In this document: piece by piece, positions 1 through 64,000 of the stretch | How the letters are laid out: the number at the start of each line of letters is the position of its first letter | Numbering within the stretch: position 1 is the first letter of the stretch | Assembly: GCA_964447315.1 (NCBI GenBank) | Contig: CAYURQ010000001.1 | Span: 27,351 to 91,350, forward strand | Source: Candidatus Woesearchaeota archaeon | Lineage (GTDB): Archaea; Nanobdellota; Nanobdellia; Pacearchaeales; GW2011-AR1 | Direction of reading: 5' to 3' | DNA length: 64,000 nt | Notes under the pieces: generated by a model | The model's input: the letters and a program-made list of their open reading frames with translations, nothing else | Databases searched by the model: none | Told to the model about the DNA's origin: nothing | Translations under genes and position numbers: made by a program

Positions 1-72
1 ATAAAATATAATGCTTTTATTGATGTAAAAGATGAGGTTGCTCCAAAAAATAGAAAGAGTGTTAAAGAGAGG

Positions 73-372
73 ATGGATTGGAATAAAAAACCACTAAAAT
101 TATATCTTAATATCAATGATTTTAATATACAAACGAAGTCTAAAGGATTTTTTAAATCCAGAGAATTTACTCAATATTTTAGGAAAAGAATTTATCTTAG
201 TTTAAAGGGTAAAGAAGATGTTTGTCTCACATATAAATTTAAACTTAATCCTAGAAAAATGAAATTAAATATTTCTGGGGAATTTCAAGGACCTTTTAAT
301 TCAGAAAATTTACTTTATATGAATGATTTGGAAAAATTTATTTTAACTGGGGAAATCAATAAAAAAGATTGA
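73..372 (+). CDS. hypothetical protein (99 aa)
   Basis: Intact ORF with Lys/Asn-rich composition like other lineage-specific ORFs here. No recognisable motif. Confidence 0.3.
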   Translation: MDWNKKPLKLYLNINDFNIQTKSKGFFKSREFTQYFRKRIYLSLKGKEDVCLTYKFKLNPRKMKLNISGEFQGPFNSENLLYMNDLEKFILTGEINKKD

Positions 373-499
373 TTTTCATCATATATATCCTAAAATATAT
401 ATTAGCAGAATATAGAAACATTTAAAAAGCAATTTTTGGTATCTTTTATTATTAAGCAGTTATTAAAGTCATTTGCAAATATGCTATACCCTGTAAATT

Positions 500-715
500 G
501 TGTCTAAAATGAATATTCTTCAGCCTAAACAAACAAAGATGAGCGAAAAAGAAGCTCAAGAACTATTGGATAAGCTTAACATATCTAAATCTCAGTTGCC
601 AAAAATATTTTCTGATGATTCTTCACTTCCTGAGGGATGTGTTGTTGGAGATGTTATAAAAATTGAGAGAAAACAAGAAGATAAAGTAAATGTATATTAT
701 AGGGTGGTTGTTTAA
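500..715 (+). CDS. rpoH: DNA-directed RNA polymerase subunit H (Rpo5)
   Basis: C-terminal pattern 'QLPKI...GDVIKIERK...VYYRVVV' is typical of archaeal RpoH. It lies immediately upstream of rpoB. The true start may be ATG 509 rather than GTG 500. Confidence 0.8.
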   Translation: MSKMNILQPKQTKMSEKEAQELLDKLNISKSQLPKIFSDDSSLPEGCVVGDVIKIERKQEDKVNVYYRVVV

Positions 716-720
716 AAAAG

Positions 721-3700
721 ATGGCAAGAAATAATCATTTAGTTATGAAGAATTACTTAAAGAATCATTCTTTAGTTGAATCTAATATTACTTCTTTTAA
801 TAATTTTATTGAAAAAAGACTTCAGGAAATTGTAGATGAAATACAAGCCACAATTGATAATGAAGATTTTGAGATTACTTTAGGAAAGATTGAAGTTGGA
901 AATCCAAAAGTTATTGAAGCAGATGGAAGTTATTCTTTTATTACTCCTTCTGAGGCTAGACTTAGAAACTTAACTTATGCTGCTCCTGTTACAATGGAAT
1001 TAACTGTTAAGAAAGATGGGCAAGTAGATTCAGAAGTTGTTGAAATTGGTAAAATGCCTGTTATGGTGAAAAGTAATGTTTGCAATACAAATGGCATGAA
1101 TAGTGATGAACTTGTTGAGAATTATGAAGATCCATTGAATCCTGGAGGGTATTTTATTATTAAAGGAAATGAAAGAGTTATGGTTATGGCTGAAGACTTA
1201 GCAGAAAATCAACCTTTTATTGAAGAAAATAAGAAAGGCGAATTAACTCTTAAAATGTTTTCTTTGAAAGGAACTTACAGAATTCCAGTTACCTTATCAG
1301 AAGATAAAGAAGGAATCTTGAATGTTTCTTTCAGTAGATTTAAGGATTTACCAATTGTTGTTATTCTTAAAGCATTAGGATTGACAAAAGAATCTGATAT
1401 TTCTAAATTAATTGGAAAAGAAACAGATAGTTTAATTGTTAATTTATATGAATTTGTTGATTTAGCAGATAGAGAAGATGCAATGATGTATATTGCTGAA
1501 AAGACAAATTTACAGGGAACAAAGAAAGAAATTTTAGATAGAGTAAAACAAAGAATTGATTCATATTTATTTCCTCATATTGGACAAACTAAAGAAGATA
1601 GAATCAAAAAAGCAACAACCCTTTGTAAATTATTAAAACAATTTTTGATTGCTAAAGATAAACCTGAACTTAGAACAGATAAAGACCATTATGCTAATAA
1701 AAGAGTTAGACTTTCTGGTGATTTACTTGCAACTTTATTTAGAGTTAATTTAGGAATTTTAATTAGAGATATTCAGTATTCCCTTCAAAAATCTTCTAAG
1801 CGTAAGAAATTTTTCTCAATAAAAGTTTTAGCTAAATCAACTTTATTTTCTCATAGAATAGAATCAGCAATTGCAACTGGTTCTTGGACTGGTGAGCGTT
1901 CTGGTATCACTCAAAATATGGATAAAACAAACTATTTAGCGACTATTTCTCAACTTCAGAGAGTTTCAAGTATGCTTCCTGGAGATCAAGAAAATTTTAT
2001 GGCAAGAACATTACATCCAACTCATTATGGAAGATTCTGTCCAATTGAAACTCCAGAAGGTACTGAAATCGGATTACGTAAAAATCTTTCAGTTCTTAGT
2101 AGGGTTTCAACTAGAATTGATATTGATGATGAAAAATTCATGAAAGAATTACATGAGTTGGGAATGGAAAGTGAATCAGATAATCTAGAAGGATACGATG
2201 TTTCACTAAATGGAAAATTTATTGGAACTGTTAAACAAGGAATTAATTTTGTTAAATCTCTTAGGGACAAGAGAAGAGATTCTGGATTGCCAGAGCAAAT
2301 GAATTTTAGACTTGATGAAGGTTTTAGAGTTGTTTCTATTTCAACTGAGCCTGGAAGAGTTTTAAGACCAATGATTATTGTTGATGAAGGAAATCCAAGA
2401 CTAAAGAACGAACATTTAGTTGAAATTGAGCAAGGAGAATTAAACTGGCAAGATTTAGTTAAACAAGGAATTATTGAATATTTAGATGCTTCTGAAGAAG
2501 AAAATTGCTTGATTTCATTATATGAAGAAGAATTAACACCAGAACATACTCATGTAGAAATTGATGTTACTGCTTTATTTGGAGCTGTTACAAGTTTAGT
2601 TCCTTATGGAAATCACGACCAGAGTTCAAGATTGAATAGAGGAAGTAAAACGCAAAAACAGGCACTTGGACTTTACGCTGCTAATTATTTGTGTAGATTA
2701 GATACAGATGTTTCTGTTTTACAATATCCTCAAAAACCAATTGTAAGAAGTTTTGTTTATGACACTTTGAATACCTATCCTGCTGGACAAAATTTAACTG
2801 TTGCAATTATGAGTTATGAAGGATATAATATGGAAGATGCTTTAATATTAAATAAAGGAAGTTTGGATAGGGGAGTGGGAAGAAGTTTTTATTTTAGACC
2901 TTATTCTGCTATTGAAATGAATTATGCTGGTGGATTAAAAGATGAAATTGCATTGCCTGAAAAAGATGCATCAGGTTATAGAACAGAAAAAAGTTATAGA
3001 TTATTAGAAGATGATGGTATTATTTATCCAGAAGCTAATGTTGATGAAGGAGATGTAATTATTGGTAAAATGTCTCCCCCTAAATTCTTGTCAGAAGCTA
3101 GAGAAATTTCAGTAAGAACAAAGAAAGAATCTAGTGTTACAATGAGGCAAGAAGAAAAAGGAATTATTGAATCTGTATTTATTACAGAAGACGATGAAGG
3201 CAATAAAATTGTTCAAGCTAAAACTCGTGATCAAAGAATTCCTGAATTAGGAGATAAATTTGCTACTTCACATGGTCAGAAAGGAGTTATTGGAGAAATT
3301 GTTCCTGAAGATGATGTTCCTTTTACTGCAAATGGGATTAAACCAGATATTATTTTCAATCCACATGGTTTACCAAGTCGTATGACAGTAGGATATTTAC
3401 TTGAATTACTTGCTGGTAAAGTTGGATGTGTTAAAGGAGAAGTTGTTGATGGAACTTCATTCTCTGGAGAAAGTAAATATAATTTAGAACAACAAATGGA
3501 GAAATTAGGATTTAGATTTGATGGTAAAGAAACAATGTATAATGGTATAACTGGAAAGAAAATGAAATCAAAGATTTTTGTTGGGAATTTGTATTATCTT
3601 AAGCTTAAATATATGGTTGGTAATAAGATGCATGGTAGAGCATCTGGTAAAGTTGCACTTTTAACAAGACAACCAATTGAAGGACGTTCTAGGGGTGGAG

Positions 3701-3981
3701 CTTTAAGATTAGGTGAAATGGAACAGCAAGCATTAGTTGCCCATGGTTCTTCATTATTACTTAAGGAAAGATATGATTCAGATAAAGTTGTATTACCAAT
3801 TTGTGCTAAATGCGGAGCAATGGCAGTAGAAGATAAAATACGTAAAAAAATATCTTGTCCAATTTGTGCAAGCGAAACAATAGAACCTGTTGAAGTATCA
3901 TATGCATTCAAGCTTCTTATAGAGGAGTTGCAAGGGTTACATGTAAATACAACTTTTGATTTAAAAAATAAATACGAATAA
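721..3981 (+). CDS. rpoB: DNA-directed RNA polymerase subunit B (Rpo2), unsplit
   Basis: 1086 aa with conserved blocks 'GRFCPIETPEG', 'SHGQKGV', 'NPHGLPSRMTVG', 'MHGRASG' and a C-terminal Cys4 zinc ribbon 'CAKCG...CPIC'. Confidence 0.97.
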   Translation: MARNNHLVMKNYLKNHSLVESNITSFNNFIEKRLQEIVDEIQATIDNEDFEITLGKIEVGNPKVIEADGSYSFITPSEARLRNLTYAAPVTMELTVKKDGQVDSEVVEIGKMPVMVKSNVCNTNGMNSDELVENYEDPLNPGGYFIIKGNERVMVMAEDLAENQPFIEENKKGELTLKMFSLKGTYRIPVTLSEDKEGILNVSFSRFKDLPIVVILKALGLTKESDISKLIGKETDSLIVNLYEFVDLADREDAMMYIAEKTNLQGTKKEILDRVKQRIDSYLFPHIGQTKEDRIKKATTLCKLLKQFLIAKDKPELRTDKDHYANKRVRLSGDLLATLFRVNLGILIRDIQYSLQKSSKRKKFFSIKVLAKSTLFSHRIESAIATGSWTGERSGITQNMDKTNYLATISQLQRVSSMLPGDQENFMARTLHPTHYGRFCPIETPEGTEIGLRKNLSVLSRVSTRIDIDDEKFMKELHELGMESESDNLEGYDVSLNGKFIGTVKQGINFVKSLRDKRRDSGLPEQMNFRLDEGFRVVSISTEPGRVLRPMIIVDEGNPRLKNEHLVEIEQGELNWQDLVKQGIIEYLDASEEENCLISLYEEELTPEHTHVEIDVTALFGAVTSLVPYGNHDQSSRLNRGSKTQKQALGLYAANYLCRLDTDVSVLQYPQKPIVRSFVYDTLNTYPAGQNLTVAIMSYEGYNMEDALILNKGSLDRGVGRSFYFRPYSAIEMNYAGGLKDEIALPEKDASGYRTEKSYRLLEDDGIIYPEANVDEGDVIIGKMSPPKFLSEAREISVRTKKESSVTMRQEEKGIIESVFITEDDEGNKIVQAKTRDQRIPELGDKFATSHGQKGVIGEIVPEDDVPFTANGIKPDIIFNPHGLPSRMTVGYLLELLAGKVGCVKGEVVDGTSFSGESKYNLEQQMEKLGFRFDGKETMYNGITGKKMKSKIFVGNLYYLKLKYMVGNKMHGRASGKVALLTRQPIEGRSRGGALRLGEMEQQALVAHGSSLLLKERYDSDKVVLPICAKCGAMAVEDKIRKKISCPICASETIEPVEVSYAFKLLIEELQGLHVNTTFDLKNKYE

Positions 3982-3982
3982 A

Positions 3983-6900
3983 ATGAACAAGCCAATAAGA
4001 AAAAGAATAAAGAGTTTGAATTTTAGCTTACTTAGCCCTGAGCAAGTTAAGAAATTAAGCTCAGCAAAAATAGTTACTCCTGAACTTTATGATATTGATG
4101 GTTATCCAGTTGATGGAGGGTTAATGGATTTAAGGTTAGGCGCTGTAGACCCTGGTGTTAGATGTAGAACTTGTGGTGGAAGAATTAAGGAATGTTTAGG
4201 ACATCCAGGAAGTATTGACATGGCAAGAGCTGTTATTCACTTGAAATATATTCCTTTAATTGAAATGTGCTTAAGATGTTTTTGCCAAGATTGTGGAAAA
4301 TTAATGCTATCTGAGAAAGATATGGAAAAATATAGTGCAAGTCAAAGAGCTAAGAAAGCAAAAGACTCAAAGAAATGTCCTCATTGTCAAGCTTCTCAGG
4401 AAAAAATGAAGTTAGATAAACCAACAAGTTTTTATAAAGGTAAAACAAGAATTTTTCCAACTGAAATTAGAGAGATGCTTGTTAATATTCCTAATGAAGA
4501 ATTAGAAAAAGTTGGAGTTAATTGTAAAACTTCAAGACCTGAGTGGGCTGTCATTACTTCATTATTAGTTCCGCCTGTAACAGTTAGGCCTAGTATTATC
4601 TTGGAAACAGGAGAACGTTCAGAGGATGATTTAACACATAAACTTTCAGATATTATTAGAGCTAATCAAAGACTTTGGGAAAATTTAAATGCTGGTGCTC
4701 CAGAAGTTATTATTGAGGATTTGTGGGATTTACTGCAATTTCATGTAACAACTTTCTTTGATAATACAGTTACTAGAATTCCACCTGCTAGGCACAGAAG
4801 TGGACAACCACTTAAGACTATAACTGAAAGAATTAAAGGTAAAGAAGGAAGAATTAGAAAAAATATTGCTGGTAAGAGAGTAAATTATTCTGGTAGAACA
4901 GTTATTTCTCCTGATCCATTTATTGGAATTAATGAAGTTGGAGTTCCTTATGAAATTGCAAAAGTAGTTACAGTTGCTGAAACAGTTAATGATTTAAACA
5001 TCAAAAAATTAAAAAAATTGATTCAAAAAGGTAGTGAATATCCTGGTTCTAGTTATGTTATTAGACCAGATGGAAAAAGAAAGAAAGTTACTGAAGAACT
5101 TAAAGAAGAGATAATTTCTGAATTGGCTCCGGGGTATAAAGTTGAAAGACATTTACAAGAAGGAGATGTTGTTTTATTTAATAGGCACCCAAGCCTTCAT
5201 AGAGGAAGTTTAATGGCTCATTTTGTTAGAGTTTTACCTGGTAGAACTTTCCGTATGCATCCTTCTGCTGCTGCACCATATAATGCTGATTACGATGGAG
5301 ATGAAATGAATATTCATAGCCCTCAAAATGAAGAAGCACGTGCAGAAGCTAAAATTTTACTTGATGTTAAAAAAAATTTAATGTCCCCAAAAAATAATAC
5401 TAACTTGGTTGGAAGTATTAAAGATTCTAACACTGGAAATTATTTATTAGGACTAGATGAATTTACTTCAGATGAAGCAAATCAATTATTTTATTATTCT
5501 GGAATTGATGCTTATGCATCAAAGAAACATATAACAGGATTTGAACTATTTTCAGAAATTTTTCCAAAAAGTGTTAATTTCAAGAATGATTCAATCACAA
5601 TAAAAGATGGGGTTGTTGAAAAAGGTGTTATTGATAAAACTACTTTTGGAGATGAAGATGGTGATTTAGTTAAGGTTTTAGATAATACTCTTGGTAGAGA
5701 TGAAACTTTCAAAATTTTAAAGAATGCTTTTGATTTAGGAAAGAATCATATTACTAATAGAGGAATTACAATTTCAGTTAATGATTTGGATTTAAGAAAA
5801 GATGTTATTGAAATGGGTGAAGAGATAATTAAGAAATCAGAAAAGAAAACTCAAGATTTAATTAATTCTTATAATGATGGAACTTTAGAAATTATTCCTG
5901 GTAAAACATTAGAGGAGTCTAGAGAGCTGAAAATTGTTCAGACATTGAATGAAGTAAGAACGAAGATTGGTGAAATTGTTAGGAGAGAATATCCTAAAAC
6001 TAATCCTGTAAATCATATGATTAGATCAGGTGGTGGAGGTAATATACTTAATGTAACTCAGATGGCTTCATGTGTTGGACAGCAAGCATTCATGGGGGGA
6101 AGAATCAATATTGGGTATAATGGAAGAACTTTATCATTATTCAAACCAGGAGATTTAAGTCCTGAAGCTCATGGATTTATTAAAAGTTCTTTTATTAAAG
6201 GATTAAGACCAGATGAATTCTTTTTCCAGGCTGTTACTGGAAGAGACTCACTTATGGATACTGGTTTAAGAACTCCAAAATCAGGCTATTTATATAGGAG
6301 ATTAGCAAATGCTCTTCAAGATTTAAGAGTGGAATATGACGGAACAATTAGAGACAGCAATAATAATATTATTGAATTCTTATTTGGAGATGATGGAATA
6401 GATGTTTCAAAAATGCATACTAAAGGAAAACTTGACAGTGGAGAAGCAATTGGAATTGTTACTGCTCAGAGTTTTGGTGAAAGTTCGACACAGATGGTTC
6501 TTAATACATTCCATATGGCTGGTGTAGCTGAAATGCAGGTTACTTCTGGTTTACCAAGATTAATTGAAATTTTTGATGCTAGAAAAACACCTTCTTCACC
6601 AAAAATGGAAATTTTCTTAAATAAAGAATATAATGATGAGAAAAATGCAAGAATATTTGCTGAAAAAATAAAAGAAATTACCCTTAAAGAAATTGCTTCT
6701 GAGATTAATTTAGATTTTGGAAATAAAAAAATTGAGATTGTTATTGATAAACAAGGATTAAGACAAACACATTCAAGTGTTAAAACAATTGTTGATAGAT
6801 TAAAGGATTTACACTTTAAAGCTAAGGATAAAGGGGATTTAATACAATTAGATGCAGGGGATATGAATTTCAGAGAAATTTATAAACTTAAAGAAAAACT

Positions 6901-7474
6901 TAAAGGCACTTTAATTTCAGGAATTAAAGGAGTAAAGCAAATATTAGTTGTAAAAAGAGATAGAGATTATGTTATTGTGACTCTTGGAACAAATTTAAAA
7001 GAAATTATTCAAATGAAAGAAGTTAATCCTAATAAGTTGATTTCAAATGATTTTTATGAAGTGGCAGATATTTTTGGTATTGAAGCTGCTCATTCTTTGA
7101 TTATCAAAGAAATTTTAGAAGTTCTTAAATCCCAGGGTATTGATATTGATATGAGACACTTAAAGCTTGTTGCAGATGCAATGACAAATACTGGAGAAGT
7201 TAAAGGAGTTACTAGAATGGGAATTATTGCACAAAAATCTTCAATCCTTGCAAGAGCAACATTTGAAACACCTGTTAAACAATTTGTTAATGCATCAATT
7301 AAAGGAAATAAAGATGAATTATCAAGTGTTATTGAAAATATAATTCTTAATCAACCAGTTCCAGTTGGAACAGGATTACCAGGACTTTTAGTTAAGGTAA
7401 CAGGGCCTTTAGTTAAAGATGAAAAAAACAAGAAAAAAGCTGATTCCAAGATTGTAGATATTGTTAATAATTAA
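3983..7474 (+). CDS. rpoA: DNA-directed RNA polymerase largest subunit, A' and A'' parts fused in one ORF (Rpo1)
   Basis: One uninterrupted 1163-aa ORF. It contains the N-terminal zinc motifs, the catalytic 'NADYDGDEMN' (A' part) and the trigger-loop block 'GEAIGIVTAQSFGESSTQMVLNTFHMAGV' (A'' part). It starts 1 nt after the rpoB stop. Confidence 0.95.
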   Translation: MNKPIRKRIKSLNFSLLSPEQVKKLSSAKIVTPELYDIDGYPVDGGLMDLRLGAVDPGVRCRTCGGRIKECLGHPGSIDMARAVIHLKYIPLIEMCLRCFCQDCGKLMLSEKDMEKYSASQRAKKAKDSKKCPHCQASQEKMKLDKPTSFYKGKTRIFPTEIREMLVNIPNEELEKVGVNCKTSRPEWAVITSLLVPPVTVRPSIILETGERSEDDLTHKLSDIIRANQRLWENLNAGAPEVIIEDLWDLLQFHVTTFFDNTVTRIPPARHRSGQPLKTITERIKGKEGRIRKNIAGKRVNYSGRTVISPDPFIGINEVGVPYEIAKVVTVAETVNDLNIKKLKKLIQKGSEYPGSSYVIRPDGKRKKVTEELKEEIISELAPGYKVERHLQEGDVVLFNRHPSLHRGSLMAHFVRVLPGRTFRMHPSAAAPYNADYDGDEMNIHSPQNEEARAEAKILLDVKKNLMSPKNNTNLVGSIKDSNTGNYLLGLDEFTSDEANQLFYYSGIDAYASKKHITGFELFSEIFPKSVNFKNDSITIKDGVVEKGVIDKTTFGDEDGDLVKVLDNTLGRDETFKILKNAFDLGKNHITNRGITISVNDLDLRKDVIEMGEEIIKKSEKKTQDLINSYNDGTLEIIPGKTLEESRELKIVQTLNEVRTKIGEIVRREYPKTNPVNHMIRSGGGGNILNVTQMASCVGQQAFMGGRINIGYNGRTLSLFKPGDLSPEAHGFIKSSFIKGLRPDEFFFQAVTGRDSLMDTGLRTPKSGYLYRRLANALQDLRVEYDGTIRDSNNNIIEFLFGDDGIDVSKMHTKGKLDSGEAIGIVTAQSFGESSTQMVLNTFHMAGVAEMQVTSGLPRLIEIFDARKTPSSPKMEIFLNKEYNDEKNARIFAEKIKEITLKEIASEINLDFGNKKIEIVIDKQGLRQTHSSVKTIVDRLKDLHFKAKDKGDLIQLDAGDMNFREIYKLKEKLKGTLISGIKGVKQILVVKRDRDYVIVTLGTNLKEIIQMKEVNPNKLISNDFYEVADIFGIEAAHSLIIKEILEVLKSQGIDIDMRHLKLVADAMTNTGEVKGVTRMGIIAQKSSILARATFETPVKQFVNASIKGNKDELSSVIENIILNQPVPVGTGLPGLLVKVTGPLVKDEKNKKKADSKIVDIVNN

Positions 7475-7588
7475 TTAAATTCTTTAAATAAAATTTTCAA
7501 TAAAAGTAGTAAATCCAAGCAAGAGAAATTTACCGTCGATAAAACTTAAAATTAAATAATGTAAAGGTTTAAAAACTAAATCCTTCTA

Positions 7589-8020
7589 ATGCTTTTATCT
7601 AAAATGGTTAATACAATTGACATGCAAGATTTGAGATACTTGAATTTATTTTCTAAAGTTACTAGAATTAGTACTAAATATTGTTTTATGTATAATAATG
7701 TTGTAGTTTTTGCTGTTCCTAAAGCACTTATTTCAAAAGCACTTGGAAAAGATGTTATTAACTTGAAAAAAATTAGTAATGTTCTTAAAAAAAGAGTTAA
7801 GGTTGTTGCAATTCCAGAAGGAATTAAAGACGCAAGAAAATTAATTGAAGCAATTGTTAGTCCAGTTACTTTTAAGGATTTGGAAATAACTGAAAATGAA
7901 ATAATTCTTAATGCAGGGCCTCAAAACAAAGCTGCTTTAATTGGTAGAAATAAAAGACGTTTAATGGAAATGCAAGAAATTGTAAAAGATTTTTTTCATA
8001 AAGAATTTAGGATTGTTTGA
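7589..8020 (+). CDS. nusA: NusA-like KH-domain protein (archaeal NusA homologue)
   Basis: About 140 aa with KH-like 'KALGKDVINLKKIS' and 'AALIGRNKRRL'. It occupies the canonical position after rpoA. A TATA-like box at 7564-7576 favours ATG 7604 as the start. Confidence 0.7.
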   Translation: MLLSKMVNTIDMQDLRYLNLFSKVTRISTKYCFMYNNVVVFAVPKALISKALGKDVINLKKISNVLKKRVKVVAIPEGIKDARKLIEAIVSPVTFKDLEITENEIILNAGPQNKAALIGRNKRRLMEMQEIVKDFFHKEFRIV

Positions 8021-8064
8021 ATTTTTTAATATATATTTTTTAAATTAATTATATTTATAAAAGA

Positions 8065-8655
8065 TTGATTGGTTTATTTTTTATGGATAAAGAAGATTTA
8101 CATATATATGAATTATTTGATGGGGAGCATTTATATTATAGCAGTCATACTTTAGAAATGTTGCATTCTAATGAGGATTATTTAAAATCTTATTATTCCA
8201 AAAATATTAAAAATGTTAATTTCAATGACATAAAAAAGATTCAAAATCATTTAGATGAATATACTCTTAATCCTTATTTAATGTTGACTGGCTTTGAAAG
8301 TTTCACTCAAGAAAATGAAATTTTTGAGAAACTACTTGACATTATTCCTTTATTCTGGCAAGAGGATTATCATATAAAGGATAAAAAAATATGGCGTTCT
8401 TCTGGGGAGACTCCCCTTGATAATTATATAAAAAGATTGGAAAATCCAGGAAGAGATATGAAATTTCTTGAGAGAATGTTAAATATGGTTACTTCAAATA
8501 ATAACCTAGGAAGATTTAGAGATGCAAAAAAAGCAGAAAAATTATTTATGCAATATTCTGATGAGGAATCAATTCCATTACTTATGGAAAAATTAAAACT
8601 TCATTCTAGTTTGTATAATAAATTTGGAAATTCCAGAGAAAGCATAGAAGATTAA
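8065..8655 (+). CDS. hypothetical protein inserted between nusA and rps12
   Basis: Intact ORF with no recognisable motif. The likely start is ATG 8083. Confidence 0.45.
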   Translation: MIGLFFMDKEDLHIYELFDGEHLYYSSHTLEMLHSNEDYLKSYYSKNIKNVNFNDIKKIQNHLDEYTLNPYLMLTGFESFTQENEIFEKLLDIIPLFWQEDYHIKDKKIWRSSGETPLDNYIKRLENPGRDMKFLERMLNMVTSNNNLGRFRDAKKAEKLFMQYSDEESIPLLMEKLKLHSSLYNKFGNSRESIED

Positions 8656-8762
8656 TAATCTTTAAAAGACGTAGGATTTTCTATTGACAGCAAGCTTTAA
8701 AAACTAATTTTATTAAGGATAGTTGTTATAATCGTTGTATTATATTATATATTTCAAATAAA

Positions 8763-9185
8763 ATGGGATTAAAAAGCGCATCAAAAAAGCAAAAGGACAG
8801 GAAAAAGTTTAGGTGGAACTCTCGGGATTATAAAGTTAGAGTTCTTGATTTATATGCTAAGTCAGACCCTTTAGCAGGAGCTAATCAAGCAAAAGGGATT
8901 GTTTTATCTAAAGTTCAAAGAGAAGCAAAGCAGCCAAACTCAGCTATGAGGAAATGTTGCAAGGTTCAGTTAACAAAAAATGGAAGACAAGTAACTGCTT
9001 TTATTCCGGGTAATTTAGCTCAAAAATTTATTGATGAGCACGATGAAGTTATGATTGAAAGAATTGGTGGCAAGCAAGGAAGAAGTAAGGGAGATATTCC
9101 TGGTGTTAGATTTCAAGTGATTAAAGTGAATGATCAACCATTAGCTAGATTAGTTAAGGGTAAGATTGAGAAGGGTAGAAGATAA
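8763..9185 (+). CDS. rps12: 30S ribosomal protein S12 (uS12)
   Basis: '[20 protein letters not shown]' and '[13 protein letters not shown]' are uS12 signatures. Confidence 0.95.
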
Positions 9186-9188
9186 AAA

Positions 9189-9455
9189 ATGGAAATTAAC
9201 AAAAAAAACAACAAAATAATAATTAACTTAACTAAAAAAGATTATGATGAAAAAGTTTCGGGTTTTTTAGAAAAAAAATATTCTGAAAATATAGTTACTC
9301 AAAGAGGAAAGTATGCATTTATAGCATCTAATGAAAATAGTCAAGTAAATGTTGTTCCCTATCCTTTTGAAACTCCTAATAATCCAGAAACAGTTATGTT
9401 AGTTATTCCAGAAGGAAAAGGAAAATTAAAAAAAGAATTAGAGAGGTTATTATAA
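9189..9455 (+). CDS. hypothetical 88-aa protein wedged between rps12 and rps7
   Basis: It starts 3 nt after the rps12 stop and ends 1 nt before the rps7 start. No recognisable motif. Confidence 0.5.
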   Translation: MEINKKNNKIIINLTKKDYDEKVSGFLEKKYSENIVTQRGKYAFIASNENSQVNVVPYPFETPNNPETVMLVIPEGKGKLKKELERLL

Positions 9456-9456
9456 A

Positions 9457-10083
9457 ATGTCAGAACAAATACAAAAACAATCAAATATACTAAATTTTAA
9501 AATTTTTGACAAATATGATTTATCAGAGGTTAAAGTAACTGATCCTGGTTTAAAGTCAGCGATAAATCTTGAACCAAAATTAATTTTAAAATCTCAAGGA
9601 AGAAATGTTGTTAAACATGGACAAGCAAAAGTTAATGTTGTTGAAAGATTAATGAACAAGTTATCTGTTGCAGGACACAGAAACAAAAAACATAGAATTG
9701 AGAAAGGTGATTCTACTGGAAAATATTCTAAAAATATGAAAATTGTTTTAGAAGCACTTGAATTAGTTGAAAAAAGAACTCATAAAAATCCAGTCCAGGT
9801 TTTAGTGAATGCAATTGAAAATGCTGCTCCAAGAGATGAAACAACTGTAATTGAATACGGAGGAGCAAGGTATCCTCAAGCGGTTGATGTTGCCCCTTTA
9901 AGAAGAGTAAATTTATCATTAAAACATCTTGTTCATGGTGCAAGTGATAAAGCTTTCAAAAAGAAAAAGAAACTTTCACAAGCTCTTGGAGAAGAAATAA
10001 TTATGGCTGCTGATAATAACGGAGATGGCATGTCAATTCGTAAGAAAAAAGAATCAGAAGCTCAAGCTGATTCTGCACGATAA
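9457..10083 (+). CDS. rps7: 30S ribosomal protein S7 (uS7)
   Basis: 'NAIENAAPRDETT.IEYGGARYPQAVDV.P.RR' is the uS7 signature. Canonical position after S12. Confidence 0.93.
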   Translation: MSEQIQKQSNILNFKIFDKYDLSEVKVTDPGLKSAINLEPKLILKSQGRNVVKHGQAKVNVVERLMNKLSVAGHRNKKHRIEKGDSTGKYSKNMKIVLEALELVEKRTHKNPVQVLVNAIENAAPRDETTVIEYGGARYPQAVDVAPLRRVNLSLKHLVHGASDKAFKKKKKLSQALGEEIIMAADNNGDGMSIRKKKESEAQADSAR

Positions 10084-10098
10084 AGATATTTCATAATC

Positions 10099-10359
10099 AT
10101 GATTTTAGATAATCTTACTATAGAAGAAATTAATTTTTTAGGAAAAATTAATCAAGAATTTAAAAATAAGAATCTAAATGGAAATGTTTACTTAATTAAT
10201 GAAAAGATTAATGGAAAAATAAAAATACTTAATTTTATTGTTAATATGGTAAGTCATAAAGATATTATTTTAAATCTCAAAAAAGATGTAGAAAAATTTA
10301 TTCCTTGTGTTTATGTTTCTAATATATCAAAATATCATGCTTATTGCAAAATTTATTGA
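10099..10359 (+). CDS. hypothetical protein (86 aa)
   Basis: Intact ORF between rps7 and fusA. No motif. Confidence 0.35.
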   Translation: MILDNLTIEEINFLGKINQEFKNKNLNGNVYLINEKINGKIKILNFIVNMVSHKDIILNLKKDVEKFIPCVYVSNISKYHAYCKIY

Positions 10360-10362
10360 TAG

Positions 10363-10380
10363 ATAACTTTTTAAACTAAT
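10363..10380 (+). promoter_or_regulatory. BRE/TATA-like promoter of fusA (leaderless geometry)
   Basis: 'ataactttttaaactaat' is centred about 27 nt upstream of ATG 10399. The same pattern and spacing recur at many genes in the window. Confidence 0.5.
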
Positions 10381-10398
10381 TTTTGTAAATGTATTGTT

Positions 10399-12558
10399 AT
10401 GGCTGAAAAAGTTGATTTTGTGAAATTAATGAAAAATCAAAATAGGATTAGAAATATAGCTATTGCTGCTCATATTGACCATGGTAAAACTACTTTCTCT
10501 GATAATTTGCTTGCTGGTGCTGGAATGCTTTCAGAAGAAACAGCTGGAAAGCAAAGAGCTTTAGATTTTCACGAAGATGAAGCTTCAAGAGGCATTACTA
10601 TTGATAGTGCAAGTGTTTCAATGTTGCATAATGTTGGAGGTCAGGAATATTTAATTAATTTAATTGACACTCCAGGACATGTTGATTTTGGAGGAGATGT
10701 TACAAGAGCTATGCGTGCTGTTGATGGATGTGTTATTTTAACATGTGCTGTTGAAGGAGTTATGCCTCAAACAGAAACAGTTGTGAGACAAGCTTTAAAA
10801 GAGCTGGTTAAACCAGTTTTATTTATCAATAAAGTTGATAGATTAATCAAAGAAGTTAAGTTAACTCCAGAAGAAATGCAAAAGAAGTTTATTGGAATTA
10901 TTGAACATGTTAATAGATTAATAGAGCAAATTGCACCAGAGGGATATAAAGAAAAATGGAAAGTAGGGGTTGGTGAAGGAACAGTAGCGTTTGGAAGTGC
11001 TTTTCATAACTGGGCTTTAAGTTTTGAGTACATGCAAGAAAAAGGAATTTCATTCAAAGATGTTATTGATGCTTATGAAAATGATAATTATAAGGAATTA
11101 GCTAAAAAAGCTCCTTTACATGAAGTTGTTTTAGGAATGTCTATTAAACATCACCCAGATCCAAAAACAGCTCAAAAGTATAGAATTCCAAAGATTTGGT
11201 ACGGGGATTCAGAAAGTGATATTGGAAAGGATTTGGTTAATTGTGATCCAAGCGGAGAACCTGTATTTGTTCCCACTAAAATTGTTGTTGATAAGCATGC
11301 TGGTGAAATTGCAGCAGGTAGATTATTTTCAGGAACAATTAAACAAGGAGATGAAGTGATGCTAATTCAGCATGGTACAAAAACAAGGGTTCAGCAAGTT
11401 TCTGTTTACAAAGGAGCTCAAAGAATTGTTTTAGATAGTGTTTCAGCTGGTAATATTGTTGGAATTGTTGGTTTAAGAGATATTGTTGCAGGAGAGACTG
11501 TTTCAAAAAATGAAATGGAACCTTTTGAAGCTATAACTCATTTATTTGACCCTGTTGTTACTAAATCAATTGAAGCTACAAAAGCAGCTGATTTGCCAAA
11601 ATTAATTGAAGTTTTAAGACAAGTTGGTAAAGAAGATCCTTCTATTAAAGTTCAAATTAATGATCAAACAGGTGAAAGTTTAATTTCTGGTATGGGTGAA
11701 TTACATTTAGAAATTATTGAAAATAGAATTAAAACAGAAAAAGGACTAGAAGTTAAAACTTCTCCTCCAATTATTGTTTATAGAGAAACAGTTACTAAAG
11801 AATCAAATGCTTCAGAAGGAAGAAGCCCTAATAAGCACAATATTTTTTACATGAAAGTTGAACCATTAGAAGATGAATTGTATCATGCTATTCATGAGGG
11901 AGTTTTACCTGAAGGACGTGTTAAGAAAAAAAGTCAAGCTGTTATTGATGGGCTAACAAATATGGATTGGTCAAGTGATGAAATTAGAAATGTTAAAGAT
12001 ATTTACAAAGGCAATATGTTTTTAGATGAAACTCGTGGAGAAGTTCATATTGGTGAAGTTATTGAAATGGTTATGGATGCTTTTGAAATGGTTATGGATG
12101 AAGGTCCTTTGGCAAGAGAACCATGTATGAAAATGAAAGTTACTCTTGTTGATATTAGGTTGCATGAAGATGCTATTCATAGAGGTCCTGCTCAAGTTTA
12201 TCCTGCTGTGAGAGATGCTGTTAAGCAATCAATGGCTAAAGCTGGTCCAGCTATTTTTGAACCATTACAGGTTCATGTCATTGAATGTCCTGATGAATTT
12301 ATGGGAACAATCACTAAATTAGTTGGAAGTAAGAGAGGACAAATGCTTGATATGGGGCAAGAAGGTTCATTATCACAGATTAAAGCTAAACTTCCAGTAG
12401 CTGAAATGATTGGATGGAGTAATGATTTAAGAAGTGCTACTGAAGGACGTGGGACAAGCTCAATCTTAGAACAGGAATTTGAAAGAGTTCCTCAATCATT
12501 ACAAGACGGAATTATCCAAAAGATTAGAGATAGAAAAGGTTTAGCTGAAAACCAGTAA
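10399..12558 (+). CDS. fusA: translation elongation factor 2 (aEF-2)
   Basis: GTPase motifs 'AHIDHGKTT', 'DTPGHVDF', 'NKVD' and the diphthamide-loop 'HEDAIHRGPAQ'. Confidence 0.97.
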   Translation: MAEKVDFVKLMKNQNRIRNIAIAAHIDHGKTTFSDNLLAGAGMLSEETAGKQRALDFHEDEASRGITIDSASVSMLHNVGGQEYLINLIDTPGHVDFGGDVTRAMRAVDGCVILTCAVEGVMPQTETVVRQALKELVKPVLFINKVDRLIKEVKLTPEEMQKKFIGIIEHVNRLIEQIAPEGYKEKWKVGVGEGTVAFGSAFHNWALSFEYMQEKGISFKDVIDAYENDNYKELAKKAPLHEVVLGMSIKHHPDPKTAQKYRIPKIWYGDSESDIGKDLVNCDPSGEPVFVPTKIVVDKHAGEIAAGRLFSGTIKQGDEVMLIQHGTKTRVQQVSVYKGAQRIVLDSVSAGNIVGIVGLRDIVAGETVSKNEMEPFEAITHLFDPVVTKSIEATKAADLPKLIEVLRQVGKEDPSIKVQINDQTGESLISGMGELHLEIIENRIKTEKGLEVKTSPPIIVYRETVTKESNASEGRSPNKHNIFYMKVEPLEDELYHAIHEGVLPEGRVKKKSQAVIDGLTNMDWSSDEIRNVKDIYKGNMFLDETRGEVHIGEVIEMVMDAFEMVMDEGPLAREPCMKMKVTLVDIRLHEDAIHRGPAQVYPAVRDAVKQSMAKAGPAIFEPLQVHVIECPDEFMGTITKLVGSKRGQMLDMGQEGSLSQIKAKLPVAEMIGWSNDLRSATEGRGTSSILEQEFERVPQSLQDGIIQKIRDRKGLAENQ

Positions 12559-12587
12559 TTTCAATAAAATTCTAAAAATCAATTAAA

Positions 12588-12872
12588 ATGACTAATGAAA
12601 AATATTTAAACCATGTAACTGAAGCAAAATTAGTTGATACTTTGGAACATATTCAAGATCTTGAAGGAATCTTTTTGGATAATGGGAATCCTATTGATGG
12701 ATTTTTGTTGCTAAAGGAGTATTATGATTATATTGATTCTGGAAAAGAGGATTCTCTTTATGTCCACTTTTATGAAAGAATAAACGACATCATAAATTAT
12801 CTTTCTAGAAAAAAACATCACAGACCAAAATTATTGAGGAATTTCAATGAATATTGGAAGAAAAAAGATTAA
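12588..12872 (+). CDS. hypothetical protein (94 aa)
   Basis: Intact ORF, no motif. Confidence 0.35.
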   Translation: MTNEKYLNHVTEAKLVDTLEHIQDLEGIFLDNGNPIDGFLLLKEYYDYIDSGKEDSLYVHFYERINDIINYLSRKKHHRPKLLRNFNEYWKKKD

Positions 12873-12983
12873 TCAATCTTAGGGTCCCAATCATTATCCT
12901 CTAAAGTCTTTCACAAAGGTGGAAAAACCCAATATATAATAAATATTGATAATCTTTTTATACATCAGATTTTTTTTCTTGAT

Positions 12984-13247
12984 ATGAATGATGAAAGCAA
13001 ACTTGAAAAAGCTCTTAAAAAAATTAGTGAAAAAAGGGATTTGCTTTTAGAAGATTTTTCAAAAAAACGAGCTAGAAAATTAAGAAAAAAACTTCAAAAT
13101 TATGTTAATGATTTTAATATTCAAATGGATTTAAATGATATAAAAAAATATACTTCAGAGATATATAATCTAGAAAAATATATTGCACAAGAGACAACAA
13201 AACAACAAGCCATAAAATATTATGACAAAATGAACAATAATTCTTAA
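12984..13247 (+). CDS. hypothetical protein (87 aa), predicted helical and charged
   Basis: Intact ORF, Lys/Glu-rich, no motif. Confidence 0.35.
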   Translation: MNDESKLEKALKKISEKRDLLLEDFSKKRARKLRKKLQNYVNDFNIQMDLNDIKKYTSEIYNLEKYIAQETTKQQAIKYYDKMNNNS

Positions 13248-13270
13248 AAACCCATAAATTATACAATTTC

Positions 13271-13555
13271 ATGAAAAAGGAATATACTTTTAAAGAGTTA
13301 GAAGATTTTAATAAATTAGAGAATTATTTAAAAATTTTTCCTATGTTACAACAAAATTTTCTTAGAGACCCTAATGTTAAGAATGCAAGCATTTTTTCTA
13401 AAATATTAAATGAATATGAAAAAGTAGGTAGTCCTTATTTTAGTGAATTTGAAAATTCTTGGATTGACAAAATGCATGAAGGTATTAGAGATTATTTCAT
13501 GGATAAAATAAATACAAAATACTTAGGGATTTTTTGGGATGAAAGTGAATTATAA
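13271..13555 (+). CDS. hypothetical protein (94 aa)
   Basis: Intact ORF, no motif. Confidence 0.35.
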   Translation: MKKEYTFKELEDFNKLENYLKIFPMLQQNFLRDPNVKNASIFSKILNEYEKVGSPYFSEFENSWIDKMHEGIRDYFMDKINTKYLGIFWDESEL

Positions 13556-13590
13556 ATAAATTTTAAATACTTTAATAATAATATATTTTA

Positions 13591-13884
13591 ATGGAAGATT
13601 ATAAAGAATCTAACTTGAGGAAAGAAGTTATTAATTCTAAAAAAGCTTCTAAATTATCTGAAACAATTCATAAAAATATGCCTTCTGAAATTCGTGCTGA
13701 AGAAGCTATTAGACATTATAAAAGATATAAAAAAGCTACAAATAAATACATTAACAAAAAAATAAGATATTTGAGAAGATGTATAGCAGCAAAATATTTG
13801 CCTTGGACTGATTTATATCAAACAAGACACCCTAAACATCCAACTCCAAAAATTGAAAATGACTTAGAGTCTAAATTAGATTAA
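13591..13884 (+). CDS. hypothetical basic protein (97 aa)
   Basis: Intact ORF, Lys/Arg-rich, no motif. Confidence 0.35.
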   Translation: MEDYKESNLRKEVINSKKASKLSETIHKNMPSEIRAEEAIRHYKRYKKATNKYINKKIRYLRRCIAAKYLPWTDLYQTRHPKHPTPKIENDLESKLD

Positions 13885-13897
13885 TTTTTTTTAATCA

Positions 13898-14710
13898 TTA
13901 TATGAAAAAACTTGCAATCATTAACAGTGCAAAAATTAAAACAAACCATCCGAAATTAATCTTCTTTGAAAGTTTTATCAAAACATGAATTGTCAGTAAA
14001 CCAAAAATAAAACTTGTTATTAAAGATATTACTGAAAAAGCAGTAAAACTAAAGTCTGGTACGTTGAGAATTATATTTCCAAAGAAAACAATTGGAAGAC
14101 TCATTAAGAAACTCAAACGCAAGGCTGTTGTATCATTAAATTTACGGAGCATTAATGTTGAAACAGTTATTCCTGAACGTGAGAGTCCTGGTAGTGATGA
14201 AAGTCCCTGAGCAAAACCAAGCAATATTCCGTCGCTGAGTGTTAGATGTTTAATAGAACGTAATTTTGAATCATGATTTTTTTTAATTTTTAATTGCAAC
14301 AATCCTGTTATTAATAACAAGATTCCTACTGCAAGTGAAATAACTTTTCCTGTTACTGAAAATTTATCTTGATACATTCCTAGTCCTGTAATTAAAATAA
14401 ATCCAAGAATTCCTGATATTATTGTTGAGATAATTAAAAATTTTAATGTCTTTTTTGTTGGCTTATCAGACTTTTTATATTGGAATAAGGAAATAAATAA
14501 ATGTGCTACGTCTTTTCTAAAGTAAATTAATGCTGCAAAAAAAGTACCTAAGTGCAACCATAAAATATTTTGAATTATAACACTTAAGTCAGTTATTTGA
14601 AAAAAGTTTGCAAATACTAAAGCTAGAAAACCACTTGAGCTTATTGGAATCCATTCTGTGATTCCTTGAATAATTCCTACGAGAATTTGCTGCAGTATTG
14701 TTAAGTCCAT
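13898..14710 (-). CDS. uppP: undecaprenyl-diphosphate phosphatase (BacA/UppP family)
   Basis: 'GIIQGITEWIPISSSG' and 'LPGLSRSGITVS' are signature motifs. Polytopic membrane protein. Confidence 0.9.
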   Translation of the reverse strand: MDLTILQQILVGIIQGITEWIPISSSGFLALVFANFFQITDLSVIIQNILWLHLGTFFAALIYFRKDVAHLFISLFQYKKSDKPTKKTLKFLIISTIISGILGFILITGLGMYQDKFSVTGKVISLAVGILLLITGLLQLKIKKNHDSKLRSIKHLTLSDGILLGFAQGLSSLPGLSRSGITVSTLMLRKFNDTTALRLSFLMSLPIVFFGNIILNVPDFSFTAFSVISLITSFIFGLLTIHVLIKLSKKINFGWFVLIFALLMIASFFI

Positions 14711-14789
14711 AAATGCATTAATAAAAGAGGGATTAAATAATTATTGTCTTTAACATAATAATTATTAAATACTTGAAAAAATTAATTCA

Positions 14790-15032
14790 ATGATGAGTGA
14801 TGGAATATCAGAAGCATGGAGAGATAATGATTTATCTAAAATATATGAAAAAATAAGAAATATTGAAGATAAATTCAAGGAAAATGAATCTATTGATTTA
14901 GCTGAAGAAATTTTAAAAGAATTTGATGTTTTAAAGAGAATGAGAAGAGGATATTGGAAAACAATCAATCATAAAGCAATTGACGAGAAAATTTCTTATT
15001 ATAAAGAATATATAATTAAATATCGAATATAA
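14790..15032 (+). CDS. hypothetical protein (80 aa)
   Basis: Intact ORF. The antisense ORF 14765..14968 is judged spurious. Confidence 0.35.
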   Translation: MMSDGISEAWRDNDLSKIYEKIRNIEDKFKENESIDLAEEILKEFDVLKRMRRGYWKTINHKAIDEKISYYKEYIIKYRI

Positions 15033-15150
15033 AATAAAATAAAAATAATTATAAGACTATTTTCTAGGTTATAGAAAAGTTTATAAACTCAAATTTTTTA
15101 ACATAATCACTTAAACAAATCTAATTTAAGATTAAAAATATTAAGATAAA

Positions 15151-16437
15151 ATGGCAAAGGAAAAACCAAGCATGAATGTTGTGTTCGTTGGACACGTTGA
15201 CGCAGGAAAATCTACTTGTGTAGGTAGAATGTTTTTTGATGGTGGCGGTGTTTCAGAACAGGAAATGAAAAAACTTAAAGATGAAGCTGAAAAGCATGGT
15301 AAAGCTGGATTTGAATTTGCTTATGTAATGGATAATATTAAAGAAGAAAGAGAAAGAGGAGTTACTATTGATTTATCTTATAAGAAATTAGTTACTAATA
15401 AATTTGAAATCACAATTATTGATGCACCTGGTCACAAAGACTTTGTTAAGAATATGATTACTGGTGCTTCACAAGCTGATGCTGCTTTCTTAGTGATTGC
15501 TGCTCCTTCAGGAGTTCAACCACAAACCACTGAACATTTATGGTTATTAAGAACAATGGGTGTTAAGAACATTTCAGTTGCTATTAATAAAATGGATGCA
15601 GTTGACTATGATGAAGCTAAATTCAATAAAGTTAAAGAAGATGTTTCTACATTATTAAAACAAGTTGGAATTAACCCAGAAACTACACCTTTTTTAGCAG
15701 TTAGTGGATTAATGGGAGATAATGTTTTCAAGAAATCAGAGAAAATGCCTTGGTACAAAGGATCTACAATTCAAGAGCAAATTGATTCATTCCCAGCTCC
15801 TGAATTACCAACTAACTTACCTATGAGAATGCCTGTTCAAGATGTTTATGATATTACTGGAATTGGAACTGTTCCTGTAGGAAAGATTGAAACTGGTATT
15901 ATGAAAGTAGGACAAAAAGTTGTTGTTTTACCAGGTAGAACAGGAACTGGAATTTCTGGAGAAGTTAAAACTATTGAAGCTCACCATGAAACTTTAAAAG
16001 AAGCACCTGCTGGAGAAAATGTAGGGATTAATGTTAGAGGGGTTGGTAAAAAAGATATTACAAGAGGAGATGTTATTTGCGAAGCAAGTACACCAATACC
16101 AATTGTAGAAGAATTTATTGCTCAAATTGCAGTAATCAATCACCCAACTGTATTAGCTAAAGGATATACACCTGTATTCCATGTACACACAGCTCAGGTT
16201 CCTTGCCAATTCATTGAATTACTTGAACAAATTGATCCTAAGACTGGACAAGTTATTAAAGAAAATCCAGATTTCTTAAAGAACGGAGACGTAGCAAAAG
16301 TAAGAATTAAACCTGCTGGAAACTTATGTTTAGAAACAACTAAAGACAACCCATACATGGGAAGATTTGCAGTAAGAGATGCTGGTGCTACTGTTGCTGC
16401 TGGTATGTGCTTGGAAATTACCAAGAAAAAGAACTAA
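15151..16437 (+). CDS. tuf: translation elongation factor 1-alpha (aEF-1A)
   Basis: 'GHVDAGKST', 'DAPGHKDF', 'NKMD' and overall EF-1A architecture. A BRE/TATA-like 'agaaaagtttataaac' lies at 15074-15088. Confidence 0.97.
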   Translation: MAKEKPSMNVVFVGHVDAGKSTCVGRMFFDGGGVSEQEMKKLKDEAEKHGKAGFEFAYVMDNIKEERERGVTIDLSYKKLVTNKFEITIIDAPGHKDFVKNMITGASQADAAFLVIAAPSGVQPQTTEHLWLLRTMGVKNISVAINKMDAVDYDEAKFNKVKEDVSTLLKQVGINPETTPFLAVSGLMGDNVFKKSEKMPWYKGSTIQEQIDSFPAPELPTNLPMRMPVQDVYDITGIGTVPVGKIETGIMKVGQKVVVLPGRTGTGISGEVKTIEAHHETLKEAPAGENVGINVRGVGKKDITRGDVICEASTPIPIVEEFIAQIAVINHPTVLAKGYTPVFHVHTAQVPCQFIELLEQIDPKTGQVIKENPDFLKNGDVAKVRIKPAGNLCLETTKDNPYMGRFAVRDAGATVAAGMCLEITKKKN

Positions 16438-16489
16438 AATTCTTGTATTCTAGATATTACTCAAATTATTTAGTGAATGTTTTTTTCTC

Positions 16490-16510
16490 AATAGTAAAAA
16501 TATTGTGAAA
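16490..16510 (+). promoter_or_regulatory. 21-nt exact repeat 'aatagtaaaaatattgtgaaa', copy 1, just upstream of a TATA box
   Basis: Identical 21-mer at 16883..16903. Both copies sit just 5' of the TATA-like boxes of consecutive small genes. Confidence 0.35.
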
Positions 16511-16551
16511 TAATTAGTTAGTTTTAAAAATAGATTATTTCTTTGGTTTTT

Positions 16552-16863
16552 ATGTTTAAATTGAAACAAACACAAACTCATATTGGAAAGTTTATTTGCA
16601 AACATAGTGAAAATACAACTCCTACATGGATTCAAGAAAATGAGAAAGTTATCCCTGCTAAAAAAATGGAAGTTTATTTTATGAAAGACTCTAAAGGCAT
16701 GGATCTTATCAAAATTACTGATTTTTTAACAACAGAAGAAGATGGGATGGATTATGGCAAATTAAATGCTGCAATAGATAAATATTATGAAAGGTATGAT
16801 GGACAGAGGCTTCGTAGATGTCAGGTTTATGATAGTAATTTAGAAAAAGTTTTTTCAATGTAA
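16552..16863 (+). CDS. hypothetical protein (start moved from TTG 16543 to ATG 16552)
   Basis: The TATA-like 'gttttaaaaata' at 16521-16532 is about 26 nt upstream of ATG 16552. Confidence 0.4.
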   Translation: MFKLKQTQTHIGKFICKHSENTTPTWIQENEKVIPAKKMEVYFMKDSKGMDLIKITDFLTTEEDGMDYGKLNAAIDKYYERYDGQRLRRCQVYDSNLEKVFSM

Positions 16864-16882
16864 TATCTTAAAAATAATTCTT

Positions 16883-16903
16883 AATAGTAAAAATATTGTG
16901 AAA
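16883..16903 (+). promoter_or_regulatory. 21-nt exact repeat 'aatagtaaaaatattgtgaaa', copy 2
   Basis: It sits immediately 5' of the TATA-like 'gacttataaac' (16905-16915), which is 28 nt before ATG 16938. Confidence 0.35.
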
Positions 16904-16937
16904 AGACTTATAAACTGAATTCAATAGTAAACTTATT

Positions 16938-17324
16938 ATGAAGAAAAAAATTGAGGTAAATATTGAAAAGTATTCTGATGTTTATTTTGAAAATGTTCAA
17001 GATAGTGAATCAAGAGCTTATGAAAAAAACAAGAATATAGAAAACAATAAAGGAAAACCTTATTTTGGATATCAGATAACAATAAACTCTTCTAATCCTC
17101 AAATATTTGCTAGAAACTACATTGAAAAAATTAATGGACATTATATTTTTAAAGAAGGTGGTAATTTTAAAGAATCTAAAAATATTGATATTGCTCACAC
17201 TCTTGAAGAGGCATATAAAAAAGCATATGAACATATTTCTAAAAAACCAAAAGAAAAAATTGAAAAAATGATGGATGATTGTGGTCTTGAAAAAATAATT
17301 CATGATAAAGAATCTTATTATTAA
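16938..17324 (+). CDS. hypothetical protein (128 aa)
   Basis: Intact ORF with a well-placed promoter. The antisense ORF 17010..17303 is judged spurious. Confidence 0.4.
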   Translation: MKKKIEVNIEKYSDVYFENVQDSESRAYEKNKNIENNKGKPYFGYQITINSSNPQIFARNYIEKINGHYIFKEGGNFKESKNIDIAHTLEEAYKKAYEHISKKPKEKIEKMMDDCGLEKIIHDKESYY

Positions 17325-17365
17325 ATTATAATAATCCTTATAAAGGGATATTTAGTTTTAAAAAA

Positions 17366-17656
17366 ATGGAAAACAACAATAGTAAAGAAAGTAATTTATA
17401 TGATAAGTTTAAAGTTGATTATGTTGTTAGCATTAGATCAAATGGAACAAAGGAAAAATTAAAGGAATCTGCTATTTTTGCTTGTGATAATATAAATAAA
17501 GTTTCTAATTTCATGAGAAAAATGTTGGGAGATGATTTAATTAAATTTCACATTAATAGAGTAAGTGAAAAATCATATTATAAAGGAGTTTTAAGAGATA
17601 CAAGTGGAAAAATCCCTTTTTATAGTGGGAATGAATTTGAACATTATTGCAGATAA
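17366..17656 (+). CDS. hypothetical protein (96 aa)
   Basis: TATA-like 'ccttataaagg' at 17336-17346 is about 25 nt before the ATG. Confidence 0.4.
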   Translation: MENNNSKESNLYDKFKVDYVVSIRSNGTKEKLKESAIFACDNINKVSNFMRKMLGDDLIKFHINRVSEKSYYKGVLRDTSGKIPFYSGNEFEHYCR

Positions 17657-17688
17657 ATACTTAAAAACAATAAAATACTGTTTCAATA

Positions 17689-18243
17689 ATGTTATCTAAA
17701 GACATGTCAAAAGGGGAGATAGATAGAGAATTAGATGGAAAAGGGGATTATATTCAGATAGATTTGTTGAATAAATTTATTGAAGATAAGCCATCTATTT
17801 TAATGAAAAGATATGCTTATACTAAACTAGCTCAGATTTATCAAAGCAAAAAAATGTTTAAAGATGCTGCAAAAAATTATGAACATTTGGCTGTTTTATC
17901 TGTTGCATTTACTGACAAAGTAAAGTATTTTCTTATTGCAGCTGAATTTTATATAAAAGATGGGTCTTTTGAAGAAGCAGATTATTCAACTAAAAAAGCT
18001 ATGCAAGAAGGTAATTCTTATGAAAGTGGAGAAATTTATCATTCAATTAAACATACTTATAAAAAACAAGCCCAAGAATATGAATCTCAAGGAAAATGGA
18101 GTAAGTCAAGCCTTATTTATGAAAAATTACTTTCAATGAAAATAACTGAACAAGAAGAAAAAGATTTCAGAGCAAAACTTTTAGATATATATGAAAAACT
18201 TGGTAAATTTAAAGAGTATAAAATTTTAGATGAGAAAAAGTAA
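17689..18243 (+). CDS. hypothetical protein with TPR-like helical repeats
   Basis: Repeated 'A..Y......F.DAAKNYE..A'-type helical-hairpin pattern. TATA-like box at 17657-17668 is 26 nt before the ATG. Confidence 0.4.
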   Translation: MLSKDMSKGEIDRELDGKGDYIQIDLLNKFIEDKPSILMKRYAYTKLAQIYQSKKMFKDAAKNYEHLAVLSVAFTDKVKYFLIAAEFYIKDGSFEEADYSTKKAMQEGNSYESGEIYHSIKHTYKKQAQEYESQGKWSKSSLIYEKLLSMKITEQEEKDFRAKLLDIYEKLGKFKEYKILDEKK

Positions 18244-18514
18244 TTTAACTTCTAGTGTTATTTGGATTTAAATCTTTGGAAAATAAATTAATAAATTAAA
18301 AGAAACCTTTAAATAGGTATTTTATCTTTTTTAAGATAGTTAGAAGAATATCATTAGATTTTAATGTTTATTACTAATACACATCATATTCACATAAAGC
18401 AAAAAACCTAGATATTTTGGGAATTTTGTAAAAGAAAGTAAGTATTTTGATATTTTTCTAAGAAGTAAAATCATAAGATTTTACTGCAATTAAATATAAT
18501 AAGGAGAAACTAAA

Positions 18515-19693
18515 ATGGCTAAAGTAAGTCCAGTATCAATTAAATATATGATACATGCTAATTTCTCAGCTGAAGGTGCTTTAGAAAAACCTGATGTAAT
18601 CGGAGCTTTATTCGGACAAACAGAAGGTCTATTGGGCGCAGATTTAGAAATGCGTGAATTGCAGAAAGAAGGAAAAATTGGTAGGATTGAAGTTGAATTA
18701 GAAAGAAATGGTAAAAAAACAGTTGGAGTAATAAAAATTCCTACTGCTTTAGATCAATCTGAAACTACTTTAATTGCTGCTGCAATTGAAACTATTGAAA
18801 GAATTGGGCCTAGTGACTCTCAAATAGAAATTGAAAAGATTGAAGATGTCAGAGGAAGTAAAAGAGATTATATCTTGGAAAGAGCTAAAAAACTTATGAA
18901 AGATGTTCATGGTTCTGCTGATTCCAGAGATATTTCAAATCAGATAAAAGATTCTTCTAGAACTTCAATGATTGAAAAATACGGTAAAGAAGAACTTCCT
19001 TGTGGAAATTTATCAGGTGGAGAAGTAATAGTTGTTGAAGGCAGAGCAGATGTTGTTAACTTGTTGAAAGCAGGAGTAAATAATGTTATTGCTATGAATG
19101 GTACAAAACTTCCAGATGCTATCAAAGAATTAGGTAGGAATAAAGAGCTTACTCTTTTTGTTGATGGAGACCGTGGAGGTAAATTAATCATTCAAAATGC
19201 TACTGATAATGCAAATATTGCTTATATTGCTATTGCACCAGATGGAAAAGAAGTTGAAGAATTAACAGGAAAAGAGATTCTTATGAATTTAAGAAAAAAA
19301 GTTACTGTTAAGGAATTCTTCAGGAATGATTCAAGAAATAACTCTAGATATTCTTATCACCAAGAGAAAATATCTAAAGATGAATTAGATGAGGTTATTG
19401 AAGAAATTAAGATTGATGAAACTGAAAAAGTAAAGCTTAAAGGAATTTCAGATAAAATATCTGGAACTGGTAAAGCACTGCTTTTAGATTCAAATTTAGA
19501 AGAATACAAATCAACTTCTGCCCGAAGCATTTCAGGTTTATTGAGAAAACTTGATAAAAAACCAGTGGTAATTGTAATGGATGGAAGTGTTACATCTGGA
19601 ATAATTTCAGCTGCAGAAGAAGTAAAGTGTCAAGTTATTGTTGCAAATAATTTTAGTGCAACAAGTCCAAATATTCAGTTATTAAGTCTTTAA
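18515..19693 (+). CDS. dnaG: archaeal DnaG-like primase (Toprim domain)
   Basis: N-terminus 'IKYMIHANFSAEGALEKPDVIGALFGQTEGLLG..LE.RELQK.GKIGRIEV' is the archaeal DnaG hallmark. Toprim blocks 'VVEGRADV' and 'FVDGDRGG' are present. An 'aaggag' precedes the ATG. Confidence 0.9.
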   Translation: MAKVSPVSIKYMIHANFSAEGALEKPDVIGALFGQTEGLLGADLEMRELQKEGKIGRIEVELERNGKKTVGVIKIPTALDQSETTLIAAAIETIERIGPSDSQIEIEKIEDVRGSKRDYILERAKKLMKDVHGSADSRDISNQIKDSSRTSMIEKYGKEELPCGNLSGGEVIVVEGRADVVNLLKAGVNNVIAMNGTKLPDAIKELGRNKELTLFVDGDRGGKLIIQNATDNANIAYIAIAPDGKEVEELTGKEILMNLRKKVTVKEFFRNDSRNNSRYSYHQEKISKDELDEVIEEIKIDETEKVKLKGISDKISGTGKALLLDSNLEEYKSTSARSISGLLRKLDKKPVVIVMDGSVTSGIISAAEEVKCQVIVANNFSATSPNIQLLSL

Positions 19694-19787
19694 TTTAAAT
19701 TAAAGGCTTAATTTTTTATTTTTTATTATTGTTATTATTTATTAGTTACAACATATAGAAAGATTTTTAAAGTAAAATTAATTGTAA

Positions 19788-20270
19788 ATGATTAAAATGA
19801 CAATTACAAAAAAAGTATTAGAGAATACATTTGACTTATATGATGAAGTTGGTAAGGATAGAAAGTTGTATCTTTATGCAGAACTAAAAGAAAATAAAGA
19901 AGTTCTTGAAAAAACAAGACAAAAGACAATTCAAAGAATTAATAATTATTTACATAATAAAGAATTAAAACCAGCTGAGAGAGATTATTTGGAAAGTTTA
20001 AAACAAGAATATTCAAAATTAAGACAAAAACCAACATTGAAAACAAAATTAATGGAATTAGATTTTGATGAAAAAATATTAGGAAAAATATGTGCTTTCT
20101 TAAATCAAAAGTATGAAACTAAATCAATAACTCCTGGAAATGTAACTTATTCATACTTAGAAAATATCAGTGAAAAAGAACTTTTAGAAACAAAAGGGTT
20201 TGGATTAAAAAGTGTTCATGAAATAAAGAATATTCTTGAAAAGCGTGGGTTTAAATTAAAGAAAGAATAA
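19788..20270 (+). CDS. hypothetical protein with C-terminal helix-hairpin-helix resembling bacterial RNAP alpha-CTD
   Basis: C-terminus 'SEKELLETKGFGLKSVHEIKNILEKRGFKL' matches the alpha-CTD pattern '..EELL.I.NFGKKSL.EIK..L...GL.L'. Pattern level only. Confidence 0.45.
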   Translation: MIKMTITKKVLENTFDLYDEVGKDRKLYLYAELKENKEVLEKTRQKTIQRINNYLHNKELKPAERDYLESLKQEYSKLRQKPTLKTKLMELDFDEKILGKICAFLNQKYETKSITPGNVTYSYLENISEKELLETKGFGLKSVHEIKNILEKRGFKLKKE

Positions 20271-20271
20271 A

Positions 20272-20820
20272 ATGGTAAAATCAGACAGGAATTATAGTTT
20301 AACTAATGCAAGAAAAACCCTAGGTTTAACTCAGGCACAATTATCTAGTAGATTAGGAATAAAACCAGAAGTATATAACACTTATGAAACTGGGAGTTAT
20401 ATTCCTTCATTAGATACTCAAGTTAGAATAAGTAATTACTTTGTTGATAATGGAGTTCCAGTTATTGAAAGTGATTTGTTTCCTGAAAAAGAAAGAAGCT
20501 TTGAAAAAGAAAAATTCTATGATAAATTTTTTGATGAAAATCTTGCTTTAGATTTTGAAAACAAAGATCATTTTGATAGTTGTCTTGAAAGAATATTAAC
20601 TCCAAGAGCAGGTGTTAAACCCAGGCAAATAGATATTTTAAAAAGATTTTATGGTATTGGTTGTAATCCAGAATCTGTAGAAGAGATTGCAAAAACAGCA
20701 GGAAAAAATGGGCAGAGCATGAGTAAAGCAAGGGTTTACCAAATGATGCAATCTGCAGTTAATAAAATAAGGAGAGATGTTCTCACTGATAAAAAAAAGC
20801 ATTATTTAATTGAGTTTTAA
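20272..20820 (+). CDS. XRE-type HTH (N-terminal) fused to sigma-70 region-4-like HTH (C-terminal)
   Basis: N-terminus 'LTNARKTLGLTQAQLSSRLGI....YNTYETG' is XRE-like. C-terminus 'ILKRFYGIGCNPESVEEIAK.....MSKARVYQMMQSAVNKIRR' parallels region 4.2 'VLRMRFGI....TLEEVGK...VTRERIRQIEAKALRKLR'. It starts 1 nt after the upstream stop. Confidence 0.55.
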   Translation: MVKSDRNYSLTNARKTLGLTQAQLSSRLGIKPEVYNTYETGSYIPSLDTQVRISNYFVDNGVPVIESDLFPEKERSFEKEKFYDKFFDENLALDFENKDHFDSCLERILTPRAGVKPRQIDILKRFYGIGCNPESVEEIAKTAGKNGQSMSKARVYQMMQSAVNKIRRDVLTDKKKHYLIEF

Positions 20821-20906
20821 AAGATGTTTTTACCTTGGATAAAATTAAAAATGATAAGATATGCCTATTTGTTTAGACATTTAGTTACATATTATGAAAA
20901 TTATTC

Positions 20907-20928
20907 ACTATGTGTTAAAACACATAGT
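20907..20928. promoter_or_regulatory. palindrome 'actatgtgtt-aa-aacacatagt' upstream of the surface-protein promoter
   Basis: Perfect 10-bp arms with a 2-nt spacer, about 40 nt upstream of the TATA-like 'aagatttataaatg' (about 20963-20976). Confidence 0.3.
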
Positions 20929-21032
20929 ATATATGATGTCATTATAAAGTTACACTAATAGTAAGATTTATAAATGAAATTTACTCTCAATAAGTATCAG
21001 AAAACAAAGTTTTTCTGAAGAATTAAATAAAA

Positions 21033-22262
21033 ATGTCGACAAACAAAAACACGAAAATGAACACAAAAAACCTTATGGTTTCTTTATGTGCAATTGTAGT
21101 TGCAATGTTTTTAGTGGTTACTGTTGCTGCTGCTGACGTAACATCAAGTATTTCTATTGAAGTAGATGATATTGACGTAGCTGACAATCCATCAGTTGTT
21201 GCTGGTGAATCTGTCGCTATTGAAGTTAAATTTACTGCTGATGTAGATGCTTCAGATGTTAGAGTTAAAGCAGAAATTGAAGGCGACAAAGTTGATGTAT
21301 ATGTAATGTCTAGACCATTTGATGTGGAAGCTGGTCACACATATAAGAAAACTTTATCTGTGAAAGTTCCTTTTGAACTTAAAGATGAAATTTCAGAAGA
21401 TATTCACTTAAATGTGAAAATCTGGAATGGAGACTATAAAACAGAAGTTGAAAACTTAGTATTAAGAGTTCAAAGACCTTCATATAACCCTGTTATCAAG
21501 TCTGTAAGTGTTTCTCAAAATATTGAAGCTGGTGAAACTTTCCCAGTGGATATTGTTTTAAAGAACATGGGATACAATGACTTAGATGACATCTATGTAA
21601 CAGTTAGTGTTCCAGAATTAGGAGTTAAGAAAACTTCTTATTTCGGAGACTTAGTTCCAATTGAAACTTGTAATGAAGACTGTGAAGAAGAAGACACTGT
21701 TAGTGGGAGACTTTATTTAGAAGTTCCTTACGAAGCAGAAGCTGGTGTTTACGAATTAGAAGTTAACGTTAAAACTGATGATGTTGATAGCACTGTTTCA
21801 GAACAATTTGCTATTAAAAATGACTTCACTTCAAACGTTATTGTAACTTCTGAAAGTAAAACAGCTAACGTGGGTCAAGATGCTGAATACAGCTTGTTAC
21901 TTGTAAACCCAACAAACAGTTTAAAAGTATACAGAGTTGTTACAGAATCTAGCGGTGAATTAAGCACAGGTGTTGATGAATCTGTTGTTGCTGTTCCAGC
22001 TGGATCAAGCAAGACAGTTACTGTAATGGCTAAAGCTTCTGAAGCTGGTGAGTACAATTTTAATGTACACATCTTTTCAGGAGAAAAATTAACTGATACA
22101 GTTTCTCTTTCATTAACTGCAGAAGATAACGCTGCTACAAACCCAATTGTAGTCTTAACAGTTGTTTTAGCAATTATCTTTTTAGTACTTTTAATTGTAT
22201 TAATTGTACTATTAGGAAAGAAACCTAGAAAACAAGAAGAATTCGGAGAAAGTTATTACTAA
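21033..22262 (+). CDS. secreted surface (S-layer/CARDB-like) protein with C-terminal membrane anchor
   Basis: N-terminal signal-like 'LMVSLCAIVVAMFLVVTVAAA'. Acidic beta-rich repeats of the type 'DIVLKNMGYNDLDDIYVTVSVPELGV'. C-terminal TM 'IVVLTVVLAIIFLVLLIVLIVLL' followed by 'GKKPRK'. Visibly less AT-rich than its neighbours. Confidence 0.6.
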   Translation: MSTNKNTKMNTKNLMVSLCAIVVAMFLVVTVAAADVTSSISIEVDDIDVADNPSVVAGESVAIEVKFTADVDASDVRVKAEIEGDKVDVYVMSRPFDVEAGHTYKKTLSVKVPFELKDEISEDIHLNVKIWNGDYKTEVENLVLRVQRPSYNPVIKSVSVSQNIEAGETFPVDIVLKNMGYNDLDDIYVTVSVPELGVKKTSYFGDLVPIETCNEDCEEEDTVSGRLYLEVPYEAEAGVYELEVNVKTDDVDSTVSEQFAIKNDFTSNVIVTSESKTANVGQDAEYSLLLVNPTNSLKVYRVVTESSGELSTGVDESVVAVPAGSSKTVTVMAKASEAGEYNFNVHIFSGEKLTDTVSLSLTAEDNAATNPIVVLTVVLAIIFLVLLIVLIVLLGKKPRKQEEFGESYY

Positions 22263-22275
22263 CTTTTAATGTAAA

Positions 22276-22326
22276 TTTTTTATTTTTATTTTTTAACTTT
22301 CTCTTTTCTTTTTTTAGAAAAGAGAA
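22276..22326 (+). terminator. oligo-T tracts plus 10-bp stem hairpin after the surface-protein gene
   Basis: T-runs at 22276-22294. Stem 22299-22308 'ttctcttttc' pairs with 22317-22326 'gaaaagagaa' around an 8-nt loop. Confidence 0.5.
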
Positions 22327-22385
22327 TATTCTTCTTTTTGATATGATAGAAAAAATTAATAAAGAAAATATCTTAAATTAATAAA

Positions 22386-22694
22386 ATGCCCAACAATAAT
22401 ATAATAAGAAAATATTATTTTGCTCTTAAAAAGAATCAAAATATTGGTGGAAATTTTAATGATATATTAAAAGAAAAATACCAAAATACCCCTAATTTTA
22501 TTGAATTTAACCAATTAAAAGATTTTTATATTGTTCATGATAATTCATGTACTGTAATTAGTTATTTAATGGAGCCAGATGATATAGTTGAGATAACTGG
22601 CACTAATAAAAAAATAAAAGAAACCAGGCAAATATTAGAGGAAAAATTAGAGAACTGGAAACTTAAGAGATTTGATGAAAAAGAAGATGAATGA
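22386..22694 (+). CDS. hypothetical protein (102 aa)
   Basis: Intact ORF, no motif. Confidence 0.35.
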   Translation: MPNNNIIRKYYFALKKNQNIGGNFNDILKEKYQNTPNFIEFNQLKDFYIVHDNSCTVISYLMEPDDIVEITGTNKKIKETRQILEEKLENWKLKRFDEKEDE

Positions 22695-22956
22695 AAAAGA
22701 AAAAATTGAGAATCTTAGAAATAGTTCAATATTTCAGGAAAAAATAAAATATCAAAGTAGCATTTTCTTTAGTTCATTAATAATAGCAGGATTACTTGAG
22801 ATTAATATTAATGAGTATAAAAAATATAAATTTATTGATAATATTGTTAATTCATATATTCAAGAAATTCAAACAAGAAATGATTCTATTAATCAAGCCA
22901 ATAAAAACTGGAAATTTTATGAACATAAACTAGAATTAGAAGATATTATTAAATAA
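22672..22956 (+). CDS. hypothetical protein (94 aa) with one hydrophobic segment
   Basis: Intact ORF overlapping the previous one by 23 nt. The start is uncertain. Confidence 0.3.
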   Translation: MMKKKMNEKEKIENLRNSSIFQEKIKYQSSIFFSSLIIAGLLEININEYKKYKFIDNIVNSYIQEIQTRNDSINQANKNWKFYEHKLELEDIIK

Positions 22957-22973
22957 GTTCTTTGAGGAAAAAT

Positions 22974-25832
22974 CTAAACTTTCAAACTCACAATCTTGCT
23001 AACTCCGTCATGCATACTTACTCCAAATAAATTAGTTGCATTAGTAATTATTTCATCGTTGTGAGTTATAACAAGATATTGTCCTTTTCTCATGAATTTT
23101 TGAAGAAGTCCTGCAAGTCTGCCTGAATTACGCTTGTCTAATGCAGCATCTATCTCATCAAGTATGTAAAAGCAGTAAGGATTTAATTCCTGGATTGCAA
23201 ATATCAGTGAAAGTGCAACCATTGTTTGTTCACCCCCACTTAAAGATGTAACGTCAAAATATTTACCATGCCCTGTTTTAACTACAATTCCAACTCCTCC
23301 ATCAAATGGATCTTTTTTATTTTCTAGTTCTAAAAATACTTGTCCTTTTTCTGAAATAGAAGCAAAATTTCTAGAAAATATTGTATTAAGTTCCTCAAAA
23401 GTTTTCATGAAGGATTTTTTCTTTTTAATATCAATCTCATGAATAATTCTTAAGATGCTATTTTTTTCTTTTTCAATAATCTCTACACGACTTTGAACTG
23501 CTTGGTATTCTTTTTTAATTTCATCGTAAACTTCTAAAGAACGCATATTAACATTACCCATATTATTTAGAGTTGCTTGAGTTTTATTGAATCTTTCTTG
23601 AAGAACCTCTCTGGATTGTTTTATTATTTCAACATTTGGAAATTCCAACAATTCTGTTTCAAAATTTTCAATCTCAGCACTAAAACGTGCTTTTTCAACT
23701 TTAAAATTATTTATCTCTTGTTCAATGTTATAAATTATATTTTTCTTGATTGAAAATTGTTGTTCGTTTTCACGTATTTTTTGATTGCAGAAATCTTTAT
23801 CTTTTAACATGGTATGGTGTTTCCTTGTTAATTCTTCGTCTTGTTTTCTTTTTTCATTTAATTTTCTTTGTTTTTCATTAAAAGATTCTTTTAATTTTTC
23901 TAATTCTTCTGTTATATCTTGAACTTCACGGGCATTTTGTTTTATTGATATTTTTGCACGTTCAAGTTCTCTTTGTTTAAAGGATATTTCTGAATTGATA
24001 TTTTCTGTTGTACGCATTGAAATTTCTTGCATTTCAATTGAAAATTTATCATATTTTTCTTCAACTCCTGAATAATTTTCAAAATCTTTTTCAAGCTTTT
24101 GTTTAATCTTTTCTAGTCCTTGTAATTCTCCTTGTGCAAGATTAATTTTTTCTTGAAGAGCTTTAATCTGTGATTTTTTTTCATTAATACTTGATATTTT
24201 ATTTAAATCATTTTCACGTTTTGATATTTCTTGAGATATTTTTTCAATTTCTTGTTTAAGCATATCTCTATTTGTTTGAATTGTAGTTAAATCTGAGTCA
24301 GAAATAGAAATCTTATCTTCAAGTTTTTTCACTTCTGAATTCACTTCTGAATGAATTGTACTTATATGGTCTTTTGTTATTTTACTTTTACATAAAGGAC
24401 AAATATCCATTTTAGATATTTTTTCAATCATCTTTCTTTGCTTTTCAATTTCTGCTTCATTTGCAAATGAAATTTTATCTAATTCACGTTCTTTTAATAT
24501 TAAATCTTCAAAAAATTCTTTTTTTTGTGCTAATTCAATTCTTAAATTATCAAGAATTTCAATAGAAGTTTTTTTATCAAATAAATCATTAACTGCAGAA
24601 TCAATTTGCTTTATTAAAAAATCTGATTCATTTTTATAATTTTGTAAAATAGATCTTTTATCATCGAACCTTTCACGTATTGATTTTAATTCAGAACGTG
24701 TTGTATAAAATTTCTTTCTTTGTTCTTCTAATTCATCTAATTTTTGTTTTTTTGTTTTAAGCTCTTTTTCTTTTTTAGCAAGGCTTGGAGATTCTTTTTG
24801 AAGTGTTTTTAATTCTAACTCGTTATCACGAATTGAATTTTCTAATTCAACTTTTGATTTTTTCAAGGAATTTAACTTTGTTTCATTATTTTCAATTCTT
24901 ACTTTAAGGCCTTCTAAATCTGCCCTAAGTGTTGCAATTTCTGAATTAAGTTTTTCTTGTTCTAATCCTGTTGATTCTGTTATCTTTGAATCTATTGTTT
25001 TTACTTTTTCTTCAAGATTTTTAATAACTGCTTGGATATTTACAATTGTTTTTTTAACTTTTTCAATTTCTTTGTTTTTCTTTTCAATATTATCATCAAT
25101 TGAAGAAGCGTGTTTTTGTTTTTTATTTAAATCATGAGTTAATATGCTGGCTTTAAATTTTTTAATATCTTCCTGATATTTTTTATAACGTAGAGCTTGT
25201 TCTCTTTCTTTTTCAAGATTATTTAAGTAAGATGTTCTTTCACGAAGTATGGATAATACATCTTTTAACTTGTTTTCAGTCCTGTTTAATTCTTTTAGTG
25301 ATTTTTCTTTCCTAGATTCATAGATTGAGATTCCAGATACTTCTTCAATAATTTTACGTCTTTCTTCAGTATGCATTCTTACAAAGTTTTGAATTTCACC
25401 TTGCAAGATTATATTGAATCCATTTGGATCAATTCCTGCTTGGGCAAGTAAACCAAGTATTTCTTGTCTTGTTTTTGTTTGATTATTTATTTTGTATATG
25501 CTTTGTCCGTTTCTACGTACAATACGTTTAATTGATATTTCTTTATCATTTATTGAAAAAGCATTGTCTGAATTATCAAAAATCATTTCAACTGATGCTT
25601 CTTTTGCAGGTGAAGCAGCTTTTGTTCCCATGAAAATAAGATTTTTGGCTTTTGCAGCACGCATTGATTTAACACTTAATCTACCTAAAACAAAGCATAA
25701 TGCATCTGAAACATTACTCTTACCAGAACCATTAGGACCTAAAATTACATTAATTCCTGAAGTAAATGGAATTTCTGTTTTTCTAGGGAAACTTTTGAAA
25801 CCATGCATCACCAGTTTTTTAATATAAGCCAT
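22974..25832 (-). CDS. SMC-family ATPase with zinc-hook-like CxxC in place of a hinge (952 aa)
   Basis: SMC-type N-terminal head 'GFKSF...GPNGSGKSN..DA.CFVLG'. C-terminal head 'LSGGEQTMVALSLIFAIQ...FYILDEIDAALD'. The middle is continuous coiled coil with 'CPLC' at residues 478-481 of 952 (nt 24390-24401) and no globular hinge. Confidence 0.85.
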   Translation of the reverse strand: MAYIKKLVMHGFKSFPRKTEIPFTSGINVILGPNGSGKSNVSDALCFVLGRLSVKSMRAAKAKNLIFMGTKAASPAKEASVEMIFDNSDNAFSINDKEISIKRIVRRNGQSIYKINNQTKTRQEILGLLAQAGIDPNGFNIILQGEIQNFVRMHTEERRKIIEEVSGISIYESRKEKSLKELNRTENKLKDVLSILRERTSYLNNLEKEREQALRYKKYQEDIKKFKASILTHDLNKKQKHASSIDDNIEKKNKEIEKVKKTIVNIQAVIKNLEEKVKTIDSKITESTGLEQEKLNSEIATLRADLEGLKVRIENNETKLNSLKKSKVELENSIRDNELELKTLQKESPSLAKKEKELKTKKQKLDELEEQRKKFYTTRSELKSIRERFDDKRSILQNYKNESDFLIKQIDSAVNDLFDKKTSIEILDNLRIELAQKKEFFEDLILKERELDKISFANEAEIEKQRKMIEKISKMDICPLCKSKITKDHISTIHSEVNSEVKKLEDKISISDSDLTTIQTNRDMLKQEIEKISQEISKRENDLNKISSINEKKSQIKALQEKINLAQGELQGLEKIKQKLEKDFENYSGVEEKYDKFSIEMQEISMRTTENINSEISFKQRELERAKISIKQNAREVQDITEELEKLKESFNEKQRKLNEKRKQDEELTRKHHTMLKDKDFCNQKIRENEQQFSIKKNIIYNIEQEINNFKVEKARFSAEIENFETELLEFPNVEIIKQSREVLQERFNKTQATLNNMGNVNMRSLEVYDEIKKEYQAVQSRVEIIEKEKNSILRIIHEIDIKKKKSFMKTFEELNTIFSRNFASISEKGQVFLELENKKDPFDGGVGIVVKTGHGKYFDVTSLSGGEQTMVALSLIFAIQELNPYCFYILDEIDAALDKRNSGRLAGLLQKFMRKGQYLVITHNDEIITNATNLFGVSMHDGVSKIVSLKV

Positions 25833-25881
25833 TTTATCTAATATTTATAAAAGAAATAAGGGTTTTTAAGATTTTATTGGA

Positions 25882-26550
25882 TTACAACCTTCTTTGAGCT
25901 AATTTTTCAAATGCTTTTTTCCAGGTTTCCCAGGTTTTTCTAAATATTCCTGCATTTTGCTGTTTTTCTGCATTTTTTTCAAGATACATTATTGTTAAAG
26001 GGTCTGAAGTGTATCCTGAGCCAATTTCTTTTCCATATTTTTCACGTATTTTATCCATTTCTTTTTCACGCACACATTTTGCGAGAATTGAAGCAGCAGA
26101 TACAGCAATATGGTTTTTATCTGCTTTGTGCTCGCAGATTAATTCAATTGTACTCATATCTTTAACTAAACTTCTTACAACATCTTTCCACTTTTCTATA
26201 CTAACAGAAGGGCAATCAATAACAATTTTTATTTTTTTATAACCTTTATTTATTTTATTAATTATATCTGAAGTCATTTTAGCTTCTAATTTATTAAGAT
26301 TTTTTCCATTCTTTAATGCATTGTCAATTTCAAGAGGATTTGCAAGAACTATTTCAAAGGTTTCTGCTTTTTCTTTTATTATTTTAGAAAAGTGTTCACG
26401 TCTTTTATTTGTTAGTTGTTTTGAATCTTTAATTCCTATTCTACGAAACTCTTTTTCAGTTTCTTTTGTTACTAAACATCCTGCAAGAACCATTGGGCCT
26501 ATAACTGGACCACGACCAGCATCATCAATTCCTAAAATAAATTCTGTCAT
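25882..26550 (-). CDS. rnhB: ribonuclease HII
   Basis: 'GIDDAGRGPVIGPMVLAG', 'DSKQL' and 'KADK.H..VSAASILAK' are RNase HII motifs. Confidence 0.92.
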   Translation of the reverse strand: MTEFILGIDDAGRGPVIGPMVLAGCLVTKETEKEFRRIGIKDSKQLTNKRREHFSKIIKEKAETFEIVLANPLEIDNALKNGKNLNKLEAKMTSDIINKINKGYKKIKIVIDCPSVSIEKWKDVVRSLVKDMSTIELICEHKADKNHIAVSAASILAKCVREKEMDKIREKYGKEIGSGYTSDPLTIMYLEKNAEKQQNAGIFRKTWETWKKAFEKLAQRRL

Positions 26551-26596
26551 AATAGTCTCAAATGGATTGTGTTTTATAAGTATTGTTGTCTAGTGA

Positions 26597-27004
26597 TTAT
26601 TTCTTTTTATTTTTTCTTTTCTTTAAAATTAGTAATAAAATACAAATAACTATTATTCCTAATATTGTTAAAAAACTATTCATTAAGTTTATTGCCAAAC
26701 CAATTAAATTCAAGTAAAATACAACTAATGGAACAATTGCAATACTTAGTCCAAAGCTTAAAGCAATTCTTTCAAGCCAGTTTATAGTTCCTTTTTTATT
26801 GTCTTCATTTTTGGTTGTTTCAAGGAAAAAAACATAACTTAGTATAAATCCTGGAAGGAATAAAACATAAACACTTCCAAATACAATTCTGAAACTTGTT
26901 GATAATTCAATCATGCTGAACATTGCAATAGCTAAACTAATAAAAGCAAGAATAAAAACAACTCCTCCTGCACTCCAGAACCATTTTTTAATATCTTTAT
27001 TCAT
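26597..27004 (-). CDS. small polytopic membrane protein (135 aa; the track ORF was trimmed to Met130)
   Basis: Starts 'MNKDIKKWFW'. Hydrophobic segments and a basic tail 'KKRKNKKK'. The longer form overlaps the real divergent gene at 27057. Confidence 0.5.
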   Translation of the reverse strand: MNKDIKKWFWSAGGVVFILAFISLAIAMFSMIELSTSFRIVFGSVYVLFLPGFILSYVFFLETTKNEDNKKGTINWLERIALSFGLSIAIVPLVVFYLNLIGLAINLMNSFLTILGIIVICILLLILKKRKNKKK

Positions 27005-27056
27005 AAATATAAGTAGGTGAAAATATTTATAAACATTATGATATAATTTATTTGTT

Positions 27057-27740
27057 ATGGTTAAAAAGAGGAAGCACAAATATAAGAGGAAAGCTAAGAA
27101 AAATGGAAAACCCCGTATGAATTCTACAACTAAATGGTTGATTTTTGGAGTTATTATGGGATTATTTATTATTGCTGTATTAGGTGCTATATTTGTTTTA
27201 CAACCTGAGATATTAGATGAGATATCTGCAAAATTTTTTAATAATGCAGAAGTTAATTTAGGGGCAACTTCTAATGTAAAAGAAAATAGCTCTTTAAGTT
27301 TTTCTGGACAATCTGTTCCTAATCCAAGCAAAAGTAATTCAGGAGTAGGAGCTGTGGTTTCATTATCAGCTCCGAGTGTTGATAATTCCATTTATTATTC
27401 AGGTTTAGCAAGCATGTTAAGTGAAACTCCAATGGTTCAGGATATTCCTAAAGGAGAAACAATTTTACTACGATTTTACAACTTTAATACTGGATACAGA
27501 GAGTTTGAAGAATCATTTATCTTAACAAAAGGAGCTGTAAAACCTGGGTATACAGAAGATGTTGAAATAACAATAGTAATGCATAGTAAATATCTTCCTG
27601 AATTAAGTAAGGATAATCTTTGCAGTACAATTACAAAGGCAAATGAGAATGGAGATGTTGGGATTTACACTGATTTGTCAACAACAAAAATAATTATGAA
27701 ATTTAATAGTATGATGGAGTATAAAGATTGTTTGATGTGA
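27057..27740 (+). CDS. membrane-anchored extracytoplasmic protein (227 aa)
   Basis: Basic N-terminus followed by TM 'WLIFGVIMGLFIIAVLGAIFVL', then a soluble domain. Confidence 0.5.
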   Translation: MVKKRKHKYKRKAKKNGKPRMNSTTKWLIFGVIMGLFIIAVLGAIFVLQPEILDEISAKFFNNAEVNLGATSNVKENSSLSFSGQSVPNPSKSNSGVGAVVSLSAPSVDNSIYYSGLASMLSETPMVQDIPKGETILLRFYNFNTGYREFEESFILTKGAVKPGYTEDVEITIVMHSKYLPELSKDNLCSTITKANENGDVGIYTDLSTTKIIMKFNSMMEYKDCLM

Positions 27741-27800
27741 AAATAGCAAAGCGTATTTTTTTAAATTATATATTAGAATATTTCATATAAAACTAATGTT

Positions 27801-27827
27801 TTTTATTCTTCATAAGGGAGTGTTGGA
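27801..27827 (+). repeat. G-rich element, truncated copy
   Basis: 'ttttattcttcataagggagtgttgga' aligns with 'ttttatttttcataaggggtgttggttgga' (35.7 kb). It is followed by the BRE/TATA 'gaaaagtttatataat'. Confidence 0.45.
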
Positions 27828-27910
27828 ATAAAGAAAAGTTTATATAATATTAGAACATTAAAATATAGAGGTGATGGAACCTCAAGATTCCCAATTCTTG
27901 AAAAAATACT

Positions 27911-29068
27911 ATGGCGCAAGTTAAAATGCAAGCACCATTATTAGAAAATATTTTAGATGTTTCTAACTCATTTTACTTAGATACTTTAGGATATAAACCT
28001 GAGAGAACTTCTTTGCAAGAACTTCCTAAAGAAAGTTGGAGTAATCTTGCTAATGAAAGAGGTCTAAACACAAATTCATCTGGAGTATATTTTCCAAGAA
28101 ACCAATTAGCAGTAATAAAACAAGAGAATCCCTTGAGTTTATTTCATGAGTATTTTGGACATGGATTATATTGCGAACAAAGCTTAGATGGAAGAAAATT
28201 AGTTGAATTAGAAAAAAAGCTTTTAGAAAAAGAAAAAAACAGATTTAATGGATATGAATTTACTTTAAAGGAATTGCAGGAGTTTAGGATAGAAAATCCT
28301 ACATTTCAAGAATTAAATAGATTTAAAGAAGAAAACTTAGGAAAATATGAATTATTTGCCTTATGGACAGAATATTTATTGTCAAAAGAGAATAATATGC
28401 TTGGAGATTTTGAAAGAAGATATGATAATTTTTCAAGGAAAGATAAAGAAGTTATTGATTCTACAATAAACTTTTCAGAAAGTTATGGTAATTTAGCTGC
28501 TTTTTATGCTCAAGGAATGAGCAAAATAATGACCAAAGATAGAGTGACAAAATTAATCAAAGATATTTATAAAAAAGATTTAGATAAGATAAAATTTGCA
28601 TTAGTTTATGGTTCTAAAAAACCTTTTAGTGATATTGATGTATTTATGGTTGGCAAGGGAGCTCCTATTGAATCTCATACAGATTGGTTAGATGCAAAAT
28701 ACAAGAATACTGTAGAATTTCAAAATGGATTAAGAAATTTTGATGTAAGAATAAGTGTTCCTTTAATGAATGGGGAATTTTTATTTGGAGATGAAGAATA
28801 TTTCGAAAAATCAAAACAAAAAATACTCTCTCAACCTATTACTGAAAAATCGATAAAATACAATCTGAGATGGTCTTCTAGAATGCAAAGATTGAAAGAA
28901 GAAAATCAAGAAAATGAATTTTTAAGAAAAAAATTTAAAGGATACAGTCTTACTTATATTAATAATGCATTGGCTTTAAGAAAAGGAAAAAGAATCTTTA
29001 CTAAAGAAGGTTTGCTTTCATATTCGCCTAGCGAAAGTAACACAGAATTAAAAGGAGGAAAAGCATAA
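27911..29068 (+). CDS. multi-domain protein: N-terminal region with 'HEYFGH' motif plus a possible minimal nucleotidyltransferase segment
   Basis: 'KFALVYGSKKPFSDIDVFMVG' resembles the Pol-beta NTase GS...DxD strand, but the spacer is shorter than canonical. 'HEYFGH' is HExxxH, not HExxH. The alternative start ATG 27926 cannot be excluded. Confidence 0.45.
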   Translation: MAQVKMQAPLLENILDVSNSFYLDTLGYKPERTSLQELPKESWSNLANERGLNTNSSGVYFPRNQLAVIKQENPLSLFHEYFGHGLYCEQSLDGRKLVELEKKLLEKEKNRFNGYEFTLKELQEFRIENPTFQELNRFKEENLGKYELFALWTEYLLSKENNMLGDFERRYDNFSRKDKEVIDSTINFSESYGNLAAFYAQGMSKIMTKDRVTKLIKDIYKKDLDKIKFALVYGSKKPFSDIDVFMVGKGAPIESHTDWLDAKYKNTVEFQNGLRNFDVRISVPLMNGEFLFGDEEYFEKSKQKILSQPITEKSIKYNLRWSSRMQRLKEENQENEFLRKKFKGYSLTYINNALALRKGKRIFTKEGLLSYSPSESNTELKGGKA

Positions 29069-29368
29069 ATGAAACTTGAACAAATGACTGGAGAAATTTC
29101 ACAAGCATCTCAAGGAAGGAGCAAATACTTCGTGGTTGGAGATTTAAGTTACTTGTCTGGATCTCATTTATATATGGCTGATGAACTATATATAAAGAAT
29201 TTTAGAGATGGAAGTATACTCCACATTCATGAAGTAGATGGTAGAATCACTGGTGCTAATATTAGGGGCACTAATGATTTAAGAGGGACTCCAATTAGCA
29301 ACTATCAAGCAACAATGTTAGATGTCTTGCCTGGAAGCTCTAGAACAATCATAAAAAACGGATCATAA
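29069..29368 (+). CDS. hypothetical protein (99 aa), translationally coupled
   Basis: The ATG directly abuts the upstream stop. No motif. Confidence 0.45.
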   Translation: MKLEQMTGEISQASQGRSKYFVVGDLSYLSGSHLYMADELYIKNFRDGSILHIHEVDGRITGANIRGTNDLRGTPISNYQATMLDVLPGSSRTIIKNGS

Positions 29369-29369
29369 A

Positions 29370-29612
29370 ATGGTTTCAGAAAAGCAGATTAAGCACGAGC
29401 TTATAGCCATATATTCTAATTATCTTTCCAGTAAAGAGGATAAAAAGAATAGAGAAAAAGGGTATAAGCTTTATACAAAGTATTTCAATGGTGCAGAAAC
29501 TCTTTTTAGAGAAAATGTGAGTACTGCAATTTGGCAAGCCTTTAATCTGTACGAAGGCAAACTAAAAGAATCCAATGCAAAAAAGATTCTTGAAGATCTT
29601 CGCAAGACTTAA
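29370..29612 (+). CDS. hypothetical protein (80 aa), translationally coupled
   Basis: ATG 1 nt after the upstream stop. No motif. Confidence 0.45.
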   Translation: MVSEKQIKHELIAIYSNYLSSKEDKKNREKGYKLYTKYFNGAETLFRENVSTAIWQAFNLYEGKLKESNAKKILEDLRKT

Positions 29613-29661
29613 TTTTTATTTTATTTTTTATTTTTAGATAATAAAATTCATATTTAGAAAA

Positions 29662-30147
29662 ATGAAAAAACAAGAAATACTAGAAGAACTTAAAAAACAA
29701 TTTGAATTAACAAAGAAAAAACTTAATTTCAAAGCTAGTTATGATGAAATAAATAACATGTCCTATATTGAGGATATGGCTTTAAGCCAGGGTTTTGTTA
29801 GTAACCAATTCCCAAGGCAGATGATTAACAGAATTGTTGAAACCTTTTATGGATGGGTTGGAGAGATTTATTCCTGGATTTATACCCCGCAAATGGACCT
29901 TATTCATGGGCATGAGGGAAAAAGACTTTCTGAACAAGAAAAAAAAGAATTACTTAATATGATTGATAGAATTATGTATTTAGTTAGAAAAAATAAAAGA
30001 ATTGCTTTTCAAGGTTTAATTGAAAAACAAGAAGGAGAATTTGTTGATGAATTAGTTGAATTTGATAAAAAATACTTTAATCCTTTTATGTTAAAATATC
30101 ATAAAAAATTTGAGAATATCTGGAAACAAGAAATAGATAAAAATTAA
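29662..30147 (+). CDS. hypothetical protein (161 aa)
   Basis: Intact ORF after a T-rich 49-nt gap. No motif. Confidence 0.4.
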   Translation: MKKQEILEELKKQFELTKKKLNFKASYDEINNMSYIEDMALSQGFVSNQFPRQMINRIVETFYGWVGEIYSWIYTPQMDLIHGHEGKRLSEQEKKELLNMIDRIMYLVRKNKRIAFQGLIEKQEGEFVDELVEFDKKYFNPFMLKYHKKFENIWKQEIDKN

Positions 30148-30158
30148 ATATTTTTCAA

Positions 30159-30467
30159 TTAATAAGGTATCTTTTCACCTTCCCTAGAGCAATGCGTGCA
30201 ATTGCCTTCAAGACCACATTCTCCTCCAGAAAGCCTTAATCCTTGTCCAGGAGCATTATAATTTCCTTGATAATATCTACATCTTGGTTCAATAAGAAAT
30301 TCTTGCCATCCTCCTGAAGATCCAAGAGTGCTACGTCTAGATACTTTCATTCCCCCTCGAACTTCAACATCTTTTTCTTTAGAAGTGCAAGTGAATGGAT
30401 GATCATACTTTTCTCTTAAATTTTCCATTACTTCTTTAAGAACTGAATTTGAATATTCATAACTCAT
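30159..30467 (-). CDS. Cys-rich small protein, paralogue B (102 aa; start moved to 'MSYEYS')
   Basis: It shares 'KYDHPF.C', 'VRG.M.V', 'F.IEP.C.YY.G.Y' and a terminal 'C....C..C' with the upstream gene. Trimming removes the overlap with 30475..30783. Confidence 0.55.
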   Translation of the reverse strand: MSYEYSNSVLKEVMENLREKYDHPFTCTSKEKDVEVRGGMKVSRRSTLGSSGGWQEFLIEPRCRYYQGNYNAPGQGLRLSGGECGLEGNCTHCSREGEKIPY

Positions 30468-30474
30468 TTTTAAA

Positions 30475-30783
30475 TTATACATTTCCTCCATCTGTTTCAC
30501 AGGCTCTGCAAACACTTTTTCCTGGTTTTCCACAAATTCCAGTGTCTCCTCCTGTATATCCTCCCCTATAATAACTACATTTTGGTTCAATAAAGAATTT
30601 TTGATATCCGCTATTACTAGGAGCTGATCCAGGATACCACCTAACAGTCATCCCTCTAACCCGCACCCCTATCTCCTGCGCTTTTTTACTCCCTCCCTTT
30701 GCAAGAATATTTAGATACCCACAAATAAACGGATGATCATATTTTTTTTCCAGATCCTTTTTTATTTCATTAACATCTGACAT
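30475..30783 (-). CDS. Cys-rich small protein, paralogue A (102 aa)
   Basis: Same conserved blocks as paralogue B. Visibly higher G+C than the surroundings. Confidence 0.55.
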   Translation of the reverse strand: MSDVNEIKKDLEKKYDHPFICGYLNILAKGGSKKAQEIGVRVRGMTVRWYPGSAPSNSGYQKFFIEPKCSYYRGGYTGGDTGICGKPGKSVCRACETDGGNV

Positions 30784-30901
30784 TAAAAAATAATGCTCTT
30801 AATATTTAAATAAATTATTGTACTGAAAAATACTCTTCCTCTAAAACAGTAAACTAAGTAAAACAGATAATACTTCTGTAAAAGACGAAAGATTTAAATA
30901 G

Positions 30902-30919
30902 TAATATCAATTGATATTA
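30902..30919. promoter_or_regulatory. perfect 18-bp palindrome 'taatatcaattgatatta' between TATA box and start of 30940
   Basis: It lies between the TATA-like 'gaaagatttaaatag' (30889-30903) and 'aggag'/ATG 30940. The core 'atcaattgat' recurs at 59555-59566 in front of the paralogous gene. Confidence 0.55.
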
Positions 30920-30939
30920 TCATAAAAATAGGAGTTAAA

Positions 30940-31218
30940 ATGCCATTATTACAAAAAAGAAATCCAAATGCAAGGTCACCAACATTACAAACAGTATTGA
31001 TGGTTGAAAAATTCATTGAAGAAAATAGTGGAGAGTATAAAAAAACAGAATTGTTCAAAAAACTTCCTAGAAAAGTAATGTGGCAAACATTTCAAATAAT
31101 AGTGCAATATCTTGAAGAAAATTATAAAATAATTATTGGAAAGGATGGAATAGTAACCTACATATGGAATCCAAATTTCTATGAAAAAATTAAAGATAGG
31201 CCAGAGATAAAAATATGA
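30940..31218 (+). CDS. small winged-helix-like DNA-binding protein, putative antitoxin
   Basis: 92 aa, paralogous to 59574..59861 ('SPTL.TV.MVE..I.ENSGE.KKT......LP.K.MW.T......YL.E.....I..DG...YIWNP'). It overlaps the downstream toxin-like gene by 4 nt. Confidence 0.45.
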   Translation: MPLLQKRNPNARSPTLQTVLMVEKFIEENSGEYKKTELFKKLPRKVMWQTFQIIVQYLEENYKIIIGKDGIVTYIWNPNFYEKIKDRPEIKI

Positions 31219-31535
31219 AATCAAAGGTTGTTTTTGTTGATAATAGCCTAGAAAAAGCGTTTAATTCTCTTGATGAATCAGACCCTATTAAAAAAGCATT
31301 AATTAGGGCAATAAAAAATATTCAACAAGATCCAAAAGCTGGAAGGAGTGTTATAAAAAGAATGATTCCAGAGAGACTAATTAAGAAATATGGGATAAAT
31401 AACTTGATGATTTACAATTTGCCAAATGCATGGAGAATGTTATATTCAGTAACTACTTCTGGAGATATAGAATTGGTGGCTGTAATACTTGATTGGATGA
31501 ATCACAAGGACTATGAGAGATTATTCAAGTTTTAA
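31215..31535 (+). CDS. RelE/ParE-superfamily toxin-like protein
   Basis: '...NLPNAWRMLYSV....IELVAVILDWMNHKDYERLF' fits the RelE/ParE C-terminal pattern. ATGA overlap with the upstream small gene. Confidence 0.5.
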   Translation: MKSKVVFVDNSLEKAFNSLDESDPIKKALIRAIKNIQQDPKAGRSVIKRMIPERLIKKYGINNLMIYNLPNAWRMLYSVTTSGDIELVAVILDWMNHKDYERLFKF

Positions 31536-31832
31536 TTATTCTTCATCTTCCTCAAGAACTAGTAAACTAAGTAAAACAATTAATACTCCTGCTATTATAG
31601 AAATTACCCAGCTTAGCCAACCTAACTCTAGAGTCTTAAACTTAATTATTAAAAAACCTGCAATACCAAGCAATCCTATGAATATATAATCTTTTCGTAT
31701 TTTTTCTTTGATAATTGGGGCGTGTTCTGAAAATACATCAAGAATTCCAGTAACAATTACAACAACCAATAATATATTTAAGTTAAGATAAGTGCTAACA
31801 AGTCCTGCCCATATTTGTTCAATCAATAACAA
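31536..31832 (-). CDS. small membrane protein, 'LGW' family copy 1 (98 aa; TTG start as tracked)
   Basis: Three hydrophobic segments and an acidic tail. Paralogues at 33542, 36225, 38237 and the C-terminal half of 44150..44632. Confidence 0.55.
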   Translation of the reverse strand: MLLIEQIWAGLVSTYLNLNILLVVVIVTGILDVFSEHAPIIKEKIRKDYIFIGLLGIAGFLIIKFKTLELGWLSWVISIIAGVLIVLLSLLVLEEDEE

Positions 31833-31903
31833 TATTAGATAAGTTACTAAGACTGTTTGAAAGATGTGATTTACTAGGGATGCGTTGTGTCTGTGGAAAA
31901 GGG

Positions 31904-31917
31904 AAAAGTTTATAGAA
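31904..31917 (+). promoter_or_regulatory. BRE/TATA-like promoter of 31938 (leaderless geometry)
   Basis: 'aaaagtttatagaa' centred 26 nt before ATG 31938. Duplicate at 36599-36612. Confidence 0.5.
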
Positions 31918-31937
31918 TTTTAAATTATTATTAAAAC

Positions 31938-32324
31938 ATGGAAGAAAGAGATGTAATAATTAAGATTTATGATAAAAAAGAAGAAATTAATAAAATAATT
32001 AAAGAATTAAAAAAATATTCATTTGAAGATTACATTAAAACTGGCCATTATGAAATTTCTTTATTAACTAAAGGAACAGATGAAGATAAATTGAGAGAGA
32101 TTTATCCTAAATTTGATATTATAGAATTAATAGCATTGAGGAGGCATAAAAATGGTTATGAGAATTATGATGTTTATTATGAACTTGAAAAAGGAAATTA
32201 TGCTTTGTTTGCCATAAATCTAGAAGGTAAAAAACCTAAAATAGATAATGCATTTATAGCTAATAGAATATTCAAAAATTTCTTAAAATCTATGGTAAAA
32301 AGATATGGTAATAAAATGGTTTAA
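31938..32324 (+). CDS. hypothetical protein (128 aa), possibly toxin-like
   Basis: No firm motif, only a loose resemblance to small RNase-fold toxins. Convergent with the DUF2283-like gene, overlapping it by 4 nt. Confidence 0.4.
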   Translation: MEERDVIIKIYDKKEEINKIIKELKKYSFEDYIKTGHYEISLLTKGTDEDKLREIYPKFDIIELIALRRHKNGYENYDVYYELEKGNYALFAINLEGKKPKIDNAFIANRIFKNFLKSMVKRYGNKMV

Positions 32325-32656
32325 TTAGTCATGCATTGCATAGGTATATTTGCTATAGGAATTTGTTTTATTCCTGCTTTTTCATCTTCTAATCCCACCC
32401 CAATAAATAATTGATCTCTGCTTGGTTTTACAATAAGATTTAATTTTTCAAAGTCTTTTATTTGTTGTATATTAAACCCTATTGCCTCAAGAAAATTAGA
32501 AAACTCTCTTACTTCTAAACTAACTACTTTTCCGTTTCCAGTAGTGCTAATAATAAAATCTCCAAAGCTAAAATTCTTCTTAACTTTCTCATTATCTTGA
32601 ATAGAAGCCACAATTAAGCTGTCTGTATTCTCATCATATTTAGAGACTTTTATCAT
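32321..32656 (-). CDS. DUF2283-like small protein
   Basis: N-terminal 'MIKVSKYDENTDSLIVAS' fits the DUF2283 'YD.e.D.lyi' pattern. Confidence 0.45.
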   Translation of the reverse strand: MIKVSKYDENTDSLIVASIQDNEKVKKNFSFGDFIISTTGNGKVVSLEVREFSNFLEAIGFNIQQIKDFEKLNLIVKPSRDQLFIGVGLEDEKAGIKQIPIANIPMQCMTN

Positions 32657-32756
32657 ATTTTATAATAATATTTTGTTTATTTATACCTTTCTATTCATCT
32701 TCTAGAGGCAAGTAAAACATATAAATCTTAATAAATAATTAAAACTCCTTTTCTTA

Positions 32757-33545
32757 ATGGGAATTGATTCATCTGAAGCAAATCAAATAATAAACGCTAT
32801 TGATTTTGTAAATCATCATTATGGAGGTTCTGCAAAAGTTACTGGAGAATTCTTTTGTAAAGACTGTAATGAGAAATTTCCTTCTGGAGAATTTCGTTAT
32901 GATAAAGGAGGGTATATTCCAGGGCCAGGTTTAATTAATTTGTCTTCTGAAAGGGCTGCATTTCCCCTTCATGAGTTTCATACTGTTCTTGCTTTAAAAG
33001 ATTCTGATGAGATCTATGAAAAAAGAGTGATTTTAGACTTATTTAATAAATCAAGAAACTGGAATTTTTATGATGTTCCAGAAAGATGCTTTGAGGATTA
33101 TATGAAAATAATGAAAACAAGCTCACTAATTTCTATTGCTAGTCTAGAAGCTAATCATTGGTGTTATTCACTTCATTCAACACCAGATTTTACAGAAGAA
33201 GAAATGCTGGAGGATCCTATTAAAAGGGATATTCTAGAAATGGATAGGAAGATTAATCTTAGGCCAAATAAATTAGAAAATGAGGTTAAACCAGAAATAA
33301 ATCGGGTTTTCAAAGACATAATTGGTAATAGAGAAATTCCAATAATTTATATTATTCCAGAAGAATTTAGAGGAGATTTTGGAGAGGAATATTATAAAAG
33401 GGATTTTATTGAAGCAACATACAATACTTTTAAAGCAAAGAACATACTTTTTCCAGATGAAAAAAGAAATTCTGTTATTAAAATAATTGATTCTTACTTT
33501 AAAGAAGCAGAATTAAAGCATGAAAGACACCCTTCTCCTTTTTAG
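32757..33545 (+). CDS. hypothetical protein (262 aa)
   Basis: Intact ORF with a single 'CKDC' pair and no recognisable domain. Confidence 0.45.
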   Translation: MGIDSSEANQIINAIDFVNHHYGGSAKVTGEFFCKDCNEKFPSGEFRYDKGGYIPGPGLINLSSERAAFPLHEFHTVLALKDSDEIYEKRVILDLFNKSRNWNFYDVPERCFEDYMKIMKTSSLISIASLEANHWCYSLHSTPDFTEEEMLEDPIKRDILEMDRKINLRPNKLENEVKPEINRVFKDIIGNREIPIIYIIPEEFRGDFGEEYYKRDFIEATYNTFKAKNILFPDEKRNSVIKIIDSYFKEAELKHERHPSPF

Positions 33546-33844
33546 GATTCTTCATCCTCTTCTAAAACAAGTAAACTAAGTAAAACAATTAATACTCCTG
33601 CAACAAGAGATATTACCCATGACAACCATCCTAATTCTAGTGTTTTAAACTTGATTATCAGGAAACCTGCAATACCAAGCAATCCTATAAATATGTAATC
33701 TTTAGGTTTTATTTTTTCTTTAATAATTGGAGCGTGTTCTGAAAATACATCAAGAATTCCAGTAACAATTACAACAACTAATAAGATATTTAAGTTAAGA
33801 TAAGTGCTAACAAGTCCTGCCCATATTTGCTCAATTAATAACAA
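33542..33844 (-). CDS. small membrane protein, 'LGW' family copy 2 (100 aa)
   Basis: About 90% identical by eye to 31536..31832. Confidence 0.55.
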   Translation of the reverse strand: MLLIEQIWAGLVSTYLNLNILLVVVIVTGILDVFSEHAPIIKEKIKPKDYIFIGLLGIAGFLIIKFKTLELGWLSWVISLVAGVLIVLLSLLVLEEDEES

Positions 33845-33913
33845 TATTAGATAAGTTACTAAGACTGTTTGAAAGGTGTGATTTACTAGGGATGTGTTGT
33901 GTCCACGGAATAG

Positions 33914-33952
33914 GAGGTGTTGGAGTGAGGGTTTGGGAATGTTGATAGGATT
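33914..33952 (+). repeat. G-rich element, subfamily 2
   Basis: 'gaggtgttggagtgagggtttgggaatgttgataggatt' aligns with 58345-58389 and 59480-59524. Confidence 0.5.
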
Positions 33953-33960
33953 ATTTTAAT

Positions 33961-34602
33961 TTATATAGAAGAATTAATATCTCCATGCACTACTAATGAT
34001 TGATAATTTTCAAATAAGAAAGGGGCATAAAATTGGGCTTCTGGAAAATCTTTAGTTGTACTTAGATACCAAATATTCTCTTCCATTTTATCTTTAGCTC
34101 TTTCAACTGACTTTTCTATAGTAGAACCTTCTATTAATGCTTTAACAAGGATATTTGAGGGTTCTAAAAATAATTTTGCTATTTTATCTCTTCTTGGAGA
34201 TGCCTCCTGATTAGGATCTTTCCCAAGATTAAAATCTCTCTCATATCCAATAAAACAAATGGCTCCTTTAGTAACTATTATCTTCCCTAGTTTTTGTCCT
34301 GATGAACAAGTTAGGGAATAAACAACCATGCCTGAAAGAACTTTTGCATTTTCTTTAGAGATTATTATCTCATTTTTATGCCCAGCAATCAAATCAGGAT
34401 TACCATGCCCATTAAACATAATAAAATCTGGTTTTTGCTTTTTTATAATTTTTAAGATTTCTTTTTTATTTGCTTTTTCTCTTTCCCTATTTATTGTTTT
34501 GTTTCCTCTTTCTTTCGAATATTTAACTAATTCTTTACTATAATAATATAAATAAGAGAGGGTCCCATCATGCTCGGGTCTGGAAAAAATAATATTACTC
34601 AT
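33961..34602 (-). CDS. minimal CHAT/caspase-like (clan CD) cysteine peptidase candidate (213 aa)
   Basis: Strand+His-Gly 'DFIMFNGHG' (His66) and strand+Cys 'VVYSLTCSSG' (Cys99), followed by 'KGAICFIGY', in the order and spacing typical of caspase-fold enzymes. Confidence 0.4.
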   Translation of the reverse strand: MSNIIFSRPEHDGTLSYLYYYSKELVKYSKERGNKTINREREKANKKEILKIIKKQKPDFIMFNGHGNPDLIAGHKNEIIISKENAKVLSGMVVYSLTCSSGQKLGKIIVTKGAICFIGYERDFNLGKDPNQEASPRRDKIAKLFLEPSNILVKALIEGSTIEKSVERAKDKMEENIWYLSTTKDFPEAQFYAPFLFENYQSLVVHGDINSSI

Positions 34603-34604
34603 AA

Positions 34605-34841
34605 TTATTGTTTTACTAAAAAACCTCTTTTGAAAGCTTTAAGATAGTTTAATTGGATTTCAACTATTCTATTTCCAATATCTGTATTATCTTCTATGTT
34701 TTTTATCAACTCATCTCTTTTCATAAATTTTCCATCAGACATTCCAAATGAAACACTTACATTTGGGGAAGCCTGCCTAATTCTTTCTATGACTATTTCT
34801 TTCTTTAACTGATCTATATTCTCTTGTTTATTTTCTTTCAT
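34605..34841 (-). CDS. hypothetical protein (78 aa), middle gene of the operon
   Basis: 2-nt gap to the downstream gene and a 4-nt overlap with the upstream gene. Confidence 0.45.
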   Translation of the reverse strand: MKENKQENIDQLKKEIVIERIRQASPNVSVSFGMSDGKFMKRDELIKNIEDNTDIGNRIVEIQLNYLKAFKRGFLVKQ

Positions 34842-35020
34842 ATTATTTCTAACTCTTTTAGTATTTTTAATATTTTCTCTCCATTTTCTGTCTTATTCTT
34901 TATTTCTTGGTAAGCAAGATTCCAACTTATTGGATTTTTATCTATAATTACTATTGTATTGTTTCTTTCTTTTATAGGCACTCCAGAATAAACTTTAAAG
35001 AAATCTTCTTCATTTACCAT
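34838..35020 (-). CDS. hypothetical protein (60 aa), first gene of the operon
   Basis: Intact ORF coupled to the next gene. Confidence 0.4.
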   Translation of the reverse strand: MVNEEDFFKVYSGVPIKERNNTIVIIDKNPISWNLAYQEIKNKTENGEKILKILKELEII

Positions 35021-35054
35021 TATTAAATTAGTAAATTAATCTTTTTAATTTTTG

Positions 35055-35165
35055 TCATTTCTTTTTCCTCGGCTTATTCCAATAAGGACTTTGGGGTTTC
35101 ATGAAACACTGAAGAGAAAAGGATATTTAAATGCTGTTTTTTGGAGTGTGGGTAAAACAATTCAT
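35055..35165 (-). pseudogene. decayed copy of the small zinc-ribbon gene (compare 46276..46413)
   Basis: It reads 'MNCFTHTPKNSI*ISFSLQCFMKPQSPYWNKPRKKK*'. The tail matches '...CPKCKSPYWNKPKKK' of the intact gene. It has an in-frame TAA and has lost Cys ligands. Confidence 0.55.
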
Positions 35166-35203
35166 CTTAATCTATATATTTTTTAATTAATGATTCTATA
35201 ATT

Positions 35204-35464
35204 TTAATTATACACTTTATCTCTTTTATCAATTTTTACTATCAAAATTATTTTCTGAGCTTCTTTAATTTTATATAATGCTCTAAAGTACCCAATTCTA
35301 TACCTAAAAACCATCTCATTATTATCTCTCCCAATAAACTTTGAATCACTTGGTACAGGAGTATTTTCAAGGTTTTTTAATCTCTTTTCAATCCTTTCTC
35401 TTTCTTTGGTATCTAATTTGTTTAAAAAATCCTGGGCTTTAACAGACAGCTCTACAGAATACAT
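35204..35464 (-). CDS. relE: RelE-family toxin (archaeal type)
   Basis: '...FRYRIGYFRALYKI.....I.IVKI.KRDKVY' is the archaeal RelE pattern. Confidence 0.7.
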   Translation of the reverse strand: MYSVELSVKAQDFLNKLDTKERERIEKRLKNLENTPVPSDSKFIGRDNNEMVFRYRIGYFRALYKIKEAQKIILIVKIDKRDKVYN

Positions 35465-35465
35465 T

Positions 35466-35627
35466 TTACAGTCTCTTTGTTCTGCCTTCTTTTAAATCTT
35501 CTTCAGCTTGATTTAAAGAGTTTATGTCGTCTTGGGTTAGAGTTACATCTATTATGTGCTCCTTTAAAGAATCCATATCTTTTTTTAAATTGTCTAGTTT
35601 ACTTATGATTAATTCTTCGTTTTCCAT
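35466..35627 (-). CDS. relB: RelB-like antitoxin (53 aa, absent from the ORF track)
   Basis: My translation is 'MENEELIISKLDNLKKDMDSLKEHIIDVTLTQDDINSLNQAEEDLKEGRTKRL'. Its stop is 1 nt before the relE ATG. Confidence 0.6.
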   Translation of the reverse strand: MENEELIISKLDNLKKDMDSLKEHIIDVTLTQDDINSLNQAEEDLKEGRTKRL

Positions 35628-35665
35628 ATCTTCCAATATAAAAATAACTATATAATCTTTTCGTA

Positions 35666-35715
35666 TTTTTTATTTTTCATAAGGGGTGTTGGTTGGAGCA
35701 TTTTAGGGAGTATTG
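35666..35715 (+). repeat. G-rich element, subfamily 1 (3'-end remnant of a paralogue of gene 46504)
   Basis: In frame it reads '...FVFFIFHKGCWLEHFREYCKLKKKK*', versus '...FFIFHRGCWLEHFREYYQLNKKK*' in the intact gene. There is no start codon upstream. Confidence 0.6.
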
Positions 35716-35781
35716 TAAATTAAAAAAAAAGAAATAATTAGCAGAACAATCAAAAAAAATTAGAAAAGATATGGAAAGAAT

Positions 35782-36189
35782 CTACAAAATTTCTTTTAAA
35801 TAATTAGATAAATTTAAATCCCTAATTTCTTGTTTTCTTAACCATTTATAATCTTCATGTTCTTTACTTAACTTAACATTCTCTGGTTTTTCATGAGTTT
35901 TTAATATATATATTATTCTTAAAAGATGAACTTTTTTCCCTTGTTTCTCATATTCTTTACTTAATATTCTATAGATTGAAACTATTTCTGTATCGAGACT
36001 TGTTTCTTCCTTAACTTCTCTAAGTACAGCTTCAGAAGGATCTTCTCCAAATTCAACTCTTCCTCCAGGAATTTCCCATTCTCGAGAACCATCTACTTCT
36101 TTTGAATTTCTTTTAAGAAAAAGAAACTTATCTTGTATCTGAATCAATCCATTTGCTAAAATATTTGTTTTTTTCTTAATTTCTGACAT
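35782..36189 (-). CDS. Nudix hydrolase
   Basis: Nudix box 'GGRVEFGEDPSEAVLREVKEETSL'. It lies in the 543-bp unique spacer between the two 4.15-kb repeat copies. Confidence 0.85.
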   Translation of the reverse strand: MSEIKKKTNILANGLIQIQDKFLFLKRNSKEVDGSREWEIPGGRVEFGEDPSEAVLREVKEETSLDTEIVSIYRILSKEYEKQGKKVHLLRIIYILKTHEKPENVKLSKEHEDYKWLRKQEIRDLNLSNYLKEIL

Positions 36190-36224
36190 GTTTTAATAAA
36201 AGAATACATTTTATTTAAGGTTTT

Positions 36225-36527
36225 CTAATCTTGTTGTTCACCTTCTTCTAAAACAAGCAAACTAAGTAAAACAATTAATACTCCTGCTATTATAGAAATT
36301 ACCCAGCTTAGCCAACCTAACTCTAGAGTCTTAAACTTAATTATTAAAAAACCTGCAATACCAAGCAATCCTATGAATATATAATCTTTTCGTATTTTTT
36401 CTTTGATAATTGGGGCGTGTTCTGAAAATACATCAAGAATTCCAGTAACAATTACAACAACCAATAATATATTTAAGTTAAGATAAGTGCTAACAAGTCC
36501 TGCCCATATTTGTTCAATCAATAACAA
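36225..36527 (-). CDS. small membrane protein, 'LGW' family copy 3 (100 aa)
   Basis: Same as 31536..31832 except for the C-terminal tail ('LEEGEQQD' versus 'LEEDEE'). The repeat boundary falls in its 3' end. Confidence 0.55.
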   Translation of the reverse strand: MLLIEQIWAGLVSTYLNLNILLVVVIVTGILDVFSEHAPIIKEKIRKDYIFIGLLGIAGFLIIKFKTLELGWLSWVISIIAGVLIVLLSLLVLEEGEQQD

Positions 36528-36632
36528 TATTAGATAAGTTACTAAGACTGTTTGAAAGATGTGATTTACTAGGGATGCGTTGTGTCTGTGGAAAAGGGAA
36601 AAGTTTATAGAATTTTAAATTATTATTAAAAC

Positions 36633-37019
36633 ATGGAAGAAAGAGATGTAATAATTAAGATTTATGATAAAAAAGAAGAAATTAATAAAATAATTAAAGA
36701 ATTAAAAAAATATTCATTTGAAGATTACATTAAAACTGGCCATTATGAAATTTCTTTATTAACTAAAGGAACAGATGAAGATAAATTGAGAGAGATTTAT
36801 CCTAAATTTGATATTATAGAATTAATAGCATTGAGGAGGCATAAAAATGGTTATGAGAATTATGATGTTTATTATGAACTTGAAAAAGGAAATTATGCTT
36901 TGTTTGCCATAAATCTAGAAGGTAAAAAACCTAAAATAGATAATGCATTTATAGCTAATAGAATATTCAAAAATTTCTTAAAATCTATGGTAAAAAGATA
37001 TGGTAATAAAATGGTTTAA
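36633..37019 (+). CDS. hypothetical protein (128 aa), duplicate of 31938..32324
   Basis: Identical translation. Confidence 0.4.
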   Translation: MEERDVIIKIYDKKEEINKIIKELKKYSFEDYIKTGHYEISLLTKGTDEDKLREIYPKFDIIELIALRRHKNGYENYDVYYELEKGNYALFAINLEGKKPKIDNAFIANRIFKNFLKSMVKRYGNKMV

Positions 37020-37351
37020 TTAGTCATGCATTGCATAGGTATATTTGCTATAGGAATTTGTTTTATTCCTGCTTTTTCATCTTCTAATCCCACCCCAATA
37101 AATAATTGATCTCTGCTTGGTTTTACAATAAGATTTAATTTTTCAAAGTCTTTTATTTGTTGTATATTAAACCCTATTGCCTCAAGAAAATTAGAAAACT
37201 CTCTTACTTCTAAACTAACTACTTTTCCGTTTCCAGTAGTGCTAATAATAAAATCTCCAAAGCTAAAATTCTTCTTAACTTTCTCATTATCTTGAATAGA
37301 AGCCACAATTAAGCTGTCTGTATTCTCATCATATTTAGAGACTTTTATCAT
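37016..37351 (-). CDS. DUF2283-like small protein, duplicate of 32321..32656
   Basis: Identical translation. Confidence 0.45.
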   Translation of the reverse strand: MIKVSKYDENTDSLIVASIQDNEKVKKNFSFGDFIISTTGNGKVVSLEVREFSNFLEAIGFNIQQIKDFEKLNLIVKPSRDQLFIGVGLEDEKAGIKQIPIANIPMQCMTN

Positions 37352-37451
37352 ATTTTATAATAATATTTTGTTTATTTATACCTTTCTATTCATCTTCTAG
37401 AGGCAAGTAAAACATATAAATCTTAATAAATAATTAAAACTCCTTTTCTTA

Positions 37452-38240
37452 ATGGGAATTGATTCATCTGAAGCAAATCAAATAATAAACGCTATTGATT
37501 TTGTAAATCATCATTATGGAGGTTCTGCAAAAGTTACTGGAGAATTCTTTTGTAAAGACTGTAATGAGAAATTTCCTTCTGGAGAATTTCGTTATGATAA
37601 AGGAGGGTATATTCCAGGGCCAGGTTTAATTAATTTGTCTTCTGAAAGGGCTGCATTTCCCCTTCATGAGTTTCATACTGTTCTTGCTTTAAAAGATTCT
37701 GATGAGATCTATGAAAAAAGAGTGATTTTAGACTTATTTAATAAATCAAGAAACTGGAATTTTTATGATGTTCCAGAAAGATGCTTTGAGGATTATATGA
37801 AAATAATGAAAACAAGCTCACTAATTTCTATTGCTAGTCTAGAAGCTAATCATTGGTGTTATTCACTTCATTCAACACCAGATTTTACAGAAGAAGAAAT
37901 GCTGGAGGATCCTATTAAAAGGGATATTCTAGAAATGGATAGGAAGATTAATCTTAGGCCAAATAAATTAGAAAATGAGGTTAAACCAGAAATAAATCGG
38001 GTTTTCAAAGACATAATTGGTAATAGAGAAATTCCAATAATTTATATTATTCCAGAAGAATTTAGAGGAGATTTTGGAGAGGAATATTATAAAAGGGATT
38101 TTATTGAAGCAACATACAATACTTTTAAAGCAAAGAACATACTTTTTCCAGATGAAAAAAGAAATTCTGTTATTAAAATAATTGATTCTTACTTTAAAGA
38201 AGCAGAATTAAAGCATGAAAGACACCCTTCTCCTTTTTAG
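37452..38240 (+). CDS. hypothetical protein (262 aa), duplicate of 32757..33545
   Basis: Identical translation. Confidence 0.45.
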   Translation: MGIDSSEANQIINAIDFVNHHYGGSAKVTGEFFCKDCNEKFPSGEFRYDKGGYIPGPGLINLSSERAAFPLHEFHTVLALKDSDEIYEKRVILDLFNKSRNWNFYDVPERCFEDYMKIMKTSSLISIASLEANHWCYSLHSTPDFTEEEMLEDPIKRDILEMDRKINLRPNKLENEVKPEINRVFKDIIGNREIPIIYIIPEEFRGDFGEEYYKRDFIEATYNTFKAKNILFPDEKRNSVIKIIDSYFKEAELKHERHPSPF

Positions 38241-38539
38241 GATTCTTCATCCTCTTCTAAAACAAGTAAACTAAGTAAAACAATTAATACTCCTGCAACA
38301 AGAGATATTACCCATGACAACCATCCTAATTCTAGTGTTTTAAACTTGATTATCAGGAAACCTGCAATACCAAGCAATCCTATAAATATGTAATCTTTAG
38401 GTTTTATTTTTTCTTTAATAATTGGAGCGTGTTCTGAAAATACATCAAGAATTCCAGTAACAATTACAACAACTAATAAGATATTTAAGTTAAGATAAGT
38501 GCTAACAAGTCCTGCCCATATTTGCTCAATTAATAACAA
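38237..38539 (-). CDS. small membrane protein, 'LGW' family copy 4
   Basis: Translation identical to 33542..33844. Confidence 0.55.
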   Translation of the reverse strand: MLLIEQIWAGLVSTYLNLNILLVVVIVTGILDVFSEHAPIIKEKIKPKDYIFIGLLGIAGFLIIKFKTLELGWLSWVISLVAGVLIVLLSLLVLEEDEES

Positions 38540-38608
38540 TATTAGATAAGTTACTAAGACTGTTTGAAAGGTGTGATTTACTAGGGATGTGTTGTGTCCA
38601 CGGAATAG

Positions 38609-38647
38609 GAGGTGTTGGAGTGAGGGTTTGGGAATGTTGATAGGATT
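38609..38647 (+). repeat. G-rich element, subfamily 2 (duplicate of 33914..33952)
   Basis: Lies within repeat copy 2. Confidence 0.5.
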
Positions 38648-38655
38648 ATTTTAAT

Positions 38656-39297
38656 TTATATAGAAGAATTAATATCTCCATGCACTACTAATGATTGATA
38701 ATTTTCAAATAAGAAAGGGGCATAAAATTGGGCTTCTGGAAAATCTTTAGTTGTACTTAGATACCAAATATTCTCTTCCATTTTATCTTTAGCTCTTTCA
38801 ACTGACTTTTCTATAGTAGAACCTTCTATTAATGCTTTAACAAGGATATTTGAGGGTTCTAAAAATAATTTTGCTATTTTATCTCTTCTTGGAGATGCCT
38901 CCTGATTAGGATCTTTCCCAAGATTAAAATCTCTCTCATATCCAATAAAACAAATGGCTCCTTTAGTAACTATTATCTTCCCTAGTTTTTGTCCTGATGA
39001 ACAAGTTAGGGAATAAACAACCATGCCTGAAAGAACTTTTGCATTTTCTTTAGAGATTATTATCTCATTTTTATGCCCAGCAATCAAATCAGGATTACCA
39101 TGCCCATTAAACATAATAAAATCTGGTTTTTGCTTTTTTATAATTTTTAAGATTTCTTTTTTATTTGCTTTTTCTCTTTCCCTATTTATTGTTTTGTTTC
39201 CTCTTTCTTTCGAATATTTAACTAATTCTTTACTATAATAATATAAATAAGAGAGGGTCCCATCATGCTCGGGTCTGGAAAAAATAATATTACTCAT
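38656..39297 (-). CDS. minimal CHAT/caspase-like peptidase candidate, duplicate of 33961..34602
   Basis: Identical translation. Confidence 0.4.
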   Translation of the reverse strand: MSNIIFSRPEHDGTLSYLYYYSKELVKYSKERGNKTINREREKANKKEILKIIKKQKPDFIMFNGHGNPDLIAGHKNEIIISKENAKVLSGMVVYSLTCSSGQKLGKIIVTKGAICFIGYERDFNLGKDPNQEASPRRDKIAKLFLEPSNILVKALIEGSTIEKSVERAKDKMEENIWYLSTTKDFPEAQFYAPFLFENYQSLVVHGDINSSI

Positions 39298-39299
39298 AA

Positions 39300-39536
39300 T
39301 TATTGTTTTACTAAAAAACCTCTTTTGAAAGCTTTAAGATAGTTTAATTGGATTTCAACTATTCTATTTCCAATATCTGTATTATCTTCTATGTTTTTTA
39401 TCAACTCATCTCTTTTCATAAATTTTCCATCAGACATTCCAAATGAAACACTTACATTTGGGGAAGCCTGCCTAATTCTTTCTATGACTATTTCTTTCTT
39501 TAACTGATCTATATTCTCTTGTTTATTTTCTTTCAT
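39300..39536 (-). CDS. hypothetical protein (78 aa), duplicate of 34605..34841
   Basis: Identical translation. Confidence 0.45.
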   Translation of the reverse strand: MKENKQENIDQLKKEIVIERIRQASPNVSVSFGMSDGKFMKRDELIKNIEDNTDIGNRIVEIQLNYLKAFKRGFLVKQ

Positions 39537-39715
39537 ATTATTTCTAACTCTTTTAGTATTTTTAATATTTTCTCTCCATTTTCTGTCTTATTCTTTATTT
39601 CTTGGTAAGCAAGATTCCAACTTATTGGATTTTTATCTATAATTACTATTGTATTGTTTCTTTCTTTTATAGGCACTCCAGAATAAACTTTAAAGAAATC
39701 TTCTTCATTTACCAT
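39533..39715 (-). CDS. hypothetical protein (60 aa), duplicate of 34838..35020
   Basis: Identical translation. Confidence 0.4.
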   Translation of the reverse strand: MVNEEDFFKVYSGVPIKERNNTIVIIDKNPISWNLAYQEIKNKTENGEKILKILKELEII

Positions 39716-39749
39716 TATTAAATTAGTAAATTAATCTTTTTAATTTTTG

Positions 39750-39860
39750 TCATTTCTTTTTCCTCGGCTTATTCCAATAAGGACTTTGGGGTTTCATGAA
39801 ACACTGAAGAGAAAAGGATATTTAAATGCTGTTTTTTGGAGTGTGGGTAAAACAATTCAT
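39750..39860 (-). pseudogene. decayed zinc-ribbon gene copy (duplicate of 35055..35165)
   Basis: Lies within repeat copy 2. Confidence 0.55.
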
Positions 39861-39898
39861 CTTAATCTATATATTTTTTAATTAATGATTCTATAATT

Positions 39899-40159
39899 TT
39901 AATTATACACTTTATCTCTTTTATCAATTTTTACTATCAAAATTATTTTCTGAGCTTCTTTAATTTTATATAATGCTCTAAAGTACCCAATTCTATACCT
40001 AAAAACCATCTCATTATTATCTCTCCCAATAAACTTTGAATCACTTGGTACAGGAGTATTTTCAAGGTTTTTTAATCTCTTTTCAATCCTTTCTCTTTCT
40101 TTGGTATCTAATTTGTTTAAAAAATCCTGGGCTTTAACAGACAGCTCTACAGAATACAT
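39899..40159 (-). CDS. relE: RelE-family toxin, duplicate of 35204..35464
   Basis: Identical translation. Confidence 0.7.
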   Translation of the reverse strand: MYSVELSVKAQDFLNKLDTKERERIEKRLKNLENTPVPSDSKFIGRDNNEMVFRYRIGYFRALYKIKEAQKIILIVKIDKRDKVYN

Positions 40160-40160
40160 T

Positions 40161-40322
40161 TTACAGTCTCTTTGTTCTGCCTTCTTTTAAATCTTCTTCA
40201 GCTTGATTTAAAGAGTTTATGTCGTCTTGGGTTAGAGTTACATCTATTATGTGCTCCTTTAAAGAATCCATATCTTTTTTTAAATTGTCTAGTTTACTTA
40301 TGATTAATTCTTCGTTTTCCAT
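40161..40322 (-). CDS. relB: RelB-like antitoxin, duplicate of 35466..35627
   Basis: Offset 4,695 bp within repeat copy 2. Confidence 0.6.
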   Translation of the reverse strand: MENEELIISKLDNLKKDMDSLKEHIIDVTLTQDDINSLNQAEEDLKEGRTKRL

Positions 40323-40360
40323 ATCTTCCAATATAAAAATAACTATATAATCTTTTCGTA

Positions 40361-40410
40361 TTTTTTATTTTTCATAAGGGGTGTTGGTTGGAGCATTTTA
40401 GGGAGTATTG
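40361..40410 (+). repeat. G-rich element, subfamily 1 (duplicate of 35666..35715; the downstream tail differs)
   Basis: After 40410 it continues 'ggggaggaagggaaaagtagataaatatt', which is homologous to the tail of the 41.5-kb copy rather than the 35.7-kb copy. Confidence 0.6.
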
Positions 40411-40591
40411 GGGGAGGAAGGGAAAAGTAGATAAATATTCATTAAACAATAATATCACAATGAGAAAAAGTTTATATATCCCGCATTGTTTGATAAATTA
40501 TGAGAGTAAAATGGGGGGTGAATGTATTTTCTGAAAGATAGTTTTATAAATATAATTAAATCTCTCTTTTATAAAGATTTTAAGTAAAAAA

Positions 40592-40846
40592 ATGGAACAG
40601 CAATTTATGACAAATAATTCAGATAATTTGCAAGAACTCTTTGATTCTAAAAAAAATGAAGTTGTTTCTCTTTGTAAGGAAGTTGCTGAAAATGAATTTG
40701 ACTTATTTGAATTTAATCTTTTCTTAGCTTCTATGGGGAAGAAAAAATTAGATGAATCTACTAAGAAAGTAAGAGAACTTAGAAAGAAAGTAGATAAAGG
40801 AAAGATTGATTTAACAAAAGACGAAGATATGTTGGATGATTATTAA
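40592..40846 (+). CDS. hypothetical acidic protein (84 aa)
   Basis: Intact ORF, convergent with 40843..41427 (4-nt overlap). Confidence 0.35.
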   Translation: MEQQFMTNNSDNLQELFDSKKNEVVSLCKEVAENEFDLFEFNLFLASMGKKKLDESTKKVRELRKKVDKGKIDLTKDEDMLDDY

Positions 40847-41427
40847 TGCCTTTTCTTTTTATTAGAATGTTTATTTTTTGAAAAATTTCTTAACATCTTA
40901 TTTACCTCTTGTTCTGATCCAGGTTCTATAATTGTTGGTACATCCAAATCAATATTTAAATAATTACAAGGATCTTGAAAATCTCTTCTATTATTTGTTG
41001 AGATGCAATTTATTCCAGCAATACAATATACAGATATTATTCTTAAATCATTATCCCCTGCCTTCCAATTATTGTCTTTTCTTTCTGTTTTTAGTTTGTC
41101 AAAAAGTGCATTTACCTTGGCTTGATTTACATCTTTCTTTTTTATGGGTTTTATCCTATTTCTTCTTAAAAAATTAAAGATTTCTCTTTTATTTAATTCT
41201 TTATCTGGATTCTTTTTAGATAACAGATTTAATAATTCACTAAAAACAATATAATTTGTATGAAGAAAATTGCCTCTTTTTGCAATTCTAGGCCTATATC
41301 CCCAAGTTCCTTTTTCATTTTCCATCCAAGAAAAAGAGTTATCTGTATCTAAACCAATTTTTCTTAAAATTTTATTTCTTGCTACAACTCTTTCCATATG
41401 AATAACCTTCTTTTTCTTATTATCCAT
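40843..41427 (-). CDS. hypothetical protein with possible PIN-like C-terminal motif (194 aa; trimmed to 'MDNKKKK')
   Basis: 'DNDLRIISVYCIAGINCISTNNRRDF' resembles the PIN 'D..I.A.A...G..L.T.D.DF' end. The tracked N-terminal 61 aa merely reads through the G-rich element. Confidence 0.3.
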   Translation of the reverse strand: MDNKKKKVIHMERVVARNKILRKIGLDTDNSFSWMENEKGTWGYRPRIAKRGNFLHTNYIVFSELLNLLSKKNPDKELNKREIFNFLRRNRIKPIKKKDVNQAKVNALFDKLKTERKDNNWKAGDNDLRIISVYCIAGINCISTNNRRDFQDPCNYLNIDLDVPTIIEPGSEQEVNKMLRNFSKNKHSNKKKRH

Positions 41428-41467
41428 TATTTGTTTAATCAAACTAAATTTAAAAATATATAGCAAG

Positions 41468-41514
41468 ATTAAAGAATTTTTTATTTTCCATAGGGGGTGT
41501 TGGTTGGAGCATTT
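41468..41514 (+). repeat. 47-nt exact direct repeat (left copy), G-rich element subfamily 1
   Basis: 'attaaagaattttttattttccatagggggtgttggttggagcattt' is identical to 46609..46655. It is followed by 'gggaaaagtagataaatg', which acts as BRE/TATA for 41576. Confidence 0.85.
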
Positions 41515-41575
41515 GGGGGAGTGTTTGGAGGGAGAGAGGGAAAAGTAGATAAATGTTAAAACAATCTCTTTTTTT

Positions 41576-42445
41576 ATGGAGATTGCATCAGTTATAGAAA
41601 TAGGAAGCAAGTTTTTATCCTATGTTCTTGGGTTTTCAAGCATAGAATCAAATGAGATGGTGTTATACAGAATTCTTGCAGTATTTATTCTTGGTTGGTT
41701 GTGCTTATTTGGTTTTTTAATCATAAGAAAATCAAAATCCTTAAAACATTGGAGAATTCCCCATTTAGTTAGTATTAGTGCCATAATCTTAGTAAGTTCA
41801 GTTGGATTTTTTATTAGTTATATTCTCATATTAAATTTTAATATGTTAATTATTATAACAGAAAATATAAATGAACCAATAAACTTTCTAACAGTACTCT
41901 TTTTTATGATTTTTTACATTTCATTTGGTCTTGATTCAATAAATAAAAAATTAGGGAATGGGGAAAACTCTGAAGAATTAATTCCAAAAGAGGTGGGAAT
42001 CTTTGTCTGGAGATCAATTATGCTTGGATTTGGATTGCTAGTTGTTGTATTGTCCCAATTATTTCTATTAAAATATCTAGGGAGACTTCCTTTTGACTTA
42101 AATGTTTCTCCATCTCCTCCTTGGTTTTATTTAGCTGCGTTTCTTTTCTTTTTTTTAGCTGGAATTCTCCTTTGTTATTTTTCACTTGCAAGAAAAAAAT
42201 CTACTGAATTTTTTAATAAAATGGACAAATTTATGGAAAATAATCTTAGAGTGCCATTCATTTTTATGTTTGTTATTTTCATAATAATATTAATAGATAA
42301 AATAATAAGAAAAGATTCTGATAATTTAATACGTTCAGCTTTTATAAGCGCAGTTTTCTTAGTTATTTCTATTTTTATTAAAAAAATAAATAAGTGGGTA
42401 GTAGATTTTTTGAAAAATCTGGGTACTTTGGAAAAGAAAAAGTAA
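41576..42445 (+). CDS. polytopic membrane protein (289 aa)
   Basis: Multiple hydrophobic segments. The TATA-like box at 41545-41555 is 26 nt before the ATG. Confidence 0.55.
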   Translation: MEIASVIEIGSKFLSYVLGFSSIESNEMVLYRILAVFILGWLCLFGFLIIRKSKSLKHWRIPHLVSISAIILVSSVGFFISYILILNFNMLIIITENINEPINFLTVLFFMIFYISFGLDSINKKLGNGENSEELIPKEVGIFVWRSIMLGFGLLVVVLSQLFLLKYLGRLPFDLNVSPSPPWFYLAAFLFFFLAGILLCYFSLARKKSTEFFNKMDKFMENNLRVPFIFMFVIFIIILIDKIIRKDSDNLIRSAFISAVFLVISIFIKKINKWVVDFLKNLGTLEKKK

Positions 42446-42471
42446 TTAAACTTAAAAGCTTCTTTAAAAAT

Positions 42472-42645
42472 ATGAAAGATTATATTGAAAATGCCGAAGT
42501 TGTTATAGAAGATGAAATGACTGTCAAAGGTTCTGTAGAGATTGATGAAGATGGAACAGTCACAATAATCAGGGGTGATGGCAGATATAGAGGAAAAAGA
42601 GTTTTAACCCATATTTCTAAGTGCATTATAAAAGAATTATCTTGA
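42472..42645 (+). CDS. hypothetical small protein (57 aa; trimmed from 42394)
   Basis: The tracked ORF overlaps the end of 41576..42445. The first internal ATG removes the overlap. No motif. Confidence 0.3.
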   Translation: MKDYIENAEVVIEDEMTVKGSVEIDEDGTVTIIRGDGRYRGKRVLTHISKCIIKELS

Positions 42646-42730
42646 TTTAGTTTCTCCACAAATTACTAATCTCCCTGAATGAATTTATAAGAAAAGTGAA
42701 TTATTTAAATCCTATTCTATATAAGGAAGT

Positions 42731-44074
42731 ATGAAAAAACTCCACACAATTCTTCTAATAGGGTTTATCCTATTAGCTGTAATACTTAATTTTTTACCTA
42801 GGTTGGATTATAATTATCCAATACATGTAGATGAGTATGTTCATATTCAGTATGGGAATCACTTATCTGGTGGGGCTCCCCTTTATTTTGGAGGAGAGTA
42901 TAATAGTCTGGAAGCAGGGTTTCATTATTTAATTGCTACTCTTAATTCTATTGGGGTTCCATATTTGACTATGTTTCAGTTTTTTGCTTCAATAATAACT
43001 ATTCTTATTTGTTTAGGAGTATTTATTTTGGCTAGGAGATTATTTAATGAAAGAGCAGGAGTATATGCTGTTTTATTTATTGCTGTTTTAAAATCAACAA
43101 CAATGATTTTAGGGCCTATGTTCTTTGTTCCAATGGCTATTGGAATGTTTTTTATTGCAATGATTTTGTTTTTAATTGAAATAGGTAGTAAAGCCTGGAT
43201 ACTTTTCCTTGCAGGAATTTTAATGATTCATCCTCCAACTGCAACTGCAATTTTATTGTTAATTAATATTAGGTTTATTTTCTTAAAGAAAAATTATATA
43301 AAGAACTTAGGTTATCAGGCAATTGCAGGATTAATTGCCCTGCCAATGTATATTCCTCACTTCATAAGCAAAGGAGTAGAAACAATTAATTCTCTATCTT
43401 TTACTCCAATAGTAAGTGCATTATTTATTCCGAGATTTTTAACTTATTTTGTAATATTAATAGTAATTGCAGGAATTTATTTTACAGCAGAGAAAAAGAA
43501 GTATTCAATAATAACTTATGCTATTTCATTGCTGATATTTATATTTATATTTTATAAATTTAGAATAGAAGTGTTTATTCCATATCCAAGAGCATTAATG
43601 TATCTTTTTGTTGTATTTGCTCTTTTGTTTGGATATGGGTCTTCAGAATTAATTAAACTTTCAAAGAATAAAAAAATACAAGCAGTAATTCTTATTTTAA
43701 TAATAGCTTTGACATTAATATTTGCACTCCCTTCAAAAATAACTTCTACAAAAGAGCATTTTCAGATAATGGATGATAAAGATTATCAGGCATTTAATTA
43801 TATTAAAGAAAACACTCTTGAAAATTCAATAATTCTTGCAGATCCCTGGAAAGCAAATGCAATAACTCCTTTTGCTGAAAGAGTAGTTTACACTAGGATA
43901 GTTCAGGGGCCTAATGAAGAAAGTGAAATAAAAAACCAAGAATCTTATGATTTTTTTAAAAACAATTGTGAGGATATTAATTTCCTTGTTAATAATCAGA
44001 TAAATGTTGTGTATGGGGAGTGTGGGAATTCTTCTTTGGAGATGGTTTATGAGAATGTTTATTTTCTTAGATAA
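42731..44074 (+). CDS. polytopic membrane protein, possible GT-C-fold glycosyltransferase
   Basis: First loop 'YPIHVDEYVH' resembles the acidic first-loop motif of GT-C enzymes. About 11 TM segments plus a C-terminal soluble domain. Confidence 0.35.
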   Translation: MKKLHTILLIGFILLAVILNFLPRLDYNYPIHVDEYVHIQYGNHLSGGAPLYFGGEYNSLEAGFHYLIATLNSIGVPYLTMFQFFASIITILICLGVFILARRLFNERAGVYAVLFIAVLKSTTMILGPMFFVPMAIGMFFIAMILFLIEIGSKAWILFLAGILMIHPPTATAILLLINIRFIFLKKNYIKNLGYQAIAGLIALPMYIPHFISKGVETINSLSFTPIVSALFIPRFLTYFVILIVIAGIYFTAEKKKYSIITYAISLLIFIFIFYKFRIEVFIPYPRALMYLFVVFALLFGYGSSELIKLSKNKKIQAVILILIIALTLIFALPSKITSTKEHFQIMDDKDYQAFNYIKENTLENSIILADPWKANAITPFAERVVYTRIVQGPNEESEIKNQESYDFFKNNCEDINFLVNNQINVVYGECGNSSLEMVYENVYFLR

Positions 44075-44149
44075 ACAAATAAAGTATTAAGTAACCCTAT
44101 AATTAAAGTAATCAAACCCTTATATTCTTTTTTTATAATGTTTATTTGA

Positions 44150-44632
44150 CTAAGAATAATGAGATATCCTATTTCTATCTTCTATTGAATAATCCCTTTC
44201 TTCTTGAGGTGGTTCATAGTGAGATTCATTTTTATTTTCAGGCTCGTCTTTTTCAGTAAGAACCATCCAGCTTAATAAAATAATAATTAATCCTCCTAGT
44301 ATTGCAATTGCATAACCAATCCAACCTAAATCTTTTAACTTAAGATAAATAATTCCTGCTCCTAATATTCCTAAAATAATTATGAAAACTTTGTCTTTCC
44401 ATGTTATTGGCTTTTCTTTTTGTTTCTTTATTTTTGGAGGAAAAATAATGCTTATTGCTCCAACAATGATTACTGCAAACATGAACCAATTAATATTAAT
44501 CAAGGAATCAATTGTTGTTTGATAAAATTCTCTTAATAACAAGGTAATTAAAAACAAGAACAACAATATTTGAAATGTTGTGTGAAATATGTGCTTCACA
44601 TGTTCTATTATTATTTTTTGTTTTCTGTTCAT
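44150..44632 (-). CDS. membrane protein whose C-terminal half belongs to the 'LGW' family (copy 5)
   Basis: 'DKVFIIILGILGAGIIYLKLKDLGWIGYAIAILGGLIIILLSWMVLTEKDE' parallels 'DYIFIGLLGIAGFLIIKFKTLELGWLSWVISIIAGVLIVLLSLLVLEEDE'. Confidence 0.55.
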   Translation of the reverse strand: MNRKQKIIIEHVKHIFHTTFQILLFLFLITLLLREFYQTTIDSLININWFMFAVIIVGAISIIFPPKIKKQKEKPITWKDKVFIIILGILGAGIIYLKLKDLGWIGYAIAILGGLIIILLSWMVLTEKDEPENKNESHYEPPQEERDYSIEDRNRISHYS

Positions 44633-45132
44633 TCTACCTTAACCTTCTTTAATTTATCTGCAAGAGCTTTTAATTCTTCATCTGAAGCTCTTGGACCTTC
44701 AATAGAAGTTATATATCCTGGATATTCTTTGAAAAAAACTTCTAAATCATCTAAATATTGTTTCCATTCCCCTTTTTTAAGATGTTCTGTTTTATGCATA
44801 GGAAAAAGCTTAGTATGGGTATGATCTATTCCCATTCCTTCTGCCATAAGTCCAACTCTTCCAACATCCTTGAAATGTTTTTTTAATATTTTAGATACTT
44901 TTTTTGATGCAATTATAAGTTCTTTTAAATTGTTATCTTGTAAATCAAGAACATCGCTTTTTAGATGTTTTTTAGTTATAACTACTGTTGAACCCTCTGT
45001 ACTTGGAAAAGGAGATAAAAATGCCATGTGTTTTTTATCTTCCCAGAATAATCCATGAAGAGGAATGTTTCCTTTAACTATTTCACAGAAAATGCATTTT
45101 CCCTCTTTTGTTTTTGAATCATAGTTTGCCAT
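44629..45132 (-). CDS. HIT-family (histidine triad) hydrolase
   Basis: 'CIFCEIVKG' N-terminal motif and the triad 'IDHTHTKLFP'. Confidence 0.8.
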   Translation of the reverse strand: MANYDSKTKEGKCIFCEIVKGNIPLHGLFWEDKKHMAFLSPFPSTEGSTVVITKKHLKSDVLDLQDNNLKELIIASKKVSKILKKHFKDVGRVGLMAEGMGIDHTHTKLFPMHKTEHLKKGEWKQYLDDLEVFFKEYPGYITSIEGPRASDEELKALADKLKKVKVE

Positions 45133-46274
45133 TATCCAAACAACCCCTTAAAATTTACATAATCATTAATATTAAACTTTTCTGCATTACCACTATCTAT
45201 TTCCCATACAACATGATAAATATAATCCATAATATATCCTTCATATTTCTTTGAATCAACATACCAATCTCCTTGCTGTGAATCATAACTTAATTCTGGT
45301 TGTTCTAAAACAATTACATACAATGGAGGATATTTCCCTTCCCCTAAATGTGGGACATAAATCCAATGAACATTCCAGTAAAATGAATTCTTGAAATACA
45401 ATGTATTCGGAGCATAAAATATAATTCCTAGTTTTTTATCTTCATTATAAAATATTTCATATTTTGAATTGTTTATTTCGTGGGTAGAGCCTTGTCGGAT
45501 TGTTACTAATTTATTTGTATCAACAATTTCTGAAACACTCTCACGAAGTTCTTGTGAAATATTTGTTGTTTGAGTTCCATTTTCCCTTAATATTATATCT
45601 ATTGTTTGGTTTGTTTCTGTTAAGCTATAATCATTATTGTAAATCTCTAATTTATCTGTGTAAATATCATATCCAGAAAGAATTAATCCATATGCAAAGT
45701 TGCCAAGCTCTGAATTATCATTTGAAGAAGCTGAAAATTCTATCTTGAAATAAGGTTTTTGTTTGAATAAATAATAATCAAACCCTGAATTTAAGTTTTC
45801 AGAGTATAAATCAACTGAAACTTCTTTTATCCTTTTTTCATTAGTTTCTGAAACTGAAGTTTGGTTTGGATTTGTAAACCATCCTATTTTGGTTACTTGT
45901 TCGGGGTCTGTTGTCAAAGAATCAATAATAATTCCATTTGAAGTAGATAAGGTAGTATAATTTGTTCCATTATAAGTTATTATTTGTCTATAACTTTCTT
46001 TTCCAAATAATCTATCTTCATTATTATTTAGATTTAGTTTAGACTCCCATCCACTTAAAAGAAATGTGTTTGAATTTTTGTAATAATTGTAAGAAGTTAT
46101 TCCAGTTGAATTTGAATTTCTTATACTCATTAAATCGGCATTTTTAGAGGGTTCTGCAAACATGAAGATTCCAACAAAAACTAAAATAATCAATAGGATT
46201 GCTCCAAATAAAACCCAATGGTGTTTTATCTCGTATTCTATTTCTTCAATTAAATTATGTTCGTGTTCAGGCAT
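45132..46274 (-). CDS. membrane-anchored extracytoplasmic protein (380 aa; start moved to 'MPEHEH')
   Basis: N-terminal TM 'WVLFGAILLIILVFVGIFMF', then an Asn/Ser/Thr/Tyr-rich domain. The new start sits 1 nt after the stop of the zinc-ribbon gene. Confidence 0.5.
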   Translation of the reverse strand: MPEHEHNLIEEIEYEIKHHWVLFGAILLIILVFVGIFMFAEPSKNADLMSIRNSNSTGITSYNYYKNSNTFLLSGWESKLNLNNNEDRLFGKESYRQIITYNGTNYTTLSTSNGIIIDSLTTDPEQVTKIGWFTNPNQTSVSETNEKRIKEVSVDLYSENLNSGFDYYLFKQKPYFKIEFSASSNDNSELGNFAYGLILSGYDIYTDKLEIYNNDYSLTETNQTIDIILRENGTQTTNISQELRESVSEIVDTNKLVTIRQGSTHEINNSKYEIFYNEDKKLGIIFYAPNTLYFKNSFYWNVHWIYVPHLGEGKYPPLYVIVLEQPELSYDSQQGDWYVDSKKYEGYIMDYIYHVVWEIDSGNAEKFNINDYVNFKGLFG

Positions 46275-46275
46275 T

Positions 46276-46413
46276 TTATTTTTTCTTAGGCTTATTCCAA
46301 TAAGGACTTTTACATTTAGGGCAAACCATAGGCAACTCATTAGAACGAGTTATCCAAGAATGATTACATCTCTCACATTTACATTCAAAAACCTTAATCT
46401 CTTTCTTAGACAT
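46276..46413 (-). CDS. small zinc-ribbon protein (45 aa, absent from the ORF track)
   Basis: My translation is 'MSKKEIKVFECKCERCNHSWITRSNELPMVCPKCKSPYWNKPKKK'. It has two CxxC pairs and is coupled to the downstream gene ('TAAAATG'). Confidence 0.6.
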   Translation of the reverse strand: MSKKEIKVFECKCERCNHSWITRSNELPMVCPKCKSPYWNKPKKK

Positions 46414-46503
46414 AATTATCAAAACCATTCCAAGTTTAAATGTATTACTATGATAATATACTCACATAAATTTATAAACTATATATATCTATAATATATT
46501 ACT

Positions 46504-46689
46504 ATGAGTAACTACAAACCCAAAACAAGATATTGTTCTAAGTGCCTTCAGAGTATAGATGAAACCAAAGATGATTATGTTATGTTAATTAGTAAAACAG
46601 GGCAAAAAATTAAAGAATTTTTTATTTTCCATAGGGGGTGTTGGTTGGAGCATTTTAGGGAGTATTATCAATTAAACAAAAAGAAATAA
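46504..46689 (+). CDS. small zinc-finger-like protein (61 aa) whose 3' end is the G-rich repeat
   Basis: 'CSKC'...'HRGC' ligand pairs. The TATA-like 'aaatttataaact' (46468-46480) is about 26-30 nt before the ATG. The 3' third equals repeat subfamily 1. Confidence 0.5.
   Translation: MSNYKPKTRYCSKCLQSIDETKDDYVMLISKTGQKIKEFFIFHRGCWLEHFREYYQLNKKK
46609..46655 (+). repeat. 47-nt exact direct repeat (right copy), inside CDS 46504..46689
   Basis: Identical to 41468..41514. It encodes 'IKEFFIFHRGCWLEH'. Confidence 0.85.
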
Positions 46690-46718
46690 TTTAAATAGAA
46701 TATTTAGTATCTCTTATT

Positions 46719-47783
46719 ATGGCTAGCATGATTAAAAATAGTACAATTGTTGTTGCTGGAATAATAATCAGTAATTTATTGGCTTATGTATTTCACATTT
46801 ATGTTGGTAGGAGTTTAGGTCCTGCTGAATATGGGGTTTTTGGTGTATTAATGGCATTGCTTACAATAATCTCCTTGCCTGCAGGAGCAATAAGCAGTTC
46901 TTCTACAAAATATATTGCTAAATATAATGTTCAAAAAAAACAAGGGCAAATTGGATTATTAAGAAGAAATTTAAGTATAAAGATAATAACTTATTCCCTA
47001 ATAGTTTTTCTATTAATAATCCTATTAAGTAAACCAATTGCTAATTATCTTAATATAGAATCACAGATTTCAGTTGTTATTGTTGGATTAGCTTCTATTT
47101 TTGCATTAATGCTTCCTATTAATAGAGGAGTTTTACAAGGAATGAAGAAGTTTAAAGCTTATAGCATGAATACAATATTAGAATCAACAATAAGATTAGT
47201 TTTAGTGGTGTTATTTATTTACGCTGGATTAAAATCAGAAGGAGCAATATTAGCTTATGGATTAGCATACTTTTTTGCATTCTTGCTAATCTTTCCATTA
47301 ACAAAAGAAGTAAATTCTCATGACAAAAATGAAAAACTTATTTCTCCTAATTTCTTGAAATTTGCAATCTTGGTTTTAATAGTGAATTTAATAATACAAG
47401 GAATAATTAATATCCCCACAATATTTATTAAACATTATTTAACAGCAGAGTTTACAGGATTATGGACAGCAGCATTAACTTTAGCTAGAATTAGCTTATT
47501 TGTGGTTGGAGGAATAATTTTAGTTATGTTTCCAGAAGTAGCTGAAAAATCAAACCATAAAGATAAAAGAGCTGTGTTAAAGAAGGCATTCATATTAACA
47601 CTTATCTGCTCATTTGGCATTGCATTAATTTTCTGGATAATTCCTGAACCATTTATTAATATTTTATATGGCTCAGAATTCCTTGGAGCAGTTCCAATAT
47701 TAAAATGGATGAGTATTGCAATGATTGGAATAGCCTCACTTCAGCTTAGTTTGAATTATTGGTTGGCGGGGAAGAAAGAATAA
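46719..47783 (+). CDS. oligosaccharide flippase (Wzx/MOP family), short form
   Basis: N-terminus 'IKNSTIVVAGIIISNLLAYVFHIYVGRSLGPAEYGVFG' is typical of polysaccharide-biosynthesis flippases. About 10 TM segments. Confidence 0.65.
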   Translation: MASMIKNSTIVVAGIIISNLLAYVFHIYVGRSLGPAEYGVFGVLMALLTIISLPAGAISSSSTKYIAKYNVQKKQGQIGLLRRNLSIKIITYSLIVFLLIILLSKPIANYLNIESQISVVIVGLASIFALMLPINRGVLQGMKKFKAYSMNTILESTIRLVLVVLFIYAGLKSEGAILAYGLAYFFAFLLIFPLTKEVNSHDKNEKLISPNFLKFAILVLIVNLIIQGIINIPTIFIKHYLTAEFTGLWTAALTLARISLFVVGGIILVMFPEVAEKSNHKDKRAVLKKAFILTLICSFGIALIFWIIPEPFINILYGSEFLGAVPILKWMSIAMIGIASLQLSLNYWLAGKKE

Positions 47784-47824
47784 AAAACAAAAATTTTAAA
47801 TAAACTTAATAATTCTAAAAAAAA

Positions 47825-48547
47825 ATGGTTAAGAAGATATTAGATTTTGGATGTGGGAAAGGAATAATAAGCAATTACCTAACTAAAAAAAATAAAAATT
47901 CCTATATATATGGAATAGACATCTCTAAAGAAAACATTAAAGAATGTAAAAAAAATAAAATATCAGAAAACCAATATTTTAAAATTAACGTAGGCAATAA
48001 AACTCATTTCAAAGATGATTATTTTGATGAAGTACATTGTTATGAAGTTTTAGAACATGTAAAAAATGTAAAAAAAACTTTATCTGAAATAAAGAGAGTA
48101 TTAAAAAATGGTGGGAGATTATATTTGTCGGTTCCTTTAGAAAAGAGTGAAAAGATACTCCAAAAGTATAATAAAAAATATATGAATCAAATAGGCCACA
48201 AGAGAACCTTCAGTAAAAATAAAATAATTCAAACACTAAACGAAAGAGATTTTGCGATAATCAATTACAAGCAAATTAACTCTATAAAACATTTATATTG
48301 GAGATTTCTTTTTAGGAATAAAATAGAAATATTGGACCAAAATGCAAAAATCAAATCAAAAAAATTAGCATTTTTTAAGTTAATCAATGTATTTCTTTCT
48401 AGAGGGTCCTATGCTCTTTATCTTGGAGAAAAATCTCAAAAAAGATTCATTTATTTAATTTGTATTCTTGGAACGCCTTTTGGAATTATTTTAGATTTAT
48501 TTTTAATAAAAAAACAACAAAAAATAACATCCATAAATATAAAGTAG
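47825..48547 (+). CDS. class I SAM-dependent methyltransferase
   Basis: Motif I 'ILDFGCGKG' and the post-I/II blocks 'FDEVHCYEVLEHV' and 'LKNGGRLYLSVP'. Confidence 0.8.
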   Translation: MVKKILDFGCGKGIISNYLTKKNKNSYIYGIDISKENIKECKKNKISENQYFKINVGNKTHFKDDYFDEVHCYEVLEHVKNVKKTLSEIKRVLKNGGRLYLSVPLEKSEKILQKYNKKYMNQIGHKRTFSKNKIIQTLNERDFAIINYKQINSIKHLYWRFLFRNKIEILDQNAKIKSKKLAFFKLINVFLSRGSYALYLGEKSQKRFIYLICILGTPFGIILDLFLIKKQQKITSINIK

Positions 48548-48560
48548 AGTTTAGACTAAT

Positions 48561-50684
48561 TTAAATTTCAAAAGGAACTCCTGGTTCTGGATTTACTCCA
48601 AAGATATAAATTTCATTCTCAGAATCTTCATAAATTTTTTTAAAATATTCTTTGTCTTCAAATTTATCCATAACCCCCACGTATGATTTAATATCATACT
48701 TTGTTGTTATTATTATCTTTTTTGAATTTATTACTTTCTCCTCCATAGCATCACATCTTCCATCCCTATAAAGATACTGATGAGGATTTATTCCGCAAAA
48801 ATAAAATGTGCAAGAACCAGATTCATTATTTGAAAGATTTTTAATTTTTTCATATGCTGTATATGAATCATTTAGTAAAAATATTTCTTTTATACAATCA
48901 GGGGTTTCAAATGGGTCCTCTGTAGAGTTTCTTGCAAAAACGTGGTAACTTCTACTTCTTTGGGCTATTCCTCTATAATCCCAATCTAAAGAAAGAGAAA
49001 TAATTTGATTGTCAAATGTATCTTCTCTGTCCAAGCTATCAGAAGCTAGATTAAAATACTCCGGAGAGCAAGAAAAAATATTCCTTTCTTCATTTGAATT
49101 ATTAAGTTGAATATACGAATTACTAAAGATTAAAAATGAAATTAAAACTATGAAAATTACTTTAATAAATATTCTTTTTCTGAAAAATAAATTGAGAACA
49201 TTAAATAATCCAAAAGCAGAGATTATAGCTACTAAAGGATTTAAATAACCTATCAATCTGTTCATCATAGGAAATGGAAGGAATAATAAAAAAATTCCTA
49301 TAAGAGTTATAAAAAATATTGATCCGTATTTTTGATTATTTTTATTTTTCATAAGTGAGAATAATCCTATAAAAAAGAATATAATAATAGAAAGATTATA
49401 CATATTCATAAAGGAATTAATAATATTTATTAATCCATCAACTTTCAAATCCCAATTTTCGGACCAAAGAAATAATAATTTTGGATTCCAAAATAAAGAA
49501 ATTAAAAACAAAAATAATGTAGAAATTGATAAAATAATTATGATTACCTTTTTTAGCTTCTCATTATTAGATATGAACCTTTCATAGATTAAATAAGAAA
49601 AAATAAAAATTGCGATTAAAGATCCCATCAGTGTGTGAACTAAAATACCAAGATAAATTATGGGTAGAGATAGAAACAAGTATCTTCTAATATTTTTCTT
49701 AAATAAAAATCGCATTAAAGGGAGGGAGATAATTAAAAATAAGGGCAAGATTATTCCTATGGAGTCTACAAAAGAAAATACCCTTTGAGAAGAATAAGTT
49801 AAATACAATAATAAAAAGAAAAATAGTGTAAAAGTAAATAACAAAATTAAAAATTTTGAAAAGTCAGATTTATTCAAATTCTTAAGATTTTCATTTTCAC
49901 ATACATTATAAAAATAGGAAAGAATTATAGGAAATAGTACCAATATGATTGTTCTTGGAGAAATTTCATATAGTGATATTGGAACAAAATTATATGTTAA
50001 AGTAAAAATTCCTATAAGTGAGGATATCAAAGAAATTCCTTTATTTTTAGTAAAAAGATATGAAAGATTGTATATTCCAAAAGAATATGTGGCGAATAAG
50101 AGAATTTCTAAACAAAAAAGCAAAATATTCTCATATCCTATTAAATTAGAAAAGAAAATTCCAAATGAAGTTAAAAGATGTATACTATTTAGATAGTCTC
50201 CATTGAAATAGAAAAAATTATCTAAAGTTATAAGATTAATTATGTGTCTATGAGTGTTACTATCACATCCAGATAGAATTCCCACCTTAGTAAATCCCAG
50301 GATTAATATAAATGCTACCAAACCTATAAAAACGGATAAGAAAATAGGAGAAATTTTTAATGAAATATTAAACTTTCTATTTAAAATATCTTCTTTAGAT
50401 TTAATAATTGTTCCTAATATAGAGAATAATAATATTAAAATTGAATAAAAAGTAAGATTAAATATTTTAAAGTAATTCATTAAATATCCTAAAACTACTA
50501 AAAAAGTAAACCCAATGCTCCAGTATAAAATAAATTTATTAAAGAAGCTAATCTTTTCTAATTTCAAAGATAATAACCTTATTAATCCAAAAGTTATCGA
50601 ACTACCCACTAAATAAGGAACTATTAGAAATACTGGCAAAACAAATATTGCTTTTAGGATATTATGTATCTGGATGGCATTCAA
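48561..50684 (-). CDS. large polytopic membrane protein with C-terminal soluble domain; possible divergent GT-C/oligosaccharyltransferase
   Basis: More than 12 TM segments, then 'SLDWDYRGIA', which is reminiscent of the STT3/AglB 'WWDYG' motif. Pattern level only. Confidence 0.35.
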   Translation of the reverse strand: MNAIQIHNILKAIFVLPVFLIVPYLVGSSITFGLIRLLSLKLEKISFFNKFILYWSIGFTFLVVLGYLMNYFKIFNLTFYSILILLFSILGTIIKSKEDILNRKFNISLKISPIFLSVFIGLVAFILILGFTKVGILSGCDSNTHRHIINLITLDNFFYFNGDYLNSIHLLTSFGIFFSNLIGYENILLFCLEILLFATYSFGIYNLSYLFTKNKGISLISSLIGIFTLTYNFVPISLYEISPRTIILVLFPIILSYFYNVCENENLKNLNKSDFSKFLILLFTFTLFFFLLLYLTYSSQRVFSFVDSIGIILPLFLIISLPLMRFLFKKNIRRYLFLSLPIIYLGILVHTLMGSLIAIFIFSYLIYERFISNNEKLKKVIIIILSISTLFLFLISLFWNPKLLFLWSENWDLKVDGLINIINSFMNMYNLSIIIFFFIGLFSLMKNKNNQKYGSIFFITLIGIFLLFLPFPMMNRLIGYLNPLVAIISAFGLFNVLNLFFRKRIFIKVIFIVLISFLIFSNSYIQLNNSNEERNIFSCSPEYFNLASDSLDREDTFDNQIISLSLDWDYRGIAQRSRSYHVFARNSTEDPFETPDCIKEIFLLNDSYTAYEKIKNLSNNESGSCTFYFCGINPHQYLYRDGRCDAMEEKVINSKKIIITTKYDIKSYVGVMDKFEDKEYFKKIYEDSENEIYIFGVNPEPGVPFEI

Positions 50685-50764
50685 TATAAAAAATGCCTAC
50701 ATCAAATATATTAAAAAAATTGTTTCTAAAGAAAATATTTTACTCTTAAATTTCATTTTAATAA

Positions 50765-51805
50765 TCACACCATATTTATTACAGATTTAATTGTTTCCTT
50801 TATGCTTTTAAAAAACCCAAGAGATATTCCTTTTTTATAAATTTCTTTGTCAGAAAATATTCTTTTTGATTGTATTTTCTTTCTTTCTATCTTATTCTTC
50901 TTAAGATCTCTAAAAAAAGAAAAGTTTGCCTTACATATTGAAAAAGCATTAGAAAATTTTCCTTTAAAGCAAAATAAAACTATTGATCCAAAACTATATA
51001 TTAGAGAATAGAAAAATATATTTGAGAACACAGAAATTTTTTTCTGAGGATATTTAAAAAGATTAGACAATCTGTTTTTCCATAAGTTAAATAAATAAAA
51101 ATCTGAACGTTCGCTTTTTTTTGAAGATCCCCTTACTTTATGCCAATAAATAGAAGATGGAATTGAAATTATATTATATCCTTTAGTCCAAGCATTCCAT
51201 CCTAAAGACATATCTTCACCATACATAAAGTAATTCTCATCAAAACCTTTTAACTTTAGAAAGATAGTTTTTTTTATGAACATTCCTGCTCCTGAAGGGT
51301 GGAATGTAAATTTTATTTCTTTATCCATCTTATAAATTTTTTTTCCAGAATCTTCTGAAATAAAAGATCCAAATGAAGTTTTTTTTAGATTATTCACTAA
51401 AACTTTATCTTTATTATAATAATCTAACATCAAAGAGGATCCGATAAATAATTTTTTTTCTAGCAAAACATTTATTGCCCCAGAAACCCAATCTTTATCT
51501 ACGGAAGTATCTGAATTAAGAAATGCTAAATATTCTCCTTTAGCAAATCTTGCTCCCTTATTATTTCCTCTTGCAAAACCATAATTTTTCTTAAGTTCCA
51601 ATATTTTTATCCAAGGATATTTATTTTTTGTGTATTCAACAGAATTATCTTGAGAATTATTATCAACCATGATAACTTCATAATTGGATTTTGGATAATT
51701 TATTTTCTTTAGAGAATCAAAACATTCTTTGATATGTTGTTTTCCATTATAATTAAGAACAATTATGCTTACTTTAGGGTAATTTATTTTACTTTTTCTT
51801 TTCAT
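50765..51805 (-). CDS. family 2 glycosyltransferase
   Basis: 'VSIIVLNYNG......C..SL....YP..EVIMVDNNSQDNS' and 'FLNSD' are GT2 motifs. Confidence 0.85.
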   Translation of the reverse strand: MKRKSKINYPKVSIIVLNYNGKQHIKECFDSLKKINYPKSNYEVIMVDNNSQDNSVEYTKNKYPWIKILELKKNYGFARGNNKGARFAKGEYLAFLNSDTSVDKDWVSGAINVLLEKKLFIGSSLMLDYYNKDKVLVNNLKKTSFGSFISEDSGKKIYKMDKEIKFTFHPSGAGMFIKKTIFLKLKGFDENYFMYGEDMSLGWNAWTKGYNIISIPSSIYWHKVRGSSKKSERSDFYLFNLWKNRLSNLFKYPQKKISVFSNIFFYSLIYSFGSIVLFCFKGKFSNAFSICKANFSFFRDLKKNKIERKKIQSKRIFSDKEIYKKGISLGFFKSIKETIKSVINMV

Positions 51806-52988
51806 ATATCTCTTTCATTTTCTCATTTATTTTCTTTGCTATTTTCTCTCTATTAAAATTTTCCTCTGCAAATTTTCTTCCTTCTACTGACATTTCTTTG
51901 ATTTGAATTTCTTTTAAATTATTAATTACATTTGCTAATTCTTTAGGGTTATTTTTGCAAAGGATTCCTGATTTTGATTCATTTATAACATTTTTTATTT
52001 CTCCTTTTCCTGTAGCTATAAATGGTAACCCACAAGACATATACTCATAAACTTTTGTTGGAACAGCATAAACTAAAGAAGGAAGATCTGCTAAAGGGGC
52101 AAATCCAATAAGAGATTTATTTAATATCTCTGGTATTTTTTCTCTTGGAATTGATTCTTTTATTTTTACTTTATTTTCTAATTTTAAATCTTTTATTAAA
52201 TTCTTTAATTTTTCTTTTTCTTCTCCATCACCTACAATTAGCAATTTATAATCTTTAATTTCCTTCATAGCTAAAATTATGTTCTCTATTTTTTGGGCAT
52301 AACCCAATCTACCTGTATAAATAATTATTTTTTCTTTATTAATTTTTAATTCTGGTTTAAATAAATCCATATCAGAACCATTATAAATTACTTCTATTTT
52401 CTTAGAATCCAAATAAGGATGGCTTTTTAACAATAAACTTTTTTGTTTTTTAGAAGTAACTCTTGTAAATTTAGACTTTGATATTAGAAATTTTTCAATC
52501 CATCTTGAAAATTTTTCATTAAAACTTCCTTTTTTTATAAAACCTAAATCTATTCCTGCATCAATCCACAAGTCTCCATAATCTAAAATTGTATCCGTTC
52601 CTTTTATTTTATTAATATATCCTACAAATCCTGTAAACAATGGAGGGGCTATAGCTATGCAAAAATTATATTTTTTTAAAAACAATAAAGAATAAAATGT
52701 TGTGTTAAAAGGGAAGATAAGGTAATAAAGTAATCTTGAGAAAAAAGAAGGTTCTTGTTTTTTTGGTTGCCACGTCCAAATACTAAAAACATTGAACCCA
52801 TATTTTTCTTTCCTTTTATCTATAAAATTCCATTTCCTTTTATATTTCCCAAAAGGATAAGTTGGGTGAGGACAAAAAACATCTACATCATTTCCCAATT
52901 TTGATAAATATTTTGCTAAATCATAAGCTCTAGATGCTCCCCCTCCAAGTTCTGGAGAAAAATTTTGAGAAAGAATCATTATTCTCAT
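51789..52988 (-). CDS. family 4 (GT-B) glycosyltransferase
   Basis: C-terminal 'PTKVYEYMSCGLPFIAT..GE....I.....G' is the E-x7-E region. GT-B length. Confidence 0.8.
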   Translation of the reverse strand: MRIMILSQNFSPELGGGASRAYDLAKYLSKLGNDVDVFCPHPTYPFGKYKRKWNFIDKRKEKYGFNVFSIWTWQPKKQEPSFFSRLLYYLIFPFNTTFYSLLFLKKYNFCIAIAPPLFTGFVGYINKIKGTDTILDYGDLWIDAGIDLGFIKKGSFNEKFSRWIEKFLISKSKFTRVTSKKQKSLLLKSHPYLDSKKIEVIYNGSDMDLFKPELKINKEKIIIYTGRLGYAQKIENIILAMKEIKDYKLLIVGDGEEKEKLKNLIKDLKLENKVKIKESIPREKIPEILNKSLIGFAPLADLPSLVYAVPTKVYEYMSCGLPFIATGKGEIKNVINESKSGILCKNNPKELANVINNLKEIQIKEMSVEGRKFAEENFNREKIAKKINEKMKEIYEKKK

Positions 52989-54070
52989 TTTATCAAAACC
53001 TCCACAATCCTTTTAGAAGTATTTCCATCCCAAAATTCTGGAATTTTTCCTTTTTTGTTTTTTCCTTCTAGAATGTCATTCACAGAGGAAATTATCAATG
53101 ATTTATCTAATCCCGTTAGAATATTCGTTCCTTCTTCTATTGTTATTGGTCTTTCGGTATTTTCTCTTAAGGTTATACAAGGAACACCAAGATAAGTTGT
53201 TTCTTCTTGTATACCTCCTGAATCTGTTAAAATAAGTTTTGAATTTACTACAAGATTCATAAAATTTAGATAATCTAAGGGTTCTGTTATAATTAAATTC
53301 TTCATCTCTTCTAATTCTTTATTCAAACTAAATTTTTCAATATTATTTTTTGTTCTTGGATGTATTGGAAATATTAATTTCTTGTTTTCCTGGACTTTTT
53401 TAATTATATTTAAAAGATTTGATAGGCTTTCCTTATTGTCTACATTACTCGGCCTATGAAGTGTTAATAGTATGTAGTCTTTTTCTTTTAATTTATATTT
53501 TTTGAAAGTATCTTTTTTATTTATCTTATCTAAAAGAAATTTTAAAGTATCAATCATCACATTACCAACAAAAAATATATTTTCTTCTGAAAAGCCTTCT
53601 TTTTTTAAATTTTCTATTCCTGATTTTTCTGTTATAAATAGGTAATTAGATATTCTATCTGTTAATATCCTATTTATTTCTTCCGGCATATTTTTATCAA
53701 AACTTCTCAATCCTGCTTCGACATGAGCAACTTTTATTCCTAATTTTACAGCTACTAAAGAACAAGCAATTGTTGAATTAACATCTCCAACAACTAAAAC
53801 TAAATCTGGTTTTTCTTTGATACAAATCTTTTCAAACTCAATCATTATCTTAGCTGTTTGTTCTGTATGGCTTCCACTTCCAACACCTAAATTATAATCT
53901 GGTTTTGGAATTTCTAAATCTATAAAAAAACTCTCACTCATATTTTTATCATAGTGTTGTCCTGTATGAACCAAAATAGGTTTTATATTAGAATGATTCT
54001 TATATTCTCTCATTAATGGAGCAATCTTCATAAAATTTGGTCTAGCTCCAACGACATTAATAATTTTCAT
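52985..54070 (-). CDS. wecB: UDP-N-acetylglucosamine 2-epimerase (non-hydrolysing)
   Basis: 'GARPNFMKIAPL', 'HTGQHYD', 'GSGSHTEQTA', 'VEAGLRS' and 'TDSGGIQEE' are WecB blocks. Confidence 0.9.
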   Translation of the reverse strand: MKIINVVGARPNFMKIAPLMREYKNHSNIKPILVHTGQHYDKNMSESFFIDLEIPKPDYNLGVGSGSHTEQTAKIMIEFEKICIKEKPDLVLVVGDVNSTIACSLVAVKLGIKVAHVEAGLRSFDKNMPEEINRILTDRISNYLFITEKSGIENLKKEGFSEENIFFVGNVMIDTLKFLLDKINKKDTFKKYKLKEKDYILLTLHRPSNVDNKESLSNLLNIIKKVQENKKLIFPIHPRTKNNIEKFSLNKELEEMKNLIITEPLDYLNFMNLVVNSKLILTDSGGIQEETTYLGVPCITLRENTERPITIEEGTNILTGLDKSLIISSVNDILEGKNKKGKIPEFWDGNTSKRIVEVLIK

Positions 54071-54073
54071 CCC

Positions 54074-54469
54074 TTAAATCCTCCGGGATTTCTTTTTTTC
54101 TTGCTTTTGTTCTTGCTTTTGCTCTTTTTTTTGTTTCTCTAACTCCAAAGGTTTCAATGCAACAATCCTGGTTAATTTTTCTAATCTGTCTTCTGTTTTT
54201 CTGTTTCGTATTGTTAAATAAAAAATAACTATGAACAAAAACATAAATGCTAAAATCATGTATAAATCCATTACACGAATTATGTTTAATGGGTCAAGTA
54301 TTTTGTTAACTTGATTGTGGAGAACCACTAAGAGTATTCCTATAAACCAAATAATATTCCAAAACCATAATCCAACTTTTGTTAAACTTTTTCTTTGATA
54401 TTGCAACATTGTAAAGTAAAACATTGCTAAGATGAATACAATCCCTATAACTTCAAATGCATATACCAT
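54074..54469 (-). CDS. DUF2304-like small membrane protein (GT2-associated)
   Basis: Four TM segments plus a charged coiled tail. It is coupled between wecB and a GT2 gene, as is typical for this family. Confidence 0.5.
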   Translation of the reverse strand: MVYAFEVIGIVFILAMFYFTMLQYQRKSLTKVGLWFWNIIWFIGILLVVLHNQVNKILDPLNIIRVMDLYMILAFMFLFIVIFYLTIRNRKTEDRLEKLTRIVALKPLELEKQKKEQKQEQKQEKKKSRRI

Positions 54470-54491
54470 TTTATTTTATTTATTATTTTAT

Positions 54492-55184
54492 TTATTTGTT
54501 GAACTTTAAATTTAACATTTTATTTGCTATTTTAATACCATCTATGATGGTTGTTCCTTTTTGATTTTCAAAGTAAATTGTTCTTACTTCTTGAGGAACA
54601 TATCTTATTTTATGTGTTTCAGCATTTATTAACATTTCTGAAGCAACTGCATAATCTCTTGATTTCCATCTTATTTTTCTATATGCATCTGCTGTAAATA
54701 ATCTATATCCTGTTTGAGTATCTCTTACTTTAATTCCAAAAATATATTTTGAAAATACATTAAAGAATTTATTACCCATTTTCTTTACAAAAGGCATTGT
54801 TTTATTAAATGGCCTTTCTCCAAAAACAGCATCACATTTATTTTTTATTAGTGCATTAATTAACTTTGGTATTTCATGAGGGTCGTGCTGTCCATCTCCA
54901 TCTAATGTTATTAATATGTCTGCTCCAAGAATTAAACCAGCATCACATCCTGTTTTAAGTGTTCCACCTAAACCTAAATTTATCTCATGTCGGAGAGCAA
55001 TTGCTCCTGCTTTTCTTGCTAATTCTTGTGTATTGTCAGTGCTTGCATCATCCACAACAATTACTTTGTCAACATACTTTTTTGTGTCTTCAACAACTTT
55101 GCTAATATATTTAGATTCATTATGTGCAGGAATAACAGCAATTATTGTTTTCCCATTCATACCATTATATTGTTTTCTTATCAT
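54492..55184 (-). CDS. family 2 glycosyltransferase, polyprenyl-phosphate sugar synthase-like
   Basis: 'AVIPAHNES..I..VV......VDKVIVVDDASTDNT', 'LDGDGQHDP' and 'DTQTGYR'. Confidence 0.85.
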   Translation of the reverse strand: MIRKQYNGMNGKTIIAVIPAHNESKYISKVVEDTKKYVDKVIVVDDASTDNTQELARKAGAIALRHEINLGLGGTLKTGCDAGLILGADILITLDGDGQHDPHEIPKLINALIKNKCDAVFGERPFNKTMPFVKKMGNKFFNVFSKYIFGIKVRDTQTGYRLFTADAYRKIRWKSRDYAVASEMLINAETHKIRYVPQEVRTIYFENQKGTTIIDGIKIANKMLNLKFNK

Positions 55185-55189
55185 TTAAA

Positions 55190-55320
55190 TTTATCCTTTG
55201 ATTTAGTTTGTTTATTATTTATCCTTTGATTTAGTTTGTTTGGTTTGTTTAGTTTCTTTATCTTTTATCATGTTTTTGTTTGGGTTGTTTGGTTGTTTGG
55301 TTTGTTTAGTTTGTTTATCA
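55190..55320. repeat. low-complexity T/G-rich tandem repeats in an intergenic region
   Basis: 'tttatcctttgatttagtttgttt' occurs twice (starts 55190 and 55218, period 28). It is followed by 'ggtttgtttagttt' variants up to 55320. Confidence 0.7.
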
Positions 55321-55321
55321 T

Positions 55322-56056
55322 TTATTCTATTGTTTCTGTTACATTCCAGGAATCATCCTGGAATTCGTATTTTTTAATTGAAGAATCTATAATTAAATCT
55401 TGAAGAGCATAAACATGTCTTTTCCTTTCTCTGAGTTTTGGGTTGTTTAAGTATGCAGATATTCCTTTAACGTGTGCTTGTCCAATAAAATAAGGTACTT
55501 TTCCCTGGAATTGCACTTTTTTAGTTAATTTGTCTATGTTTGCTGCACTGACCAAATTTCTATAATCATGGATTACTCCATATTTTAAAGCATCATCAAT
55601 AATTATATGTTCATTTCTTTTTGGGCTTTCAAGAAATATTGATAAAGGAGATCCTAACATCAAATATAAACCAGCAAGTCCTTTTCCTGATTTTTTTAAA
55701 AAATCCCTTCTTGAGAAATCTTTTTTTGGCTTTCCAAAAGAATTTGCAAAAAGAGAAATTCCTATTGTCAATTGAACTGCGTCTGGAAGCAAATAAGAAG
55801 TTTTTGAAGTATCTGGAATATAAATGGGTTTTCCTGCTTCTTGTGCAAATTTTGCTATCTCTCCATAAAAACCATTTTCAATTGATCTGCCCCTTTCACC
55901 ATCTTCAATAAATATTGCTGGTGCATTATCTGCATTTTCTTTAAGAAGATTTTTATTTTTATTGAAAAATTCTTTATTATGTATAACTCCAACTAAATCT
56001 ATATCTATTCCATTAACTTTTTCTTGTAAAATTATTGGTAATTTTTGTTTTTTCAT
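55322..56056 (-). CDS. hypothetical protein with internal twin-arginine-like segment
   Basis: 'FSRRDFLKKSGKGLAGLYLMLGSPLSIFL' lies around residues 114-142 of 244. There is a loose TraB/GumN-like N-terminus 'IDLVGVIHN'. Confidence 0.45.
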   Translation of the reverse strand: MKKQKLPIILQEKVNGIDIDLVGVIHNKEFFNKNKNLLKENADNAPAIFIEDGERGRSIENGFYGEIAKFAQEAGKPIYIPDTSKTSYLLPDAVQLTIGISLFANSFGKPKKDFSRRDFLKKSGKGLAGLYLMLGSPLSIFLESPKRNEHIIIDDALKYGVIHDYRNLVSAANIDKLTKKVQFQGKVPYFIGQAHVKGISAYLNNPKLRERKRHVYALQDLIIDSSIKKYEFQDDSWNVTETIE

Positions 56057-56063
56057 TTAAACT

Positions 56064-56450
56064 TTACTCCTTATTGCCTATTGGTCCTTTAAAAATATCT
56101 TTAATTTCTTGAATGGCGAATTGAAGTTTTCCTTGGTGGCTTGGATCTTTGCTATCTAGGTAGTAACTAAGCATTTGGTATCTGTGCTTTGCAGCATTAA
56201 TTACATAATTAACTCCTGCACTTCCTCCATCTTTGAAGTATAAATCAAATATTTGTTCTTCAGGATTACTTGGGGTCGGGATATTGTATCTTTGGAAGAA
56301 TAAAGGGTCTTTTTGCACTATTTCACTTGTTTCTTTTTTAATTATATAAGATAATGAAGGGGTTTTTTCATCAAATACTTGAAATCCTGCTTGTTTAAGT
56401 CTTTCATTAACTTGTTTCATAAATTCTTTTCTTTGTTCTGGGTTTGTCAT
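56064..56450 (-). CDS. hypothetical protein (128 aa), full-length member of a duplicated pair
   Basis: It shares 'VNERLKQAGFQVFDEKTPSLSYIIKKETSEIVQKDPLFFQR' with 57971..58243. Confidence 0.45.
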   Translation of the reverse strand: MTNPEQRKEFMKQVNERLKQAGFQVFDEKTPSLSYIIKKETSEIVQKDPLFFQRYNIPTPSNPEEQIFDLYFKDGGSAGVNYVINAAKHRYQMLSYYLDSKDPSHQGKLQFAIQEIKDIFKGPIGNKE

Positions 56451-56551
56451 GTAAATATATTCTTAATTTATGTATATAAATGTTATGTTTTGTTGTAATT
56501 TAGAAGTGGTGGTATTATGGTAAGGTTTAATCTTATTTAATAGGGGAATTA

Positions 56552-56617
56552 AAAACTTTCCTTCTGAAAAGGAAAGTTTTATATAAAGTTTCCTTCTTAA
56601 AAGGAAAGTTTTATATA
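56552..56617 (+). promoter_or_regulatory. tandemly duplicated palindrome+TATA module upstream of the AAA ATPase
   Basis: 29-nt unit 'tttccttctNaaaaggaaagttttatata' at 56557-56585 and 56589-56617 (1 mismatch). The first unit lies inside a 12-bp-arm inverted repeat, 56552-56563 / 56569-56580. The second TATA is 26 nt before ATG 56640. Confidence 0.55.
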
Positions 56618-56639
56618 TATTAATTGTGTTAAAAAAAGC

Positions 56640-57914
56640 ATGATAAGTCGAGAAATTTTGAAAGATATCTTACTTGAAAAACCAAGACACAAAAAGATAA
56701 TTAAAAGAGACATAAACTTGGTAGATATTGATAAGATTTTTTCTATAATAGGTCCAAGAAGAGCAGGTAAAACTTATTTTCTATTTCAAATAATTGAAAA
56801 TTTAATTGAAAAAGGTGTGGAAGAATCTCAAATTTTATACATTAATTTTGAAGATGATAGATTAAGTGATATTGAAAAGGAGGATTTGCAATTGATACTT
56901 GATACTTTTTATGAGCTTTTTCCAGAAAATAGAAATAAAAAAATTTATTTTATGTTTGATGAGGTACAAAATGTTCCCTCTTGGTCAAAATTTATCAGAA
57001 GATTGCAAGATAAAGAAAATTGCAAAATATATCTTACAGGAAGTTCAGCAAAATTACTTAGCAAAGAGATAGCAACAGAATTAAGAGGAAGAACTTGGTC
57101 GTATTACATTTACCCTTTCTCATTCAAAGAATATCTTTTGAAAAAAGAGATTAATTTAAATAAAAATACAATCTATACAAAAGATAAACATCTTATAATA
57201 AATTATTTTAATAAATATCTAGAACAAGGAGGTTTTCCAGAAACAATTGAGTTAGGAGAAAGAGAAAGAATTATTCTCCATCAAAATTATTATGATAGTG
57301 TTCTTTTTAGAGACATTATAGAAAGATATAATCCCTCTAATGTAGACATTATTAGAGAATTATTTAAAAGTTTAATAAACAATTTTGCTAGATCCTTTTC
57401 TGTTCATAAATTTTATAACAATCTAAAATCTCAAAACAGGGCAATTAGTAAAGATTATCTTTATCCATTAGTTAATTATCTAGAAGATACAATGTATTTC
57501 TTTTTTGTCCCAATATATTCGGAATCCCAAAATATTAGAACAACTAATCCCAAGAAAGTTTATCTCGTGGATAATGGATTAATAAAAAGCATAATTTCTA
57601 AACCAGAGGAAGAAGGATGGCTTTATGAAAACCTAGTGGCAATAGAATTATTAAGGCAGGGAAAAGAGATATCTTATTTTAAAGGTAAAGGAGAATGTGA
57701 TTTTATCTCTATAGATAAAATTAAGAAAATATCTATGCCCATCCAAGTTACTTTAGAGCCTGATTCAGAAAGAGAAATCCAAGGTTTATTAGAAGCAATG
57801 AACAGAATTAATGTAAACCAAGGAACCATTATAACAAAAGCTGAAGATAAGACTATTGAAAAAGAAGGCAAAAAAATAATCATAATTCCTCTTTGGAAAT
57901 GGTTATTAATTTAA
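56640..57914 (+). CDS. AAA-family ATPase with DUF4143-type C-terminal domain
   Basis: Walker A 'GPRRAGKTY', Walker B 'YFMFDEVQNVPSW' and the length and architecture of the AAA_14/DUF4143 family. Confidence 0.75.
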   Translation: MISREILKDILLEKPRHKKIIKRDINLVDIDKIFSIIGPRRAGKTYFLFQIIENLIEKGVEESQILYINFEDDRLSDIEKEDLQLILDTFYELFPENRNKKIYFMFDEVQNVPSWSKFIRRLQDKENCKIYLTGSSAKLLSKEIATELRGRTWSYYIYPFSFKEYLLKKEINLNKNTIYTKDKHLIINYFNKYLEQGGFPETIELGERERIILHQNYYDSVLFRDIIERYNPSNVDIIRELFKSLINNFARSFSVHKFYNNLKSQNRAISKDYLYPLVNYLEDTMYFFFVPIYSESQNIRTTNPKKVYLVDNGLIKSIISKPEEEGWLYENLVAIELLRQGKEISYFKGKGECDFISIDKIKKISMPIQVTLEPDSEREIQGLLEAMNRINVNQGTIITKAEDKTIEKEGKKIIIIPLWKWLLI

Positions 57915-57970
57915 GAATTTAATTCCATAAACAAAATTAGCTACACCAATATATACAGAAACTCTCTTTT

Positions 57971-58243
57971 TTATTTTAATAAAAAGAATCCGGCATTACA
58001 TAGGTATTTTGTTACTTTTCCATAATCTGGGTAGTATAAATCAAATATTTTTTCTTCTGGGTTGTTTGGAATGCTTAAATTATGTCTTTGGAAGAATAAA
58101 GGGTCTTTTTGCACTATTTCACTTGTTTCTTTTTTAATTATATAAGATAATGAAGGGGTTTTTTCATCAAATACTTGAAATCCTGCTTGTTTAAGTCTTT
58201 CATTAACTTTTTTCATATATTTTTCTTTTTCTTGTTGTTTCAT
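57971..58243 (-). CDS. truncated paralogue of 56064..56450 (90 aa; start moved to 'MKQQEKEKY')
   Basis: About 124 nt are identical to 56289-56412 at offset 1,796. The C-terminus diverges and ends early. The tracked N-terminal 25 aa read through the promoter. Confidence 0.4.
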   Translation of the reverse strand: MKQQEKEKYMKKVNERLKQAGFQVFDEKTPSLSYIIKKETSEIVQKDPLFFQRHNLSIPNNPEEKIFDLYYPDYGKVTKYLCNAGFFLLK

Positions 58244-58344
58244 GTAAATATATGCTTGATTTATGTATTTAAATGTTATGTTTTTGTTGTAATTTAGTAG
58301 TGACAAGTTTATCTCCATGTGGTTGGAATATTTTAAGAGAATTA

Positions 58345-58389
58345 GAGGTTGTTGGAGTTAATTGTGGGTTGGAATATGTTGATAGGATG
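58345..58389 (+). repeat. G-rich element, subfamily 2
   Basis: 'gaggttgttggagttaattgtgggttggaatatgttgataggatg'. The G-rich sequence continues to about 58410. Confidence 0.5.
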
Positions 58390-58427
58390 TTTTGGGATTG
58401 TTGGGGGTGTTTTATGTGGATTTATTT

Positions 58428-58468
58428 TACCCCTACAAAATAGGAAGATTTATAAATATGTGGGGGTA
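58428..58468 (+). promoter_or_regulatory. inverted repeat 'tacccctaca' ... 'tgtgggggta' bracketing the TATA box of Fic gene 1
   Basis: Arms at 58428-58437 and 58459-58468 (1 mismatch). The spacer contains 'aagatttataaata'. The same 10-mer inverted repeat brackets the promoter of Fic gene 2. Confidence 0.6.
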
Positions 58469-58477
58469 AATATATTT

Positions 58478-59428
58478 ATGTATAAAAAAATTAAAAAAAT
58501 AAATAATAAAGAGTATGAATACTTAGTGGAATCATTTAGGTTGCCTGATGGAAAACTGAAAAAAGCAGAAGTATTGGTTAAGAGTATGGGTAGAGAAAAA
58601 GATAAAAAAACTCTCTCTAGGAAAATTCTTGAAAAAAAGAAAAAGGAATTCCTTAAATATATGTTAAGCACTTATGAAACAGATGCCATCTTTAGTGAAG
58701 AGGAATTTGAAAAAATAGAAAATATTAGAGTTGAGTATATTAATTTATTAAAAAATGTTCCTAATCAAGCTAAAAAAGACTTATTTGACAGATTTACTGC
58801 TAATTTCACTTATGAAAGCAATTCTCTGGAAGGAAATTCCCTGACTTTAAAAGATGTTAATATAATTATGTTTGAAAACATTTCTATAAAAGGAAAAGAT
58901 CTCAGGGAGATATATGAAACCAGAAACTCCAGAGAAGTAGTTGAAAAAATAATTAAGGGAAAATTTAAAGTTACTGAAAAAGACATAATAGAAATGCATA
59001 AAATCCTTTGCAGAGACTTAGATATTTCATTAGGATATAAAAAATTTCCAAATGTGTTAATTGGAAAAAAGATAGAATTAACCCCTCCTGAAAAGGTTGA
59101 AAGTGAAATGAGAAAATTAATTGCATGGTATAATGAAAACAAGTCAAAGATTCATCCACTAAAGTTAGCTTCTTTATTTCATGGGAAATTTCAGCAAATA
59201 CATCCTTTTGAAGATGGAAATGGGAGAGTTGGAAGATTCATAATAAACGTTATTTTAACAGAAAATAAGTATCCTCCTTTAATCATAAGAAAATCTCAAA
59301 GAATATCTTATCTTACTGCTTTAGAAAAATTTGATAAAAAATATCCTACTTCTTTAGAAAGATTTATTCTGGAAAAATTCAAAGAAACATACAGGAATTT
59401 CTTTGAAATTTATGTTAGATATTTGTAG
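58478..59428 (+). CDS. Fic-family protein (316 aa; start moved to 'MYKKIKK')
   Basis: Fic motif 'HPFEDGNGRVGR'. The tracked 43-aa N-terminal extension reads through the G-rich element and promoter. Confidence 0.85.
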   Translation: MYKKIKKINNKEYEYLVESFRLPDGKLKKAEVLVKSMGREKDKKTLSRKILEKKKKEFLKYMLSTYETDAIFSEEEFEKIENIRVEYINLLKNVPNQAKKDLFDRFTANFTYESNSLEGNSLTLKDVNIIMFENISIKGKDLREIYETRNSREVVEKIIKGKFKVTEKDIIEMHKILCRDLDISLGYKKFPNVLIGKKIELTPPEKVESEMRKLIAWYNENKSKIHPLKLASLFHGKFQQIHPFEDGNGRVGRFIINVILTENKYPPLIIRKSQRISYLTALEKFDKKYPTSLERFILEKFKETYRNFFEIYVRYL

Positions 59429-59479
59429 TTAATATTGATTTTTGTTATTATTTTATATTTACAAGATTATAGAGGATTA

Positions 59480-59524
59480 GGGTTGTTAGGGTTAATTTGG
59501 GGTTGGAATATGTTGAGAGGATGG
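59480..59524 (+). repeat. G-rich element, subfamily 2
   Basis: 'gggttgttagggttaatttggggttggaatatgttgagaggatgg'. Confidence 0.5.
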
Positions 59525-59554
59525 TACATTTTGTAATACAAATATTTATAAACC

Positions 59555-59566
59555 TATCAATTGATA
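59555..59566. promoter_or_regulatory. 12-bp palindrome 'tatcaattgata' between TATA box and ATG 59574
   Basis: Same core as the 18-bp palindrome at 30902-30919. The TATA-like 'aaatatttataaacc' lies at 59540-59554. Confidence 0.5.
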
Positions 59567-59573
59567 TGTATAT

Positions 59574-59861
59574 ATGGAATTAAAATCAATTAATAGAAAT
59601 AAGAAAGTTGCAAAAATATTTAGATCTCCTACTTTAGAAACTGTAAAAATGGTAGAGAGAACAATAAAAGAAAATAGTGGAGAATTTAAGAAAACCCAAA
59701 TTTGGGAGAAATTACCAAAAAAAATAATGTGGCCGACTTATTTAACTATTTTAAATTATCTTCAAGAGATAAATAAAATAATAATGGAAGAAGACGGAGA
59801 GATTACTTATATTTGGAACCCAGAATTGTTAAAGAAAGTAATGAACCGAAAAAGATATTAA
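59574..59861 (+). CDS. small winged-helix-like DNA-binding protein, paralogue of 30940..31218
   Basis: Collinear similarity over the whole length. There is no toxin-like gene downstream on the same strand. Confidence 0.45.
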   Translation: MELKSINRNKKVAKIFRSPTLETVKMVERTIKENSGEFKKTQIWEKLPKKIMWPTYLTILNYLQEINKIIMEEDGEITYIWNPELLKKVMNRKRY

Positions 59862-60409
59862 CTATTCTCAAGTATTTCTTTTGTTTTGTTCACAAAAGAA
59901 ATTGTTTTTGTTTGCAGTTCTTTTGCTTGTTCTTGATTATGCTTTTCTATTCCATATGAAGCTTGCTCTCTTCTGGCTTTTGCTTCTACAAAATAACTAA
60001 TCTCCTGTTTTTCCATGGAACTCTTTATTATTAATTCAATGTCTTTTTTATTGAGTTTATTGGATTCTTTTTGTTCTCCTTCATATGAATAATACAAATA
60101 AATTAATGCGCAAAGTGTTGCTAAATGATTCTTTGAAGAGTATCCTTTAACAGATAATAATGATAATGAAGAATGATAAATAGCATAATAACACCCCACA
60201 ATTGTCCAATCATAGAATCTCTTTTCTTTTAACAAATGATTAATGAAATCAATATTGTTATCTGCTTTATTAATATGGGATTTGCTCAAATAATATTTTT
60301 CTGATTCTTTTTTAATTGTGTTATTCTTTAAATACAACTTGAATGATTTTTTTGCTCTAGACTTATTTTGCATCCAAATTTCCCAAATTGTTTTTTTTAT
60401 TCTTCCCAT
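59858..60409 (-). CDS. HEPN-domain protein (partner of the upstream nucleotidyltransferase)
   Basis: Helical protein with the HEPN-like 'AKARREQASYG' segment. It overlaps the MNT gene by 13 nt. Confidence 0.55.
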   Translation of the reverse strand: MGRIKKTIWEIWMQNKSRAKKSFKLYLKNNTIKKESEKYYLSKSHINKADNNIDFINHLLKEKRFYDWTIVGCYYAIYHSSLSLLSVKGYSSKNHLATLCALIYLYYSYEGEQKESNKLNKKDIELIIKSSMEKQEISYFVEAKARREQASYGIEKHNQEQAKELQTKTISFVNKTKEILENS

Positions 60410-60981
60410 TTTATTTCACTAAGTTTTTTATAAAAATAAATACTTCCTGTTAGGGGGTATCCTGTAAGAAACATGTGGTTTATTGATTCATTCTTCTTAC
60501 TTAATTGATTGAAATCTATTTCCATTATTGATGCTCTTATCCCGTATTTTTCTGAAATCTCTTCATATTCTATTTTAGGAAGTTTGTCATAAACAAAAAG
60601 AAGATCTATGTCGCTTTTGTTATTTGAGGTTTCTTTTGCTACTGATCCAAATAATACTGCCACTGTTGGTTTAAGAAACTCTATATATTCTTCAATTGCT
60701 TTTCTTCTTGCAAAAGGCATTTTTTGGAATTTTATTTTATTAATTAAGTCTAGTAAAGCAATGGAGATATTATTTTCATAATTGACTGAATAAAAAGTGT
60801 TGCTCTTATTCTTTTCTTTCTTTAATACATTTATCTCTACAAGATTATTTAAATTTTTTAACAAATTATTTTTACTTTTTATTTTTGTTCTTTCTTGTAT
60901 TTGATTGAAGTAATATTTATTTTTGCCTAAAGTCTCAACTATTTTTAGAGCATTCTTATTTATTAATTCTTTATAGTCCAT
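60397..60981 (-). CDS. winged-helix + minimal nucleotidyltransferase (MNT) protein
   Basis: 'AVLFGSVAKETSNNKSDIDLLFVY' is the canonical GS-x10-DxD motif. The N-terminal region is HTH-like. Confidence 0.75.
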   Translation of the reverse strand: MDYKELINKNALKIVETLGKNKYYFNQIQERTKIKSKNNLLKNLNNLVEINVLKKEKNKSNTFYSVNYENNISIALLDLINKIKFQKMPFARRKAIEEYIEFLKPTVAVLFGSVAKETSNNKSDIDLLFVYDKLPKIEYEEISEKYGIRASIMEIDFNQLSKKNESINHMFLTGYPLTGSIYFYKKLSEIKWEE

Positions 60982-61034
60982 TTTTAATACTAATTAGTAT
61001 TAATTTGATACTTTATATATTTTTTGGTTGTTAA

Positions 61035-61460
61035 TCATATCTTAGGCATTCTTGGCCTAATAGAATGTTCCTTAGGAGGATAAACCAAAGGAGTTAAAAC
61101 ATCTTCTATGTTTGGAGTTAAAGTATATGTCCACTCTTCATTAAATTCCGCTTTAAGTTTAGTAGCTAATTTATTTGCTTTGTCAAGATATTTTTCATTT
61201 GAAACATCTACATGATTTAGGTATAAATTTATGGCTCCAAATTCTTGATAACCTGAAAAAAATCTATTTGTATGAACACTTAAAATATTATTTGGAAGAT
61301 TTCCCTTATCTACTTCTGGTGAAAGAACCATAGTATCAATTAATCTTGTTAATTTTGATTTTCTTATTACTTTTTCTGTTATTTCTCTTACTTTTTCTTT
61401 TTTAAATTGAAGTTCTGTTGGAGTTTTTCCAACTTTTTTAGCCCAATAAAATTCACTCAT
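61035..61460 (-). CDS. hypothetical protein (141 aa)
   Basis: Intact ORF, no motif. Confidence 0.35.
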   Translation of the reverse strand: MSEFYWAKKVGKTPTELQFKKEKVREITEKVIRKSKLTRLIDTMVLSPEVDKGNLPNNILSVHTNRFFSGYQEFGAINLYLNHVDVSNEKYLDKANKLATKLKAEFNEEWTYTLTPNIEDVLTPLVYPPKEHSIRPRMPKI

Positions 61461-61491
61461 GGTTTTTCAAGAAATAAATTGTATATAAGAA

Positions 61492-61902
61492 TTATTGTGA
61501 TAAAGTATCAGCAGGACCTAATAAATCCAAAACTTCTCCAAGAGTGTTTCTTCTGTTTACATATTTATTGAAAAACCAAGGGGATAAATCATTATGAAAT
61601 CCCACAGCGTAAACAATTGGTTTACTATTTAACTTAAAAGGCATTATTGCGCTCCCAAATTCCATTGGCAATGTTGTTCCTTTATCTTTTTCTGTTAAGT
61701 AAATAAAAACATCTGAATTTGCAATTCCCTCCAACTCATTTTCAGAATACTCTTTTGCATAATCTTGATTTTCCACATAGGGTTTTATTGGTTTGTGTGT
61801 TGTCCAATCATAAGAAACCTCATGCCCCATTTATTTAAGTTTTTTGTATGCTTCAAGAACAAGTTCTTTTTTCTCAAACTTGGCAGCAATATATATTTTC
61901 AT
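61492..61902 (-). pseudogene. nucleoside 2-deoxyribosyltransferase-like gene interrupted by one in-frame TAA
   Basis: 'MKIYIAAKFEKKELVLEAYKKLK' (61902-61834), then TAA (61833-61831), then 'MGHEVSYDW...SDVFIYL....GTTLPMEFGSA'. Together they fit the family's N-terminal strand and the D/G-T...E-G-A core. Confidence 0.5.
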
Positions 61903-61943
61903 AAGATTTCAATTGAAAAATTGTATATAAGGATTATTGTGGT

Positions 61944-62804
61944 TTATTTCTTAATTCTTTTTTTATGGATTGCTAAATATCTTCTTAAAAAATAATCTAA
62001 AAATCCTTCTTGGTTTTTTGTAAATGCTTTGTAGTAAGAACTTCTTTTTTTGTATTCAATTATAATCATTGGATATCCTGCATGCCATAGTATAAAATTC
62101 ATTAGTAATCTCCCAACCCTTCCATTTCCATCTCCAAAAGGGTGGATGCTCTCAAATATATAATGTGCTCTTCCTGCAAGTTCTACAGGATTCATCTCTT
62201 TGCTCTCTTTCTCTATAAAATCTATAAGCTTATTCATTAATGGCTTTACTTCTTGCCAATCTGGGGCCAAATAAGGTCCAACCCTTACAAGATAATCTCT
62301 AAATTTTCCTGCAATATCTGGTTTGGTTTCTTTGAAAGTTTCTTTATGCCAATTTAATAAAAGTTTATTAGTAACTTTTTCTTTTTTATTTAACATTTTA
62401 AGAAATACTCTATTATGTGCTTCTGTTTCTTTAACATCTCTTAAAGGTTTGTTAGGAGATATTTTATCATGAATAATTTCTCTTGCTTCTTCTAGAGTTA
62501 TCGTAGATCCTTCAATGGCATTTGTATTGTATGTAAAAGCAATAGAAATCTCTTCTTTTTGTTTTTCTTTAGCAGATTTGGGAAGTCTCTTCCATTCTTC
62601 TTGAAAATCTTTTTTAATATTCTCTAATTTTTTATATAAATCTGATTTTAATTCCCTCATAAATTCACTTTTTATCTTATCTATATCTTTTGGAATTTCA
62701 GTTCCAAGATATTTTTCTTTTTTTATTATTTTATTTCCATTTCTAACACTATGCTCAAGATAAAAATATTTCTTAGTTCCTTTTATTCTTCTTCTAATTA
62801 TCAT
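61944..62804 (-). CDS. Fic-family protein (286 aa)
   Basis: Fic motif 'HPFGDGNGRVGR'. Confidence 0.88.
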   Translation of the reverse strand: MIIRRRIKGTKKYFYLEHSVRNGNKIIKKEKYLGTEIPKDIDKIKSEFMRELKSDLYKKLENIKKDFQEEWKRLPKSAKEKQKEEISIAFTYNTNAIEGSTITLEEAREIIHDKISPNKPLRDVKETEAHNRVFLKMLNKKEKVTNKLLLNWHKETFKETKPDIAGKFRDYLVRVGPYLAPDWQEVKPLMNKLIDFIEKESKEMNPVELAGRAHYIFESIHPFGDGNGRVGRLLMNFILWHAGYPMIIIEYKKRSSYYKAFTKNQEGFLDYFLRRYLAIHKKRIKK

Positions 62805-62814
62805 TATAATAATG

Positions 62815-62865
62815 TACCCCTACAAGTTTATATACTTTTTGTTTTTATTATATAATGTAGGGGTA
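62815..62865 (-). promoter_or_regulatory. inverted repeat 'tacccctaca' ... 'tgtaggggta' bracketing the TATA box of Fic gene 2
   Basis: Perfect arms at 62815-62824 and 62856-62865. The minus-strand TATA 'gtatataaact' (62825-62835) is 21-31 nt before ATG 62804. A related 'tgtagggtctaca' lies at 62881-62893. Confidence 0.6.
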
Positions 62866-62934
62866 TATAATATTTTCTATTGTAGGGTCTACATTTTCAA
62901 TATTTTGTAGTCATCTAACTAAAATTATTGTGGT

Positions 62935-63276
62935 TTATTTTAATCCACTTGGTCCTAGATTATGTAATACGCTTCTTATTTCCTCTATTGTTTTTTGTTG
63001 GGATTTTTTATCTGACATTCTTACAAATCTTAATAATAAATCTGTTAAAGTTTTTTCATCGAATAATTTTAATTTATCTCCTTCAACAATAAAATAAAAT
63101 CTAAATGATTTATATCTTATTTCCTTAATTAAAATTCCTGCAACAACCCCCAAAGTTTTTCCTTTTTTTGGATTTTCTTCTAAAGTTCTTAACAAAGAAA
63201 TAATTTCATGTGTTTCCCCTTTGAATTTTTTCTTAATCTCTTTTGCCAGTGAATCGACTATTTCGACTTTGGCCAT
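62935..63276 (-). CDS. RelE/ParE-like toxin candidate with C-terminal extension
   Basis: 'LIKEIRYKSFRFYFIVEGDKLKLF' fits the RelE-type beta core. It overlaps the upstream small antitoxin-like gene. Confidence 0.4.
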   Translation of the reverse strand: MAKVEIVDSLAKEIKKKFKGETHEIISLLRTLEENPKKGKTLGVVAGILIKEIRYKSFRFYFIVEGDKLKLFDEKTLTDLLLRFVRMSDKKSQQKTIEEIRSVLHNLGPSGLK

Positions 63277-63470
63277 TCTTTTTCAACCTCTTTTTCAAAT
63301 TCATCAAGAGAAATTGTATTTTTAGAGGACATTAGAAAATCTCTAAGTTGTTCTTTGACAGCAAAATCATAAATCCTATTAATAATTTTGTCGTAGCTTT
63401 CTCCTTTTGTTCCAAAAGTACTTATTTTTTCTTTTGTTTCTTTACTTAATTGAATTGTTGTTATTTCCAT
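63258..63470 (-). CDS. small antitoxin-like protein (70 aa)
   Basis: 'TIQLSKETKEKISTFGTKGESYDKIINRIYD' resembles archaeal antitoxins of the '...KG.S..E.I..L' type. Confidence 0.4.
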   Translation of the reverse strand: MEITTIQLSKETKEKISTFGTKGESYDKIINRIYDFAVKEQLRDFLMSSKNTISLDEFEKEVEKEWPKSK

Positions 63471-63513
63471 TTTAATCTATAACAACTATAGTGGCTATAG
63501 TTTATAAATGTTT

Positions 63514-63927
63514 TTATTCATCTAAATGTTTTCTTAATTCTTGAATTATTTCAGGAATTTCTTTTAATGCATTTTTTACTGTTGAAATATCTATGTCATC
63601 TCCATAGTAATTTATTCCATGTCTTAGCTTTCTGTATCTGTCAAATTTCATTGAGATTTTTTCTTGTTTAAGAACATCTTTTAGGAAATAAGTAATTACT
63701 TCATGTGAATTGAATTTATATCCTTTTGAGAAACCAATTGCCTCACAATATTGCCTAAGGCCCTCATATAATTCTCTAAATACAGATTTTATAGTTACTT
63801 CATTTAAAGGTATTAGTTTTGCTGTTTTTACTGCTTGTTCTGCTGATTTTGCAATACTCTTGGCTCTGATTGGATTTTTAATTCTTTTTTGAGCATATCC
63901 TTTTTTAATGCTATTTTCAAAGTTCAT
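63514..63927 (-). CDS. HEPN-domain protein
   Basis: 'RYRKLRHGINYYG' is the HEPN R-x4-H-type motif. Its start overlaps the stop of the upstream gene by 1 nt. Confidence 0.7.
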   Translation of the reverse strand: MNFENSIKKGYAQKRIKNPIRAKSIAKSAEQAVKTAKLIPLNEVTIKSVFRELYEGLRQYCEAIGFSKGYKFNSHEVITYFLKDVLKQEKISMKFDRYRKLRHGINYYGDDIDISTVKNALKEIPEIIQELRKHLDE

Positions 63928-64000
63928 TATAAAACCTCTAAATTTCCATTTACTGTAATTCCATTAATTATGTTATTTAGCAATTCTTTATTTTTTTCTT
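63927..64000 (-). CDS. 3' end of a gene running off the window (probable MNT partner of the HEPN gene)
   Basis: The open frame reads '...KKNKELLNNIINGITVNGNLEVL*'. The identity is inferred only from the usual MNT-HEPN gene order. Confidence 0.3.
   Translation of the reverse strand, partial: EKNKELLNNIINGITVNGNLEVL

What the first reader, a model, noticed from the sequence alone, without database searches (positions are those of the whole stretch)
19788..20820. Coupled gene pair with bacterial-type transcription modules: alpha-CTD-like HhH protein plus XRE-HTH/sigma-70 region-4-like protein
Gene 2 (20272..20820) starts 1 nt after gene 1. It combines an N-terminal XRE-type HTH with a C-terminal stretch, 'LTPR....RQIDILKRFYGIGCNPESVEEIAKTAG....MSKARVYQMMQSAVNKIRR'. 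That stretch lines up block for block with sigma-70 region 4.2 ('LT.RE..VLRMRFGI......TLEEVGK.F.VTRERIRQIEAKALRKLR').

Gene 1 ends in 'SEKELLETKGFGLKSVHEIKNILEKRGFKL'. This is the pattern of the helix-hairpin-helix of the bacterial RNAP alpha C-terminal domain.

In bacteria, region 4 and alpha-CTD are the two RNAP modules that contact upstream promoter DNA and each other. Finding both as stand-alone neighbours in an archaeon with a TBP/TFB-type promoter architecture is unexpected. They sit between dnaG and the major surface-protein gene. Possible explanations are a horizontally acquired or virus-derived regulator pair, or convergent HTH/HhH usage.
Basis: partly seen in the sequence, partly recalled or inferred. 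Interest (0 to 1): 0.55.

Follow-up and report, generated by a model that had tools for sequence, protein, structure and literature searches.

The report
Bacterial RNAP-module regulator pair in archaeon
A DPANN archaeon carries two tightly coupled small genes built from pieces normally found only in bacterial RNA polymerase (the sigma-factor region 4 and the alpha-subunit C-terminal domain), most likely reused here as an ordinary DNA-binding regulator pair rather than as polymerase subunits.

Summary
Two same-strand ORFs (19788-20270 and 20272-20820) lie 1 nt apart between archaeal dnaG and a surface-protein gene, on a DPANN (Woese-/Pacearchaeota-like) chromosome.

Gene 2 is an XRE HTH plus a divergent sigma-70 region 4. 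Its own Pfam Sigma70_r4 hit is sub-threshold (E=0.05). However, it belongs to a family of at least 47 cluster representatives with the same two-domain layout. Six of nine full-length members tested pass the Pfam threshold, and the family profile matches primary-sigma region 4 in PDB at E=7e-21.

Gene 1 has a helical N-domain plus an alpha-CTD-like domain. It scores 24.8 bits on Pfam (cut-off 23.8), and the family-level hhalign probability is 98.9%. Only the second hairpin is well preserved.

The pairing recurs in a related archaeon at the same position, and the two modules are fused in two unrelated proteins.

There is no sigma region 2, so gene 2 is not a sigma factor. The slot downstream of dnaG is hypervariable and the pair is patchy and fast-evolving. 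The best reading is an accessory two-component DNA-binding regulator assembled from bacterial-type modules. Partnership and targets are inferred, not shown. Sigma-70-like genes in DPANN were already reported; the XRE fusion and the alpha-CTD partner appear undescribed.

The parts
19788..20270 (+). Gene 1 (160 aa): helical N-domain plus alpha-CTD-like C-domain
   Evidence: The ORF is listed. Pfam RNA_pol_A_CTD scores 24.8 bits against a gathering score of 23.8. The AF2 single-sequence model has pLDDT 77.9.
19788..20042 (+). Gene 1 N-terminal domain (residues 1-85): predicted three-helix bundle of unknown role, possibly oligomerisation
   Evidence: The model has helices at 8-33, 37-57 and 62-76. 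Fold searches return only generic helical-bundle matches. It is not alignable to the N-terminus of the L084 counterpart.
20043..20267 (+). Gene 1 alpha-CTD-like domain (residues 86-160). The second helix-hairpin-helix (residues 124-159) is well preserved. The first is degenerate, and about 11 residues are inserted between them.
   Evidence: hhalign 96.4% for gene 1 alone, 98.9% for the family; 37.6 bits against a shuffle maximum of 14.4.
20268..20274 (+). Stop/start junction TAA-A-ATG: a 1-nt spacer consistent with co-transcription and translational coupling
   Evidence: Read directly from the sequence. The same 1-nt spacing separates the two alpha-CTD-like genes in L084.
20272..20820 (+). Gene 2 (182 aa): XRE HTH, disordered linker, sigma-70 region-4-like domain
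   Evidence: The AF2 model built on a 13-sequence alignment has pLDDT 77.8. Foldseek's top matches are sigma70/SigA chains and XRE repressors.
20305..20442 (+). XRE/Cro-C1 type HTH (residues 12-57)
   Evidence: Pfam HTH_3 E=5.2e-9, 36.4 bits against a gathering score of 23. pLDDT is above 90.
20461..20487 (+). Family-hallmark motif VIESDLFPE (consensus LEEDLFP) directly after the XRE domain
   Evidence: F70 is invariant in the 13-sequence alignment A1. E66, D68, F70 and P71 are invariant in the 5-sequence alignment A2.
20545..20814 (+). Sigma-70 region-4-like domain (residues 92-181). It has a 5-residue insertion (GKNGQ, 20701-20715) in the HTH turn. The recognition helix reads SKARVYQMM (20722-20748), where E. 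coli sigma70 has TRERIRQIE.
19750..19758 (+). AACATATAG, one mismatch from the palindrome half-site, abutting the TATA-like box of gene 1 (AAAGATTTTTAAAG, 19759-19772). Candidate operator (inferred).
20865..20873 (-). AACAAATAG, a further one-mismatch copy of the half-site, 34 bp upstream of the palindrome
20907..20928 (.). Perfect palindrome ACTATGTGTT-AA-AACACATAGT, 86 bp after gene 2 and about 40 bp upstream of the surface-gene TATA box (20966-20975). Candidate operator (inferred).
   Evidence: It is unique in the window. No inverted repeat with this half-site was found at the corresponding place in L084, L002 or L006.

Best explanation
Genes 1 and 2 form an accessory, co-transcribed two-protein DNA-binding regulator. 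It is assembled from bacterial-type modules that have been detached from RNA polymerase.

Gene 2 carries two helix-turn-helix units on a flexible linker. One is an XRE-type HTH, which usually dimerises on palindromic operators. The other is a sigma-70 region-4 HTH whose -35-contacting residues have changed. Gene 2 therefore reads its own bipartite site, not a bacterial -35 element.

Gene 1 supplies an alpha-CTD-like (HhH)2 module, which in bacteria is a minor-groove A/T-DNA binder, on a helical N-domain.

I infer that the two proteins bind neighbouring DNA and touch each other, as alpha-CTD and sigma region 4 do at bacterial promoters. Together they would modulate TBP/TFB-dependent transcription of their own operon and possibly of the adjacent surface-protein gene.

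Shown: the domain identities, the coupling, the recurrence of the pairing, the fusions, and the patchy, fast-evolving accessory status. Inferred: DNA binding, physical partnership, and targets.
For: **Domain identities.**

**A real protein family.** At least 47 X-R4, 5 X-X-R4 and 3 X-R4-R4 cluster representatives were counted among about 155 proteins. Full-length homologues include P0003 (39-40% identity, E=7e-33).

**Archaeal hosts.** Family members sit on contigs with archaeal markers: the window, L082 (archaeal-type DnaG ORF 3356-4507 that aligns closely with the window's, plus an EF-1alpha-like C-terminal fragment), L084 (surface-protein orthologue) and L090 (uS2_euk_arch).

**The pairing is not accidental.**
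- Gene spacing in the window is 1 nt.
- L084/L085 have, in order, a clear alpha-CTD gene (Pfam E=5.6e-11), a gene 1-like alpha-CTD gene, the gene 2 homologue, and the surface-protein orthologue.
- P0134 fuses 3xXRE + Sigma70_r4 + RNA_pol_A_CTD.
- L100 fuses RNA_pol_A_CTD + Sigma70_r4 in the same order as gene 1 then gene 2.

**Not a sigma factor.** No Sigma70_r2 or r3 hit appears, the protein is only 182 aa, and the N-terminus is XRE. Positions equivalent to E. coli R584/E585/R588 vary freely across the family, as expected for regulators with diversified specificities.

**Accessory status.** The dnaG-to-surface-gene gap ranges from 130 bp to 4.3 kb in about 60 related genomes. Its contents differ and include toxin-antitoxin pairs. 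Only L006 (stand-alone r4-like ORF) and L002 (alpha-CTD-like remnant) carry related genes there.

**Fast evolution.** The cassette proteins are 39% and 29% identical between the window and L084, while the flanking surface protein is 65% identical.

**Candidate sites.** Beyond the two palindrome arms, 2 of the 12 other one-mismatch half-site matches in 64 kb fall in the 306 bp of intergenic DNA flanking the cassette. About 0.06 would be expected.
Against: - No experiment or complex model shows that the two proteins bind DNA or each other.
- Gene 2's HTH turn carries a 5-residue insertion that could impair canonical DNA binding.
- Most X-R4 genes sampled elsewhere (L082, L083, L088, L090, L110-L112) have no alpha-CTD-like neighbour. 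The partnership is therefore confined to one sub-branch plus the fusions.
- The site enrichment is post hoc, and the palindrome is absent from L084.
- The surface-gene promoter and leader are conserved in genomes that lack the cassette. That gene therefore does not depend on the pair.
Confidence: 0.55

Rival explanations
1. Remnant or cargo of an integrated mobile element or archaeal virus. On this view the pair is the element's own lysogeny-type or early-gene switch rather than a host regulator.
For: - The fused relative P0134 lies immediately next to a phage-type integrase, HNH and IS605 genes.
- X-R4 genes elsewhere sit among toxin-antitoxin genes: ParE-like and VapB-antitoxin-like genes in L090, HicA in L110, MazE and MntA-like genes in L083.
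- The dnaG-to-surface-gene slot is an insertion hot spot.
- There are weak PHROG hits to phage regulators and to a phage sigma family.
Against: - There is no integrase, no tRNA and no other element gene within the 1.3-kb slot. No flanking direct repeats were looked for.
- GC content (23-29%) matches the neighbouring accessory genes.
- No relatives were found in IMG/VR scans or in 50,697 phage genomes.
Confidence: 0.15
2. A sigma-like recruitment factor. The region-4 domain would dock on the archaeal RNAP flap/dock region, as sigma region 4 docks on the bacterial beta flap. The alpha-CTD-like protein would act as an UP-element reader. Together they would give the archaeal polymerase a bacterial-style upstream promoter-recognition device.
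For: - The family's region 4 is specifically group-1-sigma-like, including the C-terminal RHPSRSKxLRxFL tail in P0023.
- An acidic-L-acidic motif at the position of the alpha-CTD '261 determinant' is kept in gene 1 and both L084 paralogues (the residue numbering is my own knowledge).
- The window encodes an unusual fused RpoA'/A''.
Against: - There is no region 2 or 3, which supply most core affinity in bacteria.
- The equivalent of sigma70 R603, the alpha-CTD contact, is L in gene 2 by my alignment.
- The family is patchy and fast-evolving, unlike a basal factor.
- Recognition-helix residues are not conserved across the family.
Confidence: 0.08
3. A type II toxin-antitoxin or defence-associated pair in which the XRE protein is the antitoxin/regulator and gene 1 is the effector.
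For: - XRE antitoxins such as HigA, HipB and MqsA commonly sit 3' of small partner genes, and there are weak NCBIfam hits to MqsA and HipB-type antitoxins.
- The same genomic slot holds HicAB-, RelE/ParE- and MazEF-like pairs in other genomes.
- The L100 fusion lies beside a Vsr-like gene and gives weak PADLOC hits.
Against: - Gene 1 has no toxin-like domain. Its only recognisable domain is a DNA-binding alpha-CTD.
- PADLOC gives only weak XRE-type hits for gene 2 and nothing meaningful for gene 1.
Confidence: 0.05
4. Chance or convergent resemblance: generic HTH and HhH motifs that merely look like sigma region 4 and alpha-CTD.
For: - Gene 2's own Pfam Sigma70_r4 score is below threshold (E=0.051).
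- Gene 1 matches only half of the alpha-CTD model and just clears the cut-off.
- All single-sequence PDB matches to alpha-CTD have E of 0.05 or higher.
- Sigma-r4-type annotations are common in archaeal LuxR/Bat/Tfx regulators (PMC5413776).
Against: - Transitive and profile evidence is strong: plus the shuffle controls.
- The 60 best PDB matches shown for the family profile are all SigA/RpoD/SigB/RpoS-type chains, not ECF sigmas or LuxR-type proteins.
Confidence: 0.03

Closest known systems
Region 4 (4.1/4.2) of group-1 bacterial sigma factors (RpoD/SigA; Pfam PF04545)
   Same: The family profile aligns over about 80 residues with region 4 of SigA/RpoD at E=7e-21. The predicted domain has four helices. 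The conserved R and Q of the recognition helix are kept, and one member keeps the C-terminal RHPSRSKxLRxFL tail.
   Different: It is detached from regions 1-3 and fused to an XRE HTH. It sits in archaea, which have no bacterial-type core enzyme. The window's copy has a 5-residue insertion in the HTH turn and K/A/Y where sigma70 has R584/E585/R588. Its own Pfam score is below the gathering threshold.
C-terminal domain of the bacterial RNAP alpha subunit (alpha-CTD; Pfam PF03118)
   Same: The second HhH and the C-terminal helix are about 50% identical to alpha-CTD consensus. The equivalents of G296, K298, S299 and E302 are present by my numbering. The upstream paralogue in L084 keeps the equivalents of R265, N268 and C269.
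   Different: It is a stand-alone protein with an unrelated helical N-domain instead of the alpha N-terminal domain. About 11 residues are inserted between the hairpins. The first hairpin is degenerate in gene 1. The fold was not confirmed by structure search.
Sigma-70-classified protein family fam00359 reported in DPANN, especially Woesearchaeota (Castelle et al. 2021, PMC8204110)
   Same: It concerns the same lineages and the same puzzle: a bacterial-type sigma signature alongside TBP/TFB/TFE, with no anti-sigma factors and an unclear mechanism.
   Different: The passages I searched describe no domain architecture. I found no mention there of an XRE fusion, a missing region 2 or an alpha-CTD partner. 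I could not establish whether fam00359 is this family, because the family id was absent from the two supplements held as text.
XRE/Cro-C1 family repressors and antitoxins (HTH_3)
   Same: The N-terminal domain is a confident HTH_3. Foldseek matches include a lambda-repressor-like protein (28tn) and CylR2 at TM 0.8 normalised to the target.
   Different: It carries a second, sigma-type HTH instead of the usual dimerisation, sensor or peptidase domain. The family-specific LEEDLFP motif follows the HTH.
Non-RpoA proteins that carry alpha-CTD domains (bacterial TPR + 2x alpha-CTD proteins; the P0134 and L100 fusions with Sigma70_r4)
   Same: They show that alpha-CTD is used as a portable module outside RNAP, and specifically together with sigma region 4.
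   Different: These are single polypeptides from other organisms. P0134 sits in an integrase-bearing element. L100 is a protein of at least 757 aa beside a Vsr-like gene. In the window the modules are split over two coupled genes.

Membership tests
Pfam Sigma70_r4 (PF04545) domain | Score at or above the curated gathering threshold (24.1 bits) | tested here: not met
   Gene 2 scores 13.5 bits, E=0.051. Six full-length homologues score 26-58 bits.
Pfam Sigma70_r4 (PF04545) domain | Profile-level homology to region 4 of bona fide sigma factors | tested here: met
   The family profile matches PDB SigA/RpoD region 4 at E=7e-21. Gene 2's C-terminus scores 23.2 bits (E=3e-9, one target) against a bacterial RpoD r4 HMM, with a shuffle maximum of 7.6 bits.
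Pfam Sigma70_r4 (PF04545) domain | Canonical tight HTH turn and -35-contact residues (E. coli R584, E585, R588, Q589) | tested here: not met
   There is a 5-residue insertion (GKNGQ) in the turn. The residues are K, A, Y and Q, so only Q is kept (alignment; E. coli numbering from my own knowledge).
Sigma-70 family sigma factor (functional RNAP subunit) | Region 2 (core binding, -10 recognition and melting), with or without region 3 | tested here: not met
   No Sigma70_r2 or r3 hit appears. Residues 1-72 are an XRE HTH and the protein is only 182 aa. TIGR02937 is sub-threshold at E=0.018.
Sigma-70 family sigma factor (functional RNAP subunit) | Binding to RNAP core (beta flap / beta' coiled coil) | not testable with these tools
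   The organism has an archaeal RNAP. No interaction assay or complex model was possible.
Pfam RNA_pol_A_CTD (PF03118) domain | Score at or above the gathering threshold (23.8 bits) | tested here: met
   Gene 1 scores 24.8 bits, E=1.8e-5. This is marginal and covers model positions 35-67 only. L084:1-234 scores 42.5 bits.
Pfam RNA_pol_A_CTD (PF03118) domain | Two helix-hairpin-helix motifs forming the (HhH)2 fold | tested here: inconclusive
Pfam RNA_pol_A_CTD (PF03118) domain | DNA-contact residues (E. coli R265, N268, C269, G296, K298, S299) | tested here: inconclusive
   Gene 1 has K, G, K at the first three positions and G, K, S at the last three. The second hairpin is kept and the first is altered (alignments; numbering from my own knowledge).
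Bacterial RNAP alpha subunit (RpoA) | Alpha N-terminal dimerisation/assembly domain linked to the CTD | tested here: not met
   RpoA equivalog models match only residues ~122-159, at 17-22 bits against cut-offs above 227. The N-domain is an unrelated helical bundle.
XRE / Cro-C1 HTH (Pfam HTH_3) | Score at or above the gathering threshold (23 bits) | tested here: met
   36.4 bits, E=5.2e-9, residues 12-57. pLDDT is above 90.
Type II toxin-antitoxin module | A recognisable toxin partner next to the XRE antitoxin | tested here: not met
   Gene 1 has no toxin-family hit in Pfam, NCBIfam, PHROGs or PADLOC.

The most novel reading that the evidence does not exclude
Alpha-CTD and sigma region 4 form an ancient, portable two-module device that works independently of bacterial RNAP. 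In some DPANN archaea the pair would contact each other on DNA. In the boldest version, the region-4 module would dock on the archaeal RNAP near the flap/dock. That would graft a bacterial-style upstream promoter-recognition system (UP-element reader plus -35-type reader) onto a TBP/TFB-driven polymerase. It would also explain the unexplained 'sigma-70' genes of DPANN.
Probability: 0.1. Interest if true: 0.85.

Novelty: new variant of a known kind. Interest (0 to 1): 0.5.

Why it matters
Sigma-70-like genes in DPANN archaea have been reported as an unexplained oddity (PMC8204110). This locus suggests that at least part of that signal is not sigma factors. It would instead be a sizeable family of two-HTH regulators (XRE + region 4) that lack the core-binding region 2.

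In one branch, this family travels with alpha-CTD-like genes. Alpha-CTD and region 4 contact each other at bacterial promoters. Here they recur as neighbours in two archaea and as fusions in two unrelated proteins. That suggests their partnership is a self-contained functional unit that evolution can move between contexts and even between domains of life.

This gives a concrete, testable system (two small proteins and about 300 bp of flanking DNA) for asking how bacterial transcription parts are re-wired in an archaeal TBP/TFB setting.

Tried and rejected
**Searches and tests that led nowhere**
- Word-indexed homology searches with either single protein returned only the query itself. Cluster look-up gave no names.
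- The search for related loci with the 13-sequence alignment failed because no conserved stretch was available. With a 5-sequence alignment it found nothing in metagenome or viral contigs.
- Viral scans with a sigma-like subfamily alignment returned only an XRE-only hit (L107). A viral scan with P0134 returned nothing.
- tblastn of both proteins against 50,697 phage genomes gave no match.
- Rfam and tRNA scans of the window were empty.
- PADLOC gave only weak XRE hits.
- The supplements of PMC8204110 held as text do not contain fam00359.
- Five contig look-ups (P0050, P0023, P0018, P0044, P0011) hit contigs of 1.5 kb or less with little context.

**Ideas rejected**
- Convergence or chance resemblance.
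- A true sigma factor, because there is no region 2.
- A true RpoA fragment, because there is no N-terminal domain and the organism has an archaeal RNAP.
- A toxin-antitoxin module, because there is no toxin domain.
- Recent foreign acquisition judged from composition, because GC matches the neighbours.
- The surface gene depending on the cassette, because its promoter and leader are conserved in genomes that lack the cassette.
Full report
**Observation**

Gene 1 is 19788-20270 (160 aa) and gene 2 is 20272-20820 (182 aa). Both are on the + strand, separated by a single A after the TAA stop.

The host is archaeal. The window encodes RpoB, a fused RpoA'/A'', aEF-2, EF-1alpha and an archaeal DnaG. 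A scan of species-representative genomes with DnaG returned 80 loci. Nearly all are titled Woese-, Pace- or Nanoarchaeota MAGs, and the best is 81% identical.

**Gene 2**

Pfam gives a solid XRE HTH (HTH_3, E=5e-9, residues 12-57). The Sigma70_r4 hit is only sub-threshold (E=0.051, 13.5 bits against a cut-off of 24.1). NCBIfam and PHROGs give similarly weak sigma signals. Word-indexed search found only the protein itself.

The exhaustive HMMER search found 285 proteins at E<=1e-3, including full-length relatives such as P0003 (39-40% identical, E=7e-33). I aligned 12 of these with gene 2 (A1).

Of the nine full-length two-domain homologues scanned, six pass Pfam Sigma70_r4 at 26-58 bits. The family profile matches region 4 of primary sigma factors in PDB at E=7e-21 over profile positions ~100-178. 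The 60 best matches shown are all SigA/RpoD/SigB/RpoS-type chains, and none is an ECF sigma or a LuxR-type protein.

To avoid circularity I built two further HMMs. One used family C-termini without gene 2 and P0003. The other used only 113 bacterial RpoD C-termini. Gene 2's C-terminus scores 47.4 and 23.2 bits against them. The best of 2000 shuffles scores 8.3 and 7.6 bits.

AlphaFold2 with the 13-sequence alignment gives pLDDT 77.8. The model has a confident XRE domain, a disordered linker (74-90) and a four-helix C-domain. Foldseek's top matches are sigma70/SigA chains and small XRE repressors.

Gene 2 is therefore XRE + sigma region 4. It has no region 2 or 3, so it is not a sigma factor.

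Its HTH differs from the canonical one. It has a 5-residue insertion in the turn, shared with P0003. The recognition helix reads SKARVYQMM where E. coli sigma70 has TRERIRQIE. Across the family, the positions of R584, E585 and R588 vary freely while R586 and Q589 are mostly kept (E. coli numbering is my own knowledge). That is the pattern expected of regulators with diversified DNA specificity.

A census of the exhaustive hits counts 47 X-R4, 5 X-X-R4, 3 X-R4-R4, one stand-alone R4 and one X-X-X-R4-alphaCTD. The rest are multi-XRE proteins.

**Gene 1**

Pfam RNA_pol_A_CTD is just above threshold (24.8 against 23.8 bits, E=1.8e-5), but the hit covers only the second half of the model. Twenty-eight of the 33 single-sequence PDB matches are alpha-CTDs, with E between 0.05 and 1.6.

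A related contig (L084/L085) carries two alpha-CTD-like genes. The upstream one is a clear alpha-CTD (Pfam E=5.6e-11) that keeps R, N and C at the positions of E. coli R265, N268 and C269.

hhalign of the three-sequence gene 1-like alignment against a 31-sequence alpha-CTD alignment gives 98.9% probability and E=1e-17 over the whole domain. About 11 residues are inserted between the hairpins. Gene 1 alone gives 96.4% and E=1e-9, over residues 118-157. In a shuffle control gene 1's C-terminus scores 37.6 bits and the best shuffle scores 14.4.

**Do the two belong together?**

In the window they are 1 nt apart.

In L084/L085 the order is alpha-CTD gene, gene 1-like gene (1 nt later), gene 2 homologue P0003 (10 nt later), then the orthologue of the window's surface protein. 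This is the same cassette in the same slot of a related archaeon.

P0134 fuses three XRE HTHs, Sigma70_r4 (E=3.5e-13) and RNA_pol_A_CTD (E=1e-19) in one chain. It lies next to a phage-type integrase, HNH and IS605 genes.

L100 is a 27%-GC metagenomic contig. It encodes RNA_pol_A_CTD (E=1e-14) followed by Sigma70_r4 (E=1.2e-12) and about 550 uncharacterised residues, beside a Vsr-like gene.

On the other side, X-R4 genes in L082, L083, L088, L090 and L110-L112 have no alpha-CTD-like neighbour. The partnership is therefore restricted to one branch plus the fusions.

**Genomic setting**

The order dnaG, gap, surface protein, then SMC on the opposite strand is conserved in about 60 related genomes. 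The gap itself ranges from 130 bp with no gene to 4.3 kb. Its contents vary: a ~260-aa family, a ~150-aa membrane protein, and HicAB-, RelE/ParE- and MazEF-like pairs.

Only L006 (a 96-aa stand-alone r4-like ORF) and L002 (a 69-aa alpha-CTD-like remnant beside an assembly gap) carry related genes there.

Between the window and L084 the surface protein is 65% identical. Gene 2 is 39% identical, and gene 1 is 29% identical over the C-domain only. GC content does not mark the cassette as foreign.

Family members occur on archaeal contigs. L082 encodes an archaeal-type DnaG ORF that aligns closely with the window's, an EF-1alpha-like C-terminal fragment and the TPR-like neighbour. L090 has uS2_euk_arch. 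All sampled X-R4 contigs are 27-43% GC. No relatives were found in viral or phage collections.

**Candidate DNA sites**

The palindrome ACTATGTGTT-AA-AACACATAGT (20907-20928) is unique in the window. It lies about 40 bp upstream of the surface-gene TATA box.

One-mismatch copies of its half-site lie at 20865-20873 and at 19750-19758. The latter abuts gene 1's TATA-like box. Of the 12 such copies in 64 kb outside the palindrome, 2 fall in the 306 bp flanking the cassette, where about 0.06 would be expected. This is post hoc and only suggestive.

L084 lacks the motif, as expected if specificity differs. The surface gene's own promoter and leader hairpin are conserved with or without the cassette.

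**Interpretation**

The best-supported reading is an accessory, co-transcribed DNA-binding regulator pair built from bacterial-type modules. Gene 2 is a dual-HTH protein and gene 1 is an (HhH)2 partner. Together they may reproduce on DNA the alpha-CTD/region-4 contact known from bacterial promoters. They would act on their own promoter and perhaps on the neighbouring surface-protein gene.

Domain identities, coupling, recurrence and fusions are shown. DNA binding, physical contact and targets are inferred.

The rivals are mobile-element cargo, a sigma-like RNAP recruitment factor, a toxin-antitoxin pair and chance resemblance. They are weighed in the rival explanations.

**Novelty**

Sigma-70-classified genes in DPANN, especially Woesearchaeota, were reported without a mechanism (PMC8204110). 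Sigma-r4-type annotations in archaeal LuxR/Bat/Tfx regulators are also known (PMC5413776).

My literature searches found no description of the XRE + region-4 architecture, of the absence of region 2, or of the association with alpha-CTD-like genes and fusions. I rate this a new variant of a known kind, of moderate interest.

Noticed in passing
window 20966-21032, and the equivalent positions upstream of the surface-protein gene in about 60 loci (L002-L080): The surface-protein gene has a strongly conserved TATA box (AAAGTTTATAAA). About 20 nt further on lies a hairpin or palindrome (window 20997-21018, TCAGAAAACAAAGTTTTTCTGA), followed by AATTAAATAAAAATG. The stem shows apparent compensatory variants across genomes (GTAGAAA/TTTCTAC, GGAAAC/GTTTCC, CAGAAGAC/GTCTTCTG, CAAAAAAC/GTTTTTTG). 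It could be a conserved leader RNA hairpin or a start-site-proximal operator. It is present with or without the cassette.
   Followed up: partly
window 31536-35715 and 36231-40410: There is a 4,180-bp direct repeat, 99.8% identical, with copies starting 4,695 bp apart. It carries duplicated 262-aa and 213-aa ORFs. A ~355-bp repeat family (89% identical) lies at 31538-31891, 33547-33903, 36234-36586 and 38242-38598. Another ~270-bp pair lies at 56237-56508 and 58033-58302. This may be a real tandem duplication or an assembly artefact.
   Followed up: partly
window 3983-7474: RNAP subunits A' and A'' are encoded as one 1,163-aa ORF. Residues 4-820 match A' and residues 808-1132 match A''. From my own knowledge, most archaea encode these as two separate genes.
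   Followed up: no
gap between dnaG and the surface-protein gene in L002-L081 (window 19694-21032): This slot is hypervariable, from 130 bp to 4.3 kb. Recurrent occupants are a ~260-aa family (25 loci) and a ~150-aa membrane protein (15 loci). There are also HicAB-, RelE/ParE- and MazEF-like pairs and many singletons.
   Followed up: partly
proteins P0004, P0006, P0010, P0012 and others from the exhaustive search: There are many proteins made of tandem XRE HTH repeats. P0004 has up to 11 copies in 1,002 aa. About 90 of the best ~155 hits are of this type. Their hosts are unknown.
   Followed up: no
L092-L096, L098, L099, L101-L106: Proteins of 310-450 aa from GC-rich (47-65%), presumably bacterial, metagenomic contigs combine a TPR-like N-terminal region (judged by eye) with two tandem alpha-CTD domains. 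They show that alpha-CTD is used outside RpoA.
   Followed up: no
L100 2-2275 (MDSW01032854.1): A protein of at least 757 aa has alpha-CTD + Sigma70_r4 at its N-terminus and about 550 uncharacterised residues after it. A Vsr-like endonuclease gene follows. There are weak PADLOC hits to MzaA, BrxP and PglW models.
   Followed up: partly
L002 2920-3081: The closest relative's copy of the slot contains a run of Ns (an assembly gap) immediately upstream of the alpha-CTD-like remnant ORF. Whether L002 once carried a full gene 1-like gene cannot be judged.
   Followed up: no

What the first reader, a model, noticed from the sequence alone, without database searches (positions are those of the whole stretch)
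22974..25832. SMC-type heads joined by a coiled coil with a Rad50-style CxxC hook at the exact midpoint, and no hinge
The N-terminal head ('GFKSF...GPNGSGKSN..DALCFVLG') and the C-terminal head ('LGNVNMRSLEVYDE', 'LSGGEQTMVALSLIFAIQ', 'FYILDEIDAALD') look like bona fide SMC rather than Rad50.

The protein is only 952 aa, and its centre is uninterrupted heptad-like sequence. I see no glycine-rich globular hinge. Instead 'MDICPLCKSKIT' places Cys478 and Cys481 at the midpoint of the 952 residues (nt 24390-24401). This is the same position and form as the Rad50 zinc hook ('CPVC').

An SMC that dimerises through a zinc hook would be a distinct architecture for the main chromosome-organising ATPase of a reduced archaeon. 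No scpA or scpB genes are adjacent; the neighbour is rnhB.
Basis: partly seen in the sequence, partly recalled or inferred. Interest (0 to 1): 0.6.

Follow-up and report, generated by a model that had tools for sequence, protein, structure and literature searches.

The report
Archaeal SMC with zinc hook replacing hinge
This gene encodes a genuine chromosome-organising SMC ATPase whose usual central "hinge" is replaced by the short zinc-hook motif typical of the repair protein Rad50; the same form is conserved across a large group of tiny DPANN archaea, and it is a natural counterpart of a chimera that was built in the laboratory and shown to work.

Summary
ORF 22974-25832 (-) encodes 952 aa with SMC-type heads: SMC_prok_A scores 530 bits, Rad50 models at most 129, and the Pyrococcus Smc head gives 2e-107. 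There is no SMC_hinge domain, although a control protein scores 6e-35. CPLC (Cys478/Cys481, nt 24390-24401) lies at the midpoint.

The motif is more than a bare CxxC. A profile of 39 diverse homologous mid-regions finds the P. furiosus Rad50 zinc hook as its best match among solved structures (1L8D, 3e-8), sharing CPxC-x3-(I/L)T-x-EH. 29 of the 39 hit Pfam Rad50_zn_hook. AlphaFold places the motif in a 12-residue turn between two long helices (fragment pLDDT 90).

All 120 closest homologues, and cluster representatives down to about 38% identity, keep CPxC at the midpoint. They come from Pace-/Woesearchaeota/Nanoarchaeota. Arm lengths are almost invariant.

In a head-domain tree the hook proteins form one clade (93% bootstrap) nested inside hinge-bearing archaeal SMCs. 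No sequence has both hinge and hook. The hinge was therefore replaced.

Zinc-mediated dimerisation, the kleisin partner and whether this is the genome's only SMC remain inferred.

I found no description in the searched literature. The nearest are the engineered B. subtilis Smc(Zh) chimera and hook-less "hinge-less" bacterial SMCs. I rate it a new variant of a known kind.

The parts
22974..25832 (-). smc gene of the hook type: 952-aa protein plus stop codon
   Evidence: ORF listing. SMC_N 2.5e-50 spanning residues 3-945. TIGR02169 529.7 bits.
25335..25832 (-). N-terminal half of the ATPase head (residues 1-166), including Walker A GPNGSGKS at 25716-25739 and the Q-loop at 25392-25406
   Evidence: Motif coordinates. 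60 of 166 positions are invariant in 118 homologues. Residues 1-259 align to the Pyrococcus Smc head 5xei.
24414..25334 (-). N-terminal arm helix (residues 167-473), with breaks at 344-354 and 416-423. The head-proximal neck 167-215 is highly conserved.
   Evidence: AlphaFold DSSP helices 167-343, 355-415 and 424-473. The neck has 16 of 49 positions invariant, against 2 of 47 in the distal arm.
24375..24413 (-). Hook turn (residues 474-486), holding CPLC (Cys478/Cys481) at nt 24390-24401
   Evidence: C478, P479, C481, K482, T486 and H489 are invariant. Profile match to the Rad50 hook 1L8D, 3.1e-8. Pfam Rad50_zn_hook hits 29 of 39 regions. The fragment model shows a loop between helices, pLDDT 88-90.
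23355..24374 (-). C-terminal arm helix (residues 487-826), returning to the head, with breaks at 587-589, 605-612 and 729-764
   Evidence: AlphaFold DSSP. The distance from Cys2 to LSGGE is 382 residues in 126 of 155 homologues.
22977..23354 (-). C-terminal half of the ATPase head (residues 827-952): signature LSGGEQ at 23226-23243, Walker B FYILDE at 23154-23171, D-loop at 23136-23153, H-loop at 23058-23069
   Evidence: Motif coordinates. 63 of 126 positions are invariant. Matches the Pyrococcus SMC C-terminal head 3kta_B, 3.4e-34.
25882..26550 (-). rnhB (RNase HII), 49 nt upstream on the same strand. The adjacency is conserved; co-transcription with smc is possible but not tested.
   Evidence: Pfam RNase_HII 4.2e-44. 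rnhB lies directly upstream of the hook smc in L001-L004 and nearby in L012.

Best explanation
This is the chromosomal SMC of a DPANN archaeon in which the globular hinge, about 200 residues, has been replaced by a Rad50-type zinc hook. Each protomer folds back on itself. The N- and C-terminal halves form a normal SMC ABC-ATPase head, two helices of about 307 and 340 residues form the arm, and the CPLC turn sits at the tip. By analogy with Rad50, two protomers would each give two cysteines to one tetrahedrally bound Zn2+. That would make the constitutive tip-to-tip dimer that the hinge normally provides. ATP-driven head engagement, and probably a kleisin bound to the conserved neck, would do the rest as in Smc-ScpA(B). 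What is shown here: head identity, absence of a hinge, presence of a hook motif of the archaeal Rad50 type, its position at the apex, conservation across the clade, derivation from hinge-bearing SMCs, and tight constraint on arm length. What is inferred: zinc binding, dimerisation in trans, the kleisin partnership and the chromosome-organising role.
For: Heads. TIGR02169 SMC_prok_A scores 529.7 bits and TIGR02168 522, against Rad50 models at 129 or less and ASRP at 127.8. In the PDB, Pyrococcus Smc heads score 1.9e-107 to 8e-86 and the best Rad50 1.8e-15. Head identity to Woesearchaeota hinge SMCs is 52-56%. All ATPase motifs are present and invariant.

No hinge. The query gives no PF06470 hit, whereas the control P0150 gives 5.6e-35. 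An alignment shows the hinge block of P0150/P0154 (GIHGT...GGYR) swapped for the hook.

Hook. The mid-region profile A2 has the P. furiosus Rad50 hook as its best PDB hits (1L8D 3.1e-8, 6ZFF 6.3e-8), followed by the human RAD50 hook (5GOX 9.6e-4). The alignment reads CPlCkskiteeh against CPVCGRELTDEH. 29 of 39 diverse mid-regions hit Pfam Rad50_zn_hook, best 1.8e-7.

Structure. The full-length model has helix 424-473, a turn at 474-486 and helix 487-586, with no globular middle. The fragment model has pLDDT 89.6. 1L8D and 5GOX rank 2-4 among its structural matches and no hinge structure appears.

Conservation. All 120 closest homologues have CP[LVI]C at the midpoint. Cluster representatives of 943-998 aa down to about 38% identity keep it. 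It is present in at least 13 of the 18 hook-type GTDB species loci, titled Ca. Woesearchaeota, Ca. Pacearchaeota, Nanoarchaeota or simply archaeon. No sequence has both hinge and hook.

Phylogeny. The hook clade has 186 of 200 bootstraps and is nested in hinge SMCs when rooted on bacterial SMCs.

Arm lengths. Walker A to Cys1 is 438 residues in 120 of 155 proteins and Cys2 to LSGGE is 382 in 126 of 155.

Feasibility. B. subtilis Smc carrying the P. furiosus Rad50 hook in place of its hinge supports normal growth (PMC5344682).

Context. The gene lies in a core chromosomal region with rpoB/rpoA, S7, aEF-2, aEF-1alpha and a DnaG-like primase. The synteny is kept in relatives.
Against: No dimer model and no metal evidence could be obtained here, so zinc binding is by analogy only.

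The isolated query region scores 23.7 bits on Pfam Rad50_zn_hook, just below the gathering score of 24.3, and 17.4 bits in the full protein.

The flanks of the hook profile are coiled coil. That inflates similarity: HMMER reports a bias of 12.4 bits, and unrelated coiled coils appear at E of about 0.1.

Foldseek E-values for the fragment are weak, 0.004-0.06.

No ScpA, ScpB or other kleisin was found in the window or in 10-kb flanks of related loci. Whether the genome also has a hinge SMC or a Rad50 could not be checked.

The tree is neighbour-joining on 343 head columns only.
Confidence: 0.78

Rival explanations
1. The architecture is as described (SMC heads plus zinc hook), but the protein no longer acts as a condensin-like, kleisin-closed loop extruder. 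In these reduced genomes it would have taken on a Rad50-like or other DNA-tethering or repair role, or it would work without a kleisin.
For: No kleisin gene was found nearby. In L012 the genes next to the hook smc encode LigD primase-polymerase and phosphoesterase modules, and rnhB is a conserved neighbour. About-800-aa relatives with neither hinge nor hook branch inside the same clade, which shows that the tip is evolutionarily labile.
Against: The head and the head-proximal neck, which is the kleisin site in Smc-ScpA, are as conserved as in orthodox SMCs: the neck has 16 of 49 positions invariant. The gene sits where a hinge-type smc sits relative to a similar Ig-like surface-protein gene in L023. 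smc and scpA are often unlinked in archaea. The arm length is tightly constrained, as in functional Smc. No Mre11-like gene is adjacent.
Confidence: 0.13
2. It is a divergent Rad50 (or SbcC) orthologue, that is, the DNA double-strand-break repair ATPase, and not an SMC.
For: The CPxC hook lies at the apex and the overall length is Rad50-like, about 880-950 aa. The Rad50 model NF003034 aligns end to end at 129 bits.
Against: SMC models score four times higher, 530 against 129 bits, and the Rad50 cut-off is 700. In the PDB, SMC heads score 1e-107 and Rad50 1e-15. Head identity to hinge SMCs is 52-56% and the clade is nested among them. No Mre11 was found among the 40 window ORFs scanned.
Confidence: 0.03
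3. It belongs to the archaea-specific SMC-related proteins (ASRP: ClsN/Sph), a family already known to carry a zinc hook.
For: ASRPs are archaeal, SMC-related and mostly have a zinc hook (PMC9389158). The ASRP model gives a hit at 127.8 bits.
Against: The score is far below the ASRP cut-off of 300 and far below the SMC models. The hinge-bearing control P0150 also scores 84.7 on ASRP, so this is superfamily background. The ASRP model is 593 positions long, against 952 aa here. The phylogeny puts the protein inside canonical SMC.
Confidence: 0.03
4. The hinge-less gene is an assembly or annotation artefact, or a decaying pseudogene, and the CxxC is there by chance.
For: The sequence comes from a metagenome-type contig and nothing else supports this reading.
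Against: The same 952-aa architecture appears in well over a hundred independent clusters and contigs from NCBI, JGI, ENA and Logan. The cysteines are invariant and the ATPase motifs are intact. The chance expectation is 3e-4.
Confidence: 0.01

Closest known systems
Canonical prokaryotic/archaeal SMC (Smc-ScpAB condensin; TIGR02169/TIGR02168; e.g. Pyrococcus Smc, Woesearchaeota SMC P0150)
   Same: The ABC head has all motifs. Head identity to DPANN hinge SMCs is 52-56%. The arm is of comparable length, and profile positions 1-464 of TIGR02169 align to residues 3-475. The neck is conserved, the chromosomal context is the same, and the protein is phylogenetically nested within this family.
   Different: The whole hinge domain (PF06470, about 200 aa) is absent and a 12-residue CPxC turn stands in its place. 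The protein therefore falls below the curated SMC cut-off, 529.7 against 729.4 bits.
Rad50 zinc hook (Pfam PF04423; P. furiosus Rad50 hook, PDB 1L8D/6ZFF)
   Same: The CPxC lies at the apex of an antiparallel coiled coil. The shared extended motif is CPxC-x3-(I/L)T-x-EH. The best profile hit among all PDB chain sequences is this hook.
   Different: The heads are not Rad50, and no Mre11 partner is seen in the window. The arms carry SMC-type breaks, not the Rad50 pattern.
Engineered B. subtilis Smc(Zh) chimera (Burmann et al. 2017, PMC5344682). See also hook/hinge interchange in Rad50 (Tatebe et al. 2020, PMC6969161).
   Same: The design is the same: SMC heads and arms with a P. furiosus-type Rad50 hook as the dimerisation module. 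The chimera supports normal growth and still depends on tuned arm length. The natural proteins also show near-invariant arm length.
   Different: The chimera is artificial and bacterial. The protein here is natural, archaeal and fixed across a whole clade. That study collected SMCs with hinge profiles, so it would not have retrieved these proteins.
Archaea-specific SMC-related proteins (ASRP: ClsN, Sph1/2; PMC9389158)
   Same: They are archaeal SMC-superfamily ATPases with a zinc hook at the coiled-coil tip.
   Different: ASRPs are a separate and much shorter family, with a model of 593 positions. The query scores 127.8 against a cut-off of 300 and groups with canonical SMC.
"Hinge-less" SMC variants from ocean metagenomes (Sussfeld et al. 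2025, PMC12153180)
   Same: They are SMC-type heads and arms without a hinge domain, reported as a natural clade.
   Different: They are bacterial (Actinomycetes-like) and explicitly lack the CXXC hook. The proteins here are DPANN archaeal and have it.

Membership tests
Canonical SMC (TIGR02169 SMC_prok_A / Smc-ScpAB) | SMC-type ABC-ATPase head with Walker A, Q-loop, signature, Walker B, D-loop and H-loop | tested here: met
   Motifs located and invariant in 118 homologues. Pyrococcus Smc head 1.9e-107.
Canonical SMC (TIGR02169 SMC_prok_A / Smc-ScpAB) | Long antiparallel intramolecular coiled-coil arm, about 300 or more residues per strand | tested here: met
   AlphaFold helices 167-473 and 487-826 with paired breaks. 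TIGR02169 positions 1-464 align to residues 3-475. The antiparallel pairing itself is taken from the model's topology and was not measured.
Canonical SMC (TIGR02169 SMC_prok_A / Smc-ScpAB) | Central globular hinge dimerisation domain (Pfam PF06470) | tested here: not met
   No hit in the query. The control P0150 gives 5.6e-35. No globular middle in the models.
Canonical SMC (TIGR02169 SMC_prok_A / Smc-ScpAB) | Score at or above the curated equivalog cut-off | tested here: not met
   529.7 bits against a cut-off of 729.4, matched in two stretches on either side of the hinge positions. P0150 scores 815.9.
Canonical SMC (TIGR02169 SMC_prok_A / Smc-ScpAB) | Phylogenetic placement of the heads within SMC | tested here: met
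   NJ head tree rooted on bacterial SMCs: the clade is nested among hinge-bearing archaeal SMCs, with 93% bootstrap for the clade. Rad50 and ASRP sequences were not in the tree.
Canonical SMC (TIGR02169 SMC_prok_A / Smc-ScpAB) | Kleisin (ScpA) partner, with or without ScpB | tested here: inconclusive
   None found in 40 window ORFs or in the flanks of related loci. The rest of the genome could not be read, and smc and scpA are often unlinked in archaea.
Rad50/SbcC | CxxC zinc hook at the coiled-coil apex | tested here: met
   Sequence-level evidence only. Profile against 1L8D 3.1e-8. PF04423 is hit by 29 of 39 regions; the query region scores 23.7 bits against a gathering score of 24.3. The position at the apex comes from the models. 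Zinc binding was not tested.
Rad50/SbcC | Rad50-type head reaching the family cut-off | tested here: not met
   Best Rad50 model NF003034 scores 129.3 against a cut-off of 700.
Rad50/SbcC | Mre11/SbcD nuclease partner, usually adjacent | tested here: not met
   No Mre11-type hit among the window ORFs scanned or in related loci. The rest of the genome was not examined.
ASRP (ClsN/Sph; NF045487) | Score at or above the curated cut-off, and family-typical length of about 600 aa | tested here: not met
   127.8 bits against a cut-off of 300, and 952 aa. The hinge SMC control also scores 84.7.

The most novel reading that the evidence does not exclude
A whole branch of the DPANN archaea (Pace-/Woesearchaeota within Nanoarchaeota) runs its only chromosomal SMC on a hook taken from an archaeal Rad50. 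That would be a natural and ancient experiment showing that the hinge fold is dispensable for SMC function. The swap may have happened more than once: P0268 is a separate hook-bearing SMC that branches beside a hinge SMC. It may also have been followed by further reduction to proteins of about 800 aa with neither hinge nor hook.
Probability: 0.4. Interest if true: 0.8.

Novelty: new variant of a known kind. Interest (0 to 1): 0.66.

Why it matters
The role of the SMC hinge is a long-running question. It may be only a dimerisation module, or it may also be a DNA-binding site or entry gate. The only direct evidence that its fold is dispensable comes from engineered chimeras in B. subtilis and yeast.

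A large natural lineage whose orthologous SMC carries a Rad50-type hook gives an evolutionary test of that conclusion. The arm length in this lineage is held almost to the residue.

It also provides a ready-made minimal SMC for structural and single-molecule work.

It is a practical warning too. Surveys that collect SMCs with hinge profiles, or with equivalog cut-offs, will miss or under-annotate these proteins. NCBI names them only "SMC family protein".

Tried and rejected
1. I tried to reach the rest of the contig or genome to look for ScpA, ScpB, Rad50, Mre11 or a second SMC. Exact-product look-ups of four window proteins found nothing on record: RpoB, RpoA, the 137-aa ORF at 63514-63927, and the SMC itself as P0001. 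The Fic protein at 61944-62804 returned only a 1.4-kb contig. The question stays open.

2. Motif and phmmer searches used bacterial ScpA and ScpB taken from loci L028-L032, against all ORFs of the window and the DPANN loci. They found only the bacterial proteins themselves. This search has low sensitivity and is not evidence of absence.

3. A fold search of the full-length model returned only generic SMC, Smc5/6, condensin and MukB matches with very large rmsd. It says nothing about the tip.

4. A fold search of the hook fragment ranked the Rad50 hooks 2nd to 4th, behind a Lamassu LmuB chain (9ux7_A). E-values were only 0.004-0.06, which is usual for helical hairpins. I treat this as consistent with the hook reading, not as proof.

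5. The Rad50, ASRP and artefact readings were considered and rejected on scores, phylogeny and conservation.

6. A first bootstrap run with Biopython timed out. It was redone with a numpy neighbour-joining routine.

7. Literature searches combined zinc hook with DPANN or Nanoarchaeota, Smc-ScpAB with zinc hook and archaea, and hinge-less with SMC. None found a description of this architecture. The library does not hold most subscription-journal papers.
Full report
WHAT IS THERE

The ORF at 22974-25832 on the minus strand encodes 952 aa. Walker A is residues 32-39, the Q-loop 143-147, the signature LSGGEQ 864-869, Walker B 888-893, the D-loop 894-899 and the H-loop 922-925. CPLC is residues 478-481, nt 24390-24401. 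The protein has only five cysteines. A CxxC within five residues of the midpoint is expected 3e-4 times by chance.

The window is a core archaeal chromosomal region of about 26-32% G+C. It carries rpoB, rpoA, ribosomal protein S7, aEF-2, aEF-1alpha and a DnaG-like Toprim protein. RNase HII lies 49 nt upstream on the same strand.

HEADS

NCBIfam gives SMC_prok_A 529.7 bits and SMC_prok_B 522. The best Rad50 model scores 129.3 and ASRP 127.8.

Against all PDB chain sequences, the Pyrococcus Smc head constructs score 1.9e-107 to 8e-86, and eukaryotic SMC1-4 about 1e-57 to 1e-25. The best Rad50 scores 1.8e-15.

Over 343 head columns the protein is 52-56% identical to hinge-bearing SMCs of Ca. Woesearchaeota and 35-39% identical to bacterial SMCs. 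The heads are SMC and not Rad50.

NO HINGE

Pfam finds SMC_N spanning residues 3-945 and no SMC_hinge. The same scan gives SMC_hinge 5.6e-35 for the 1142-aa Woesearchaeota SMC P0150, and 1e-23 to 1e-34 for four shorter hinge SMCs.

SMC_prok_A matches in two stretches, the first covering profile positions 1-464. That explains the score below the 729.4 cut-off. P0150 matches in one stretch at 815.9 bits.

A local alignment shows the hinge block of P0150, P0154, P0160 and P0172 (GIHGT...GGYR) replaced by the short hook segment.

THE MIDPOINT MOTIF IS A RAD50-TYPE HOOK

In the full protein, Pfam Rad50_zn_hook aligns to residues 460-508 over profile positions 3-52 of 52. The score is sub-threshold: 17.4 bits, E = 0.0038.

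I built a profile of 39 mutually diverse 100-residue mid-regions (A2). Its best matches among all PDB chain sequences are the P. furiosus Rad50 zinc hook (1L8D 3.1e-8, 6ZFF 6.3e-8), followed by the human RAD50 hook (5GOX 9.6e-4). The next unrelated hit, a RING finger, scores about 0.01. The aligned cores are CPlCkskiteeh and CPVCGRELTDEH.

29 of the 39 regions hit PF04423 on their own at E <= 0.01. The best is 1.8e-7, and the query region scores 23.7 bits against a gathering score of 24.3.

Within the close family, C478, P479, C481, K482, T486, H489 and I493 are invariant. They form an island of conservation: 7 of 25 positions, between distal arm segments with 2 of 47 and 1 of 91 invariant positions. 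T486 and H489 correspond to the T and H of the Pyrococcus hook.

One caveat applies. The flanks are coiled coil, which inflates profile scores. HMMER reports a bias of 12.4 bits, so common ancestry of so short a motif is likely but not proven.

STRUCTURE PREDICTION

The full-length AlphaFold2 model was built from 118 sequences and has mean pLDDT 76. It shows helices 167-343, 355-415 and 424-473, then a turn at 474-486 carrying both cysteines, then helices 487-586, 590-604, 613-728, 741-758 and 765-826. There is no globular domain in the middle.

A model of residues 395-565 has pLDDT 89.6: helix, a 12-residue turn with two beta bridges, helix. Its Foldseek matches in the PDB put the Rad50 hooks 1L8D and 5GOX at ranks 2-4, behind a Lamassu LmuB chain. 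No SMC hinge appears. The E-values are weak, 0.004-0.06.

Only monomers could be modelled. The zinc-bridged dimer is therefore an inference from Rad50.

DISTRIBUTION AND EVOLUTION

- Close homologues. The 120 closest proteins in the 5.8-billion-protein collection are 63-100% identical. 87 are exactly 952 aa and all have CP[LVI]C at the midpoint. Where named, they are called "chromosome segregation SMC family protein" from Ca. Pacearchaeota, Nanoarchaeota or Diapherotrites MAGs.
- Cluster representatives. Among 50%-identity representatives, full-length proteins of 943-998 aa with CPxC at relative position 0.49-0.50 extend down to about 38% identity. Hinge-size proteins of 1100-1200 aa begin at 37% identity.
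- GTDB genomes. A scan of GTDB species representatives found 31 related loci. Of the 19 archaeal ones, L005-L022 are of the hook type, and L023 is a hinge SMC with an intein. CPxC was confirmed in the 13 hook-type loci I translated. The records are titled Ca. Woesearchaeota, Ca. Pacearchaeota, Nanoarchaeota or simply archaeon.
- Mutual exclusion. With a local hinge HMM, 100 sequences were hinge-type and 49 hook-type. None had both.
- Head tree. In a neighbour-joining tree of head columns rooted on bacterial SMCs, all hook proteins except one, together with four short relatives, form a clade with 186 of 200 bootstraps. Its sister is a group of 39 hinge SMCs that includes the Woesearchaeota ones, and every successive outgroup is hinge-bearing. 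The hook is therefore derived: a hinge was replaced.
- Synteny. rnhB lies directly upstream of the hook smc in four contigs of a 67%-identical relative, which also share DnaG, EF-1alpha and EF-2 downstream. rnhB is nearby in a 49%-identical Woesearchaeota locus. A similar Ig-like surface-protein gene follows smc both there and in the hinge-type locus L023.

ARM LENGTH

Across 155 hook proteins, the distance from Walker A to the first cysteine is 438 residues in 120 of them (range 433-453). The distance from the second cysteine to LSGGE is 382 in 126 of them (usual range 381-399). The arm sequence itself is the least conserved part of the protein.

This fits the finding that Smc function depends on discrete arm lengths, and that this dependence persists in the hook chimera (PMC5344682).

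MECHANISM

The best-supported reading is an SMC homodimer joined at the tip by a shared Zn(Cys)4 site instead of a hinge. Heads and neck would work as in Smc-ScpA.

The head-proximal neck is as conserved as the head: 16 of 49 positions invariant on the N strand and 11 of 62 on the C strand. That is what a retained kleisin site would look like, but no kleisin gene was found within reach.

The lack of adjacency is not informative. smc and scpA are separated in several archaeal orders and scpB is undetectable in most archaeal genomes (PMC7055376).

COMPARISON WITH WHAT IS KNOWN

The protein works like, and descends from, canonical SMC. It fails two formal membership criteria, the hinge domain and the equivalog cut-off, for the same reason. 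It is not a Rad50 and not an ASRP.

The closest precedent is artificial. B. subtilis Smc with the P. furiosus Rad50 hook supports normal growth, and hook and hinge are interchangeable in Rad50 (PMC6969161).

Natural hinge-less SMCs have been reported from ocean metagenomes, but they are bacterial and explicitly lack CXXC (PMC12153180). A survey of archaeal SMCs filed DPANN proteins under "canonical aSMC" without mentioning a hook (PMC8665677).

No paper in the searchable library combines zinc hook with DPANN, and none retrieved for these lineages described a hook-bearing SMC.

VERDICT

It extends from one gene to a clade-wide, derived architecture. I rate it a new variant of a known kind.

Interest is moderately high because it bears directly on what the SMC hinge is for. 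It is limited by the missing dimer and zinc evidence, and by the unanswered questions of partners and paralogues.

Noticed in passing
Proteins P0141, P0142, P0144, P0148 (779-804 aa; Ca. Pacearchaeota), related to window 22974-25832: These are SMC-head proteins (SMC_prok_A about 505 bits) with neither a hinge domain nor any CxxC. Their middle looks helical. In the head tree they branch inside or beside the hook clade, as if the hook had been lost again and the arms shortened. How they dimerise is unknown.
   Followed up: partly
Protein P0268 (998 aa, 'AAA family ATPase [archaeon]'): This is a second SMC with a hook: SMC_prok_A 543 bits and CPVC at residue 489 of 998. In the head tree it sits apart from the main hook clade, next to the hinge SMC P0267. 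It may be an independent hinge-to-hook replacement.
   Followed up: partly
Homologues P0084, P0087, P0122, P0129 (about 1475 aa) and hinge-type P0163, P0164, P0166, P0174, P0179-P0181, L023: Many DPANN SMC genes carry an intein of about 520 aa (Pfam LAGLIDADG_3 plus Intein_splicing) inserted in or just after Walker A. The match to the query resumes at residue 36-38.
   Followed up: no
window 31536-39297: There is a tandem duplication of about 4.7 kb. Four ORFs (31938-32324, 32321-32656, 32757-33545, 33961-34602) recur 4695 bp downstream. A 300-nt repeat is 97% identical between the copies, and a 63% copy lies inside each unit. None of the three first-copy ORFs that were scanned (31938-32324, 32757-33545, 33961-34602) has a Pfam hit. 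This could be a real duplication or an assembly artefact.
   Followed up: partly
window 3983-7474 (+): RNA polymerase subunit A is a single 1163-aa ORF that covers Rpb1 domains 1-5. Most archaea have split A' and A'' genes.
   Followed up: no
window 56640-62804: This is a cluster of defence or toxin-like genes: an AAA_14/DUF4143 ATPase, two Fic/DOC proteins (58349-59428, 61944-62804) and a HEPN plus nucleotidyltransferase pair (59858-60409, 60397-60981).
   Followed up: no
L012 8446-9890 (-), next to a hook-type smc: In one Woesearchaeota genome, stand-alone LigD primase-polymerase and LigD 3'-phosphoesterase genes lie between rnhB and the hook smc.
   Followed up: no

Follow-up and report, generated by a model that had tools for sequence, protein, structure and literature searches.

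Zinc-finger gene-end relics very probably mark recombination junctions in an archaeal accessory region

Background

In integrons, attC sites fold as single-stranded hairpins from imperfect inverted repeats (R''-L''...L'-R'), a tyrosine recombinase with an IntI-specific domain, IntI, sits beside the array (it is optional for CALINs), and the arrays are tandem short ORFs, generally in one orientation, with a site after each. Flexible or 'additive' genomic islands and minimal mobile elements depend instead on homologous recombination in conserved flanks, and pilE/pilS and vlsE are systems of silent, 5'-truncated cassettes. Integron cassette arrays and CALINs have been reported from archaeal metagenome-assembled genomes too (Ghaly et al. 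2022, PMC9668308). The island PYG1 of Pyrococcus yayanosii is flanked by 44-bp direct repeats, only one of which lies in an intact tRNA-Gln gene (PMC9897764).

Here we describe a family of same-strand, G-rich repeats in the window, the whole 64,000-nucleotide stretch of archaeal DNA that was analysed, and conclude that they are very probably relics of a gene end, that of the small zinc-finger gene ZnF, marking recombination junctions. As with att-type partial 3' gene copies (tRNA fragments, for example, or PYG1), a 45-80-nt direct repeat corresponds to a gene's 3' end, the intact gene contains one copy and the other is a silent fragment, and the intervening DNA is present or absent as a unit between relatives, here the window and a single comparator, contig L014. 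This locus differs in that the target is a small protein-coding gene, in that the units can be as short as 0.9-1.1 kb and carry one or two genes, and in that Pfam found no integrase gene inside an element beside the att-like site, either in the window segments or in the L014 cassette; in the window, furthermore, the relics precede the intact gene, in an array with mixed flanks. Integron arrays and CALINs likewise place short repeats of one orientation between accessory genes (toxin-antitoxin, methyltransferase, hypothetical), and in CALINs the integrase is not adjacent, but the repeats here are coding-derived, and they are spaced up to 7.8 kb apart between genes that lie on both strands with their own promoters. 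Flexible genomic islands offer another parallel, since the accessory region adjoins a glycosylation cluster, cargo is exchanged within conserved flanks and genes are replaced one for one (HIT versus HD); the homology, however, is a short gene-end relic inside the island and not a full conserved flanking gene. Promoterless 3' partial copies in one orientation near a single expressed gene also recall pilE/pilS and vlsE, but there is no second conserved segment past the variable tail, no sign of non-reciprocal conversion was seen, and the variable part is tiny.

Results

Inventory and coding origin of the copies

An earlier, sequence-only reading of this DNA had described a G-rich same-strand repeat family, and the family is real. 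Its five copies lie at 27.8, 35.7, 40.4, 41.5 and 46.6 kb, and a 32-mer core occurs four times, always on the + strand (35683, 40378, 41494 with 3 mismatches, and 46635), against zero copies expected from 100 shuffles of the sequence. A core profile built from the window copies and homologous genes recovers these four at E<=2e-15 and a truncated fifth at E=0.005; it finds nothing further significant on either strand of the window, and no match over the 27 kb of housekeeping genes and the glycosylation cluster. The copies and their source gene are:

27798..27826, + strand: copy T, truncated to the left half of the core alone, where the housekeeping block gives way to the accessory region
35666..35737, + strand: copy A, a remnant from codon F39, core and type I-like tail EYCKLKKKK-stop, right end of duplicate X1
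40361..40436, + strand: copy B, a remnant from codon F39, core and type II tail, right end of duplicate X2
41468..41554, + strand: copy C, a remnant from codon I36, core and type II tail ECLEGEREK-stop, no start codon
46504..46689, + strand: ZnF, an intact 61-aa zinc-finger ORF (CxxC...FHxxCW, type I tail EYYQLNKKK-stop), source sequence of the repeat
46604..46623, no strand: perfect palindrome AAAAAATT-AAAG-AATTTTTT inside ZnF (codons 34-40), unique in the window
46609..46689, + strand: copy D, core (codons 36-55) and type I tail inside the intact ZnF, an 'empty site' relative to L014

The exact direct repeat that it had described was recovered at 47/47 nt between 41468-41514 and 46609-46655 (the other relic-to-gene identity in the window is 48/51), and copy D lies, as it had stated, inside the intact ORF. 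Copy A still reads in frame as FFIFHKGCWLEHFREYCKLKKKK and a stop, its 5' part missing, and matches copy D at 93% over 75 nt, with homology ending 2 nt past the stop codon. Searched with ZnF, tblastn returns 3' pieces alone at A, B and C and zero 5' pieces, and none of the copies outside the gene has a start codon in frame. Right flanks are of two kinds, corresponding to two natural C-terminal tails of the ZnF family, each followed by the next gene's promoter: type I (…EYYQLNKKK-stop) and type II (…EYWELEGK-stop), the latter intact in homologues as EYWELEGK-stop in L014 and EYWEMEGKG... in L013. In B and C the G-rich stretch to the right of the core consists of a type II coding tail with its stop codon and the promoter that comes after it; B differs from C there by a frameshifting 2-nt indel. 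This upholds the proposal that the copies outside the intact ORF are left over from the 3' ends of zinc-finger genes. The repeat is the last ~20 codons of ZnF (about codon 36-39 to the stop) plus the next gene's promoter, and is not a gene-independent motif; a coding origin is shown for every copy, and the copies outside the ZnF gene are silent, by prediction untranslatable, relics.

The same reading had added a diverged subfamily, for which we find:

33911-33956 = 38606-38651, 58343-58392 and 59477-59527, strand not given: separate repeat family S2

This is a genuine repeat family (E 1e-6 to 3e-10), but its supposed kinship to the core was not supported: the ZnF-core profile scores it at E=11, and a single 14/15-nt match makes the link.

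The ZnF family

A profile search places ZnF in an unnamed family of 17 proteins at E<=1e-3 (17 representatives), ~60-70 aa long, in whose alignments C11, C14, H43, C46 and W47 are invariant. The AF2 model, a β-hairpin and a helix, is confident (pLDDT 88), while searches of Pfam and PHROG gave no family and PDB no significant fold match. Homologues are present on other AT-rich archaeal contigs (L008/L009, L011/L012, L013, L014), and no extra core copies were found at the ZnF loci of L011 (12.6 kb), L013 and L008. In intact homologues 41 of 54 codons in the 3' part end in G, versus 24 of 79 in the 5' part (p=2e-7), with a genome background of 14-19%; in the old L014 relic the count is 1/9. That such codons are kept in the core of all intact homologues is a hint of selection acting directly on the nucleotides. 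Every remnant has its left end inside the ZnF palindrome or at its right arm, and the left ends of four (A/B, T, C and the L014 remnant) fall within about 12 nt at this unique AT palindrome.

A cassette present in L014 and absent from the window

L014 and the window are syntenic at 80-88% nucleotide identity. The order in L014 is ZnF (type II), methyltransferase, ZnF 3' remnant (type I, FFIFHKICWMEHFEEYYQLNKKK and a stop), flippase; at copy D of the window, ZnF (type I) is followed by flippase. The L014-only methyltransferase cassette is 931 bp long and bounded by the element, with breakpoints inside the repeat, and the window carries the empty site relative to this one comparator genome. The suggestion that segments bounded by the repeats might come and go as units is borne out by this segment; Pfam found no recombinase in the window ORFs scanned, and the remaining two nearby differences between window and L014, an 11-kb indel and the HIT/HD gene swap, are not element-bounded. 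The intact gene lies upstream and the 3' fragment downstream in L014; the window is reversed, with T, A, B and C upstream of intact D. The L014 gene and its own relic match at 40/51, and copies from one genome resemble each other more (44-48/51) than copies from different genomes do (31-43/51).

Duplication, mosaic flanks and other relics

Further features of the accessory region are:

31564..35715, no strand: X1, first copy of a 4152-nt exact duplication, right edge sharp at the end of core A
36259..40410, no strand: X2, second copy of the duplication, ending at core B
40411..41467, no strand: B-to-C segment, 1.1 kb, with an 84-aa ORF (+) and a PIN-like gene (-)
35062..35092, - strand: 3' relic of a Zn-ribbon gene (KSPYWNKPRKK, 29/31 nt; parent gene 46276..46428), duplicate at 39757-39787
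30843..30881, - strand: 3' relic of an M-family small membrane gene, frameshifted

That one copy forms the right end of a 4.15-kb repeat proved correct: X1 and X2 are 100% identical over 4152 nt and end sharply at 35715/40410, exactly at the core/tail junction; on the left, the edge of X1 fades out within the 3' end of an M-family membrane gene. Copies A and B, both inside the duplication, are for that reason not independent. The 543 nt between X1 and X2 that fall outside the exact repeat hold a tail I', a NUDIX gene and, in diverged form, the 3' tip of the M gene. The B-to-C segment has flanks of the same kind as the L014 methyltransferase cassette (core and type II tail on the left, a remnant starting at I36 on the right) but different cargo. 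Segments between window copies measure 1.1-7.8 kb, with 2-11 ORFs that lie on both strands, and the four full copies between them show every pairing of left and right flank (A=L1R1, B=L1R2, C=L2R2, D=L2R1). Directly observed are the presence or absence of the cassette, the mosaic pairing of flanks and the point at which the duplication ends. The Zn-ribbon and M gene 3' relics lie in the same region of the window and are also found in L014; that two further gene families have left 3' relics here points to a general recombination process and not to a site dedicated to ZnF.

Recombinase, structure and RNA searches

The search for a recombinase to which the earlier reading had pointed was negative: Pfam found no integrase, transposase or recombinase domain in the window ORFs scanned, and no integrase domain between any pair of copies. 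Precomputed Pfam matches on the called genes of L014 include no recombinase, and the cassette there holds the methyltransferase gene alone. The G-rich core has no recombinase-type inverted repeat. RNA and single-stranded DNA folds of A, B, C and D gave z-scores of -1.2 to +1.2 on both strands, not significant, and Rfam returned 0 matches at the gathering threshold. Two candidates were rejected on these results. An integron or CALIN attC array would need a hairpin fold and inverted repeat that these searches did not find, the recombinase (optional for CALINs) was not found in the window ORFs scanned, and the segment lengths and two-stranded gene content depart from the layout of such arrays. 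A structured non-coding RNA family, the small-RNA alternative raised earlier, fails on Rfam and on fold z-scores near 0.

Discussion

The G-rich repeat very probably marks a recombination hot spot and is neither a new RNA nor a proven mobile element. As to how the junctions came about, we lean towards short-homology recombination among gene-end relics, by loop-out, re-insertion and unequal exchange; whether the mechanism is driven by homology rather than site-specific we regard as an even call. Relic copies would arise, and then be re-used, through DNA exchange inside the 50-80-nt ZnF-end segment, carried out by the general homologous-recombination machinery acting on short repeats with no dedicated recombinase. 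A circle or fragment of the form 'core - tail - promoter - cargo' would recombine with another core copy and leave its cargo between direct repeats, as seen in the L014 methyltransferase cassette; recombination between two direct copies would loop the cargo out again and give the arrangement at window copy D. Unequal or double exchange between copies, and between repeated M-family gene ends, would duplicate or replace whole blocks, for example in the 4.15-kb duplication. Because that duplication ends at the core and at another repeated gene end, we count it, along with the mosaic flanks and the closer likeness of copies inside one genome, in favour of recombination among copies, and the scanned window ORFs without a recombinase, together with a core without an inverted repeat, in favour of a general process. 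The position of the window relics upstream of the intact gene is unlike the outcome of a simple series of insertions into the gene.

Other observations, too, run against this explanation: the polymorphism rests on one comparator genome, other ZnF loci (L011, L013, L008) lack extra copies, and the G-ending codon bias is kept in the core. Random breakpoints, moreover, would scatter; relic left ends that cluster at the palindrome speak for a site-specific cut or else for a shared origin in one or two founder relics. The first of these would suit a dedicated cassette system, in which the ZnF 3' end is att-like and a recombinase acting in trans moves 'tail - promoter - gene' cassettes; the enzyme would be encoded elsewhere and possibly guided by the ZnF protein, in a system resembling an integron or CALIN array. 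Such a system would also account for constant flanks around different cargo (methyltransferase in L014, the 84-aa ORF and PIN-like gene in the window), for an exact duplication that stops at the core/tail junction and for the conserved G3 codon bias. We nevertheless consider it unlikely, given the negative Pfam results for both the scanned window ORFs and the called genes of L014, a core without inverted repeat or hairpin, between-copy segments that range from 0.9 to 7.8 kb with genes on both strands, relics of the same kind from other gene families, and two of three window/L014 differences that the element does not bound. The codon bias, kept across lineages in the gene's 3' third and lost in the decayed L014 relic, would also fit a functional cis-regulatory module or 'mobile promoter', the G-rich segment being an upstream element of the following promoter and copied along with its BRE/TATA box. 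Such a box had been reported after most copies, and judged by eye this stands for T (directly followed by AAAGAAAAGTTTATATAA), B, C (AAAAGTAGATAAAT, BRE/TATA-like, 30 nt ahead of the ATG at 41576) and D, each within 0-30 nt and with a + strand gene. It fails for copy A, which has neither a + strand gene after it nor a box usable by one, and on which the NUDIX gene converges; the element is also missing from all housekeeping and glycosylation promoters in the window, and the putative promoter sits in the tail, which varies between copies, outside the shared core. We accordingly give a regulatory module only a slim chance.

A similarly slim chance attaches to a partial assembly artefact, in which X1, spacer and X2 (the A/B pair) would be an assembly-graph loop, in truth a 4695-bp circle or two strain variants. 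The perfect identity of X1 and X2 over 4152 nt counts for it, and in a sample that contains the same 262-aa protein an independent Logan assembly (L010, 1730 bp) is interrupted at the edges of the repeat; yet the flanks of X1 and X2 are distinct and join sensibly to unique sequence, and the evidence from copies C, D and T and from L014 is independent of the duplication. Silent-cassette switching, in which promoterless 5'-truncated copies serve as donors for a swap of the ZnF C-terminal tail in the manner of pilE/pilS or vls, seems very improbable. The silent copies do lack a 5' part and start codon and carry alternative tails, and the expressed gene's tail is I in the window but II in L014, each retaining the alternative as a relic. 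Those tails, however, are only 6-10 residues on a small, presumably cytoplasmic protein, one of them (in copy B) bears a frameshifting indel, and since homology is confined to one side of the variable part, an exchange would swap the downstream genes too. Least credible of all is a small structured RNA or G-quadruplex element formed by the G-rich strand: the sequence has much G and little C against a genomic GC of 27%, and there are three to four G3+ tracts in C and B, but A and D have two only, the Rfam and folding results were null for RNA and DNA alike, and the codons of RGCWLEHFREY and WELEGK account for the G content.

Genomic setting and copies of the repeat

The window is a segment of archaeal chromosome with a GC content of 27%, laid out as follows.

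First 27 kb of the window: housekeeping block, with RpoB, EF-2, EF-1α, SMC and RNase HII
27.9-46.5 kb: accessory region between the housekeeping and glycosylation blocks, with ParE and PIN toxin genes, NUDIX, HIT, small membrane proteins and hypotheticals
46.7-55 kb: glycosylation cluster, with flippase, methyltransferase, glycosyltransferases and epimerase

Among named relatives of the flippase, the closest is a protein from a Candidatus Pacearchaeota MAG (61% identity), which makes the organism DPANN-like. The window contains no tRNA gene, which rules out a tRNA as target, and no Rfam match.

The G-rich repeat described in the sequence-only reading is real. Its 32-nt core occurs four times in the window, always on the + strand, where none would be expected, and the 47-nt identity between 41468-41514 and 46609-46655 is exact. 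A profile search of both strands added one truncated copy (E=0.005) and no other, all housekeeping and glycosylation promoters included.

27798-27826: copy T, truncated relic
35666 (+): copy A, relic
40361 (+): copy B, relic
41468 (+): copy C, relic
46609 (+): copy D, inside the intact zinc-finger gene (ZnF)

Copies A and B are the right ends of two duplicate segments, X1 and X2, and are therefore not independent. Searched against public collections, 19-21 nt of the core matched bacterial genomes by chance only and had no hit among metagenome or viral contigs. The 289-aa gene that follows copy C matched only itself in a search for relatives.

Coding origin of the element

By tblastn, the ZnF protein aligns outside its own gene only through C-terminal pieces (copies A, B and C); N-terminal pieces are absent from the rest of the window. 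The right flanks of A and D read ...EY(C/Y)(K/Q)L(K/N)KKK* (a type I tail), and those of B and C are a G-rich stretch, GGGGGAGGAAGGGAAAAGTAGATAAAT. Intact homologues on two other contigs end in ...EYWELEGK* (L014; type II) and ...EYWEMEGKG... (L013), and the alignment of their DNA to B and C extends past the stop codon into the downstream promoter-like AAAAGTAGATA. The G-rich flank of B and C is thus also coding, and the whole element consists of the ZnF 3' end, in either tail version, and the beginning of the promoter of the gene that follows. The earlier view of the non-genic copies as gene 3'-end remnants was correct. Since A, B, C and a further relic in L014 have no in-frame start codon, they are silent.

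ORF 46504..46689 (+) encodes a 61-aa CxxC...FHxxCW protein. Judged by a profile search of 1.8 billion representatives, which found 17 proteins of about 45-90 aa with the single exception of a 672-aa repeat protein, the ZnF family is small but real. C11, C14, H43, C46 and W47 are invariant in the family alignments, and the structure model is a confident β-hairpin plus helix (pLDDT 88). Neither Pfam nor PHROG contains a matching family, and no PDB fold matched significantly. An origin as a virus or plasmid gene was rejected, with zero relatives in PHROG, phage, plasmid and IMG/VR data.

Codons ending in G make up 41/54 (76%) of the 3' third of intact ZnF genes versus 24/79 (30%) of the 5' part (p=2e-7), against a genome background of 14-19%, and this excess is kept in every lineage. 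The 3' thirds concerned are as follows.

46618-46689: window
3893-3961: L014
131-235: L013
10097-10159: L011

An old, decayed relic in L014 has 1/9 such codons. This retention suggests selection on the nucleotide sequence itself.

Exchange of DNA at the repeats

The comparator, L014, is a 6.9-kb Logan contig syntenic with the window at 80-88% nucleotide identity. Common to both is the order 447-aa gene, gene resembling the M family of small membrane genes, 377/402-aa gene, small Zn-ribbon gene, ZnF and flippase. In L014, downstream of a ZnF gene with a type II tail come, in this order, a methyltransferase gene and a ZnF 3' relic (4821-4897, reading FFIFHKICWMEHFEEYYQLNKKK*); the tail and downstream promoter of this relic are identical over 39 nt to those of copy D and continue into the flippase gene. 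In the window, ZnF is joined directly to this same tail and flippase. The size difference is 931 bp, and both breakpoints fall within the repeated segment. The synteny check proposed in the sequence-only reading, whether repeat-bounded segments are gained or lost as units, gives a positive result in this single comparator genome, where a 931-bp segment absent from the window is present, so that one comparison confirms cassette behaviour. The 1.1-kb segment from B to C in the window has flanks like those of the L014 cassette (core and type II tail on the left, a relic starting at codon I36 on the right) and different cargo, an 84-aa ORF and a PIN-like gene.

The more distant L015-L017 (flippase 63% identical) lack ZnF at this position, and no extra core copy is present within the available DNA of the other ZnF loci (L011/L012, L013, L008/L009). 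The distant locus L011, too, has variable DNA upstream of its ZnF gene, with ParE-like and MNT/HEPN-like pairs and a duplicated 165-aa gene (1473-1970 and 6773-7270); ZnF relics are absent from it.

Among the four full copies in the window, each of two left variants is found with each of two right flanks (A, L1R1; B, L1R2; C, L2R2; D, L2R1). Core copies agree at 44-48/51 positions within a genome and at 31-43/51 between genomes. Of the 9 core positions at which the L014 gene and relic differ, 8 are third codon positions, so the two diverged while both were still coding.

The duplication that carries A and B is exact (4152 nt, 100% identity).

31564-35715: X1, ending in copy A
36259-40410: X2, ending in copy B

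On the right the duplication stops abruptly with the final core base, and on the left it fades within the last codons of an M-family gene. The spacer of 543 nt outside the exact repeat includes a NUDIX gene (35782-36189, -) and gives a period of 4695 nt. This could be a very recent duplication, or an integrated or episomal 4.7-kb circle. As the contig is metagenome-derived, it could also be a loop in the assembly graph, such as a 4695-bp circle; an independent Logan assembly breaks at the X repeat borders.

Relics of other gene families

The Zn-ribbon gene 46276..46428, which ends in KSPYWNKPKKK*, has left a 3' relic matching at 29/31 nt (35062-35092, -; second copy at 39757-39787) that lies between genes of the ParE operon region. 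The M family comprises two-TM membrane proteins of 98-160 aa ending ...LLVLEEDEE. Four of its gene copies are near-identical and a fifth, the backbone copy, has diverged; its 3' relics include a frameshifted one at 30843-30881 and one near the L014 start (44-145).

M family genes, all on the - strand
31536-31832
33542-33844
36225-36527
38237-38539
44150-44632

All seven independent relics are 3' ends, and relic formation is not specific to ZnF. L014 and the window also show two differences that the ZnF element does not bound. One is an 11-kb indel, running from inside an M gene to the promoter of the 447-aa gene; the other is the exchange of a HIT-family hydrolase gene (window 44629-45132) for an HD-domain gene (L014 1880-2416), whose breakpoints coincide precisely with a start and a stop codon of the adjacent genes.

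Mechanism and meaning

The element belongs to a known kind of arrangement, gene-end direct repeats bounding exchanged DNA, and we favour general homologous recombination on short repeats as its mechanism. Circles bearing core, tail and cargo would insert in the Campbell manner, DNA between direct copies would loop out, and unequal or double exchange would rely on the ends of ZnF and M genes for homology. Under this model, 3' relics, which are silent, would persist and promoter-bearing 5' fragments would be lost. Integrase-type recombination, which the sequence-only reading had considered, finds no support among the scanned window ORFs, in which no integrase, transposase or other recombinase domain was found. 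The core contains no inverted repeat, and its fold as RNA or ssDNA is no more stable than that of shuffled sequence, which excludes attC sites and structured RNAs; with zero Rfam matches as well, the suggested small RNA was rejected, as were an attC hairpin and a G-quadruplex. A replication-origin ORB or polar motif was dropped, GTTGG-type words being unclustered outside the family.

Two findings sustain site-specific recombination as a rival to homologous exchange. First, A/B, T, C and the L014 relic have left ends that cluster within about 12 nt, at a perfect palindrome found nowhere else in the window, AAAAAATT-AAAG-AATTTTTT. Second, the G-ending codons of the ZnF 3' third are retained across lineages. 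Taken furthest, and we regard this as a long shot, DPANN-type archaea would possess an integron-like cassette platform whose recombination site lies within the final ~20 codons of a gene for a small zinc-finger protein. DNA-level selection would keep this site G-rich, and cleavage would occur at the palindrome AAAAAATT-N4-AATTTTTT or close to it. The recombinase, encoded elsewhere or brought in by the zinc-finger protein itself, would capture and shuffle 'promoter + gene' cassettes beside the cell-surface glycosylation cluster.

To our knowledge, little is known of how small DPANN genomes gain and shuffle accessory genes. Here swapped blocks (toxin-antitoxin, methyltransferase and membrane genes) beside a glycosylation cluster are repeatedly bordered by a gene-end relic of 50-80 nt. 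If plain short-homology recombination is responsible, the locus is a concrete sequence-level example of island building, and it cautions annotators that a G-rich 'motif' in an AT-rich genome may be a coding relic; a dedicated enzyme, if one is at work, would represent a new cassette-capture system.

Other repeats and paralogues in the window

A G/T-rich repeat of ~45 nt, S2, had been taken for a diverged subfamily of the ZnF end.

S2 repeats, + strand, GAGGTGTTGGAGT..GGGTTGGAATATGTTGATAGGAT
33911-33956 (= 38606-38651)
58343-58392
59477-59527

S2 is a genuine repeat family by profile search, and we treat it as separate: it has only a 14/15-nt string in common with the ZnF core, and the ZnF profile does not detect it. 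One reading frame, G(W/L)xML(I/R)G, runs through all copies, and S2 may be the relic of another gene. In the accessory regions, two paralogous genes of 115-128 aa (56064-56450 and 57971-58318, -; 87% nucleotide identity) have a common upstream sequence that diverges exactly at the S2 start. Another paralogous pair there encodes 92-95 aa (30940-31218 and 59574-59861, +), with zero Pfam matches for the one scanned.

Directly upstream of an AAA_14/DUF4143 ATPase gene at 56640, two tandem 32-nt units (56550-56613), each a 12-nt perfect palindrome pair AAAACTTTCCTT-N5-AAGGAAAGTTTT ending TTTTATATA, look like a duplicated operator-plus-TATA. Two neighbouring ORFs at 30159-30783 (-), which overlap in part, encode small Gly/Cys-rich proteins that resemble each other (...FIEPRCRYYQGNY / FIEPKCSYYRGGY...) and account for the only strongly C-rich stretch of the + strand (30628-30704).
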